A stretch of DNA of 64,000 nucleotides. Source: Squalus acanthias. Its lineage: Eukaryota. This document shows positions 1 to 64,000 of this stretch, one piece after another. Position numbers and translations under genes: made by a program. The stretch is taken from positions 12,400,001 through 12,464,000 of the forward strand of contig CM059432.1 in the NCBI GenBank assembly GCA_030390025.1, in the 5' to 3' direction. The notes under the pieces are model-generated. The model worked only from the letters and a program-made list of their open reading frames with translations. It did not search any database and was not told the DNA's origin. Every line of letters starts with the position of its first letter. Within the stretch, counting starts at the first letter, position 1.

Positions 1-209
1 GAGCAGGAACCCTGCCTGGTGTTTGTCTCCCTCGTCCCAGGACAGCGCCCAACGCCCAATTTGCAGTGACCCATCTTCCTGGCTGACCTCACCTAACTCG
101 GGGATGGATGTTGGGACCTTCCTAACCTGTAGTGCATACCTCCATTTTAACATTTGAATTTTTAAAAAAGCGTCCTCCACGTTTCATGTTATACTCTAGC
201 TTTACAAAT

Positions 210-492
210 ACATAGAATTTACAGCACACAAACAGGCCATTCGGCCCAACGGGTCCGTGCCGGTGTTTATGCTCCACGTGAGCCTCCAGCTACCCTACTT
301 CATCTAGCCCTATCAGCATGTCCTTCTATTCTTTTCTCCCTCATGTGTTTATCTAGTTTTCCCTTCTATGCTATTCGCTTCAACTACTCCTTGTGGTCAC
401 GGGTTCCATATTCTCACCACTTTCTTGATAAAGAAATTTCTCCTAAATTCCCTCCTGGATTTATTAGTGACTATCTTATATTTATGGCCCCA
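210..492 (-). mobile_element. CR1 LINE 3' end fragment
   Basis: Reverse complement carries the CR1 3' tail (gggccgaatggcct...ctatg) seen in many copies in the window. Confidence 0.75.
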
Positions 493-734
493 TAAATATG
501 ATGAGATCCTGATAAGCTGACCAGTGTGTTGTTGTACTTTGTCTTTTTCTGATGAATGAAACATTACTGAGCCCCTGTACCCGTGTCACGGAATGAAGTG
601 CCAGACAAGTAAAATATAGTCATAGATTTATACAGCACAGAAAGAGGCCCTTCGGCCCATCGTGTCCGCGCCAGCCATCGAGCCCCATCTAATCTAAGCC
701 CATTTTCTGGGTATGAATGCAATAATAATAATCT

Positions 735-823
735 CACGGCCGTATAGGTGTGATCACCACGGCCGTATAGGTGTGATCACCACGGCCGTATAGGTGCGAT
801 CACCACGGCCGTATAGGTGTGAT
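735..823. repeat. 23-bp tandem repeat, ~3.9 copies (CACGGCCGTATAGGTGTGATCAC)
   Basis: Units start at 735, 758, 781 and 804, with one substitution. Confidence 0.95.
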
Positions 824-1654
824 AGGACGGCCTTGTGGTTATAGTCTGGTCACAGATGAACTAAATTCCCCGAATTAGACAGAGTTGATGAGGAGTTCAA
901 GAGGCGAGTCAAAATAATCCCATTTCCTGGAGTGGTAACCAAGCTTGTGTACCAGAACAGGCCACTTAAGCCGCGGTCAGTTGGAACAGACTCAGGAAGG
1001 TCCCAAGAAGTGCAAGTCCCGCCACTCAGGCACCCCAATTGGTTGGAGGATCCACCACCGCCTCGGTCCTCCAGCCGTTGCCCGCTCGCTCGGTATTGTT
1101 GGGAAGCTCACGTCAATCACACCGTGGCCCGTGGATCACTTCCCCCCACCCCCCCACGAGAACAACACGCGCTCCATCAAACTGAAGAAGCTCCATGAAG
1201 AAGCCCGGGACCCTCGGGTTTTATTTTCCTTTACTTACCTTCCCCCTCCCAGCACTTCTCTCCCCCTCGCCGTGCTTCCTCCCCTCCCCCTTCTCCCTCC
1301 CCCTTCCCCGCGATTTCAACTGGATCTCATACAATTCACTTTTCACCAGTGTTTTGGACTCAATGGTTATCGACCTTACCCAGAGTCCCCCTGCGCATCA
1401 GAAGCTCATTCTTGGACAGATTGTGTTCCAAATCCATGTGGTGTTCTGGACTACTATTGCTGTAACCCCTCCATAATCACAAAGATCCATCCTTACTCCA
1501 CACGGTTGGTCCCAGATCAGTGAACATTTTTAGTCCTAAAAGTACTGTTGAAGTGACATAAATATAACTTGGACCAGTAGGTGAGAGAAAATAATCCCAT
1601 TTTCAGCCTTTGGCTGTGGCTCAGTGGGTAGCACACTCGCCTCCGAGTCAGAAA

Positions 1655-3947
1655 AACAGAAGAAACAGGAGCAGGAGTCGGCTATTCAGCCCCTGGAGCC
1701 TGCTCCGCCATTCAATAAGATCATGGCTGATCTTCTACCTCATCTCCACTTTCCTGCTCTATCCCCATATCCCTTGATACGCTTAATATCCAAAAATCTA
1801 TCGATCTCTGTCTTGAGTATACTCAACGACTGAGCCTCCACAGCCCTCTGGGGTATAGAATTCCAAAGATTCACGACCCTCTGTGTGAAGAAATTTCTCC
1901 TCATCTCAGTCCTAAATGGCCGACCCCTTATTCTGAGACTGTGACCCCGTGTTCTAGACTCGCCAGCCAGGGGAAACATCCTCCCTGCATCTACCCCGTC
2001 AAGCCCTGTAAGAATTTTGTATGTTTCAATGAGATCACCTCTCATTCTTCTAAACTCTAGAGAATATAGGCTTAGTCTACTCAATCTCTCCTCATAGGAC
2101 ACTCCCTCACCATCCCAGGAACCAGTCTGGTGAACCTTCGTTGCACTCCCTCTATGGCAAGTAGATCCTTCCTTAGGTAAGGAGACCAGAAGTGTACACA
2201 GTACTCCAGGTGTGGTCTCACCAGGGCCCTGTATAATTGCAGTAAGACATCTTTATTCTTATACTCAAATCCTCTTGTAATAAAGGCTAACATACCATTT
2301 GCTTTCCTAATTGCTTGCTGTACCTGCATGTTAACTTTCAGTGATTCGTGTACAAGGACACCCAGGTCCCTCTGAACACCAACATTTATTTCCCAGTCTC
2401 TCACCATTTAAAAAATACTCTGCTTTTCTATTTTTCCTACCAAAGTGGATAACTTCACATTTCTCCACATTATATTCCATTTGCCATGTTCTTGCCCACT
2501 CACTTAGCCTGTCAATATCCCCTTGAAGCCTCCTTGCATCCTCCTCACAAAATATTCTGCTTTTGCATTCTTTCTACCAAAGTGGATAATTTCTCACTTC
2601 CCCACATATGCTCCATCGGCCACCTTCTTGTCCAATCACTTCACCTGTCTATATCCCTTTTGCAGCCTCTTTGTGTTCTCCTCACACTTACTTTCCCACC
2701 TAGCTTTGTATTGTCAGCAAACTTGGATATACAGGAAACTTTCGTTTATCCGGCACCGATGGGACCGGCGTGGTGCCGGTTGATCGAAAGTGCCGGATTA
2801 CAGAGAGGTATACTTACCAAGGTACGAGAGCCCCGTACACGGCCACAGGCTTAACAATTGGGACCCAGAGAGGGAAAGTAAACGAGACTCCGGCTTTTTC
2901 CTCCGTGGCGGCGACAGGTCCGAGTCGGAAGAACGTTGACCCCCCTTTCGTGGGGGCGAAAGGTCAGAATCGGGGTCTTGTCTGTATAATAAAACTTACC
3001 TGATTTTTGCCGGTTAAGCGAGAATTCCGGATATTTGGGTGCCGGATAAACGAAAGTTTCCTGTATTACACTTGGTCCCCTCATCTAAGTCATTGATATA
3101 GATTGTAAATAAATGAGGCCTAAGCACTGATCCTTATGGCACTCCACTAGTTACAGCCTGCCATCCTGAAAATGACCCATTTATTTCTACTCTCTGCTTT
3201 CTGTCCGTTAACCAATCCTCAATCCATGCTAATATATTACCCCCAATCCCATGAGCCATAATTTTGTTTAATAACCTCTTATGTGGCACCTTATCGAATG
3301 CCTTCTGAAAATCCTAATACACCACATCCACTGGTTCCCACTCATCTATTCTGCTAGTTACAACCTCAAAAAACCCTAACAGATTCGTCAAACATGATTT
3401 CCCTTTCATAAATCCGTGTTGACTCTGCCCAATCCTAATATCATTTTCTAAGTGCCCTGTTACCACGTCCTTAATAATAGATTCTAGCATTTTCCCTCCT
3501 ACTGATGTCAGGCTAACTGGTGTTTAGTTCCACGCTTTCTCTCTCCCTCCTTTCTTAAATTGTGGGGTTATATTTGCTACCTTCCAATCCGCACGAACTG
3601 TTCTAGAATCAATGGAATTTTGGAAGATGACAACCAATGCATCCACTATCTCTATAGCCACCTCTTTCAAAACCCTAGGATGTAGGCCATCAGGCCTAGG
3701 GGAGTTATCGGCTTCAGTTCCATTAATTTATCCAGTACTATTTTTTTACTAATACTAATTTCTTTCAGTTCCTCATTCTCGCTAAACCTTTGGTTCTCCA
3801 CTATTTCCGGGAGGTTTTTTGCGCCTTCTTCCATTTCCTTATTCCCCATTATAATTTCTCCTGTCTCAGCCTGTAAGGGACGCACGTTTACTTTCGTTAA
3901 TCTTTTCCTTTTTACGTACCTATAGAAGCTTTTACAGTCTGTTTTTA
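1655..3947 (-). mobile_element. CR1 LINE ORF2 (RT C-terminal half and 3' UTR), probably two joined copies, interrupted by a MITE
   Basis: ORFs 1740-2102 and 2081-2407 contain CR1 motifs (RDLGV, LYRALVRPHLEYC, RRMRGDLIE, FFTQRVVNLWN); segment ~2410-2545 recurs diverged at ~2549-2700. Confidence 0.9.
2732..3063. mobile_element. Tc1/mariner (Tigger/pogo-like) MITE, copy 1
   Basis: Perfect 26-bp TIR CAGGAAACTTTCGTTTATCCGGCACC with TA on both sides; removing it restores continuous CR1 sequence (ttggatata|ttacact). Confidence 0.9.
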
Positions 3948-4322
3948 TGTCAGAAGGTTGTGGGTTCAAGTCCCACTCCAGGGACTTGAGCACATAAATC
4001 TAGGCTGACACTCCAGTGCAGTGCTGAGGGAGTGCTGCACTGTCAGAGGCGCCGTCTTACCGAGGCCCCGTCTGCTCTCTCAGGTGGACGTAAAAGATCC
4101 CATGGCACTATTTCGAAGAAGAGCAGGGGAAGTTATCCCCCGGTGTCCTGGCCAATATTTATCCCTCAATCAACATCACTAAAACAGATGATCTGGTCAT
4201 TATCACGTTGCTATTTGTGGGAGCTTGCTGTGCGCAAATTGGCTGCCGCGTTTCCCACATTACAACAGTGACTACACCGGTGGTTGTGAAAGGCGTTATA
4301 TAAATGCAAGTCTTTCTTTTTT
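3948..4322 (+). mobile_element. tRNA-derived SINE (SacSINE1/Deu-like), 5'-truncated
   Basis: B-box gggttcaagtcccac, central body matching the 47240 copy, L2-like tail aaggcgttatataaatgcaag. Confidence 0.85.
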
Positions 4323-4595
4323 TGGAAACATGCAACACATCAGACCTTATATCTTCTCAATATCATCCAATGATATAGAGATAGTCTCCAAATGTCATCA
4401 CTCCCATCACAAACCCATAATCCACCTTTCTGGTCAGCTCCTATAAATCTTGCAATCTCAGTTTTGCAACTTTCAATGGATCTTGCTTCAACAGCTTTTT
4501 GGAGGAGTTCCAGATTTACATTTTCTTTTGTGTACAGATCTGCTCCTATAAATGAAATGAATGAATGAACAACCACAGCATCCCAACTCAAACAG

Positions 4596-5005
4596 ATAAA
4601 CTTTGACACCGAGCCACATCAGGAGATATTGGGGAAGATGACCAAAAGTTTGGTCAAACAGGAGGGTTTCAAAAGGAGGCGAGAGAGGCGGAGAGGTTTA
4701 GGGAGGGAGTTCCAGATTTTGGGGCCTGGGCTGCTGAAGGCACGGCCGCCGATGGTGGAACCATCAAAATCGGGGATGCGCAAGAGACCAGAATTGGAGG
4801 AGCGCGGAGATCTCGGAGAGCTGGAGGAGGTTACAGAGATAGGGAGGGACGAGGCCACGGAGGGATTTGCACGCAAGGATGAGAATTTTAAATTTGAGGC
4901 ATTGCTAGACCGGGGAGCCAATGTAGATCGGCGAGCACAGGGGTGATGGGTGAGCGGGACTTGTTGCGGGTTCGGATCAGCTGAAGTTTAGGGAGGGTGG
5001 AAGAT
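4596..5005 (-). mobile_element. L2 LINE 3' fragment
   Basis: Reverse strand encodes STIGGRAFSSPGPKIWNSLP, typical of the L2 ORF2 C-terminus. Confidence 0.8.
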
Positions 5006-6104
5006 GCTCAATAGACATGGCTGGAGACAGGAAGGTCGAATATAAGTCAGCCCAACTTTAACCATGCAAACAGTTGGGCTCAAATACTCCATATAAAGAT
5101 GTATATTTGGTAACACAGTCCTGATACGAGGCTTAAAAAAATGGATCCAAACTTGCTCTTACAATTTAGAACCCTTCTCTCGGTTACTTCATGCCCACTC
5201 CAAGTGAAAATGTTTAAAAAGTCTCAATGTGATCATATAAACTGCTCACCAAGAAATCAACATTTTATTTGAAGAGTTGTTTTGTTAATACCAGTAGTCT
5301 GTCCACTGCCTTTCAAAACACACCTATCGAAATCGAGAGTAATGCTATTTATAAACGCTGGCTCGTTAAGTTTTTTTCTGATTTTTTTTCTAGCAGACGC
5401 AAACAGGAGAAATCTTTGGGGGTGGGGGGGGGGGGGGACGGTTCACTTCAGAAACGCACACACATGGGAACAGAGCAGCCAAGTCTGCGTGTTTGCTGAC
5501 AACGACTTTTTTTTGTTTTCCTCGACTCCTGCAGTGCAAATTTAGCTCGAACAAGCCAAACAGAAAAAACACAAGCAAGAAACAGGCCCCCGGCTGTAAA
5601 GACCCACGAGGCCCCCCCTTCCACAGCAGAGTGCACACCTGAAACTTCTGGCTTCTAAGAAGCGCCCCATGAAATGAGGTCAAAGATGTGGTTTACAAGG
5701 CTTGGACCGCACATGCTTTTAAACAACTGGCAGCCTCAGTATTTCTTAGCCGGAAGCGTTCTACGTTAAAGCGCCTTGGGATGTTTTACTACTTTAAAGG
5801 CGCAAGTCGCTGTCGTGAACAGCAATTGGTTAAGAACCAAGGAGGTACAATTTGACTTCATCCAATTTTCATCTCTATTAGACCAAAACAGAAAAAAACT
5901 AGCACATTGTACTCAGGGCTGCATCAGTTTCTCAACACGTCTCATTGGCAGCAGGTAAAGTAAGTGTTTATTAACCTATCGATAGACCTTTTTTGGATTA
6001 CGGTACACCAGACAACCTCAGCTGCCTGTGCAGACACCATAAACTGACAGAACGCTTTCAAACACTCCAATGACCTGTGCAAACACAGACTGTTTTATGT
6101 AATT

Positions 6105-6600
6105 AACAACAACTGCATTTATATAGCACCTTTAACGAGGTAAAACATCCCAAGGCGCTTCACAGGAGTGTTATAAAACAGAATTGGACACCGAGGCCAC
6201 ACAAGGAGATATCAGGACAGGTGACCAAAAGCTTGGTCAAAGAGGTAGGTTTTAAGGAGCGTCTTAAAGGAGGAGAGAGAGGCGGAGAGGTTCAGGGAGG
6301 GAATTCCAGAGCTTTGGGCCTCGGCAGCCGAAGGCACGGCCGCCAATAGTGGAGCGATTAAAATCGGGGATGCGCAAGAGGCCAGAATTGGAGGAGCGCG
6401 GAGATCTCAGAGGCTACAGAGATAGGGTGGGGCGAAGCCATGGAGGGATTTGAAAACAAGGACGATAATTTTAAAATAGAGGCTCAACCAGGAGCCAATG
6501 TAGGTCAGCGAGCACAGGGGTGAACGGGACTTGGTGCGAGTTAGGATACGGGCAGCAGAGTTTTGGATGACCTCAAGATTATGGAGGGTGGTAGACGGAA
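6105..6600 (-). mobile_element. L2 LINE 3' end
   Basis: IQNSAARILTRTK motif; tail aaggtgctatataaatgcagttgttg on the minus strand. Confidence 0.85.
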
Positions 6601-6610
6601 GAAATCCTAA

Positions 6611-7024
6611 TCTGGATTTGTTTTCATTAGAGCAAAGGAGGTCGAGGGGTGATTTGATAGAGGTGTACAAGATTATGATGGGTTTGGATAGGCTAGACGG
6701 GGAAAGGCTGTTCCCACTAGTTGATGGTACAAGGACTAGGGGACACAGATTTAAGGTTTTGGGCAAGAGATACAGGGGGGATGTGTGGAAAAACATTTTT
6801 ACGCAGCGAGTGGTGATGACCTGGAACTCGCTGCCGACGGAAGTGGTGGAAGCGGAGACATTCAATGTTTTCAAGGGGAGACTGGATAGGCACTTGAGGG
6901 AAATAAACTTGCAGGGCTATGGGGAGAGAATGGGGGAATGGGACTGACTGGATTGCTCTACAGAGAGCTGGCACGGACTCGATGGGCCGAATGGCCTCCT
7001 TCTGTGCCGTTATGACTCTATGAC
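6611..7024 (+). mobile_element. CR1 LINE 3' end
   Basis: LFSLEQRRSRGDLIEVYK...WNSLP; near-identical to 53828-54240. Confidence 0.9.
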
Positions 7025-7865
7025 TAATCGTCCCATTAGGACAAACACCAAGCTAGGAAACTTTTGATGGGTGGGGGAGAACAAAGGTGGGAATTTATTT
7101 TAGTTCCTGTTTCTCCCCACAGCATTCACCAGTTGAAAGCACAGGGAGACAGACAATCTACCTTTCCCAAATGTCAATCCGTATCCTGTTTGGAGAAGTG
7201 GAAGAGCAAGTCTGCACCTTACAGCACATCGCACTGGTGTGTTAACCCACTGAACAACACACTGATCAAATTTTAAGTTTTTAATTATAACTTTCCTCAG
7301 GGTCTGTGCAGTCCATGAAGTATCACCAAGTAGGTAAAAAGGTTAAGACAGGTTACTGTGATGTAGGTATATGGTGTGATGTAGCTATTGGTACATTTAC
7401 ACACCAGCTGTGCTTTTCTGGCAGTGCATTACAAGGAATAGTAGACATTATATCCTACATAATATATAGCAATACAGAGTAGTTTATGCAACAACAAACC
7501 ATTGCCAGAGATTTTTAAAAAATCTTAAGTTTGCATCAACAGAATTGCTCAATTGAATTACAGCCTTGGAGCTCACAGCCAGCTATCTATTAAATATATT
7601 TATTTGCTGCGTAGCATGTTTATGATCACACTTACCTCAGAGAAGCATACTAGCCATTCGTGAAAAGGCACTTGCAAAACAAATCTGTGCCATAAATTAT
7701 AAAGTTCATAATTTATACAAATAAATAAGTCAGCACGGGACTCTGCCAGTAATCAGCAACAGGAGTCTACAGTCAAATTCAATGAGTAGAATTAGCAAAC
7801 CTTTGCTCTAGTTTAATTTAGTAGCCCAACTATTGTTTAAATTAACATTTAATACTAGAATTTAA

Positions 7866-8040
7866 TATCTGGTCATTATCACATTGCTGTTTGTGGGATC
7901 TTGCTGTGCCCAAATTGGCTGCCGTGTTTCCTACATTACAACAGTGACTACACATCAAAAGTACTTCATTGGCCGCAAAGCGCTTTGGGACGTCCTGAGG
8001 TCGTGAAAGGAGCTATATAAATGCAAGTCTGTCTTTTTTT
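7866..8040 (+). mobile_element. SacSINE1-like SINE 3' half
   Basis: Matches the 3' body and tail of the 47240 copy. Confidence 0.8.
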
Positions 8041-9374
8041 TAAAGAATAAAACACTAGGTTCAATCCAATGTTTGTTTGTTCCTTGTTATTTTCCCCTCC
8101 AGAGAAAGTATTTTTCTCGCAAAACATTAATGTCTGGAAGAGCACGGTGTTATAACTAGACTGTTCTAGTTGACACTTGGGGGGGAAAAGCACTCGCTCC
8201 CTATCCATTTACAGATTTTATCAAAACATGGAAATTCCCTCACCAGTCAATTAGCACCTGCTTCATTAGCACAGATTCATTCCTTTGGGATAAGGTAATA
8301 GTATGGTATGGATGATACCAAGAGAATATTAAAAAAAAATCCTGGCAAGCACTCTGGTAAAAATGATAATCAGAAAACTGGTCTGCTCGCTAAAAGAAAA
8401 TTATAGACAAAAGCAGCATGTTAATAATTGAAAACTGGCAAAACTACGGGTAAAAGCCAATTGCAATACTTTGGCAGGCTGGTTTCCGGACTTGGGTTAT
8501 TCTGTCCAGCTGTAACTACAGACTTGTTTTACACTAGCTGCCCGCCTCTCCCACCCCTTAAAGAGGATTCCACCTATATCTCTTAAAGCACTGACTCATG
8601 CTGGGGTATCGGATCTCGCTCAAGTGGCCATTTTTCTTGCGCGAGTCCAGGTGGTGAGTATCAGGAAGGCTATTTATTAGTGGAGGTGAGTGCAGCCAAG
8701 CCTGATCCTGGCCACACATGGGTAGTTTCTGGGAGTCGTCGTCGTCACCGGAGAGCGATCAAGAGTGGCAGTCTGACTCCTTCCTCGGGCTATGGTTCCA
8801 CAAGTGCTTGGCACTTTCCATTGACTTCGACAAAGTGTCTATTCTTTGTGCATAGTATTTAATTACAGGGGCTGGGGGGGGGACATGAAAGGCTGTACCA
8901 ATTCTGTCTTCGCCCGACTTCCTTATACACACACACCCAGCAGCGACTGCTGGATGGCCATCAGGAGCTGGAACCTGGGCCAATTTCTCCCCTCCCATAC
9001 AAATCGAAGTGACCCTACTGCTAAGGAAGGACTCTTGGCTGAGATCAACCAACTCAGTACAGACCAGGCGTCAAATTTGGTTCATTCTGATCAGCAAGGT
9101 TCAGCTGCTCACTGCCTTAGCCAGCTGCATCAGTGGGGGAGCCACGAGTGGCTATATAGTTGACCATCTCCCTTGAAGCCAATTGTAGTATCCCAGGCTA
9201 CCTCAGTTGAGATAAGCAAACTGAGCAAAGATCAGGGATGGAACCCTTGCACTCTCCTGGTCTGTATAACAACAGTTGCACACCGTGCAGTACATTTAAC
9301 AACTTTCAATTAAATAGGTTAGGGGAGTACCAAGGGGTCACAAATTTAAGTTGTGTAAGGCCAGATCGAGGTTA

Positions 9375-10420
9375 GATGTCAGGAGGTGGTTCTCCTCCCA
9401 GAGAATAGTGGACCTCTGGAACAGGCTGCCGTCTGGTGCGGTGCTAGTTCGCTGAATTCCTTCAAGCGAGAGCTGGGGCGGAGATCACCTCTTACAGAAG
9501 GAAGGTACTGCAGGGAATTCAGGGCCAGAGTGATACATAGAAACATAGAAACATAGAATCTAGGAGCAGGAGTAGGCCATTCGGCCCGTCGAGCCTGCTC
9601 CGCCATTCAATACGATCATGGCTGATCATCCAAATCCAGTACCCTGTCCCTGCTTTAATCCCCACAGTACACATATCCCACCCTACCCCCGTAACCCCAC
9701 GTATTTAATTCCCCCTAACATATCCCATCCTATCCCCATAACCCCACATATTTAATCCCCCCTAACACTAAGGGTCAATTTATCATAGCCAAATCAACCT
9801 AACCCACACATTTTTGGACTGTGGGAGGAAACCGGAGCACCCGGAGGAAACCCACGCAGACACGGGGAGAATATGCAAACTCCACACAGACAGTCACCCG
9901 AGGTCAGATTCGAACCCGAGTCTCTGGCGCTGTGAGGCACCAGTGCTAACCACTATGCCACCGTGATCTCCTGGACTAGTTTCGATCGCCTAGATGGGTC
10001 GGAGAGGAATTTCCCAGATTTTTTCCCCCCAGTTGGCCTGGGTTGTTATTTTTTTAACCTGGTTTTTCGCCTCTCCCAGTAGATCACCTGGTTTCGGGTG
10101 GGGTGGAGAGTGTATATTGTGAGGCACAAAGTATAAAATACATGTGAGTGGATTCCTGTAAATAGCCTGAAAACCCTCTTGTTTATAAGATACTGTTATA
10201 GACCGGCAGACGGTTTCGTCACGTATCCTAGTACAACTACAAGGGTAATTTGAAGGGTACGTATTGTCCTGTAGCTCTGGTTTACAAACCCGAAAGTCAT
10301 AAATACTAGGGAGATGAACTCTGGCATGAATGCACACCTAGGATTCGCAAATGTGTGGGACAGGCTCGCTGGACCAGAGGGTCTTCACCTGTCCGTCATT
10401 GTTCGTATGTCCGTATGTAA
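9375..10420 (+). mobile_element. CR1-like LINE 3' region split by a V-SINE and a ~210-bp insert
   Basis: Degenerate RIVDLWNRLP motif at ~9405; tail gttcgtatgtccgtatgt at ~10400. Confidence 0.55.
9536..9965 (-). mobile_element. V-SINE (HE1-like), full length
   Basis: Minus strand: tRNA head (cacggtggcatagtggttagcac...gggttcgaatc), V-domain (gtgtggagtttgcatattctccccgtgtctgcgtgggtttcctccgggtgctccggtttcctcccaca), CR1-derived tail ending (TTCTATGT)n. Confidence 0.9.
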
Positions 10421-12146
10421 CCATTGGGGGAACATAAACACTTATAACTACAACCAACGAAAAATAAAAACATATTTCTCCAGAACACGATGGTATTTGG
10501 GACTCCAAGTTCAAATAACCAAACTTACTGCATGAATCCCAGCACAGAGTCTCCAGTTAGAGATACAGCGGGCAGGGTTGACAAGATACAGGCACAAAGG
10601 GCAGCAGCCAATTGTTAAATTGTATTTATTTCCAGCTCACGATTTGTATGCATGATTGCTACAGATTTTAACTTGGGTCAACGACATTTTTGCCACTTTA
10701 GAATGATATAAATCATCCGGATATTAGCGACCTACTGTAAATGGGGGGGGGGGGGGCGGCAGAAGCAAAACAACATTGGCAGGACAAACTTCTCCGAAAC
10801 AAGATTCTTGACTCACCTATTCTCATCTAGGGTGGCAGGAGGCTTGTGTGGAGCACAGACCAGTTGGGCCGAATAGCCTGTTTCTGTGCTGTAAATTCTA
10901 TGTAACGCTCCCGCTGGTCACCGTGTGAGGCCCTGGACAGGAATGCGTACAGCTTTGCGAGAACGGTCACTTTTAGTAGAAATGCCTGGCCTGCCCCATC
11001 ACTCCCTGCAGCCCGTGAAACTTTCCACAATTGTAATAATAACAGATGATGATTTTAAAATATCTTGATCAAAAACGTTATGTTATTTTTGAAAAATATA
11101 ATGGCAAGTTTAAAAAAAAAATATACACCTGAAAGAGCAAACTTCTGTTTAAAGAAAGCGTTACCCTCCTCCTCTCACTTTCTTCAGGCTTGTTACAGCG
11201 CATACCCTGAGAGAGGGGGAAAGGCAGGTTTGAGCTGTTCCCAGGCGGCTGAGAAATGGACTAAAGTCACCAAAGGCGACCCCTCCTTCGCCCTCTTCTC
11301 AGTGTGTAAGCCCTTGGCTTCTGCTCAACACCTATCCATGACAGCATGATTAAGATCAGAAACTCAACAGAGTGGAGGACCATAAACACAAACACCAGCT
11401 CGATTACACTCCATACCACGGAGCAATGTTGCCGCGACACGTCAAAAAAACATCGGAAAGCCAGCGCTAGGCAAAAAATCGAAAGCCCATTTATAACCGG
11501 GTTCCTTTAATGGTTTTGGTGGTCATAGCAACCTATTTTTTATTTTTGAGGTTAGTCATTACATCTGTCCAAATGACAGCTTCGGCAGCAAAAGTGGGAC
11601 CTGAAGGTACGAGACAACTTTAAACTGTTGCTTTGGCTACTCAGTTATTAATGCGCTTAAAAGTTTTAGACTTGGCTGACCGACCGTCTGCTCAAGTGAT
11701 CAAACGGCAAGCTGCAGAGCACTGTTACATTACACAAAATAATGGATCCATTTTGTAGTTTTTTTGCAGTTCCTCTTTTATGATTTGATTGGCATATCCC
11801 TACCGGCTTGCAAATGGAGTCTGAGCTGGAAGATTGACAGAGAAGTCCAAAGTCAAACAAGTCCTGTTACAAGAGCATGCAGAGTCAGTTACGGCTATTT
11901 AGTCGCAGTTTTTAAGATCTTCACATCATTTTATACATTTTGAAACCCCTGGAAGTGATACTGCCTCATTCGTACGCCCGCCTCTCATTGAGATCATCAC
12001 TAACCTCTGCTCCCAACAGTGTTCAATAGCCAAATGATGCAAGTGAATTAGTAATTCCTCCAAAAATGCTGAGTCAACCTATTGTTAGTACCGGCACTCA
12101 TTTGAGTTTCACCTTATGGAATATTGATTACTTAGAATCCCCAAAA

Positions 12147-12522
12147 GGCTGACACTCCCAGTGCAGCGCTGAGGGAGTGCTGCATTGTCGGAGGTGCCGT
12201 CTTTCGGATGAGACGTTAAACCGAGGCCCCGCCTGCTCTCTCAGGTGGACGTAAAAGATCCCATGGCACTATTCCGAAGAAGAGCAGGGAGTTCTCCCCG
12301 GTGTCCTGGCCAATATTTATCCTTCAATCAACATCACAAAAACAGATGATCTGGTCATTGTCACATTGCTGTTTGTGGGAGCTTGCTGTGCGCAAATTGG
12401 GTGCCGCGTTTCCTCCATTACAACAGTGACTACACTTCAAAAAGTACTTCATTGGCTGTAAAGCGCTTTGGGGACGTCCTGAGGTCGTGAAAGGCGCTAT
12501 ATAAATGCAAGTCTTTCTTTTC
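12147..12522 (+). mobile_element. SacSINE1-like SINE, 5'-truncated
   Basis: Body and L2-type tail match other copies. Confidence 0.85.
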
Positions 12523-12972
12523 TGTATTTCAGCACTCCAGCAGCTGTTTGTAATGAGCACTGCTCCTTTGCAAATAAAGTTTGGACTGGACTGTTAACTT
12601 CAGATTTTGTTCAGCCAACAAAAGCACAGGTGTGTAAAATGCTGCCTTGAAGATTATCTGACGCACAGTGAATTATTAATGCAGCTATGTGCAGTGGCAT
12701 TAATCATTCTGATATACCCAGAATCGTCCACAAGCACCTATTGTCTTGGAACATGCAGCAATATTCAAGTGTTCTGCTGCCCAGTACTTGCTCGAGTGCA
12801 AAACATTCATTCTACGAGCACAAAGTGCATGGGCACCAGGGTTTTAAATCATCCACATCAGACAAAGGCCCTGGTTGAGCACCTTGGGCATGAATCCTGA
12901 ACCCACATTTTTATCTCCTGTTTTAATTAGGCTGTTTTCTTTGGAAGGCTTTTCAGGATGATAGCCTAGTGC

Positions 12973-13092
12973 CAATGTTCCCTTTAAATTTTTTTTTTTA
13001 ATATCGCGCGAGTGCGGTTTTTTCCTATTTAAAAGCCGGTGAGCCGGCTGCACGGGAGCTGCAGAACGCTGCGCGGTTTAAAGGGAACACTG
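12973..13092. mobile_element. Short MITE, probably hAT-derived
   Basis: 16-bp TIR CAATGTTCCCTTTAAA / TTTAAAGGGAACACTG (1 mismatch); related element at ~24200-24280; TSD not clear. Confidence 0.6.
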
Positions 13093-13204
13093 ACCATCGC
13101 CCTTTCAAACTGGCTGCTCGTAGTTTATAGGCAATCTTTAATTCTGAAGACAAAATAAATGACTCTGGGCTGGGAAAATTGCATAATACCTTAATCACTA
13201 TCAA

Positions 13205-13730
13205 CCAACGTGGTTGACTCTTAACTGCCCGATGCAGTGGTCTACAAAGCCACTCAGTTATAGCAAACCACTACTACTACTACAAAGAAGGAGAAAACCA
13301 GACGGGCCACTCGGCTGTGAGCTAGGTGTCGATTCAGGACACGACGAAGGTCCACCCAGCCCAGTCGACCCTGCAAAATCCTCCTCACTAACATCTGGGG
13401 ACTGGTGCCAAAATTGGGAGAGCTGTCCCACAGACTAGTCAAGCAACAGCCTGACATAGTCATACTCACAGAATTATACCGTTCAGACAATTTCCTAGAC
13501 TTCCCCCCATCACCAACCCTTGCGTAGTCCTGCCCCTGCCGGCAGGGCAGAGCCACCACAGGGCGGGGCACAGCGCTATACAGTTTGGGGTGGGGGAGGG
13601 GGGGAAAGAGTGGCCCTGGACGTCCTCAACATTGACTCCGGACCCCATGAAGTCTCAGGGCTTCAAGATAAACATGGGCAAGGGAAACCTCCAGTGATTA
13701 GCACCTACCGTCCTCCCTCAGCTGATGAGG
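13205..13730 (+). mobile_element. CR1-clade (second family) endonuclease-region fragment
   Basis: Frameshifted APE endonuclease-like motifs (QPDIVILTE; TYRPPSADE). Confidence 0.65.
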
Positions 13731-13833
13731 CTACAACAAAAAGACTACAACACCGAAACAGGCCATTCGGCCCAACTGGTCGATGCTGGCGTTTATGCTC
13801 CACACGAGCCTTTGGAGAAAGCACAGAGGGTAG

Positions 13834-14476
13834 CATAGAAACATAGAAAAATAGTAGCAGGAGTAGGCCATTCGGCCCTTCGAGCCTGCTCCGCCATTCA
13901 ATATGATCATGGCTGATCCTCTATCTCAATACCATATTCCCGCTCTCTCCACATACCCCTTGATGCCTTTTGCGTCTAGAAATCTATCTATCTCCTTCTT
14001 AAATATATTCAGTGACTTGGCCTCCACAGCCTTCTGTGGAAGAGAATTCCACAGGTTCACCACCCTCTGAGTGAAGAAATTTCTCCTCATCTCAGTCCTA
14101 AATGTCCTACCCCGTATCCTGAGACTGTGACCCCTCGTTCTAGACTCCCCAGCCAGGGGAAACATCCTCCCTGCATCCAGTCTGTCTTGCCCTGTCAGAA
14201 TTTTATACGTTTCAATGAGATCCCTTCTCATTCTTCTAAACTCTAGTGAATACAGGCCTAGTCGACCCAATCTCTCCTCATACGACAGTCCTGCCATCCC
14301 AGGAATCAGTCTGGTGAACCTTCGCTGCACTCCCTCTATGGCAAGTATATCCTTTCTTAGGTAAAACCAAAACTGCACACAGTACTCCAGGTATGGTCTT
14401 ACCAAGGCCCTGTATAACTGTAGTAAGACATCCTTGCTCCTGTACTCAAATCCTCTTGCAATGAAGGCCAACATAC
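13834..14476 (-). mobile_element. CR1 LINE 3' end, young
   Basis: ORF 13926-14504 is an open CR1 ORF2 C-terminus, followed by the CR1 tail. Confidence 0.92.
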
Positions 14477-14987
14477 AATTGCACAGAATGTCCTCGTTGC
14501 TCATTCTTCCAAATTACAGTTGTAAGGGAAATTCTATAGTCAGGGGTATAGCTAGCCTATTTTGCAGTTATGACCGGGAGTCCCGAAATGGTATGTTGTC
14601 TCCCTGATGCCAGGGTGAAGGACATTACGGAATGGGTGGGATGACTGTAAAGGGAGGGAGGGCAGCTAAACATCGCTGTCAATGTTGTAACCAATGACAA
14701 AGAATAAGTACATTGGCGGTCTTGCAGAGGAGTTAGGCACTAGATTGAAAAATAAGACCTCATGGGTGGTAATCTCTGGATTGCTTCATGCGCCATGTAC
14801 TGGACAGATTGAGAGGAACATTCGCAAGCTCAACACTGCAGGAGGGAAGATTTCTCATTCTTGGGGCACTAGAGCAAGTTCCTGAACTAGGGGAGGCTTT
14901 ACCAAAGGGACAGCGTTCACCTAAATCAAAGTGGCACCAATATCCTTGCGGCGAGGGTAAATAGAACAATAAGGAAGGATTTAAACT

Positions 14988-15020
14988 CAAGCTTTCGGAG
15001 CTGTCGCTCCTTCGTCAGGT
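14988..15020 (-). ncRNA. Minimal hammerhead ribozyme motif (stem I 3' strand lost)
   Basis: CTGACGA-A-GGAGC-GACA-GCTCC-GAAA-GCTT. Confidence 0.65.
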
Positions 15021-15489
15021 AAGTTAGCAATGAGAGAATCTCCCAGAATTCACAATTTAAACCCAGACAAAATCTATTCACATTATTCGCTACAACAAAG
15101 AGCACAGCCAAGACAATGAGATGTGTCCCAGGGGGTCCAACGTGTCAAACCACCTGCTGGCTGCATATCCTGTCAATTTGTGCTCTTGTGTTAGCCTTTT
15201 TAAAAAAAAAAACACAAAAAAAAACCCAAAAAAACCACCTGGGAAGACCGGCCATGATGTCAAGTCACGTTCTGTATCGTGACATGAACCCGATATCGCG
15301 ATTGAGGCCATCCTCATGAGTGCGGAACTTGGCTATCAGTTTCTGCTCTATGATTTTGCGCTGTCGTGTATCTCGAAGGCCGCCTTGGAGAACGCTTACC
15401 CGCAGATCCGAGGCTGAATGCCCCTGGCTTCGAGATACACGACAGCGCAAAATCATAGAGCAGAAACTGATAGCCAAGTTCCGCACTCA
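14988..15489 (-). mobile_element. Penelope-like element family B: GIY-YIG C-terminus, 3' UTR, hammerhead and 5' fold-back
   Basis: Encodes ...QRKIIEQKLIAKFRTHEDGLNRDIGFMSRY*; 62-bp inverted arms at 15317-15378 and 15428-15489. Confidence 0.85.
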
Positions 15490-15562
15490 ATTTGACAGAG
15501 AGAGAGAGAGCAGGATTGATAAATTGTTGGAATAGAAGTAGAAGGCTTAGCTCAAAGAAATA

Positions 15563-15926
15563 CAGGAAACTCTTTATTAACCGGCACCCAAATATCCGGA
15601 AATCTCTCTTAACCGGCAAAATTCTTGAGTAGGTAACCGGCGTTTTCCTTCATCTCTCGTTTAAAATTAACTTAAAAAAACCCCCCGAGGCATTTGCCTT
15701 GTATCGGAGCGTGTAGATTGGGAGGGGAATGTGCAGCCCGGGTAGGCAGCGGACACGACAGATGGTCAGCTGGCGGTCCCCGGGGAGACGGAGCTCCGAA
15801 TGCAGGCGCATGTCAATGTGTACGGGGCTCTCGTACGTTGGGAGATATAACTCTCCGTTATCTGGACTTTTTGATTAACCGGCACCACGCCGGTCCCGTC
15901 GGTGCCGGTTAATAAAGAGTTTCCTG
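15563..15926. mobile_element. Tc1/mariner (Tigger/pogo-like) MITE, copy 2 (opposite orientation, sister subfamily)
   Basis: Perfect 26-bp TIR CAGGAAACTCTTTATTAACCGGCACC with TA flanks; subterminal similarity to 2732-3063. Confidence 0.9.
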
Positions 15927-16137
15927 TAGTTAGAAAATATTATCAGTGAGAAAATATCAGAGGAGAAAGAGAGAGAAAAAGGAAATAAAGAGGGAAAGAA
16001 GAAAGTAAAAACACTGTTGCAGTTGGATGGGGTGGCAGTGAAGGATTCTATCACAGCACTAACACATAATTGCGTTAAGACAGAATCCATATAGACAGTT
16101 AAGAAATAGCAAGGGAAACAATATAATTCTTAATGTA

Positions 16138-16332
16138 AAAAAAAAGCAAAATACTGCAGATGCTGGAAATCTGAAATGAAAACAGAAAATGCTGGAAATA
16201 CTCAGCAGGTCAGGCAGCATCTGTGGAGAGAGAGAAACAGAGTTAACGTTCGACCTGAAACATTAACTCTGTTTCTTTCTCTCTCCACAGATGCTGCCTG
16301 ACCTGCTGAGTATTTCCAGCATTTTCTGTTTT
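16138..16332. mobile_element. PLE family A 3'-end fold-back palindrome
   Basis: Inverted arms around aacgtt/cgacctgaaac; TSD TAATTCTTAATGTA at 16124-16137 and 16333-16346. Confidence 0.85.
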
Positions 16333-19198
16333 TAATTCTTAATGTACATTATAGGTCAATCAGTGACGATCAAATAGAGGGGGAAGACCTGCGGACAGGT
16401 CACAGAGATTTACAAGAAGAGAATGATAATATTAGACGATTTTAACTATTCTCAGAGAGAATGGAATAAAGGTAACACATCAAAGTAAGGAAAACATATA
16501 GAATTCGCCCAGGACCGCTTCCTAGATCATTATGTTTCTAGTTAAAACAGGAAAGAATTATTGCTTCATTTAGTTCTGCGAGATGTGGAGCAAATAAATA
16601 AAATGAGAGTAGGAGAACAATTGCGAAATAGTGGTCACAACATAATTAGGTTCAATTTAAGAATAGAAAATTTCGAAGAGTCAAAGATAAGGCCGCTGGA
16701 CTGGAAAAAGGCAAAATTTAAACAAGATAAAAGGGGGATCTGGCCCAAATTAACTGGTCAGAAAAATCAGCAAACAGATCATTAATTGGAAATCTTGAAA
16801 TATGAGATTGAAACAGTACAGAGATGTTAAATAGATAATTTTGCATTTTTCCCCCCTCCCCAAACGATGGTGGAAGTGAGAATGTAGGTGTACTGGACGA
16901 GGATACAGAACAATGGCTAGAGATAAATCTAGCAAGGGAATATTAGTTCTGAAGCAATTAGCAGAACACAAGGGTGGATAAATCACGGGGCCTTGTTAGA
17001 TTGCATTCTAAGCTGCTGTAAAGAAGTCAGGGAGAGAGAGATAGCAGAGGCTCTGGCCACAACTTTACAATCCTTCTCAACAGTGAGAATTGTGCTGTGG
17101 GACTGGAGAGCAACCAATGTAACATCTTTGTTCAAAAAAAAGAACAAAGGATAAACTAGGTAGCTAGATTAGTTGGTTTAATGTCAATTGTGGGCAGGAA
17201 TCTATAAGTCGAGATAAAATCAGTGGGCATTTAGAAATTCATGGGTTAATCAAGGACAGCCAGCACAGATTTGTTAAAAACAGGTTTCGCTTGACAAATT
17301 TAATAGAATTTTTTGAAGAAGCGATTGAATGGCTAGATAAAGGGAATGCAGTAGATGCACTGTATATGGGTTTAGAGAGGGAACTGCCTAAGGTGTTTCA
17401 CAAAGGTTTTGTTAGAAAAATTCGGGGATATGGTACAAGAGCAAATGTAGCAGCATGGATAGAAAGTTGGCTGACTGGCAGGAAACACAAGTATAATAAA
17501 TGGGTGTTGCTCGGACTGGAGAAATGTTGGAAGTGGTGTATCCCAGGGTCAATGTTGGGGCAGCTTCCGTTCTGGGCATATACGGATGATTTTGACTTGG
17601 TTTAAGGAACGCAATCTCAAAATTTGTTGACAACGCAAAAAAAAGAGGTCAGGGGGTGAACAAATGAGGACTGTTAGAAGGCCAGAAAGACAAAAGCAGG
17701 TTAATGGAATGTGCAGACAGGTGGGAGATGGAATTTAACGTGGATTTAAGTGCGAGATGATACATTGAGGGATGAAAATGAGGAATGCTTATGAAAACTG
17801 AAGGATGTGGATGAACTGAGCTTGGGGTTCAAAAGTGCGAGTGCAGGTCGATGAAGCCATGAAAAAGGTTAAGCCCAATTTGGGTCTTCTAAATAGGGCC
17901 ACAGAATTCAAGAGTACAGAAGTGATGATAAATTTGGTACAAAATACTGGTTATGCCAGTTAGCGTAGTGTGTGCAGTTTTGGGTAGCCCATTATAGAAA
18001 GGAGATTAAAAACCAGAGAGAGCATACACTGGACTCGCCAAGATAATGGCAGGGATGAGAAAGTTTAGTTATGAGGAGAAACTTGAAATCCTCAGACAAT
18101 TTCCACTGGGGCAGAGAAGGCCAAGAGGAGATTTTTGAAGCTATGAAAGGTTTTGATAGGAGCAGGAAAGACTACTTCCGCTGACTGAGGAGGAGTCAGC
18201 GACAAGGGGCCATAATTTTAAATAGTGCAGTGAGTGCTATTAGGAGAAATGTATTTACGCAAAGTTGTTGCAGCATGGAGTGCTTTGTCACAGGGAGCAG
18301 TTGAGGCAGCGACAACTGCAACTTTTAAAGGAAAATTGGATAAATAATTGAACACAAGGCTACGGGGAAGAGAGTGAAGCATTGGGATTAGTTACGGATT
18401 GCTCTAGCAAAGAGCCGGCGCAGGCACAATGGTTCCAATGGCCTCCTTCTATGCTGTAAACTTGAACCCGGTCCAGGCGAGTTGTTTAGCTCAAGTTTGA
18501 ACAACTTCTTCAGCACCATTTCTCTCTGAATAATAGCCTTCACTTTATTCTTCTACACCTACGACTGGTGGTGCCACAGTCCCAAGATCCACCTCCTCCA
18601 AAAACTGAAGCAGAGCACTTATTTAGTGTCCCCGTTCTTCTGCCCCTCTCCAGTACAAGCTTGTCTCCTTCAGCTACAGATAGTTCTGCCCCTTCCTATC
18701 CTCTGGCCAGTAGTGGGGCAGTGGGAGGGAGGAGGCACAAGAGCCAGAGACAGAGGAGTGGAGAGTTTGGGGTGGGGGTCGTTAAGGCTGGAGGAGGTTA
18801 CAGAGATCTCGTTTACACATTAGGTCACCCTCCCACCTACCCTCCACACCTCCCCAATTTCTCCTCTCCTGGCTTGGCATCTATTTCTTTATGCCTATTA
18901 GTGAAGTGCCTTGGGACATTTCTTTAAGTCACTGTTAAATTGGAGTTTTCTATTTTAATCAAGGACTCTAGTTCCTCAATTTTGCTTCTTACGCTCAGTG
19001 CATTGATGTAGGTACACCTTAGTTTGGATCTCCTTGGTACGGTAACTTTTCCTTTCTGTTTGCCTTCCCACATCCTTAATTCTTCTTTTACCTTTCTTGT
19101 CCTGTTTAGCCTCTATCCGCTTTCCTACCTCCTTATTTCCTATACACCAAGAGCTTTGTCTTCTGCTATCCTTACACCTTGAACAAAAACAATTAGTT

Positions 19199-19448
19199 GA
19201 CAGACCAGCAGTGGAGGAGAAACATCCGGGAAGGCGCCGAACACCTCGAGTCTCTTCGCCGGGAGCAAGCGGAAGCCAAGCGCAAGCAGCGCACGTCAAC
19301 CCAAGCACCCCACCCACCCGCTTCAACCGCCGTCTGCCCCACCTGTGACAGAGACTGTAGGTCCCGCATCGGACTCATCGGTCACCTGAGAACTCATTTT
19401 TAATGTGGAAGCAAGTCATCCTCGGTTCCGAGGGACTGCCTAAGAGAG
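19199..19448 (+). mobile_element. RTE (BovB-like) LINE 3' end
   Basis: C-terminal CPTCDRDCRSRIGLIGHLRTH zinc finger; two more copies in the window. Confidence 0.85.
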
Positions 19449-19941
19449 ATATGGAGAGGATGAAAATAATTCAGCGCATTATGATTTATGACCTGTTGCT
19501 GTATCACTTCTTTTCCAAAGTCCTCCAAGCGCGGCAGTATAAATAGCGGTTGCTCCGCCAGATACTCAGCAAGCTGTTACCCTGAATTCACCAAAGGTAA
19601 AGCTGGGATAGTGCTCAGAGTGAGGGAGAGGGCGAGAGTGGGAAAGCACAGTGCTTGCGGGGCATTTGATCGATGGGTCTAATTAATGAGGGTGACCGTA
19701 AAAGATAGTTATCAGGACTGGAGGTAAAAGCTGACACTTGCCACGGTCCCGGCTGCAGCAACAATGAGCACCCAATCTTTTCCTGCACAACTTACCAAAA
19801 AAACGGAATAGAGTGGTTTAATTTCCCCCCCCCCCCCCACCCCCCACCCTTGAATTTCTATGAAGTTATTCAGTTCTTATGATAAACATTTTTTGGGGAA
19901 CACATGGAAATACAGAGACGTCACCACATAGAAACAGGCCA

Positions 19942-20074
19942 CACAAAAGCAAAATACTGCGGATGCTGGAAATCTGAAATAAAGAGAGAAAATGCTGGAG
20001 ACACTCAGCAGGTCAGACAGCATCCGTGGAGAGAGAAACAACAGAGTTAACCTTTCAGGTCGGTGACCCTTCGT
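19942..20074 (-). mobile_element. PLE family A 3' end, truncated inside the hammerhead core
   Basis: TSD CATAGAAACAGGCCA at 19927-19941 and 20075-20089. Confidence 0.85.
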
Positions 20075-21547
20075 CATAGAAACAGGCCATTCAGCCCAGC
20101 CAGTCCGCGTCAACATTTAAACAACACGCAAGCAAATACACCGAGGCACATTTATCCAAACCTGTTCTCATATCCCTTCAACCCCCTTTTCCTTCATCCA
20201 CCAATCCAATTGAATCTTGAATATTGACACGGTTTCTACCTCAACCACCAAACCCTGGGGGTGAATTGCACAGCTTCACAGCTCTGTGTGAAGGTTTCCT
20301 CTGCCCCCAGTTCTAAATCTTGTATCTATGGCCCCTCAACGACTGGAAACAATCCCAAGAGTTTTGGACAGGAAGCAGGAGAAACCTTTTGTGGAATCAT
20401 AGAAACTTACGGCACAGAAGGAGGCCGTTCGGCCCATCGTGTTTGCGTAACGCGGGGCTGCGAGACTGTGAAATGCAGAGTTAGTGACTGAAGCAGAGAC
20501 CACGTCAACATTTAAGAACAGGTTAGACCGGTGGCTGAAGGAAAGGTGAATATGGCAGGCACAGGGCATCAGGACTAATGCTTACGTGGAGCATAAACAC
20601 CAGCACAGACGGTATGGGCCGATCGGCCTGTTTCCGTGTTGTAATTTCTGTGCAACTCCAAGTAATTCACGGTTGGAAAGTTGTGCACCAAGCTTGTCCG
20701 AATTTCCGATATGCGCTCTTAGCTGCTGCGGCACGACTGAGAAAAATGAACCTGTAGCAGCTACATTAACAGCACAGTCCTCTCTGGAGGAACCAAATAG
20801 CGCAATTCAGTCTGGCATCATCATATGTTTGGGTAAAGTCATCAAACGTCACAACTGTTCACTATTATAAGAACTTTATTTTACTGTCCAATTTTCAGGA
20901 TACATCAATGCTACACCCCTGTTTAGGAACTCGAGCTTGATCCCCCCCCACCCCCCCACAACTGACTTTTAACATCGAACCAAGGGTTAAGAGAGTTATT
21001 CCTAAGCGCAATTTCTCTTTACTAAGCCAACGCAGTGAACGGCCAATCATGAATCAGAGTTACAAGCACTCATTCCTCACCGAAATTTAAAAAACAGAAT
21101 ATTAACCACGCTTTCCGAGAATAATTCTGCAAAACTCCTCAACGTTTCAACTGTTTCATAAAGAACATGATTTGGACGCACACATTTTCTTTTTTCACAT
21201 CAACAAACATTAAGACAGACAGAAAACAGTAAAAAAAAAATCTGTTCCACAAATTAAGCAAGGACCTTCTCAACAACCCCTGTTCCACGCTGGTAGCAGT
21301 GAGAGTTACAGTACTGGGATATACGTTATTTAAAGGGGGAGAAAAAAAATGCAGGGAAGTGCACTTTCTGAAGCATTCCCCCCATCAGGCAAAATTATAC
21401 TCGGCAAGTACTTGCTACGGCTTGAGTGCTTGATTGCTCCCCAGGCCAATGTGAAGTTCTGGCCCTTCTTAAAATGAATGGGAACACTCCCTGTCAGTGA
21501 TGTCAATGGTGCAGCTCTGGAGGGAAGCAGAAATGATGGGTCTCAGT

Positions 21548-21760
21548 CACACACCATCCCGACTTGGAAATATGATCGCCGATCCTTCATCGTCGCTGGG
21601 TCAAAATTCTGGAACTCCCTCCCTAACAGCACTGTGGGAGTACCTTCACCACTCGGACCGCAGCGGTTCAAGAAGGTGGCTCACCACCACCTTCTCAAGG
21701 GCAATTAGGAGTGGGCAATAAATGGCGGCCTTGCCGCCCACATCACGGAACGAATAAAAA
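21548..21760 (+). mobile_element. CR1-clade family B 3' end
   Basis: RSFIVAGSKFWNSLP...FKKVAHHHLLKG, then tail gggcaataaatg. Confidence 0.8.
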
Positions 21761-22654
21761 CAGTCAGGCAGTGAACTCTTGACAATTCCTTTCAAATATA
21801 TTTACCAATTGTCTTTCCTTCCCCACCGCCCCCCCCTCACCGACAGAAACTGTGGGAGTAGGTTTGAAGGATTCTCCTGTAGCGTTTCCTATCTCTTTAA
21901 ATGCTACTTTATAGTGTAAAAACATTCTTGCAGGATTCCACGTGACACAAGATGAGCTGACAGTGAATGAGCAGCGGCCCTCAGACCTCGGTGGCGGTAG
22001 GTGTGCAGACCGGAGTGGTGAGGTTCCAGTGGCAAATAAAGAGGAGCAATCCACTGTCGCTTGGATCCAGTCTGGGCAGGGAAATGCACGGAGCCACTGC
22101 GGGTCAAGCTCTGAGTTGGTGCTGGTAGTTCTATATCGGTTGGTGGACTAACAGTATAACAGCATCTCCACTGCACCTGTGGTGAACTTCACCAGGAGAG
22201 GAGACGGGTGTGAAAGAAAAAGAAAAGAAAATGACAGATTTTGGCCGATACACAGTGCTTCCTAATGAGGCCTTCGCACCTTTTGGGGGAAATTTGCCCA
22301 GCCCTGGGGAGGCGGGTATGGAGGCGGGACTGCCAGGAAAATGGCAGAAACTGGGAGCAGGTACCGAACCCGCTCCCAACCCGCCTCCGTGCCATCTTCC
22401 CGGGAGGCGGGTCCCCAACTCACGCAGGGACCCGTCTCCTCGAGGCGGGAAGGGGATTACAGCCAATTAACATTGATAAGAATTGATAAAATCCAGCCAT
22501 TTGGTTTAAAAAAACTAGTGTTTCTTTTTTTTTTAAACAAAGCTGCTCATTTCCACAGATTCAACCGTGTCGGAAATGATAGGATTTTAAATTTGCTTAT
22601 TCATGGTTGGTAAAATTGCGTGGTTCTGGGATTTAAATTGGGAGGAGGAGTCAA

Positions 22655-22836
22655 AGAATCATTACATAGAATCTTACAGCACAGAGGGAGGCCATTCGGC
22701 CCATCGTGCCTGTGCCAGCTCTTTGAAAGAGCGATCCAATTAGTCCCACTCCCCCTGCTCTTTCCCCCATAGCCCTGCAGATTTCTCCCATTCAAGTATT
22801 TATCCAATTCCCTTTTGAAATTTACTATTGAATCTG
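22655..22836 (-). mobile_element. CR1 3' tail
   Basis: DKYLNGRNLQGYG plus CR1 tail. Confidence 0.8.
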
Positions 22837-23707
22837 CGTAATGAAATTATCTTGATACTTCTCTGCCATTTTCCCCTCACACAAGGAAGGCGAATTGCTC
22901 AGTGTCCTTTTAGTCTGACTTTCCTTAAGAAAATCATGGATTAATAAGCAAGCCTGCATGGTTACAGTCACTGGATTATTTAACATGAGAAACAATGTAC
23001 TTAAGAAACAGCAGGTATTATGAGACGGATCTACTCATATGCTTTAGTTCCTCTCTAACACATTAAAAACATTCATCTCAAAAAAATTGTCCAACCCAAT
23101 GTTGTTCTACCAGTAGTCGACCTTACTGACTTTCAGTGTAAGCTAATGTTTTGACAGCTACCTTACAAGATCATACACTTTATGAGATATATACACATTA
23201 AAAAAAAGCAATAACTGTGCCAAAAATAAAGCATTTATGTATCAAGCTATTGGATTCTTTCTTCCGGTCAGAGAACATTCAGGCTTAAATAAATCAGTTC
23301 ATTCACAGAAAATGGGCCAACTTGTTTTTATACATAATAACCCCAAGACAATGGTCATGTCTGTATCAGGTATCTGAGGGAGGGACCAAGCCATTCAATT
23401 CAAATACAAACATCCCATTCATTTAGTTTGAATGCATGTTCGATTGGAAGATCTAAGTCTAAGAGATACACATTTAAATTGCCCTTGTCCCAGTCAAATT
23501 TTGAACAGCGTAGCCTGTTTTCTTCCAACCTAGAAGTCCATTTGAAGCCACAAAGTGATAAATAGGTCAGACATTTCATGAAAGGTCAGCAGCAGACCAC
23601 GTGAAGTTACGTCAGGGACTTTGGGTCAGCTGAAGTTTATGCTGCAGTTAATGCAGCAAGAAGAAAATGTTTGTTATTTTCTATCTTCCAGGGTTAAGCA
23701 TGTAAAT

Positions 23708-23895
23708 AAAAACAGACAATGCTGGAAATACTCAGCAGGTCAGGCAGCATCCGTGGAGAGAGAAACAGAGTTAACGTTTCGGGTCGATGACCCTTCGTCA
23801 GAACTGGAAAAAGCTGGAGATGGAACAGGTTTTTAAGCAAGTGCAGGGGCAGGGAAAGGGGGGAGGGGAGTAAAGAACAAAAGGGAAGAAAAGGA
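23708..23895 (-). mobile_element. PLE family A 3' UTR fragment
   Basis: TSD AAGCATGTAAAT at 23696-23707 and 23896-23907; contains a hammerhead. Confidence 0.85.
23769..23805 (-). ncRNA. Minimal hammerhead ribozyme motif
   Basis: agtt-CTGACGA-A-GGGTC-ATC-GACCC-GAAA-CGT-T-aact. Confidence 0.75.
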
Positions 23896-23907
23896 AAGCA
23901 TGTAAAT

Positions 23908-24350
23908 TCTCATCCTTGTTTTCAAAGCCCTTCATTGCCTCGCCCCTCCTTATCTCTGTTATCTCCAGTTCGACAACCCTCTCTGCGCTCCTCCAATTCT
24001 GGGCTCTTGCGCATTCCCGATTATCATCGCTCCACCATTGGCGGCCGTGCCTTCAGCTGTCAAGGCCCTCAGCTCTGGAATTCCCTCCCTAAATCTCTCC
24101 GCCTCTCTACTTCTCTTCCTCCTTTAAGACACGTCTTAAAACCTACCTCTTTCACCTGACCTAATATCTCATGTGTCTCGTCAAATTTTGTTTGCTAATC
24201 GAGGTTCCCTTTAAGCGATGCGGCCTGGAGCTCCCGCTAAAGGGGCCGCACACCCAAAAAAATTTAAAGGGAACTTGTTGGTGGTAACACTCCTGTGAAG
24301 CGCCTTGGGACGGTTTAGTATATTAAAGGCGCTATATAAAGTTGTTGTTG
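23908..24350 (+). mobile_element. L2 LINE 3' end with a small MITE at ~24200-24280
   Basis: STIGGRAFSCQGPQLWNSLP; L2 tail; GTTCCCTTTAA/TTAAAGGGAAC inverted repeats. Confidence 0.8.
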
Positions 24351-24494
24351 AAACTATTGTAATTCTATGAGGGTTTTCTGTTGAACCCTTGGGCTCGCTA
24401 CAAACTACCTAGATACTGGGCTTGTAAAGGCACACGCCAGTTCATAGCCTCTCGACAGGAGTAAACCAAATCGGCTGATCATAAAAATACCTGA

Positions 24495-24845
24495 TGCGGA
24501 GATGCCGGTGTTGGACTGGGGTGGACAAAAGTGAGAAGTCGCACAACACCAGGTTATAGTCCAACAGTTTTATTTGAAATCACAAGCTTTCGGAGCGGCT
24601 GCTCCTTCGTCAGGTGAAGTAAAGGAATACAAAATCGACAAAGCATATATAGATAGAGAACAATGCATGTGTAACTTACAATGGCAGACGACTACATTTA
24701 ATCCTCCTGACTGTTTATCTGCCGAGGTGTGACAAAAGGCAATCAGGTCAGCCAGGAAGGCACCACATCAAAGACATAGCAAGATACAACTGAGACAATG
24801 AGGTGGGGGTTACAGGGGGTCTAATGTGTCAAAAGCTGCAGTCGG
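24495..24845 (-). mobile_element. PLE family B 3' UTR fragment
   Basis: Homologous to 14988-15160 and 42868-42951; contains a hammerhead. Confidence 0.7.
24580..24617 (-). ncRNA. Minimal hammerhead ribozyme motif (family B)
   Basis: tcac-CTGACGA-A-GGAGC-AGCC-GCTCC-GAAA-GCT-T-gtga. Confidence 0.75.
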
Positions 24846-25544
24846 TATGGAAAACGATAAACTTTAACATTTTTACTTTTTTACTGGGAATCACATCTGT
24901 GAACAAGCCAACGACTCGAGTCTGGATGAGACCTAGAAGAGAACCCCCCAAAATCTAACAAACGTCTTGTTAAAATTGTATCTAAAATCAAACTCCCATC
25001 AACAGCAACTTAAAACCAGTCAGCAAAATTCCATTTGAAAGAGTAGAAATTCCTTGCTCTGTAGTAGCGATAAAAAAAACTACAAATGGTGAAATCTTTT
25101 CTTAAAAGACAGAAAACAATGGAACTAAACAGGTCCATCTGTATTTGAAAGAAAAGTATCGACATGTTAAAATATTTTTCAGTCAAAACCTCTATCAGAA
25201 CTGCCAGAGGATCTCGACCCAAATCACTAACCTGTCTTTCCCTTCCCCCCCCCCCCAAGATACTGATGGACTGTGTAGTTATTGTATTTAATACTGTTTC
25301 GCATTGCATGAACTCTGAATTAGTGGTGGCCCAGCCAATGCAAAGTCAGAGCGTAGGACTCTGACATAAGAGACTAAATCCAACTCTCACATTTGGGCTC
25401 TCCTTTGAAATGGATGAGGGAGTGATAGGGAGGAGGTTAACGCATCTCAAGAAAACCAGCCTCCCAGCAAATCAACAATGGAAGGCAACAACTTTCTCAA
25501 ATCGGTCTATGGCTGGTCCAACCTATCCTCTCACCCAAGTAAGA

Positions 25545-27020
25545 TACAACAACAATTTTCATTTATGTAGCACCTTTCACTTCAATAAACGCCCCAATGC
25601 GCTTCACAAAAGTGTAATCAGGCAAAAAATTAACACTTGAGCCACAGAAGGAGATATTAGGAGGGGTGAATAAATTATTGGTCAAAGGGGCAGGTCTTAG
25701 AGGAGGAGAGAGAAGTGGATTGGCAGAGAGGTTTAGCATGGGAATTCCAAGGACTTAGACGGCTGAAGGCATGGCCATCAATGGTGGGGTAAAGGGAGTG
25801 AGGCTTGCGTAAGAGGCCGGAGTTGGAGAAACACAGAGTTCTCGGAGGGCTGGAGGATTCCAGAGGTTACAGACATAAGGAGAGGCAAAGCCATGAAGGG
25901 ATTTGAACACGAGTTCAGAATTTTAAATTTGAGGGGCTGGTGGACCGGAAGCCAGTGTAGGCCAGCGAGCACAGGGGTGGTGGGTAAGCAAGACTTGGTG
26001 TGGGATAGGATATGGGCAACAGCGTTTTGATGGGCTTAAGTTTAAGGAGGCTGGAGGATGGGAGGGCAGCCAAGAGAGCATTGGAATAGTGGAATCTCGC
26101 GGTAACAGAAGCATGGCTGAGGCAGGGACAGTGACGGATGATGTTACGGAGGTGTTTGTGATGGAGAAGATATGGGATTGGAAGCTCAGCTTGGAGTCAC
26201 ATCGGATGATGAGGTTTGTACAGTCTAGTTTAACCTGTGACAGTGGCTGGTGAGGGGGATGGAAATGCTGAGGGAATGAAGATTGTTGGGGGGTGGGGGT
26301 GCCAAGACAATCTAGGATTGGATGTCGGACAGGTAAACTGACAACAATGAGACAGCGGAGGAGTCGAAAGAGGTGGCAGAAAGGTAGAGCTGGGTGTCGT
26401 ACTCCAAATGTGAAACCTGACGCCATGTCTTCGGATGATGTAATTGAGGGGGTCACATGTAGATGAGGAATAGGAGGGAGCCAAGAATAGTTCATTAGGA
26501 GACTCCAGAGGCAACAGTGTGGGGAAGGGCAGGAAGAGAAGCCATTGCAAGTGACTGGAAGCACTCAGCAGGCCAGGCAGCATCCGTGGAGAGAGCTCTC
26601 TCCACAGATGCTGCCTGGCCTACTGAGTGCTTCCAGCATTTTCTGTTGTTATTTCAGATTTCCAGCATCCGCAGTATTTTGCTATTATACATTGCAAGTG
26701 ATTCTCTGGCTACAATTGGATTGGTAAGAATGGAACCAAGTGAGGGAGGTCCCACTCATATGGACAATGAAGGAGGAGCTGGAGGAGGATGGGGTGGTCG
26801 ACTGTGTCTAAGGCTGCAGTATTGTCGGGAAGGATGAGGAGGGATAGTACACCACGGTCACAGTCGCAGAGGATGTCATTGGTGACTTTGATTAGGGCCG
26901 TTTCCGTGCTGCGGCGGGGTGGAAACCCGAATGGAGGTTCAAACATGGAGTTGCGGAAAGGACGGGCACGGATTTGCGAGGAATGGGAGGTTGGTGATGG
27001 GGCGGTAGTTTGCAAGGTCA
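25545..27020 (-). mobile_element. Degenerate L2 LINE (RT to 3' end)
   Basis: STETALIKVTNDIL...DTVDHPILL; LAGLHWLPV; L2 tail near 25550. Confidence 0.85.
26555..26689. mobile_element. PLE family A fold-back inserted in L2
   Basis: Palindrome centred on gagagagctctctc; TSD CATTGCAAGTGA at 26543-26554 and 26690-26701. Confidence 0.85.
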
Positions 27021-27504
27021 GATACAAGAGACCGTGGGTAAGGCAACAGCTGAAGAAAAAAATAAAACCACTTAGAATTATATCCGTTCTACTTGTATAA
27101 AAACAATAGGTTAAAGAAATTCAGGATCTGCATGATTGCAAATGTGTTGGAGCAACACATTTTTCTTTTTCCCTGCTTTGCTTTCTTTAGGTCCCCCTGC
27201 ACCAGACGCAACATTCACCAGCCAAGGAGGCCTGTAGGTGTTAGTTCCAATTGTGTGCCAATGGCCCTATCCAGCTGGCTACTAGTAAGTGCCCAAAACA
27301 TCTTGGCTAATTTTTTAAAATACCATATACATCTAAACTTATAAATTACTTCAGGCAACTAGTCAGTACAGATGTATTGTTAAAAAAAACAGGCATGCAC
27401 ACATATTTAAAACCTACTAATTGTTCATTGCTGAACTAATAGCGCCATTCATCATTGAACCAACATGGAGAACAGTGAATAGAATGCCATGTATTCAATC
27501 TACA

Positions 27505-28410
27505 TGGTTGTTGGAGGTCAATCATCTCAGCCCCAGGACATCGCTGCAGGAGTTCCTCGGCCCAAACATTTTCAGCTGCTTCATCAATGAGCTTTCCTCT
27601 ATCATAAGGTCAGAAGTGGGGACGTTCGCTGATGACTGCACAGTGTTCAGTTCCATTCGCAATTCCTCAGATAATGAAGCAGTCCATGCCCGCATGCAGC
27701 AAGACGTGGACGACATTCAGGCTTGGGCTGGTAAGTGGCAGGTAACATTCATGCCACACAAGTGCCAAGCAATGACCATCTCCTACAAGCGAGAGTCTAA
27801 CCACCGCCCCTTGACATTCAACGGTATTACCATCGCCGAATCCCCCACCATCAACATCCTGGGGGCCACCATTGACCAGAAACTTAACTGGACCTGCCAC
27901 ATGGTGTCAAGCTTGGGTGTGCAGGGTACAACTTCAAAATTTGTAGATGACACAAAACTTGGAAGTATAGTGAACTGTGAGGAGAATAGTGATAGACTTC
28001 AAGAGGACACAGACAGGCTGATGGGCAGACAAAATTTAACGCGGAAAAGTGCAAAGTGATACATTTTGGTAGGAAGAATGAGGAGACGCAATATAAACTA
28101 AAGGGTACAATTCTAAAAGGGGTGCATGAACAGAGAGACCTGGGGGTATATGTGTGCAAATGCACCACCTCCAAGTTCCCCTCCAAGTTACACACTATCC
28201 TGATTTGGAAATATAATCGCCGATCCTTCATCGTCGCTGGGTCAAAATCCTGGAACTCCCTGCCTAACAGCACTGTGGGAGTACCTTCACCACACGGACT
28301 GCAGCGGTTCAAGAAGGCTGCTCACCACCACCTTCTCAAGGGCGATTAGGGATGGGCAATAAATGCTGGCCTTGCCAGCGACGCCCACATCCCATGAACA
28401 AATTTAAAAA
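27505..28410 (+). mobile_element. CR1 family B RT/3' end with an internal segment of another CR1
   Basis: FADDCTV RT motif, then a second SKFVDDTKLG motif, then the family-B tail. Confidence 0.8.
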
Positions 28411-29319
28411 ACTTAAGATTTTGTAAAGCATAATAGTATAACGTTGAGTGCGTGAAGTTTAAACTATGTTTATTCAAACTGTGAAAAAGACCCAGTAGTA
28501 CAGTTAGATTATAGATTTTGCCCTTCCAAGTATGGATAATGTCTGTGGAGTACTCTGAGCTGCAAAAACACTGGGGTAAACTGCTGGTGGCTAGAGCCAT
28601 CACTAGCGATGACTGCGGTGGGAGCAATCTGAGGTAATGAATTAAGAGCACAATAGCAGCAAAATCACACAGCACTGAAGAGTACTGGCTTCACTGGTGA
28701 CTTTTCTTGTAGTTTATCTGTACCAATGCACTAAATAAACCTCGTGACATTTTTAAGAGGCATTCCGATTAAACCAAATAGAGCCACATGTCATGTGCCT
28801 TTATTCAGAGGCACTCGGTCCAAAGCAAAACAAATGATATTCGGTCACATTGTTAAACCTTTAAATCCGATAATATATAGACACGGAAGCCCACCTTACC
28901 CCGGAGTTCAAGGCTGTTTATCGAGTTTTCAGGAAATGTGACTAAACCTGGGAGTGGCAAATTTACTCATCTGCCTCACATTCATGCAAGTTTTGATGTT
29001 AATACTATCACCGTTGATGGATTAAGGATTGATGAAGCTGTCGATATATACTCTTAAGATGACTAGTTTGTGTTGCATCAAGGTGTGCCTAGTTGCCTGA
29101 ATTCAGACATACAACTAGCTAAGTTACCTTATGACTAACTTTGGAAACGATCCCGGCCTTTTCAGCTTTGTCACAGATACTGACAAGGGAAGAATCGATA
29201 ATCAAATATACAAGGTTTAACCGGGAAAACCAATGCCAATTGAGTCACTTTCTTGCCAACCTAGCCTTATTGTTGAATATCCAATTTACAGCTACAAACA
29301 GGATTGGAATGTATAAATC

Positions 29320-29708
29320 ATTCAATTCGTTCACGGGATGTGGGCGTCGCTGACAGCAAGGCCAGCATTTATTGCCCATCCCCCTAATTGCCCTTGAGTG
29401 GCTTGCTGGGCCCTTTCAGAGTCAACCACATTGCTGTGGGTCTGGAGTCTCATATCGGCCAGACCGGGTAAGGACGGCAGATTTCCTTCCCTAAAAGGAC
29501 ATTAGTGAACCAGATGGGTTTTTATGACAATCCAGTAGTTTCATGGTTGCCATTACTGATACTAGCTTTTTAATTCCAGATTTATTTAATTAACTGAATT
29601 TAAATTCCCCCAGCTGCCGTGGTGGGACTTGAACTCTTGTCTCCGGATTATTCGTCCAGGCCTCTGGATTACTAGCCCAGTGACATTACCACTACGCTAC
29701 CGTTCCCA
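29320..29708 (-). mobile_element. tRNA-derived SINE with CR1-family-B tail
   Basis: Reverse complement of the 52214 copy. Confidence 0.8.
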
Positions 29709-30298
29709 CGATTATTGCCCTATTTCTGTACAATCCACCTTGATGGGATGACAGATGTCACTCTTCACTTTTCCTGGTGGTACCGAAAACAGCCACTGAC
29801 GAGGCAGTGACCAGTCATTCCCACCACCCTCCCACCCCACAATCTGCCAAGTGTAACAGTTTAACTCGCACTTACCCGTTTTCTGACTGTCGTAAAAATT
29901 CTGGCAGAGAACAGGTTCAATTTTCCTCCTTACAGGCGCAACCAGACTCCTTGCAGTTATGACTGTACGCTCCTCCAGACTGACGATGTATCAGAGAGAA
30001 TCTTTTACACTGACCTCCGTTTAACAGCTCTCTAAACGACAGCACCTAACGGCCGTGTAGCGCCCCCCTTCCGCACTAGCCTAGATTATGTACGGAAGGC
30101 TCTGAAGTGGAGCTTGAGCTCGTAAGCTTCTGACTCAAGAGGTAAGAGTGCAAACACTAACCCAAAGGAAGCACTGCACCATATTGGCAACACTGGGAAG
30201 CAACATGTCTTTGGCCAATCAGGTCGACGACAGCCACTTCTTTTGGCCATTGCTTTCACCCTCTTGCCGTTAAAATTGTCATGTACCATAAATTGACC

Positions 30299-30766
30299 TC
30301 GGCCTCTTACACTGTTCCAACGAAGCTCAACGTAAGCTCGAGGAACAGCACCTCATCTTTCTATTAGGCACTTTACAGCCTTCTGGACTCAACATCGAGT
30401 TCAACAATTTCAGACTATAAATTGGCCCCTGTAGTTCTTTAAAAAATTTTCTCTTGTTTCCTCACATGGTAGCTGTTAATGTTGCTGCCGTCATCATTCA
30501 CACTCATCTTGAGCCATCTTTTGTTTCTTAACTTGTCCCATTGCCTTTTGCCTTGCACTATCATCCCTGTTGTCATTCAATCTCTCCTGCCTTCCATCCC
30601 ATCACAGACCTTCCCTTTGTTCTTTCCTCCCCTCCTCCGCTTAAAAATCTCTCCTCCCTAACCTTTTCCAGTTCGGACGAAGGGTTCGACCCGAAACGTT
30701 GACTCTGTTTCGCCTCTCCTCGATGCTGCCTGACCTGCTCAGTGTTTCCAGCACTTTCTGTTGTTA
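30299..30766 (+). mobile_element. PLE family A: GIY-YIG C-terminus, 3' UTR and mutated hammerhead
   Basis: Encodes GLLHCSNEAQRKLEEQHLIFLLGTLQPSGLNIEFNNFRL*; TSD TACCATAAATTGACC at 30284-30298 and 30767-30781; core reads CGGACGA at 30674. Confidence 0.88.
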
Positions 30767-31029
30767 TACCATAAATTGACCATTTAGCGACCAGAGTCGG
30801 TGAACACCCCAAAGGACGGAGCCATTTCAGAAAGCGGAGATACTATAAATCAGGTCTAAGCAGCAATTGTAGGATAAAGTTCACTTTTCCAAATGTCACA
30901 TAACGTGCTCTGGGCAAATAGGTAACAGTTAACGTAGAGGGCGAGGCGGAACAGTCAGGACTTTGCATATCCCAGCACAGTAACCAGTGCGGCACTTATT
31001 TGGAGTTAGGAAAACTATGAACAAATGAT

Positions 31030-31256
31030 AGCAAAATACTGCGGATGCTGGAAATCTGAAATAACAACAGAAAACGCTGGAAAAACTCAGCAGGCCAGGC
31101 AGCATCCGTGGAGAGAGAAACAGAGTTAACGTTTCAGGTCGAAGACCTTTCATCAGAACTCTGACGAAAGGTCTTCGACCTGAAACGTTAACTCTGTTTC
31201 TCTCTCCACGGATGCTGCCTGGCCTGCTGAGTTTTTCCAGCGTTTTCTGTTGTTAT
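31030..31256. mobile_element. PLE family A fold-back with back-to-back hammerheads
   Basis: ~96-bp near-perfect inverted arms around AACT; TSD TATGAACAAATGAT at 31016-31029 and 31257-31270. Confidence 0.9.
31121..31163 (-). ncRNA. Hammerhead ribozyme motif with 7-bp stem I
   Basis: cagagtt-CTGATGA-A-AGGTC-TTC-GACCT-GAAA-CGT-T-aactctg; second core on the + strand at 31161-31196. Confidence 0.75.
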
Positions 31257-32166
31257 TATGAACAAATGATGTTCACGCTGCTCAAACGCTCTACTTTCCA
31301 CTTCCCAAACACTAATCCAAGGTATAACAGCACCAGAATACACACTGTAGTTCCCCCGCCCCCCACCCCCCACCCCCCCCGGCCAAATAGATGAATCATC
31401 AATTTTCGGGCAATGTTGAAACGCAGCGTGCTGCAGCTCCGACTCGCTTGTCCTGACGCACCGTTCAGCTGTATCGCTGAGTATAGGCATTTATCCACTG
31501 CGAGGATCGAAGGAATAAAACAGTCATCCCGGCTGCCCTTGGTGCACTCTCTCGTGGCCAGCTGGATAGCAGCACTGGCACAGAGCTGGGAGCGACACCT
31601 GCCCAGGTGCCTTGGCTAGAGAATGTTACGCGTGGTACAGGGAAACTCGGGGAGGAGAGAACTGAAATTAAACGGCTTATTTATTTTTTAAATCCTAGAG
31701 CGGTACAGGTGCACTAATAGGATCTTACCCAGTTACACTCGCTGCACATGAGAAAACCTCTTACCCAATTACACACAGAACAATAGGCAGTGACTGCCTG
31801 ACAAAAGTGGATGCACTTCCATGTTGGTCTAGAGCCAGCATATGTATGAATGGTGGTTTGCGGCTTTTAAAAAAAAACATATATAAAACTTTTGTTTATG
31901 CTCATCATGGTGACAGATGTTGGCGCTGGGGAACTGAACACTTTCCATTTTGGATACCCAAACCCTGATTTTCTGGCATGTTTAACACATTCATCTGAAA
32001 TTCCTCTTCCGACTATTTTAGCGGAGGCATTATTGGTTTATTTTAATAGAGTTAAAATAGCAGAGAGAGGAATTTCAGATGAACATGTTAGGTGTTCTTT
32101 TGCTAGTATCCCATGGTGTACTATCAGGGCTCCACTGTCAGCACCGAGTGCTCCAAGGTCAGATAT

Positions 32167-32636
32167 AAAAGAAAAAGAAAGAACTTGCATTTATATAGCG
32201 CCTTTCACGACCACAGGACATCCCAAAGCGCTTTACAGCCATTTTTGGAGTGTAGTCACTGTTGTAATGTAGGAAACGCGGCAGCCAATTTGCGCACAGC
32301 AAGCTCCCACAAACAGCAATGTGATAATGACCAAATTACCTGTTTTAGTGATGTTGATTGAGGGATAAATATTGGCCAGGACACCGGGGCCAACTCCCCA
32401 GCTCTGCTTTGAAATAGTGCCGTGAGATCTTTTACGTCCACCCGAGAGAGCAGACGGGGCCCTCGGTTTAACGTCTCATCCGAAAGACGGCGCCTCCGAC
32501 AGCGCAGCGCTCCCTCAGCACTGCACTGGGAGTGTCAGCCTAGATTTTTGTGCTCAAGCCTCTAGAGTGGGCTTTGAACCCACAACCCTCTGACTCAAGA
32601 GGCGAGAGTGCGACCCACTGAGGCACGGCTGACACC
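32167..32636 (-). mobile_element. SacSINE1-like SINE, full length
   Basis: tRNA head, body and L2 tail. Confidence 0.88.
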
Positions 32637-33075
32637 TTATCGGACCGGGCCTAAATGCAACGGCAGGGTATAGCGTCTCTGTGGGTCATTGTATCTGGGC
32701 ACCCTTCTGGTGAGCCAGGAGGAGAATGAGGCGAGAGAGCTGGGAATCCCTCTTCTGCCTCATTTCAATCCCTGCACTTCTTGTAAGCATAAGACATTCT
32801 GCCCCCACCCCTGAGTAAACCATGGAAATCCCAGGGCAACACAAAGGGTGGGGGGGTGGGGGGGGGGAGAAAGAGGTCTGCCATCACAGGTCTCTAACCC
32901 TTTTTCCATCTTTTGCACCTGGATGTTCCCCCTCAGCACCGGAGAAGAATATCAGGGCATAACGTCCACGGTGATTTTAATTAAGACAATGAAACGTGTA
33001 AAAAGATTTGTCACCGGAAGTACAAGGAGCAATTTAGTAAATTTTGGTATTTCCATGCACATATATTTTACATAA

Positions 33076-33243
33076 CTACAGAAAATGCTGGAAACACTCA
33101 GCAGGTCAGGCAGCATCGTGGAGAGAGAGAAACAGAGTCAATGTTTCAGGTCGATGACCCTTCGTCAGAACTGGAATGAGTTGGAGAAGTAAAAGATATT
33201 TAAGCAAGTGTGGGGCAGGGAAAGGGGGGAGAGGGGGGAAAGA
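33076..33243 (-). mobile_element. PLE family A 3' UTR fragment with hammerhead (33136-33172, helix III mutated)
   Basis: Approximate TSD atatttta(c/t)ataa at 33063-33075 and 33244-33256. Confidence 0.8.
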
Positions 33244-33701
33244 ATATTTTATATAAATTTGTTTGGCAACTGAAGTCTACACTAACTGATCATTAGGCTC
33301 GAGTGGAGCATCACGCCAGCATGGACTGGCTGGGCCGAATGGCCTCTTTCTGTGCCGTATATCCTATGTAAGTACAATGCTCTGAAGAAGAAAATATTGC
33401 CAGAAGCACAAACCAAGGACCCAACCAAAAACAAACATGCCTCAAGAACTTAAAGCAAATAGAAAATAATTTGGCGCAATATTTATGTGCAGTTATGTGC
33501 ATTACTATAATGTAACAAAGATTTTGATGTTAAACATTGCTTACATTGAGTTTAATATTGCCAGGTGCTTAAATAGATGGTGTACAGGTAAAATCCAGCT
33601 CATTAGTGTCGATATGTTGCCCACTAGGGAGCTTCTGCAAGGTTCTTTGAGATGCTGTCCACAGTAAGGAGCACTGTAGAAATATATAGGAAGGATATGT
33701 T

Positions 33702-33906
33702 CAGCAGGTCAGGCAGCATCTGTGGAGAGAGAAACAGAGTTAACGTTTCAGGTCGATGACCTTTCGTCAGAACTCTGACGAAGGGTCATCGACCTGAAAC
33801 GTTAACTCTGTTTCTCTCTCCACAGATGCTGCCTGACCTGCTGAGTATTTCCAGCATTTTCTCTTTTTATTTCAGATTTCCAGCATCCGCAGTATTTTGC
33901 TTTTGT
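33702..33906. mobile_element. PLE family A fold-back with back-to-back hammerheads, inserted in a CR1 tail
   Basis: Inverted arms around AACT (33771-33774); TSD GGAAGGATATGTT at 33689-33701 and 33907-33919. Confidence 0.9.
33735..33777 (-). ncRNA. Hammerhead ribozyme motif with 7-bp stem I
   Basis: cagagtt-CTGACGA-A-AGGTC-ATC-GACCT-GAAA-CGT-T-aactctg; second core on the + strand from 33775. Confidence 0.75.
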
Positions 33907-35184
33907 GGAAGGATATGTTGATAGGGTTAGATGAAGTAGGGTGGGAGGAGGCTCGTGTGGAACATAAAACATGGACCAGCTGGGCTGAATGGCCTGTTTC
34001 TGTGCTGTAAACTCTGTGTAATTCTATGTAATTTCAATATACTCAACTTCACCTTGTAGCAACATCAGATTGTAAAACCCTCAATCTCTGCTTGTAAAAG
34101 TTGCTGCCCTGGTAAGACAGTTATTTTGAAGTGCTGTGTCACAAGTGTGAACCAACAGCAATGACAAGCTACTCAATTGCGCACTCTCATATTTTAATTT
34201 TACAACGTAATGAGGAACCTTGTACCACACTGCAGGATAAAGAGACAACCTTGTAATACCTAGTAGATCTCACGGATGCAATCTCAATTTATTGTGCTTC
34301 ATCACGACCCCTGCCTAACCATAATTATCTAACCCTCTCATCCAGTTAGGAAACCATACCAGCAATAGTAGAAAAATAGGAATCCAAACTTCAAAACTCT
34401 GCCGAAGCCACCATCCTGTGAGATAAACCTCACCGTACAAATACAAATTAAACCAGAGGCAGCTTAAGTGACAGAAACCGGCTATCTACGAGTGGGTACT
34501 GCTGACTATATTGCAGCTTATGTGCTTATTGAAGATTACTAGTCACTAGATAGTGATCCGAAGTGGGAATCCAGCCCTTTTTTCCCCCCCTTTCCTAACC
34601 CACAGCCACTGAAGCTAATTGTAGCATCTTCCCACCACCACCACCACCCTGACTGAGATCTGGAAGCTCAGCAAAGATTGGGAATGGAACCGGGAACCTT
34701 CCTGGTCTGTGCGGCTCAGCTATGCACGGGATAAATTCACTGAGCAAGCTGTAACTCTATCCGTATCAGTCATTAACTAACTTAGTACAAAATCCAACTC
34801 TCCTGTTTTCCGTATTGGAACACACCAAAAATAAATTGAACCATACATGATTAGGAACCAGTAAAGTGATTACTTAACTCATCCTCTCATTTGTGAGTTA
34901 TTTGTTTTTTCATTCGCAATAACTCTTTTTAATCAACCACTGCCCAACCATGCTAAACGCTACCTCCAGACAGTAAAGGCTGCAAAGGTTTTATTACGCT
35001 GAGTCACTCTACAGGGTTGCCTCAGACAGTTTGTTCAGCAACCATCCAGTAAACCATCGGAAGTAATTGGGCGAAAACGAGACCTGCGACCAAATTACAA
35101 AAGTCCCCACCGGCACTTCCTCCTCGAGGTCTAAGTTGCACAGCATAAAGCTTAGTCACGACTTACTCACACATAAACCAATTT

Positions 35185-35752
35185 ATAGAATCAATCACAA
35201 AGGAGGCCATTCGACCCATCGAGTCTGCGCCGGCTCTTTCGAAGAGCAATCCAAGTTAGTCCCACTCCCCCGGCTCTTTCCCCATTTTCCTGCAATTTTT
35301 TCTCCTTCAAGTATTTATCCAATTCCCTGTTAAGGCTACTATTGAATCTGTATCCACCGCCCTATCAGGCAGCGCATTCCAAATCCAAACCACTCGCTGC
35401 GTAAAAAAGTTTCCCCCTCATGTCGCCTCTGGTTCTTTTGCCAATCACCTTAAATCTGTGCCCTCTGGTTATCGACCCTTCAGCCATTGCAAACCCTTCA
35501 TGGTTTTAAACACCTCTATCAAATCTCCTCTTAGCCTTCTCTGCTCTAAGGAGAACAACCCCAGCTTCTCTAGTCTGTCGATGTAACTGTAATCCCTTTT
35601 CCCTGGACCCATTCTAGTAAATCTCTTCTGTACCCTCTCCAAAGCCTTCACGTCCTTCATAAAGTGTGGCACCCAGAATTGGATACAATACTCCAGCTGG
35701 GGCCAAACTAGTATTTTATATAGGTTTAGCATAACTTCCTGGCTTCTGTACC
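35185..35752 (-). mobile_element. CR1 3' end
   Basis: LYKILVWPQLEYC...RRLRGDLIE. Confidence 0.85.
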
Positions 35753-36375
35753 ACTTTGAAGCAATTTTGAAATATAATAGTTAGAGCACCAATTTTGGAA
35801 GTTTCGCTGAACCAGAAAGGCATATTCTGATAGAGTCCATACTAACTTTGGAACTGGACTCTCTGAAGTGCAGAACTTGGACACGGTCTAGCTTCGACGT
35901 CTCCAGGTTTACTAGGAGTGCCACTCTGACTAACAAGGCATTACAAGGCTTGAGCCTGAACCAATATATGAGTGGTTTTGCTGAAATTGATGAAGGTAGC
36001 GTTCAATAGCAGAGAAAAAAGACGGAACAATGGCCAAAATGTAACTGGCTGAGAAACAGGGGTGTCCACCATTCAACTGGATTTGGTGGACCTTCAGCGG
36101 CAGATATGTCCTCCGCTCCAAGAAGGCTTCTTGTGTACCCATGCTGACGAGACATGCATCCATGTCTCAAGCTGACACCATCACTGGATATCCAATTTAC
36201 AGACTTCATGCAAACCATGAACTTAGCATCTGAGCACATTATTGTCATAGTGCTGGGGCAGAGACTTTCCTTCAAACCAAACTCCTTAAACCTGCATGGT
36301 TTGTCCCATTTGGAGAGAGAGATGTTCTACCTATACAAGCACATCAGTCAGTTCTCTTCTGCACCCTGTGTTTGG

Positions 36376-37820
36376 AACATAGGAACAGGAGTAAGTTATT
36401 CAGCCCCTCCAGCCTGTGCTGCCATTCAATTAGATCATGGCTAATCAGTATCTTAACTCCATCTGCCCACAACTGTTCCGTAACCCTTAATACCATTACC
36501 TAAAAAAAAAAATCTATCAATCTCAGTTTTGAAATTTTCAATTGACCCCTAGCCTCAACAGCCTTTTGGGGAAGAGAGTTTCAGATTTCCACTACCCTTT
36601 GTGTGAAGAAGTGCTTCCTGACATCACCCCTGAATGGCCTCACGCTAACTATAAGGTTATGCCCTCTTGTTCTGGCCTCCCCCACCAGAGGAAATAGTTT
36701 CTCTCTATCTACCCCATCATATCCTTTAATCATCTTAAACTCCTCAATTAGCTCACCCCTTAATCTTCTAAACTCAAGGGACTACAAGGCTAGTCGATGC
36801 AACCTCAGAATTTAACCGTTATCATTCTGGTGAATCTCCGAGGCCAGTATATCCTTCCTGAGGTACGGTGCCCAGAACTGAACACAGTGCTCTAAATGGG
36901 GGTCTAACCAGAGCTTTATATATAACTAACATAAATTCCACCCCTCTGTATTCCAGCCCCCTCGAGATAAAGGCCAATCCACACTATTTACTATAAGAAA
37001 GAAAAGGAGAAGGAACAAGGGAAAGGAGGGAGGTTGGGAGGGAGGAAGGAAAGGAGGAAGACTTGCATTTATATCGTACCTTTCACAACCTCAGGACCCA
37101 AAGCGGTTTACAGCCAATGAAGTACTTTTTGACATGTTGCTATCTAGGAAACGTGGCACACAGCAAGATCCCACAAACAGCAATGTGATAACGACCAGAT
37201 AATCTGTTTTGAGTGAAGATGGTTAAGGAATAAATATTGGCCAGGACATCGGGGAAAACTCCCTTGCTCTTCTTTGAAATGGTGACATGAGATCTTTTAC
37301 GTCCACTAAGACACCTCATTTGGTGTCGTCAGCAAACTTGGATTGATCTTCCTTCATCTTAGTCACTTATAAATATAGTGAAAAGCTGAGGCCCCAGTAC
37401 AGATTCCTGGGGAACATCACTAGTCACATCCTGCCAATTGCAGTACATACCCATTATTCCTACCTCCTAACCAATTCTCCACCCGTGTCAATAGGTTGCC
37501 TCCAATTCCATGCGCTCTCATTTCTGTTAACAGTCTCTCATGTGGAACCTTATCAAATGCCTTCTGGAAGTCCATATAAATAATATCCATTGACACTCCC
37601 TTATCTACCACGTTAGTTACCTCCTCAAAAAATTCAACTAGGTTCGTTAGACATGACTTACCCGTTACAAATCCACGCTGGCTCTCCCTGATCAGTTCAT
37701 GTTTGCCCAAGTGCTCAATGACTACGTCCCTAATGATAGATTCTGGTAACTTCCCCACAACAGACGTTAAGACTAATGGGCCTATAATTTTCCTAATTTA
37801 TCTCTCCTACTCTTCTTAAA
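36376..37820 (-). mobile_element. CR1 fragments (3' end 36376-36980, RT 37310-37820) with a SINE fragment between (37060-37305)
   Basis: SCLTNLVEFFEEV...MDFQKAFDKVPH in ORF 37420-37758. Confidence 0.8.
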
Positions 37821-37969
37821 AGGGTTTGATAAAATTACTGTCACTTTTTTTTTACAAATTTCTAAATGAAACTTACAATAAGGAAACAGAGGCTAGATTG
37901 GAGGCCTAGATAAAGATGGCAGCGTACTGTGTTCATTTATCTTGGAAAGCGCACTGCTGTACTCGGTGC

Positions 37970-38432
37970 AAAAAAAGAAAGACTTTCATTTATATAGCGC
38001 CTTTCACAACAACCGGACGTCTCAAAGCGCTGTACAGCCAATGAAGTACTTTTTGAAGTGTAGTCGCTGTTGTAATGAAGGAAACACGGCAGCCAAATCT
38101 GCGCACAGCAAGCTCCCACAAACAGCAATGTGATAATGACCAGATAATCTGTTTTAGTGATGTTGATTGAGGGATAAATATTGGCCAGGATAACTCCCCT
38201 GCTCTTCTTTAAAATAGAATCATAGAAGATAGGAGCAGGAGTAGGCCATTCGGCCCCTCTAGCCTGCTCCGCCATTCAATGCGATCATGGCTGATCATCC
38301 AAATTCAGTACCCTGTCCCTGCTTTCTCCCCATATCCCTTGAATACTGCCATGGGATCATTTACGTCCACCTGAGAGAGCAGACAGGGACCTCGGTTTAA
38401 CGCCTCATCAGAAAGACGGCACCTCCGACAGC
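37970..38432 (-). mobile_element. SacSINE1-like SINE interrupted by a CR1 tail (~38214-38342)
   Basis: SINE body resumes after the insert (ctcttcttt...tgccatgggatc). Confidence 0.8.
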
Positions 38433-39329
38433 GCAGTTCAAATACTGAAGTTCAAATACTGAAGCCACTTCTCTGCATGCATAGAGGCCAATTTTCGGCG
38501 AGAATGTTGTCTCGGTGTACTCAGCGGAGCTTGTAGTTGGTGTTTCAGAGGATTTTTTTTAACCCACATTTGTACTGCGAGCTGCAACCAAACTTAACCC
38601 AGGTGCAGAAAGGGGCAACTGAACTAAGCAGCAATAGTACTGATAAGAAGAACGTGTCTGCTGGGCTCCGAATGCAAATTTGAGAAGGGCTGCATGAATT
38701 GTTCCATTTCCAGTGCAGAGTCAAAGCTAAATTCCCCGTACGTTAGATTAAGTGAAAATGAAACCCGAACCATGGCTTTAAATCTAGTTGTAGTGTGACT
38801 GATCAAATTGGTATTAAGGAGCCTATCACAACCCTGATCTAAAAATAACAATCTTTGGAAAAACACAGTCATGTGTTTATCAGGGTTCAGCTGCATATTG
38901 TCCCCGGTTTATTATAAAAAGATGTGATGACTGAAACTACGTCTTTTTTTTATCCTGAAGGAAAAACACAAATGCATTTGTTCCTCATCACCTGATTTTG
39001 CTGAACTGCTACATAAAAAGGGCTGATTCTGCCGATGCTTTCAGATGTTTCTTTCCAGCCCACCTGCACCACATCACATGCTGCCTACACTTCAGAATAC
39101 AAGTCCACTGTTCACCACATAATGCGAACGTGCATCAAAAAACAAATCATTTTGCATCTTTTCATCATTTTTTGATTGTTTGTTTTGTTGAGGTCATTTG
39201 CTGTCCCAAATTTTCGGGCTCCCCCAAGTCACTGAATATTACCCCGTTGAGTAGTGAGAGTGGCGATAATAGGGGAGTAAGTGACCTGCTCTACGTCTTT
39301 GCAAATGTCACTGTGCAAACATACAAGTG

Positions 39330-40965
39330 TGTCAGCCAGTGGCTCAGTGGGCAGCACTCTTGCCCCTTGAGTCAGAAGGTTGTGGGTTCATAGTCCCACT
39401 CCAGAGACTTGAGCTCAAAAATCTAGGCTGACACTCCAGTGCAGTGCTGAGGGAGAGCCGCACTGTCGGAGGTGCCGTCTTTCGGATGAGACGTTAAACC
39501 GAAGCCCCGTCTGCTCTCTTAGATGGACATAAAAGATCCCATGGCACTATTTCAAAAAAGAGCAGGGGATTTACCCATGGCGTCCTGGCCAATATTTATG
39601 GACGTGTCTATTCGCAACACCAAAATTCTGATTGGTCCCCTTGGATGACAAGACCTGATTGCTGATTGGTCCTCCATGGCGGACAAGACACACCCAGCAG
39701 TTTCTCTGGAATGTGTAATTAGATCCTCCCTGCCTACGTAATCAATTACTTTGCAGCGTGTAATTCGAGCCACTCTGACTGCGGACTCCAGACAGAACAG
39801 AGCTCACTCGCGGGTTAAGACCTTCTCCCAGCCCCCCAAACAAGTTCCTGCACCCCCCCTGCCCAAGTGCCTGACCTCCCCCCGCTCCAAGTTTCTGACC
39901 ATCCGCCCCTCCCCACCCCCGGGTTCCTGACCTTCCCCCACCGCCCCCCCACAGATGGGGCACTGTGCGTGGGTCACGGATTGTTAACAGGTTTATTGGG
40001 TATGAAGTGAATAGTGACAGCTTTCCGAGAAATCCACCAGGTCTAGGGGGAGGAGAGGGAGAACGTGATGCGGGTGTAAAGAGGGCAGGGTCGAAAGAAC
40101 GTGATCCGTCTCACCAGCTGGATCACGCTCTCATCCCCCCCTTTAGACCTGGATCACGTTTTTCCCCATCCCCACTGTGCCCTCCGTGCTCGTTATCTCC
40201 CCCCTCACCGAGTTCCTGACCTTCTCTCTCCCCCTCCTCTCTCTCTTGCCCCCCTTCACTCTCCCCCTCCTCTCTCTCTCTCCCCTCCTCTCTGTTGACC
40301 CCCTTCTCTCTCTCCCCTCTCTCTCTTGCCCCCCTTCTCTCTCTCCTCCCCTCCTGTCTCTCTCCCCTCCTCCTCTCCCTCTCTCCCCTCCTCCCCCTCC
40401 TCCGATTTCCTCTCTCTCCACCTCCTCTCCCTCTCCCTCTCTCCCCCTCCGATCCCCACTCTCTCTCTGAAGTCCGCAAAAATGTTCATGTAGATAATAA
40501 CAGCGATATTCTAGGCAATAGCCCAGTATGCTCCGTTAGTCTAGTCATTGATTTTCGAAAGATAACCGAAAGCCCTGGTAGCAGGCTCAGGCAGCAATGG
40601 CGGCAGCACCAGGCTCGGCAGTGGTTCGGCCCCACTTCCAGCTTCCTCATATATCGTATTGCACAAGCGTGACCGGATTGAGTGCACATGCGCAGAACCA
40701 AACAGGCGTGCGTGTGCAGAGGGAGTCAAAAATCGCCGTGCAAAGTCATTCCGAATAGTTATCCCTCAACCAACATCACTAAAACAGATTATCCGGTCAT
40801 TATCACATTGCTGCTTGTGGGAGTTTGCTGTGCACAAATTGGCTGCCACGTTTCCCACATCACAACAGTGACTCCACTTCAAATATTACTTCATTGGCTG
40901 TAAAGCGCTTTGGGACGTCCTGAGGTCGTAAAAGGCGCTATAGAAATGCAAGTCCGTCTTTTTCT
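39330..40965 (+). mobile_element. SacSINE1-like SINE split by a ~1.16-kb insertion (39600-40758)
   Basis: ...gccaatatttat | insert | ttatccctcaaccaacatcac rejoins the SINE consensus. Confidence 0.8.
40190..40468. repeat. CT-rich low-complexity tract
   Basis: Almost pure pyrimidine on the + strand. Confidence 0.9.
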
Positions 40966-41904
40966 TTTGACTCTTTCTATGTGCAAAGAGGGAGGGGGGG
41001 AGGAAGAAAAGATTTATAACTTGTGGTCACCATCTTCTAGAGGTTAAAAACGTGGCACGAGGGAAATGGTGCAATTGGGAGTGTGAACACTGGATGTTTT
41101 CCATGGGGTGGGGTGGGGGGTGGGCGGGCAGTGGGATAGGGATTGGGATTGGGATTGGGAGTGTGAACACTGGATGTTTTCCATAGGGTGGGGGGGGGGC
41201 GGGATTGTGAACCACATTTTGTCGTACACTTTACCCACTTATTATCCTGTCTGGGACACAAACTGGAGACTGCGTGACCGGTAGTAGCTTATTCGTAATG
41301 TAAACTCCAAGGGATTAGAGCATTGCAATGGGTGTAGCAAAAGTGATCGTGGCACACCTTAGAACGCTCTGAGCAACTGTAATAAAACTATCGGTAGGTC
41401 CGTAATAATAGCCTTTTGGAAAAACATGTAAAATACTGTTTATTCCTCAACGATGTGACAAATCGAACTACACATACGGCTTAATATAATGTAAAAAAAA
41501 ATATACAGGTCTTAAATTTACACAGGAACTAAGCTGAATGCCCAGCTGGGAATTGTGGGGGGGGGGGGGGGGGGGAGCATTTAGAAAAAAAAATAAAGTG
41601 CAGAAGAAGTGCAGCAGAGTATTTTCAAGACCCGCATCAAGTGGAGGCTAAATTTAGCTGTATAAGAGGAGTTACGGGAGCTGCTGCTTTTAAACCGAGA
41701 GCAATTAGCTCCCAGGCTCTCCTCGATTCTGAGCCCAGCGAAAGAAAGTCACATTTAGCCAAGAACAACAGATACCAGTCCAGGAAGCTGCGAGTCACTG
41801 AAAGGTCAACATGTGCACACTAGATACTCCATTTTCATCCCACACTACTTCTTAAGGAAGAATTCTCAGCATCAGCACAGCCTCCAAAAAAAAATTACAT
41901 TGTT

Positions 41905-42222
41905 AGACAGAGAGAAACTACTCCCGCCGGTTGGGGAGTCGAGGACTAAGAGGGCATCGTCTAAAAGTTAGAGCCGGACCTTTCAGGAGTGAAATTCGGA
42001 AACACTTCTACACACACAAAGGATGGTAGAAGTTTGGAACTCTCATCCGCAAATGGCAACTGATGCTAGATCAACTGTTAATTTTAAATCTGAGATTGAT
42101 AGATTTTTGTTCACCAAAGGTATTAAGGGATATGGGGCCAAAGGAGTTAGGTCGCAGATCAACCATGATCTCATTGAATGGCGGAATAGGTTCGAGGGGC
42201 TGAATGGCCTCCTCCTGTTCCT
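41905..42222 (+). mobile_element. CR1 3' end
   Basis: VEVWNSHPQ...FKSEIDRFL plus tail. Confidence 0.8.
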
Positions 42223-42574
42223 AAGTAAAAAGAATTCCCGATGTTTTCAATCCTGTTTAAACACTGATAGGATGAATGAGGAACTGAGTTACTAAGCTCA
42301 ACACTACAGAGGAGCTGGATTCAAAGTAGGGGAGTCTAAATGTAGTCATAAAGACAAAGAATTTTTAGGAGCAGGGGGATTAGGCCCAACAAACCCTGTC
42401 TCTTTTTGACAGAACTCAGCCGATCAATCCACCCTGTCACCTCATCTTTTAAGTGCCACCAGTTCCTACAGGCACATTTTTAAATTGATGCTTTTTGGAA
42501 AGATAATTTTGGAATCATTTCTGCGAGAACTTTTTCAATAAATATAATCCAAAAGTACAATGAAACATATGGGG

Positions 42575-42760
42575 AATAACAACAGAAAATGCTGGAAATA
42601 CTCAGCAGGCCAGGCAGCATCCGTGGAGAGAGAAACAGAGTTAACGTTTCAGGTCTGGGACCCTTCGTCAGAACTGGTAAAAGTTGGAGATGTAACAGGT
42701 TTTAAACAGGTGCAGAGGCAGGGAAAGGTGGGGGGAAAGGGGGGGGGAAGGAACTGAAGG
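42575..42760 (-). mobile_element. PLE family A 3' UTR fragment with intact hammerhead (42639-42675)
   Basis: agtt-CTGACGA-A-GGGTC-CCA-GACCT-GAAA-CGT-T-aact. Confidence 0.82.
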
Positions 42761-42864
42761 GACGCTCTGTGCTAGAAACATATGGGGATCCTGGCCGCTT
42801 TAAAAAAAAAAATTACACTAATGACAACCAAAATCTTACTCATTACTATTCCCCTTGTACTATA

Positions 42865-42960
42865 TATGTGAGAAGTCGCACAACACCAGGTTATAGTCCA
42901 ACAGCTTTATTTGAAATCACAAGCTTTCGGAGCGCTGCTCCTTCGTCAGGTTCCACATCA
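42865..42960 (-). mobile_element. PLE family B minimal insertion, essentially hammerhead plus 3' end
   Basis: Matches 24531-24615; TSD TTGTACTATA at 42855-42864 and 42961-42970. Confidence 0.8.
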
Positions 42961-44224
42961 TTGTACTATAAAGTTCAAGCAGCCTAGCCTAGCCAACTAG
43001 CCAGAAAAGAATGATGCAGGCCAGTGATGCACTTACGTAAACCTTCTTTCTTTTATGCAATGTGTTTTATGTCAGAAGGCCTGCACTGAAAGCACTCTTA
43101 CCTCTGAGTCAGAAGGTTGTGGGTTCGAGGCCCACTCTCGAGTACAATACGTAGGTTGAGAGCCCAGTGCTGAGAATCTTTCACAATGTCAGAGGTGCCG
43201 TCCTTTTAGGTAATAGATTAAACCATCTATTTGTTCTGGTAGTTCATAAATTAAAGAACAAAGAATGCTCACAAAGCCCTGACAAACACTGCTCCCTCAA
43301 CCAACATTACAAATTGTTTGTCTCACTGCTGTTTTATTTGTTCTTGGCAATGTGGGCAAGCTTTTTTATTTATTGCCCATCCCCAGTCGCCCTGAAGGCA
43401 TTAAGAGCCAAAAACGTACGCAACTAGGCCAGACTGGATAGGTGGGGGTTTGCAGGTTCGCTTCGCTGAAGGGAATCAATGAACCAGTTGGGTTTTTAAA
43501 CTACAATCCAGCAGCTTTCAGAGGCATTTTCTGAAACTAGCCCACAAGTTAACAGATTTGTTGAATTCAGCTCTGCGATTTGCCATGGTGGGATTTGAAC
43601 TCACCTACCTCTGGGTTGTTTGTCCAAATACCATAACCACTAGGCTACCAAACCCACATTGCTGTATCTGGCATCTTGCTGTGTGTGCAAAAATCCCTGC
43701 CGACTTAACATTTACTGCACTTCAAAGTAACTGATTGTATGTGAAACAAAACCTTTAAAATTCTTAAATGTTCAAACGTGGAATTTTTAAATATACATTT
43801 TCACATATTTAAACATGCTGGATTTAAAAAAAAAATTGCATTTGCAAATCACTAATGCATAAGCTCCAAAAATAAGTAAATCAATATTATGTATCAAACA
43901 GTCTTTAAAAGAACAGGATTTGGTTCAGTTGGGCACTGTGCCCAGCAGTTTGCTTTTTCCATTTTCTTAAAGCTGGGAGAAGGGACCAACAGCTTTTAAC
44001 AGGCCCACATTTAGTCATGTATCTCCGAACGCAGTGAACTAGAACTTTTTACGAGGTTAAAGGAGAAACTCAAATCCGCACACAAGTAGTCTGGATAGAA
44101 GTAAATTCCTGGCAAAGTCTGCAAACCGTTAACAAGTCCTAATTTCACACAGCTAGCAATTCGATAGTCAACCCTGTTAGAAGCAAACTTTTTCTCATTC
44201 TGTCCTGACTGAATACACACACGG

Positions 44225-45500
44225 ATTCGACAAAGTGCCAACACAGGAGGCTTGTTAAGAAGATGGAAGGCCATGGAATTAAGGAGAAAGTTATTGAAAC
44301 ATGTAAGATCCTGAAGGGGCTTGACAGGGTAGATGCAGAGAGGATGTTTCCCCTGGTGGGGGAATCTAGAACTAGGGGGCATAATTTCAGAATAAGGGGG
44401 CACCCTTTTAAATCGGAAATGAGGAGGAATTTCTTCTCTCAGAGGGTCGTGAATCTTTGAAATTCTCTTCCCCAGAGAGCTGTGGAGGCTGGGTCATTGA
44501 ATATATTTAAGGTGGAGATAGCCAGATTTTTGAACGGTAAGGGAGTCAAAGGTTATGGGGAGCGGGCAGGGATGTGGAGTTGAGGCCAAGATCAGATCAG
44601 CCATGATCTTATTGAATGGCGGAGCAGGCTCGAGGGGCCAAATGACCCACTCCTGCTCCTATGTCTTATGTTCTTATGGTATGGATACGGAATTGGCTCA
44701 GTGACAGTGGTTGGTGATGGATGGATGTTTTTCAGACTGGGAGGCAGTGTGCAGTGGTGTTCCCCGAGGGTCAGTTTTGGGTCCATTAATCTTTTCAATT
44801 TTTCTAAACAACCTAGACTCGGGTGTAGGGAGCAGCATTATAAAGTTTGCAGATGATAAGAAACTTGGCAATGCAGTAGACAGTGATGAGGATAGATGTA
44901 GGCTTAAGGATGACATGGACAGGATGGTGAAATGGGCAGAAGCATGGCAGATGGAGTTCAGTGCGGAGAAGTGTGAAGTGATGCACTTTGGGAGGACGAA
45001 TATGGAAAGACAGTATATTATAAATGGCATGATTTTGAAAAGTGTAGATGGTGTCCAGATACACAAATCCTTAATAGGTGGCAGGGCAAGTTGATAAGGT
45101 GGTTAAAAAGCATATGGTTTACTTGAGTCGATAAACAGAGGCATAGAATATAAAAGCAAAAAGATAATGCTCGAACTTTATAAATCACTGGTTAGGCCTC
45201 AGCTGGAGTATTGTGGACAATTCTGGGCACCATATTTCAGGAAAGATGTAAAGGTCTTAGAAAGGGTACAGAGGGGGTTTACCAGGATGTTACCAGGGAT
45301 GAGGGACTTCAGTTATGTGGAGAGGTTGGAAAAGTTGGGACTGTTCTCCTTGGAACAGAGAAGGTTAAGAGGTGACCTAATAGATGTTTTAAGATAAGAG
45401 GTTTTGATAGAGAGTAGATAGAGAAAAACTATTCCCTCAGGCAACTGGGTCAATAACCAGAGGTCACAGATTTAAGATCATTGACAAAAGATCTAGATAG
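44225..45500 (+). mobile_element. Two adjacent CR1 fragments
   Basis: SGVPRGSVLGP...KFADDKKLG; LYKSLVRPQLEYC; CR1 tail at ~44660. Confidence 0.88.
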
Positions 45501-45504
45501 GAGA

Positions 45505-46662
45505 TTCCCACTAAGCTGCTGACCACCCAACTTCCCTTCCTGGCCCCAATGAATGCTGATATTGTAAATAGTTCCCTCTCCTCAGGTACTGTCCCCCCTC
45601 CCTTTCAAATTTACCCTCATCACCCCCTTCCTCAAAAAAAAATCCCTTGACCCCTCCGCCATTGCAAACTACTGCCCTCGCTCCAAGCTCCCGTTCCTTC
45701 CCAAAGTTGCCTCCCAAATCCGTGCCCATCTTTCCTGCAACTCCATGTTTGAACCTCTCCAATCAGCTTTCCATCCCACCACAGCACTGAAACAGCCCTA
45801 ATCAAAGTCACAAATGACATCCTCTGTGACTGTCATCACAGCGCACTATCCTGGATGAACAATTTCTTTCAATTAAACATGGAAAGACCAAAATCATTGT
45901 CTTCAGCCCCCACCACAAACTCCGTTCCCTTGCCACCGATTCCATCCTCCTCCCTGGCCACTGTTACACGGTTAGCAACCTCGGCGTCCTATTGATCCTG
46001 AGCTGAGCTTCTGACCCCATATCCTCTCCATCACAAAGATCACCTACTTCCACCTCTGTAATATCGCCGTTCCCCTGCCCCTGCCTCAGCTCATCGGCCC
46101 AACAACCCTCAGCCATGCTTTTGTTACCTCAGACTCAACTATTCCAATGCTCTCCTGGCAGACCTCCCATCTACCACCCTCCATAAACCCGAGATCGTCT
46201 AAAACCATGCTACCCGTATCACACCATGTCCCGTTCACCCATCACCCTGATCCTGCTCCCTGACCGACATTGACTCCCCGTTCACCAACGCCTCAAATTT
46301 GAAATGCTCCTCCTCGCGTTCAAATCCCTCCATGGCCGCGCCCCTCCCTATCTCTGCAACCTCCTCCAACCCTCCGAGAACACTGCGTTCCTCCTCCTAC
46401 TCTGGCCTCCTGTGCATCACCAGCTTCCTTTGCCCTACCATTGGCTTCAGCTGTCTAGGCCCTAATCCCCTCCCTGAACCCCTCTCTGTCTCTCCACTTC
46501 TCTCTATTCCTTTAAACTTACCTCTCTGACCTAGCTTTTAGTCACCGGTCCTACTCTCTCTTTTGGCTCAGTGTCAATTTTTGTCTGACTGCGCTCTTGT
46601 GAAGCCCTTTGGCACGTTTTCCTATGTTGAAGGCGCTATATAAATGCAAGACTTTGCTGTTG
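45505..46662 (+). mobile_element. Degenerate L2 LINE
   Basis: ETALIKVTNDIL region; L2 tail aaggcgctatataaatgcaag. Confidence 0.82.
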
Positions 46663-47239
46663 TGGCGTTTATCTAAAAGAGTGTTAACTCACACACGGAT
46701 TAGTTCGCAATATATTCCATACTGTAATGGAACCAACTGCATAAAGGAATAATGCTCCAATTAACATGTTTCTAGAGTATTCCAACATGCTAGTTTAACA
46801 GTAAACATGACCAGACATCAGGTGCTTTCCGATCTGTATTTAGTCTATTCACAATTAAATTGAGAGCACAGGATGTGATCACCGTTACCCATTACACAAC
46901 TGCAATCAAATGTGCTCGGATTTTTTTTTTGTTTGTTTGCTCCGATATTCTTCCATTCTCTCCTGACGTACTGAGATGCAGTTTCATGGGCACTGGCAGC
47001 CTTCCAGTACCCCAGTCCCTAGCCCAGAGGCTGCTGCATTTAAACTATCCTTTATATGCCGCTAAAGGATGTGGGCAATGGCACTTGTAGAGATCAATAT
47101 TCAGCACATCTTAACGACATCAAGGGATTATGGGGATCGGGCGGGAAAGTGCAGCTGAGGTCGAAGATCAGCCATGCTCTTATTGAATGGCGGAGCAGGC
47201 TCGAGGGGCCGAATGGCCGACTCCTGCTCCTATTTGTGT

Positions 47240-47690
47240 GTCAGCCGTGGCTCAGTTGGTAGCACCTTCGCCTCTGAGTCAGAAGGTTGTGGGTTCAAGT
47301 CCCACTCCAGAGACTTGAGCACAAATATTGCCACTCCAATGCAGTACTGAGGGAGTGCTGCACTGTCGGAGGTGCCGTCTTTCGGATGAGACATTAAACC
47401 GATGCCCCGTCTGCTCACTAAGGTGGACGTAAAAGATCCCATGGCACTATTTCAAAGAAGAGCAGAGGAGTTATCCCCAGTGTCCTGCCCAATATTTATC
47501 ACTAAAGCAGATTATCTGCTCATTATCACATTGCTGTTTGTGGGAGCTTGCTGTGCATAAATTGGCTGTCGTGTTTCCTACATTACAACAGTGACTATAT
47601 TTCAAGAAAGTACTTCATTGGCTGTAAAGTACTTTGGGACGTCCGGTGGTTGTGAAAGGCGCTATAGAAATGCAAGTATTTCTTTATTTC
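47240..47690 (+). mobile_element. SacSINE1-like SINE, full length
   Basis: A-box tggctcagttgg, B-box ggttcaagtcc, body and L2-like tail. Confidence 0.9.
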
Positions 47691-47964
47691 TTATCAACAG
47701 GACAGCACCATGAGAAATGTAGAATCTCCAGTGATCAGTAACTGGGTGTGAGTAGGATGGGCTCTTTCATTAGAAACAATGAGCCGGTTCAATTAAACAT
47801 TATTCATATTGTACTGGCAAGTGTTTCTGTTTCTGAAGTGCCCGGTTATTCTAAGGACTTAATCAGCATTAAAACAAAGTGTTTTTAAGAAGCGACCACA
47901 AGTTGGAGAAAGCAGAGGCAAAAGATACCAACTATGTTGTTCACTTCTTGCTGTAAGCATCATT

Positions 47965-48285
47965 TTTTTTTATTCGTTCATGGATGTGGGCATCGCTGGC
48001 AAGGCCAGCATTTATTGCCCATCCCTATTTGCCCTTGAGAAGGTGGTGGTGAGCCGCCTTCTTGAACCGCTGCAGTCCATGTGTGACTTGGAGGGGAACT
48101 TGGAGGTGGTGGTGTTCCCATGCGCCTGCTGCCCTCGTCCTTCTAGGTGGAAGAGGTCGCGGTTTTGGGAGGTGCTGCCGAAGAAGCCTTGGCGAGTTGC
48201 TGCAGTGCATCTTGTAGATGGTACACACTGCAGCCACGGTAGGCCGGTGGTGGAGGGAGTGAATGTTTAAGGTGGTGGAGGGGAT
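47965..48285 (-). mobile_element. CR1 family B 3' end
   Basis: AVCTIYKMHCSNSPRLLRQHLP...FKKAAHHHLLKG. Confidence 0.82.
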
Positions 48286-48729
48286 CATGGCAGTGCAAAT
48301 GCTGATTGAAAGCACTTTGTGTCAGTTAACTGTGTTTATTTGCACAGTACTTGTACACAAAGGAAGATATAATAGAATCCATAACTTTCAAACTGTGTCG
48401 CTCTTTCACTTGGTTTTCCAAGAAAACTCTACAAAACACCAGCACTAGCTTATGGGCCAGAAGATTCAGGTGGCAATGATAGCAAGTGAAAACTTAATAC
48501 TTTTATATATTTCTCTGTTTAACAAAGACATTAATCCAATTAAATAAAACAAGTTAACACCTGCATCAAAACGGCAGACAGAGGAATGTCATGCGAACTC
48601 AAACTTTCGTCTGCTCTTGTCACCAACAGCGATTTCCAGGATTATCTCCTTCCTCAGGTCCCATGAACCTGACACTCTGCGATCCTTCTGGCACACTTCC
48701 AGTGTAAGACAACCCAGACTGTGGCAGAA

Positions 48730-49135
48730 GCCCACCCAGAGGGGCTGCTCCTCGATTTCTGGCTGCACTTCAGTCCCACGCTCCTGATCTTTGGCTACCA
48801 CGGTGTAGGGGAGGGGGGGGGGGGTGGGATGGGTGGAGCAGGCAGGTTCCCGGAGGACCTCCTCGCGGGTCTGCTCCGGGGCCTGGCCAAGGTGGCCATT
48901 CACAGGTCCAGGCAGGTCGCTCGGCCTGACCGCCTCTCTTCCCCGGCTACCTCGCCGCCTTGGGGGCCCCTGGAGTGGGAGAACTCGGTGTCTGCCGGTA
49001 TGCTTGAGGCTTTCCGTGACCGGTGAGCACCGGCGGGCGGGACTGGAATGCATGATCGAAACCAGGGACAACATTTGGCTTTAATTTGATAAGCTGACAT
49101 TCGTTTTACTTATAATTTATAAAAGGAGGCACTTT
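48730..49135 (+). mobile_element. Tx1/L1-clade LINE ORF2 C-terminal fragment
   Basis: FWLHFSPTLLIFG...LLAGLLRGLAKVAIHRSR resembles the L1/Tx1 C-terminal region. Confidence 0.6.
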
Positions 49136-49689
49136 TGTTCATTTGATTGCTGCTGATGACACCTGGGTCATCCTAATGGGCAGTTTGCAAGAGTCAAAAG
49201 CCCACCTAGTGTATCTGAGTCCCAGCCTCTGTGATTTTCCTGGGGGGTCTTGTTTGGGGTGGCTCCTTGGTGCGCACCAAATATAGCCCCCGTACACCAG
49301 AGAGGTCATGATCAGGAGAGGGGGTCCCCAGGTCGGGAGTTTCCTAGTCTTTGGCTTGGGTTTTGCTGGAATGGCTGGGAAAAGGAGGCACAACAGCCTC
49401 CCAGCCAGCAGATGTAGAACCCACCTGGGAGTCCAACCCTGGACCCCCCCCACCCCCCCAAAGGTTCATGCCTCAATAGACTGTGGAGCTGCCACAGATT
49501 CCACAAGCATCTGGCCACCGCCGTTTCTCCTGCCCCCACTCCCGCAGGCACCCACCAGCACTCTGCAAATCAGGATCTTCTCCTCCCCTCCCCTCCCAAC
49601 CGCATACTCCAGCAGGACCCGGGGGGGGGGGGGGGGGAAAGAGAGGTTCTAAATGGGTCAAAGGCCTGTGTATGTTGAGTGCCATTATT

Positions 49690-50275
49690 AGGAACACAGT
49701 CTAAGGATAAGGGGTAAGCCATTTAGGACTGAGATGAGGAGGAATTTCTTCACCCAGAGAGTGGTGAACCTGTGGAATTCTCTACCACAGAAGGCAGTTG
49801 AGGCCAATTCATTAAATATATTCAAGAAGGAGATAGATATATTTCTTCAGGCTAAAGGGATCAAGGGATATGGGGAGAAAGCAGGGACAGGGTACTGAAT
49901 TTGGATGATCAGCCATGATCTCATTAAATGGCGGAGCAGGCTCGAGGGGCCGAATGGCCTATTCCTGCTCCTATCTTCTATGCTAACAGGAGTAGGCCAT
50001 CTGGCCCCTCGAGCCTGCTCCGCCATTCAATGAGATCATGGCTGATCTGCGACCTAACTCCATATACCCACCTTTGCCCCATATCCCTCAATACCTTTGG
50101 TTAACAAAATTCAGATTTAAAATTAACAATTGATCTCGCATCAATTGCCGTTTGCGGAAGAGAGTTCCAAACTTATACCGCCCTTTGTGTGTGGAAGTGC
50201 TTCCTAACTTCACTCCTGAAAGGCCTGGCTCTAATTTATAGGCTATGTCCCCATGTCCTAGACTCCCCAACCAGC
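49690..50275. mobile_element. Two CR1 3' ends joined tail-to-tail at ~49985
   Basis: + copy ends ctatcttctatg; - copy begins acaggagtaggcc. Confidence 0.82.
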
Positions 50276-50839
50276 TCAAGAGCAAGTACAGGTGTGTCCT
50301 TGGCTTCTGTCAATGTCATTCTATAACCAAAGGCATTTTAAAATTAAAATTGTACTTAAGTTTGTCAAGAACAATGATAGCAGTGATTCTTATTTAGGAA
50401 ATAATTGAAGAGTTAATTACGCTGGTGATAGATATATCTATCTATACTTACTGTATAAACGATGACTGACTGTTAAATTAATGGTACTTTCCAAGTAAAC
50501 AATGTAAAAGTTACAGAAAAATACCATTGCACAGAATTAACAAAAATCTACCAAATTACCATCGCAACAAACACACGGGCAGAAGAGGCTGCAGTTAAAC
50601 CTGAAACTCCTCCCAGAAAAACAACTGCAAAGCAAGAGCTCAAGTTAGAAGCAGTCAAGAGAATAGATACGGAAAAAATACACCCCAAGATCAATTGCTG
50701 CAGAGACGATTATTGCAGGGCATGTTTTAAGGGTCTGAAACAGACGCAGTCCATCAAAATGCAACTTAACCTCTAGTCCACCAAGGGTCCGTCGACTACT
50801 CTTCTGGGGAGTATTACCAAGTTATACCGAGTTGGTAAC

Positions 50840-51110
50840 AGCATCCCCGATTTTCATCGCTCCACCACCGACGGCCCTACCTTCGGCTGCCTAGGCCCCA
50901 AGCTCTGGAATTCACTCCCTAAACCTCTCCGGCCCTCTAGCTCTTAAGACGCTCCTTAAAACCGACCTCTTTGACCAAGCTGTTGGCCACCTGTCCCAAT
51001 ATCTCCTAGTGTGGCTCAGTGTCAAACTTTCTTCGATAACGCTCCCGTGAAGCGCCTTGCGACGTTTTACTATGTTTAAGGTGCTATATAAATGCAAGTT
51101 GTTGCTGTTT
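50840..51110 (+). mobile_element. L2 3' end
   Basis: L2 tail aaggtgctatataaatgcaagttgttg. Confidence 0.8.
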
Positions 51111-51429
51111 GGATATGTCAATAACTAATCTACTTGCTTTCACGATGAGCGCATTTCAATCTTAAGATCCTTGCTCTTTCCAGGGCTGGAAAGCTGGTCC
51201 CGGAGCCAGATTTTAGCAAACCAGATTGCAATATTTTCCGAATTGGCTTCCAGCTACTTGGAGCAGGGAAACAGCAGTCAGGAAGAAGATAAATAAAACA
51301 TTTAAAACTGAAAAAGATACGAAACATTTGAAAGATAATCATAGAACGATGCAGCACAGAAGGAGGCCATTGGCCCATCGTGCCTGTGCCGGCTTTTTGA
51401 AAGAGCGATCCAATTAGTCCCACTCCCCT

Positions 51430-51738
51430 TGAAAAAGTGCAACATCCCCACCGACACCTGGGAATCCCTGGCCCAAGACTGCACAAAGTGGAGGAGAAGC
51501 ATCCGGGAAGGCGCCGAACACCTCGAGTCTCTTCGCTGGGAGCAAGCGGAAGCCAAGCGCAAACAGCGGAAGGAGCGCACGTCAACCCAAGCACCCCATC
51601 CACCCGCCCCTTCAACCACCGTCTGCCCCACCTGTGACAGAGACTGTAGGTCCCGCATTGGACTCATCAGTCACCTGAGAACTCATTTTTAATGTGGAAG
51701 CAAGTCATCCTGGGTTCCGAGGGACTGCCAAAGAGAGG
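51430..51738 (+). mobile_element. RTE LINE 3' end inserted in a minus-strand CR1 tail (51338-52020)
   Basis: CPTCDRDCRSRIGLISHLRTH; flanking duplication CTCCCCT. Confidence 0.85.
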
Positions 51739-52213
51739 CTCCCCTGCCCTATCCCCACAGCCCTGCAAATTTTTTCCCTTTAAGTATTTATCCAATTCCC
51801 TTTGGAAAATTACTACTGAATCTGGTTCCACCGCCCTTTCAGGCAGCGCGTTCCAGATCACAAAAACTCGCAGCATAAATAAACTGTCTCCACGTCTTGA
51901 CTCTGCTTCTTTGGCCAATCACCTTAACTCTGCGTCCTCTGGTTACCGACCCTCCTGCCACTGGAAACAGTGTCTCCTTATTTACTCTGATCAAAACCCC
52001 TCATGAATTGAAACACCTCTAATTTTAGGAAATTTCTTTTGCAACAGCTGAAACGTTATATGTTGTCGCTGAGATAAAGGAAACCAAAGAACGACCCAGC
52101 CTACTTTGTGTTATTAACAAAAGGGACGCTCTCTATTTGCGAATTAGTACCTTAACACAGCCGACTGGTAAAGATCTGCTGCTGAGCATTGACAGACACA
52201 CCAACAGATGTTG

Positions 52214-52622
52214 GGAAGGGTAGCATAGTGGTAATGTTACTGGACTAGTAATCCAGAGGTCCTGGACATAATGATCCAGAGACATGAGTTCAAATCCCAC
52301 CACGGCAGCTGGGGAACTTACGTTCAGTCAATTAAATAAATCTGGAATAAAAAGCTAGTATCGGTAATGGTGACCATGAAACTAGCGGATTGTTGTATAA
52401 AACCCATCTGGTTCACTAATGTCCTTTAGGGAAGGAAATCTGCCGTCCTTACCTGGTCTGGCCTATATGTGACTCCAGACCCACAGTCTTAACTGCCCCT
52501 CTGAAATGGCCTAGCACAAGCCACTCAGTTGTACCAAACCGCTAATAAGAGCAGCGGTTCAAGAAGGGATGGGCAATAAGTGCTGGCCTTGCCCGCGACG
52601 CCCACATCCCATGAACGAATAA
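52214..52622 (+). mobile_element. tRNA-derived SINE with CR1-family-B tail
   Basis: A-box tagcatagtgg, B-box gagttcaaatcc; tail gatgggcaataagtgctggcc...cccacatcccatgaac. Confidence 0.82.
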
Positions 52623-52929
52623 ATTAGCTCCTTGATATAGAGAAAATTGGGTGAACTATTATATTTATATACACACATGAATCCAGTGTACTTCGGAACC
52701 CTTGGTGTGGTGTCCATTTTCTTTGTGGAAAAAAAAAGACAACTCAAAACACAATTTTTTTTTTTGGATGGGGCCAAGAATTTGTAGAGATTAAATGCAG
52801 TGAAATAGTTTTAAAAAAAATTCAAGTTAAAATAGTAAGACAGACAGAGTTTAGGAGGAAAGATAAGGGAAGCAGAATTAAAGGCTTCAACATTTTAAAT
52901 CTAAAATTGTTTTTATTGTTTAGTGAGGC

Positions 52930-53345
52930 ATCAGCCAGTGGCTCAGTGAGTAGCACTCGCGCCTCTGAGTCAGGAAGTCGTGGGTTCAAGTCCCACTCCA
53001 GAGACTTGAGCACATAATCTAGGCTGACGCTCCCAGTGCAGTGCTGAGATGCCGTCTTTCGGATGAGACGTTAAACCGAGGGCCCCGTCTGCCCTCTCGG
53101 GTGGACGTAAAAGATCCCACAAAACTGTTCGAATAAGAGCAGGGGAGTTCTCCCCGGTGTCCTGGCCAATATTTATCCCTCAACCAACATCACTAGAAAA
53201 CAGATTATCTGGCCATGCTGTTGCTGTGCACACATTGGCTGCCTCATTTCTCTACATTACAACAGTGACTACACTTCAAAAAGTACTTCATTGGCTGTGA
53301 AGCGCTTTGGGACGTCCTGAGGTCGGGAAAGGCACTGTAGAAAGC
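52930..53345 (+). mobile_element. SacSINE1-like SINE
   Basis: Head, body and tail. Confidence 0.85.
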
Positions 53346-53703
53346 ATGCGAGCTGTACTTAAAAAAAAAACCGTCAGCCCGGGAAGACTGGAATTTTCCT
53401 GGACCCCCCCCAAATTTAGCAAGAATTTAATAGCAAAAAAAAATCAGCCATATGCATACCCAGTCAGCGCTCTTTGGAATTCAAACAGATGACTGAATTC
53501 CAGAACCAATATGGTTGATCTGACATTGTAACATCATAGGATGCCACCAGCCGTGGAGCTGGACTTTACTACAGCTGGTTAACGTACAGTCTGATCCGAC
53601 ACAAACTGTCAGAAACGTGCTGCGAGAAGCAAGCTAACAAGGGCGAACGCACTCAAAGCTACATTACCCGCAGATACAGATTCGAAAGCAAGAACAAATC
53701 TTA

Positions 53704-54240
53704 TTGCGTCCAGTTCTGGTCACCACACTTTAGGAAGGATGTGAAGGCCCTTGAGAGGGTGCAGAGGAGATTTACCAGAATGGTTCCGGGGATGGGGGAT
53801 CTTAGCTACAAGGACAGGTTGGAGAAGCTGGATTTGTTTTCATTAGAGCAAAGGAGGTTGAGGGGTGATTTGATAGAGGTGTACAAGATTATGACGGGTT
53901 TGTCTAGGCTAGACGGGGAAAGGCTGTTCCCACTAGTTGATGGTACAAGGACCAGGGGACACAGATTTAAGGTTTTGGGCAAGAGATACAGGGGGTATGT
54001 GAGGAAAAGCTTTTTTACGCAGCGAGTGATGACCTGGAACTCACTGCCGACGGAAGTGGTGGAATCGGAGACACTCAATGTTTTCAAGGGGAGACTTGAT
54101 AGGCACTTGAGGGAAATAAACTTGCAGGGCTACGGGGATAGAGCGGGGGAATGGGACTGACTGGATTGCTCTACAGAGAGCTGGCACGGACTCGATGGGC
54201 CGAATGGCCTCCTTCTGTGCCGTTATGACGCTATGATTCT
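53704..54240 (+). mobile_element. CR1 3' end
   Basis: ORF 53741-54160 ALERVQRRFTRM... Confidence 0.9.
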
Positions 54241-54469
54241 GAAGACTTTGGTTTGGTGAAACTACCTACAGCTCAACACTACAGAAGCAACATATTTATG
54301 TGCAGTACACGTCATTCTGCATTTTGGTTGCTGTCAGTTTCGCACAGCTAAAAATAATTGAGCCTCAGCAGGCTGTAGCAATAAACAAGGTATTGTGAAA
54401 GTAAATTTAAATGGTCAATAGGATGTATTTTTACAGTTGATACACCAAGCTCAGACGCTTGTGAACTTT

Positions 54470-54930
54470 GAATGTACACGACAGAAACAGACCATTCAGC
54501 TCAAATGGTCCGTGCTCCACACGAGCCTCCTCCGACCCCTCTTCATCTCACCCAATCAACATATCCTTCTATTCCTTTCTCCCTCATGTGTTTATCTAGC
54601 TTCCCTTTGAATGCATCTGTGCTGTTCACCTCAACCACTCCCTGTGGTAGCGAGTTCCACATTCTCACCACTCTCTGGGTAAAGACGTTTCTCCTGAATT
54701 CCCTGTTGGATTTATTAGTGACCACCTTATATTTATAGCCCGGAGTTCTGGCCTCGTCCACAAGTGGAAACATCTTCTCTACGTCTACCCCATCAAACCC
54801 TTTCATAACCTTGAAGACCTCTATCAGGTCACCCCTCGGTCTTCTCTTTTCTAGAGAAAAGAGCCCCAGCCTGTTCACTCTTTCCCGATAGGTATAACCT
54901 CTCAGTTCTGGTATCATTCGAGTAAATGTT
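54470..54930 (-). mobile_element. CR1 3' end
   Basis: ORF 54543-54917. Confidence 0.88.
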
Positions 54931-55606
54931 GTTTAATAATAAGCTCTTCCTGTGTCTACATTCCAGAATTACTCTGTCATTGTAAGATCCCTTTGAAATG
55001 TCTGTCAGTCTAAATCTGTGCAGATCCAGGTATTTCCGGGCAGTCACCCAACAGTGAGTTTGAACTATCGTGAAATGATTTTCATTTGGGTTAGGGGCCT
55101 GTGCAGTGATGGAAGAATGCTACAGTTAAGCCCTTTCCTAGTAATCAGATGTAGGTCAAAACCATACGTCCCCAGGGCAGCGTTAACCTATATTTATGTT
55201 TGCTGAATGTTATGAAACAGTCATTGCCACAAAAACAGGGAGCATTTTCAAAAAGTGAAGACAAGAGAAATCGCACATTTTACAACCCAGCTTTCTATCA
55301 GAATGAAATAGACAGGATGTGTCGTGAAGGAATTAAATCTATTTCTGATTAATGCTAAAATTGCTTAAAGGGTGGGGGGGGGGGGGGAGGAAAGACAAAA
55401 AAACCCAACAAAAACACCCTTTTTAAAAATAAAATAATTGCTGGTTATGATGAGATGTACTCTTTAGAAGCAACTGGATGGCAAACATATTAATGCAGCA
55501 ACGTGCTGGATTTCAGCTTGAAACCTCAGGTGATTCCTCACCCGGGGTTCTGGGTTCCAGCTCAACTTTGGAGCTTGCAGACGATGACCCCATAACCTGC
55601 ACATAC

Positions 55607-55997
55607 TATGAGCTCCGACACGGCAAGAGAGCCCCAGGCGGGCAGAGGAAACGCTTCAAGGACACCTCAAAGCCTCCTTGAAAAAGTGCATCATCCCCAC
55701 CGACACCTGGGAATCCCTGGCCCAAGACCGCACAAAGTGGAGCAGAAACATCCGGGAAGGCGCCGAACACCTCGAGTCTCTTCGCCGGGAGCAAGCGGAA
55801 GCCAAGCGCAGGCAGCGCAAGGATCACTCGTCAACCCAAGCACCCCACCCACCCGCCCCCTTCAACCACTGTCTGCCCCACCTGTGACAGAGACTGTAGG
55901 TCCCGCATTGGACTCATCAGTCACCTGAGAACTCATTTTTAGTGTGGAAGCAAGTCAGTCCTCGGTTCCGAGGGACTGCCTCAGAAGACGACGACGA
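55607..55997 (+). mobile_element. RTE LINE 3' end
   Basis: YELRHGKRAPGGQRKRFKD, zinc finger and (GAC)n tail. Confidence 0.87.
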
Positions 55998-57304
55998 CAT
56001 ACAATCTGAGCTCTCACACGGAAATCATTTTTATAGGCAAGAATACATGACATAAAACCCTTTCCCTCGCACTAGTCTAGGAACACTGGGAGTTAAAGAT
56101 GACTCGCCTGCTCAAAAGAGCATGTTAACATCTGGACACGGCGGGAAGACAGTGGGAGCAGAGGGGGGAAGACGCTGCCCTCATTTTAACTGCCCCCCCC
56201 ACTCCCCCAAGCCGGTTCCGCCAGGCAGGGAGAGTTAAAATCAGGACCCATAGTCCAATAGTCAGAACCTTCAAGATAGGATGGTAGAAAACTGTGAGGA
56301 GGTGAGAGTGGGGGAAGCGGTGTGGTTTCTGTATGGGAGGAAGATAAAGGGAACCTTTGCATGAACTCTTAAGTTAAGATAAGAATTAGGAGCAGGAGTC
56401 GGCCATACGGCCCCTCGAGCCTGCTCCACCATTCAATAAGATCATGGCAGATCATCGACCTCAACTCCACTTTCCTGCCCGATCTCCATATCCCTTGAAT
56501 CCCCTAGAGTCCAAAAATCTATCGATCTCAGCCTTGAATATCCTCAATATAGTTCCTGATTGGAAATCAAAATCTTCCATACTGTTTTTCATCCTTCTCA
56601 CTGTTTGGGTATTTTCACCATACCTCCAGCAGTTGAAACAAGTGACCCGACTTTGGGTTTGGTTGACATGATGCCAATACAGTTATAGAACTACAGGAAG
56701 AATGTGCCACGGAGTCGAAATCAGGGACCCCCCAAGATTGCCCAAAGACCCTGGTTTGAAGACATATGCTCCAGGCTTAAGATAAAGTTGTGCTACTTTT
56801 AGCTTTTTAATCCTTCCAAACACATCATTACAATGGCAGAACAACATTTTAAGAGAACACACAGAACATTTCATCACAATAATGGCCGCCCGTTCCAGCC
56901 CCTGGGCCAGCTATCCTTGACAAACGCTTCCCTACCAGACCATTAACTGTGGCCCCCATCTCCACTGATAAATAACTTTCATCACAGAAGGGAAGAAAAC
57001 TACAGAAGCTCCACTTAACGCCACTTCTAACGAGCGTAACTGAGCCCTTGCCCAAAGGGCATTCTGAAATTTACAATGAAATAGTTGTGGCTAATTCAAT
57101 TTTCCAATCATCATTCTGCTTTGGATTAACCTGGAGTCAGTGAAGTTATAAGGAAAAGGGCAGGTGCACTGATGGCATGCATGACTATATCAAATGGTCA
57201 AATGCTGGGCTGCTTTGTGCCATGGCCTTATGCCTACAAGTTGACACTAGCCAGAACACATTTTTACTTCAGACATATTAGTGTTCAGATTAAGGGGACT
57301 TTTT

Positions 57305-57650
57305 TCATTCCTGGGGCGTGGGCGTCGCTGGCAAAGCCAGCGTTTATTGCCCAAGGCCAGCGTTTATTGCCCAAAACCAACGTTTATTGCCCAAGGCCAG
57401 CGTTTATTGCCCATCCCTTGAGGAGGCGGTGGTGAGCCGCCTTCTTGAACCGCTGCGGTCCGTGCGGTGAAGGTTTCTCCCAACAGTGCTGTTGGGGAGG
57501 GAGTTCCAGGATTTTGACCCAGTGACGATGAAGGAACGGCCGATAAACTTCCAAGTCAGGATGGTGTGAGACTTGGAGGCGGTGGTGTTCCCGTGCGCCT
57601 GCCGCCCTTGTCCTTCTAGATGGGAGAGGTCGCGGGTTTGGGAGGTGCTG
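57305..57650 (-). mobile_element. CR1 family B 3' end with a 20-bp tandem expansion (57332-57413)
   Basis: Four copies of CAAGGCCAGCGTTTATTGCC-like units. Confidence 0.82.
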
Positions 57651-58459
57651 GGTTCTGAACTCAATTACCAGGGGGGGTAAATGTGTTCCAACTTTTGTCA
57701 GCCTCCCTTGCTAGATACTTCAATGCTGCATGTATTCAGACCAGTTAGGTCACGCCAGTAGCTGCAGTACTGGTTCCAGCCAACACGGCCTGGCTCCAGC
57801 TGCTATGCTCTGGCCTAGAAGAAAGCTAAGCACACATGCACAGCGCTCCTCTCTCCCAACAGTTTAACATTTAAATATTTAGAGTGTGCAGGCAGCAGAA
57901 TCCCTACTCTCTAAACATTTGATTCCAGGTAGGTTTAAAAAAAGTGGTCAGATGGTCTTTGAAGAGCGAGTTTTACACCGCACTGGAGTTATATGTGTCT
58001 GCATTTTAAAATAGAGTGGGGAAACAAAAAATCAGTCGATGCACTTCTGTACTCCAACAAATGCTGCTGTATCAACAAATCGAGCAGGATCAACATCTTT
58101 TTTCACCCCACCCCCTTCATTCTGCTTTTTGATTAATTGGAATATTTTTGTTTAAAGTGCGAATATTGAGGATGCTTTGGTCAATTTGCGGCAGAGGAGT
58201 TACTGAGCAGTGGGAGGGAGCTGAAATCATATAATTAAGATTGCTTGAGCACATAGGAGCGCCCTGGATCTCCCAGCCCAGCATCCAACTGCGTTTTGAA
58301 CAACCGTAATGTTGGCCACCGCCTTCCAGAAGCCGACACGAGAGACCCCACTGAGCGGAAACTCTGCTTTGCAGTCAGCGTGGTAGAGCATTTGGTTCAG
58401 ATTGTTTCAGGAACTGTGTCTTCCTTGGAAACTTACCAAGAATACCCCTCTGAAATATA

Positions 58460-58730
58460 AGATAGTCACGTATAAATCCAGTAAAGGACTTCAGGAGAAA
58501 CTTCTACAGCCAGAGAGTGGTGAGAACGTGGAACTTGCTACCACAGGGAGTAGTTGAGGCGAATAGCATTTAAGGGGAAGCTAGATAAACACACGAGGGA
58601 GAAAGGAATAGAAGGTTATGCTGATCGGGTTAGATGGAGTAGGGGTGGGAGGAGGCTCGTGTGGAGCATAAACACCGGCACGGACCAGTTGGGCCGAATG
58701 GCCTCTTTCTGTGCTGTAAATTCTATGTAA
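58460..58730 (+). mobile_element. CR1 3' end
   Basis: RVVRTWNLLP remnant plus tail. Confidence 0.8.
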
Positions 58731-59871
58731 ATCGAAGCACATCGCTTTGTCTCTGCTAACGTTGCTCCTGTAGGATTTTTTGAGTCAGTTCTCCTGATGG
58801 GACCATTTGCAGTGATTGTTTATTATTTGAAACACAGCTGTAGGATTAGTCATCCTAATCTGACACCATTTTCTTTCTTGTGATGCAATCTGTTTTATTT
58901 TCTCCCCTATTTCCTCTTCCTGCAGATTCTTCCTCCTAATACCTACCCCGGACCAAAAATCTGCTCCGCCTTCAAAACGCTCTCTCGCGTCCTCCGAAAG
59001 TCGATGGCAGTAAGCTCGCACACTCCCAGTGACATCAGCCAAGGGCATCCATTTTAAATGCATTCACTTAGTGTCACTGGTGTCAGGTTGTTCAATCGCT
59101 TTTCAGAACAATGATGAATCATCTTTTCCCCACCTACCAGCTCTTACTAAAAAGAGAGCCTAGTTAAATAATGAACTCACTTTCAAGAACTATTTTGCAG
59201 AAACCAAAAGGAGGGGAAAAAACACATCCCCCCCAACCCACCCCCTTGGGACACATCTCTGGTAACGACTTACCCTTTTATAGCGATTAGCCCAATAGTT
59301 ACCTCCCATTAAATACAATTGCATCACCTAGTTGTTCCATAAAATATGGGTGCAATACAGGCAATAGCTAAATAACAAAACACTACACATACATACATTA
59401 CACACACACAGAGCAGAATCACATTATGCAACTGGACTGAGCAGATCCCTCTGATTTCCTTCCTCTCCAATGCTCACAAAACCTCAGCGCAGCCTTTGTT
59501 TCAGTGCTTTTCTCAGTTTGCACTGTCTCACAGTCGGTCAATGAACCGCAGGCCCCCTCCCTCCCTCCCTCCCTCCCTCCCTCCCTTGTTGCTCACATCT
59601 CCTGCACCTGCCGGAGTTGCACAAGCCCATTTGTAACAGTTTACTTGATTTGACGTATTGGTTTATTCAGACGTGCATTAGCTTCAGGCACCCATTAAGT
59701 GAAACTTTCCTAACCAGTCTTGCAAAGGCCCTCCCACTTTTCTTCTGACCAATCCCTCACGTACCTGCCATTCCAGTTATTAATGCATTCTAGATGCTTG
59801 GTGCAAATCTGGCCTTAATGTTCCTCTTGTATGCTAAAGATGGTCTTTGCCCAACATTTTCAGGTGCACTA

Positions 59872-60712
59872 CCTCTTTGACCAAGGTTTTGGTCCACCTG
59901 TCCCAATATCTCCTTATGTGGGTCGGTGTCAAATTTTGCTCGATAACGCTCTTGTGAAGTGCCTTGGGGTGTTTAACTATGTTAAAGGCGCTATATAAAT
60001 GCAATTTGTTGTTCTTGTAGTAATGAGCTGCTGCATCTAATTTCCCGTTAAATACTCCGAGACAGGAGGAAGTAAGTGGTATCTACACGAGATAAACCAC
60101 AGCCGTATCAGCTTAATAATTCACACAGATCTGCATGTTGACGTCTTGGCTCGCCTCCCACATTCTACCCTACCTACGTAAACTTGAGGTCATCCAAAAC
60201 TCGGCTGCCCGTGTCCTAACTCGCACCAAGTCCCGTTCGCCCATCACCCCTGTGCTCGCTGACCTACATTGGCTCCCGGTTAAGCAGCGCCTCGATTTCA
60301 AAATTCTCATCCTTGTTTTCAAATCCCTCCATGGCCTCGCCCCCTCCTATCTCTGTAATCTCCTTCAGCTCCACAATCCCCTCCCCCCACCCTGAGATAT
60401 CTGCGCTCCTCTAATTCTGCCCTCTTGAGCATCCCTGATTATAATCGCACAACCATTGGTGGCCGTGCCTTCTGTTGCCTAGGCCTTAAGCTCTGGAATT
60501 CCCTGCCTAAACCTCTCCGCCTCGCTACCTCTCTTTCCTCCTTTAAGACGCTCCTTAAAGCCTACCTCTTTGACCAAGCTTTTGGTCACCTGCCCTAATT
60601 TCTCCTTATGTGGCTCGGTGTCAAATTTTTTGTCTTATAACACTCCTGTGCAGCGCCTTGGGACTGTTTTACTACGTTAAAGGCGCTATATAAATACAAG
60701 TTGTTGTTGTTG
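59872..60712 (+). mobile_element. Two L2 3' ends (59872-60018, 60140-60712)
   Basis: IQNSAARVLTRTK...LHWLPVKQR; L2 tails. Confidence 0.87.
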
Positions 60713-61322
60713 TCTTCCCTAAACCACCACTCTAGAATCATGCAATCTATTCTATCCACACTTGAATAATTCAGCATTAGCTCTACAGCATTTTAACAAA
60801 ACCCCCCCACAAAGGTCCTGTTGTGTTGCCTGGGATATTTTGATGAGTTGTCATGACTAAGCTCATCCAACTGCAGTTTCAGTTACCTGGACATGCACAA
60901 GGGCAATGAGTACAATAACTTGCTTTCTATAACATACTTCTGAAGATTTGGAGCACTTTACTGGGCACAGAGGACCGGGGAGGGGGAGAAACTGATGGTG
61001 AGCAGGAGGGAAAAGAGAAGCCAAAGTTAGAAGAGCAATAGCATAGCTGAAGAGAAAGATTTTTTTTTTTTTTAGGAAATGTTTGAAAGCTTGGTGATGT
61101 GAGGGGAGGAGGATAGGGAGGAAGAGGAACAATCACCAGTGGTGGAGCATACCTGTGCCAAGAGGATTTCAGACAGGAGCAAAAGGCTGGAAGAGACAGG
61201 AGAGGCAGCAGTGGGCAGCAGTGATGGAGTCCCGAGGCATGTAGGTTCGAGCGGGAACCAACAGGGATAGCTCCAATTTTGCTGCAGGAGTTTACAGTTC
61301 ATCTCGGTTTTAATGCCAGATA

Positions 61323-63030
61323 AAAAGAACGAAAGGACTTGCATTTATATAGCGCCGTTGACCTCAGAACCTCCCAAAGCTGATGAAGTACTTTTTGAAG
61401 TGGAGTCACTGTTGTAATGTAGGAAGCACGGCACCCAATTTGCGCACAGCAAGCTCCCACAAACAAAATTGAGCTGATCATCTGCTTTTCGACGTTGGTT
61501 GAGGGATAAATATTGGGCAGGGTACGAAGGAGAACTAGGAAATGGGGGCCTAGAAATTTGGGTGGTTTGCGCCACCCAATAACGCCGTGAAATAGCGGAA
61601 AAAACGGCAGCCGGCGCTCTTCCGGCAGCGGGTACTGTGGTAACCGCCATTTTCGGCAGGTTGTCGGCGCTGCCGTTAACTGATATCGGCATGAGTATTT
61701 TAATGAGGTGGAGCGTGACGTCAATCGGTGTGCAACGCTGAGTTGACACCAGCTCATGCATTTTGGAGCTCTCCGCTCGCATTGCCGCCCGCGCTGAATC
61801 GCGCCAGTGAGCGCTGCCGCTAAAAGATCTTTCAGCAGCGGTAACGGCTGACGTAAGAAAACTACTAGGCACTTTCTCTAAGCGTTAAACAAAGCTTTAA
61901 TCAACTGTTATACAACATGGAGATCTAGTTGTCCTTCACTAGTTCCTGTTAAAGAATGTCCTGAGCAAGCTGGGCCCATGCCCGAGTATTTATACTCTCC
62001 CTGGACAGCGTCACCCGCAGGCCACTCAGTATTATTTCATAAGTCATTTCCCATGAATGACAAGATTCATGTCAACGGCCATGAGGAGTCTGGCAGGACC
62101 TCTGAGGATGGACGCCGGCACTTCAAACGCCTCCTTTGCCAAGGAAAGTTTCATTTTTTTGCTCATCAGTGGCAGGGGAGGGGTTGCATTTTCTGGCAGC
62201 TTTCCGGGAGGCCAACAGTGTTTGTGGGTCAGTGAATCAATGGGTGAACTCTACTGTAAGGATTGAAAATGATCTGTGATAAAATCTCTTTTATCTGCAT
62301 TCATAAACAAACAAACAAAAAAATAAATAAATCGCTAAACATCGGGTGGCAGCTAATATTTTTGGAGCGCGTACGGCAACTGTTCGGGGTCGCTCCTTTC
62401 TTCCCCGCTCCCCTACACTGTGAGCGGGAGACTGAGGCAACCTTTGGCCTCCTTCTGACATTAGTGCTGCAAAGAGCGCGTTGCACTGGCAAATCATCGC
62501 CACGCTGACGATAATGAGCAGGCGGTACCAAAATGCCGATACCGCCTGCGCTCTCGCAGGCTGGGGCCGTTATCCTCGGCCGCCAACGTTACCGCAGGTT
62601 TCCCGCGTTCCCCAATGGACCTGAGGATATCTTTCCTCTCTATAAAACTGTACCGCCCGCTCCCCGCTGATGGACCGTGTCCATTGGAAAGCAAATAAAC
62701 TGGGCAGTTCTCTTGAGTCGGGGAATCTGTGACCTGCTTAATACAGTGGTGAGCTGCTGATTGACGCCAAAATGTTATTTTAACTACAACTCGGGTGGGA
62801 GGCCCGCCCGGTGTCAAACCCGCCGGAGAAGCCTGGCAGGAGACAGCAGAGTGGCCAGGAGAGGCCATGGTACGATTTATTTTTATTTTCCAGCGTTCCC
62901 AGTTTCTCGGCCGGATCTTTAACGTCTCATCCGAAAGACGGCGATGTTCAAGTCTCTGGAGCGGGACCCGAAACCGCAACCTTCTGAATCAGAAGCGAGA
63001 GTGCTCGCCACTGAGCCACGGCTGACACTG
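61323..63030 (-). mobile_element. SacSINE1-like SINE pieces (61323-61520, 62913-63030) separated by a GC-rich putative DNA-transposon insert
   Basis: SINE tail and head on the same strand; imperfect inverted termini at 61547 and 62912. Confidence 0.55.
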
Positions 63031-63654
63031 AGCAGTTGGCGGGTGCAGCAATGGTTTGGGGGGATTGATGGAAGACGTAAAAAGGTAAAAGCTGGGGTCA
63101 CTGATGTAGACCTGGAAGCTGGCCCCGTGCTTCTGGGCGATATTGTCAAAGGCCAGCATATAGGCGACGGAGAGAAAGGGACCAAAGTTGGAGCTTTGGG
63201 ACAAGTCATAGGTGGCTGTGCAAGCACAGGAGGAGAAACTATTGGAAGAGAGGCAATGATTTTATTTCAACGGCATTTGAGAGTGCCCAAATTTCAAGTG
63301 TTTCTTTTTTCCTCTGGTTTTGTTGGCCGCAGGGCTTTCTTAATGTTTCAAAGAGTAGAATTTAATGACCGTAGTTTGGACACAAGACTGTTCGGAAATA
63401 ACTTGCAGCAAGAAATTTTGACAAAAGAATTAGATAACATGTTTCAGAGTGGTGTTCCATCGAGTTTAACGTAAAAAGAACTGCAAGCGATAAACCCATG
63501 TGCACAGTATAAATCAACAGTGTACTTTCTGTCTGTGCTGGAATACCAATGCCCTATGCTCCAGAGTGATAGGATGTTTGTTTGTGCTCCAAGTGCAGGC
63601 TGGATGTTATCCCACATAGTGGGGCAAAGAAAATGAGGGGGTAAATCACTGGTT

Positions 63655-63850
63655 AAGCCCCCAGCTGGAGCATTGTGTCCAATTCTGGGCACCACACTTT
63701 AGGAAGGATGTCAAGGCCTTAGGGGAAGGGTGCAGAGGAGATTTACTAGAATGGGACCAGGGATGCGGGACTTCAGTTAAGTGGAGAGACCAGAGAAGCT
63801 AGGGTTGGTTGTTCTCCTTAGAGTAGGGAAGGTTAAGGGGAGATTGAATC
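63655..63850 (+). mobile_element. CR1 fragment
   Basis: QLEHCVQFWAPHFRKDVK. Confidence 0.8.
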
Positions 63851-63854
63851 ATAA

Positions 63855-64000
63855 AGGAACATCGAGGAACGGCACCTCATCTTTCGATTAGGCACTTTAC
63901 AGCCTTCTGGACTCAACATCGAGTTCAACAATTTCAGAACATAACCTCTGCCCCATCTTTTTTTTCCTTTTTTTTTCTCTCTCTCACATGGCAGCTGTCA
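63855..64000 (+). mobile_element. PLE family A GIY-YIG C-terminus and start of 3' UTR (runs off the window)
   Basis: Near-identical to 30340-30475 (HLIFRLGTLQPSGLNIEFNNFRT*). Confidence 0.85.

Follow-up and report, generated by a model that had tools for sequence, protein, structure and literature searches.

Minimal hammerhead ribozymes were described in 2014 by Cervera and de la Pena in the Neptune, Poseidon and Xena elements of fish, which belong to the Penelope-like (PLE) retrotransposons (PMC4209133). These motifs combine the hammerhead core with an unpaired base between positions 9 and 10.1, a short helix I and a palindromic 15.2-16.2. They are placed in both pseudo-LTRs, some 3 kb apart, and occur as thousands of single copies and as close pairs on opposite strands. 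Their cleavage is weak and dimer-dependent, the monomer being inactive, and weak, dimer-dependent cleavage is also the account given by the review PMC6765202, which cites Lunse et al. on dimer cleavage. For the Poseidon element PAc of Anolis (Frangieh et al. 2024, PMC11167929), cleavage is reported to be assisted by the protein and abolished by core mutants, while ribozyme-dead mutants still insert in vitro and no RNA-seq read ended at the cut site. The PAc protein nicks and extends both strands, with two internal RT starts. EN+ PLEs of the Neptune/Nematis type carry a single ORF, RT then GIY-YIG, and a CX2-5CxxC linker between RT and EN is given as the mark of Neptune and Nematis elements; partial tandems, an adjacent inverted truncated copy and a 30-40-bp tail at one end are among the traits of EN+ PLEs, and the role of PLE hammerheads is still called unclear (PMC8557442). 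Type I hammerheads related to those of PLE pseudo-LTRs are also described in non-LTR retrozymes of animals, including one chondrichthyan; these retrozymes are tandem arrays of short non-coding monomers (bioRxiv 10.64898/2026.07.22.740005).

The window analysed here is a stretch of 64,000 nucleotides of Squalus acanthias DNA. A preliminary description had listed hammerhead motifs at 11 sites, and all 11 belong to two PLE families, A and B. Each site holds the motif or a damaged form of it, but only 5 of the 11 keep the full fold (23769, 31121, 33735 and 42639 in family A, 24580 in family B), the other six being damaged (30670, 33136, 31161, 33775, 42917 and 14988). The copies found in the window, including some that had not been cited, are as follows.

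14988..15022, minus strand: family B hammerhead, 3'-truncated 1 nt past the predicted cut, with the 3' strand of helix I lost.
15023..15429, minus strand: family B 3' UTR and GIY-YIG C-terminus (15429-15268).
15425..15496, plus strand: short inverted piece of the same family B GIY-YIG end.
16138..16337, both strands: uncited family A head-to-head pair joined within the hammerhead, one arm with a long tail and the other with a short one, 14-bp duplication.
19941..20076, minus strand: uncited family A long-tail copy beginning at the core.
23704..23888, minus strand: family A short-tail copy, full-fold hammerhead at 23769-23805, 12-nt duplicated flank.
24525..24929, minus strand: family B copy, full-fold hammerhead at 24580-24617.
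26555..26689, both strands: uncited family A pair made up of two tails arranged head to head and lacking a hammerhead, with a 12-bp duplication.
30294..30767, plus strand: family A copy with GIY-YIG C-terminus, 3' UTR, hammerhead at 30670-30704 broken in its core by U4 to G, short tail and 15-bp target-site duplication.
31028..31257, both strands: family A head-to-head pair, 14-bp target-site duplication; the minus arm has a long tail and the full fold at 31124-31160 (cited as 31121), and the plus arm has a short tail and begins at the core (31161), the 5' strand of helix I being lost at the inversion junction.
33072..33244, minus strand: family A copy, hammerhead at 33136-33172 with a broken palindrome.
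33693..33904, both strands: family A head-to-head pair, 10-nt duplicated flank; the minus arm is short, with the full fold at 33738-33774 (cited as 33735), and the plus arm has a long tail and begins at the core (33775), the 5' strand of helix I again being lost at the inversion junction.
42575..42775, minus strand: family A short-tail copy, full-fold hammerhead at 42639-42675, 14-nt duplicated flank.
42866..42951, minus strand: family B mini-copy, hammerhead at 42917-42951, 5'-truncated so that it starts 2 nt before the core and keeps 2 bp of helix I, 10-nt duplicated flank.
63862..64000, plus strand: uncited family A GIY-YIG end and UTR, whose hammerhead starts 226 bases beyond the window end.

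The copies at 30299 and 14988 had been linked to GIY-YIG ORF ends, and rightly so: 30294-30416 is the C-terminus of the family A ORF, 54/54 residues encoded by 15429-15268 are identical to the intact family B ORF, and the whole 14988 copy is 98.4% identical to the intact family B element. The possibility that the 14988 copy merely abuts the end of a CR1-like ORF was rejected, the GIY-YIG end lying upstream of it on the minus strand. Copies in the window are single or head-to-head and run into PLE UTR and ORF, which sets them apart from retrozymes.

In core, unpaired base, short helix I, palindrome, location and scattering, the motifs match those of PMC4209133. They differ from them by a helix II of 5 bp, and by the scarcity in family A of the G10.1-C11.1 pair, a frequent trait of metazoan PLE minimal hammerheads that lies outside the published descriptor and is present in family B. 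Copy number is about 10 times the highest given there (~9,000, in Xenopus, obtained by a different search method). The motif and its setting have been known since 2014, and the addition made here is two shark families at very high copy number; sharks are not named in the available text of PMC4209133, whose supplements may already list shark motifs.

Strict pattern matches in the 3.7-Gb genome numbered 41,395 for family A and 42,915 for family B, with 0 for the reversed control in each case. Intact copies of both families carry an RT and GIY-YIG ORF with one hammerhead 5' and one 3' of it, spaced by 3,199 nt in A and 3,046 nt in B, as befits the two PLE families that had been proposed. A 1,004-aa frame was open in 37 of the 150 family A matches listed (hand count), and 18 of 20 fetched full-length A loci had a hammerhead at both ends, about 3.2 kb apart. 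The A ORF matched RVT_1 at E 2.6e-5, below the Pfam cut-off, and GIY-YIG above the cut-off in its C-terminal part. One family B locus (L062), a partial tandem, holds an intact 892-aa ORF between two B matches, with RVT_1 above the Pfam cut-off. This ORF starts about 92 nt after the predicted cut, unlike that of PAc, a member of the Penelope/Poseidon clade, which starts from stem II (PMC11167929). Pfam GIY-YIG was not found in the B protein, which still aligns to the A protein through the GIY-YIG domain; identity between the two is 32% over 886 positions, and both contain a C-x4-C-xx-C linker. By this linker motif, common to both clades in PMC8557442, A and B would be placed as Neptune/Nematis-type elements. 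Partial tandems, an inverted truncated copy, a tail at one end and target-site duplications were all found, as in other EN+ PLEs, and the best named protein relatives were shark proteins (80-94% identity).

No Rfam covariance model matched at gathering score in the window, and no Rfam hammerhead was found at E up to 10 in 23600-24800; the missing helix III is the likely reason. A structural descriptor that requires the core, at least 4 bp of helix II, a palindromic helix III and at least 3 bp of helix I retrieved 5 motifs in the window and none in any of 100 dinucleotide shuffles. Applied to an unselected 824-kb sample (the window, its neighbours and six other contigs), it retrieved 34 full-fold motifs (21 A, 13 B; 0 in 10 shuffles). 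All 34 were A or B, so that no third hammerhead family was found by this sequence-free descriptor in the 824 kb. Roughly one motif per 6 kb had been estimated for the window; the sample yielded one full-fold motif per 24 kb and, damaged copies included, about one copy per 10 kb (79 in 824 kb), and the window is therefore somewhat richer than the sample. From the similarity search, 5 of 90 matches that came from non-PLE flank and 6 under 80% identity were left out. The copy sets used below comprise 86 A and 98 B strict matches located in the initial 9 Mb of contig C1, reduced from 96 and 103 by taking out two junction-chosen loci and duplicate contexts.

As judged from sequence, both families carry a predicted minimal type I hammerhead with a palindromic helix III, in agreement with the preliminary description: helix III is a self-complementary 4-mer in each, with the inner bases swapped between A and B. 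The unpaired base between positions 9 and 10.1 was present in 34/34 descriptor matches, the descriptor having allowed none. Across 21 recurrent variants (seen at least 3 times), the columns without any change were those of the catalytic core and of the extra A, plus three positions in helix II. C3-U4-G5-A6-N7-G8-A9, G12-A13-A14-A15.1, U16.1 and H17 were kept in 21/21, N7 varying freely and G being absent from position 17. In the alignment of these variants 98.7% of cells paired, against 21-46% in slid controls, and 8 of the 11 pairs changed on both sides. The number of pairs changed on both sides did not exceed what shuffling gave (363/500), and most pair covariation reflects one event, the A/B split; in all, covariation rests on few independent events, namely this split and a single series of steps within B. 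Outside the coding region, the ends of the two families resemble each other no more than expected by chance (best local score 21, against a shuffled mean of 20). Since the core is invariant despite these dissimilar ends and 32% ORF identity, selection on the hammerhead fold in the active lineages appears well supported.

Compensatory covariation had also been proposed within helix II of family A. The first pair of this helix is A-U in 44 of 86 copies and G-U in 42, a one-sided change. C was found at this position in 583 of the 41,395 A matches; among the first 100 of them listed (hand count), 31 were A-C mismatches and 35 were true G-C pairs of a small A subfamily with a CTC loop. Outside this subfamily, G-C and A-C were about equally frequent (34 and 29, hand count), the pattern expected of later point mutation, so that the G-C at 23769 probably arose in that way. 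The G-C form is thus real in the CTC-loop subfamily, but variation at this pair is mainly one-sided. Two-sided change can be read in the sequences between the families, and within helix I of family B. There, pair 3 was C-G in 48, U-A in 31, U-G in 6 and mismatched in 2 of 87 copies, and a tree of 28 B UTRs, in which branches as long as 0.4 changes per site lie between the clades, ordered these states as U-A, U-G, C-G along a single stepwise path. The fourth pair was unpaired in 25/87.

With ViennaRNA, the hammerhead dimer lay 6-14 kcal/mol above the best two-strand fold for 6/6 motifs, tertiary contacts being ignored, and the family A monomer favoured a non-hammerhead hairpin. The unfavourable dimer energies are in line with the weak dimer-dependent cleavage published, and with its assistance by the protein. 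The motifs had been described as ribozymes that are or were active. This may well hold for the active lineages, where the fold is likely under selection, but working ribozymes are unlikely among the scattered copies, which are truncated insertions and, in more than half of the cited cases, damaged; the published monomer, too, is inactive.

Insertions end at about +68 or +102 nt from the predicted cut in family A and at +55 or +93 nt in family B, carry duplications of 12-14 bp, and read straight through the predicted cut site. Only 1 of 86 A copies and 0 of 98 B copies had a 3' end within 10 nt of the cut, and 5' ends fell at the cut site in 2 of 79 copies of the unselected 824 kb. Ends defined by cleavage were consequently rejected for most copies, and the rarity of ends at the cut suggests that templates were mostly uncut, or re-joined, at the ribozyme. 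A long tail on one arm and a short tail on the other were found in 54/55 A pairs and 61/63 B pairs (115/118 head-to-head pairs, at loci of which some were picked for having junctions and none for tail length), and target-site duplications of A and B head-to-head pairs peaked at 14 and 12-13 bp. The simplest reading is one priming site per strand, with both strands primed. A tail at one end only is a known PLE trait (PMC8557442; PMC3846280), and antisense self-priming has been proposed earlier for PLEs. PAc, too, has two fixed sites past its hammerhead at which insertions end, and its insertions, like these, are consistent with both-strand priming from uncut RNA (PMC11167929).

The 5' ends accumulate in the 10 nt just upstream of the core, where they were found in 19 of 86 copies in family A (3.3 expected), 37 of 98 in family B (4.4 expected) and 23 of 79 in the unselected 824 kb. 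Many cDNAs thus share a fixed stopping point at the helix I front. This pile-up is not described for PAc in the available text of PMC11167929, and no title or abstract on a 5'-end pile-up or cap signature in PLEs was found in a literature search where subscription papers are thinly covered. Spliced templates as its cause found no support, the short A copies sharing no upstream exon; family A has an acceptor-like stretch before helix I, and family B has no AG there. Among B copies starting 7 nt before the core, the preceding base was G in 81 and A in 19 (first 100 of 4,193 matches, hand count). One base further in, it was G in only 18 of the first 100 of 3,952 matches, and at distant B truncations in 9/36 and 8/25. 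Thirty B loci were examined, of which 24 had the G; it was templated by the inverted arm in 12 according to a script and in 3 more on inspection, which leaves about 9 unexplained in this way, all preceded by T. Microhomology or re-priming can therefore explain part of the B G excess. Family A had no clear G excess before the start (37 G, 30 A, 33 T), and its ends were spread over neighbouring bases (4,321 and 6,021 matches, point mutants included). Among ORF-bearing B copies (young subfamily, plus strand only), 0/20 started at the pile-up base or at the cut, 15/20 reached at least 22 nt further upstream and 5/20 started inside the tail; full-length copies therefore seem to derive from longer or circular templates.

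The B G excess hints at a capped RNA end. Taken with the pile-up and with the ORF-bearing B copies that never start there, it would fit a tentative and rather doubtful scheme in which transcription starts on the first bases of the hammerhead, making the ribozyme a self-decapping switch. In both families the start would coincide with an initiator-like pyrimidine-A step, 7 nt ahead of the core in B and about 4 nt ahead of it in A. Uncut capped RNA would be translated and would be the source of the mass of 90-140-nt copies; the cut would remove a capped leader of ~33-38 nt and free the end that closes a circle, leading to full-length tandem copies. Against this scheme stand the G's templated by inverted arms, the lack of an excess in family A, and the start of Drosophila Penelope, which is reported to precede helix I by 46 nt plus a 75-nt intron (PMC2377424).

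The explanation that we consider probable is that the scattered motifs lie in truncated 3'-end copies of two PLE families, whose terminal-repeat hammerhead would be maintained by selection in the active elements and would cleave slowly, paired and helped by protein. The protein would nick both target strands and prime two cDNAs, one at each fixed site, which would produce head-to-head pairs with one long and one short tail. The template would usually be uncut at the hammerhead, many cDNAs would terminate by run-off where the RNA has a fixed end, at the helix I front, and lone scattered copies would be by-products. Least certain is the last step, on which we are evenly divided: the two hammerheads of a tandem transcript would pair through their 4-nt palindrome to release a unit-length RNA, then a circle, and from it more-than-unit tandems. 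Terminal repeats within one full-length A copy were identical over 185 nt in 15/18, against a mean of 2.9 differences when full-length A copies were compared with each other; identical repeats would also be expected from template jumps or read-through of a uniform tandem. With its intact young elements, natural GUC/GUU variants and >80,000 insertions, the genome is a record of the reaction. Its insertion ends, which point to both-strand priming at two fixed sites and to a fixed stop at the ribozyme front, supply precise coordinates at which caps, cut ends and circles can be looked for, and their statistics make the role of the ribozyme testable.

It is improbable, in our view, that the hammerhead shape owes its conservation to a role as structural signal (protein binding, promoter or RT stop) with cleavage as an incidental property. 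The invariant positions in the 21 variants are the catalytic ones, N7 being free and 17 never G, the youngest A copies carry GUC, and cleavage was lost in the Anolis core mutants (PMC11167929); a structural signal would nevertheless account for insertions that nearly all cross the cut site and for ends that cluster at the helix I edge, away from it, and would agree with the cleavage-independent insertion of the Anolis element in vitro and with Naiad PLEs, which thrive without hammerheads (PMC8557442). Quite unlikely is the proposal that scattered copies are working ribozymes which cut host transcripts running through them. The ~84,000 strict matches and the 34 full-fold motifs of the 824 kb lend it some appeal, and two same-strand copies in one long transcript could pair, but 6 of the 11 cited motifs are damaged, A-C mismatches pile up as under neutral decay, head-to-head pairs place their motifs on opposite strands, and the monomer is inactive (PMC4209133). 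Least probable of all, and largely excluded by junction diversity, is a separate non-autonomous family (retrozyme or SINE) of short and fold-back copies made from short masters: many 90-140-nt copies do have similar starts, and head-to-head junctions within 30 nt number at least 1,460 in A and 4,471 in B, but these junctions vary from copy to copy, short copies cover several subfamily variants, longer ones grade into PLE UTR and ORF, and no tandem short monomers happened to be met in the loci examined for other purposes. A mobile palindromic subfamily, suggested by the identical junction of 31149 and 33763, was rejected as well, this exact junction occurring just 113 times genome-wide among the at least 1,460 varied ones.

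The cuts are predicted after GUU in family A and CUU in family B, as had been put forward. Beside these, GUC was found in 14 of 18 of the youngest intact A copies and CUC in 25 of 98 B copies. In most copies position 17 is U, which would sit in a 6-nt palindrome that can pair inactively.

Two of the head-to-head family A pairs, in which the arms lie on opposite strands, have the following junctions.

31149-31168, family A head-to-head junction, in the pair at 31028-31257
33763-33782, family A head-to-head junction, in the pair at 33693-33904

These two sequences are identical. They belong to two independent head-to-head insertions with 2.6 kb between them, and a search of the 3.7 Gb genome returned only 113 occurrences of the exact junction. 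Helix I of the minus-strand arm is extended to 7 bp by this junction. A comparable close-set pair was noticed on contig C10 of the same genome.

In family A copies (loci L001-L030), the bases immediately 5′ of helix I include a branch-point-like motif, a pyrimidine tract and an AG, which ends 2 nt 5′ of the core. This acceptor-like stretch resembles the arrangement in the Penelope element of Drosophila, which has an intron that reaches up to helix I (PMC2377424). No spliced family A copies were seen. When the free core position N7 is a U, an AUG is created inside the catalytic core, in frame with the 1,004-aa ORF, as at L368:2973-2980 and in further young copies of family A. This putative start recalls the Anolis element PAc, whose ORF begins in the ribozyme (PMC11167929).

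At G000:C4:15717272-15724199, three units of family A stand in tandem with a spacing of ~3.2 kb, and the 1,004-aa frame is open in all of them. At another locus, reading frames at L064:6021-8710, which adjoin tandem family A fragments, may encode a gag-like retroelement protein, which they resemble.

The family B copy at 14988 was inserted in the last codons of the following frame.

14560-14987, decayed reading frame, CR1-like

It looks like the end of an ORF1 of the esterase type, as in CR1 LINEs. Decayed frames that look like C-termini of CR1 LINE ORF2 are also numerous in the window, seven of them listed here.

1740-2407, decayed frame, CR1 ORF2 C-terminus-like
6504-6947, same
13926-14513, same
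35469-35780, same
44698-45102, same
53540-54160, same
54543-54932, same

Also abundant is a SINE-like repeat family (repeat groups D1, D4, D8 and D11), with five copies listed here and related ones.

4145-4314, SINE-like repeat copy
7821-7990, same
12303-12472, same
40745-40914, same
47468-47637, same
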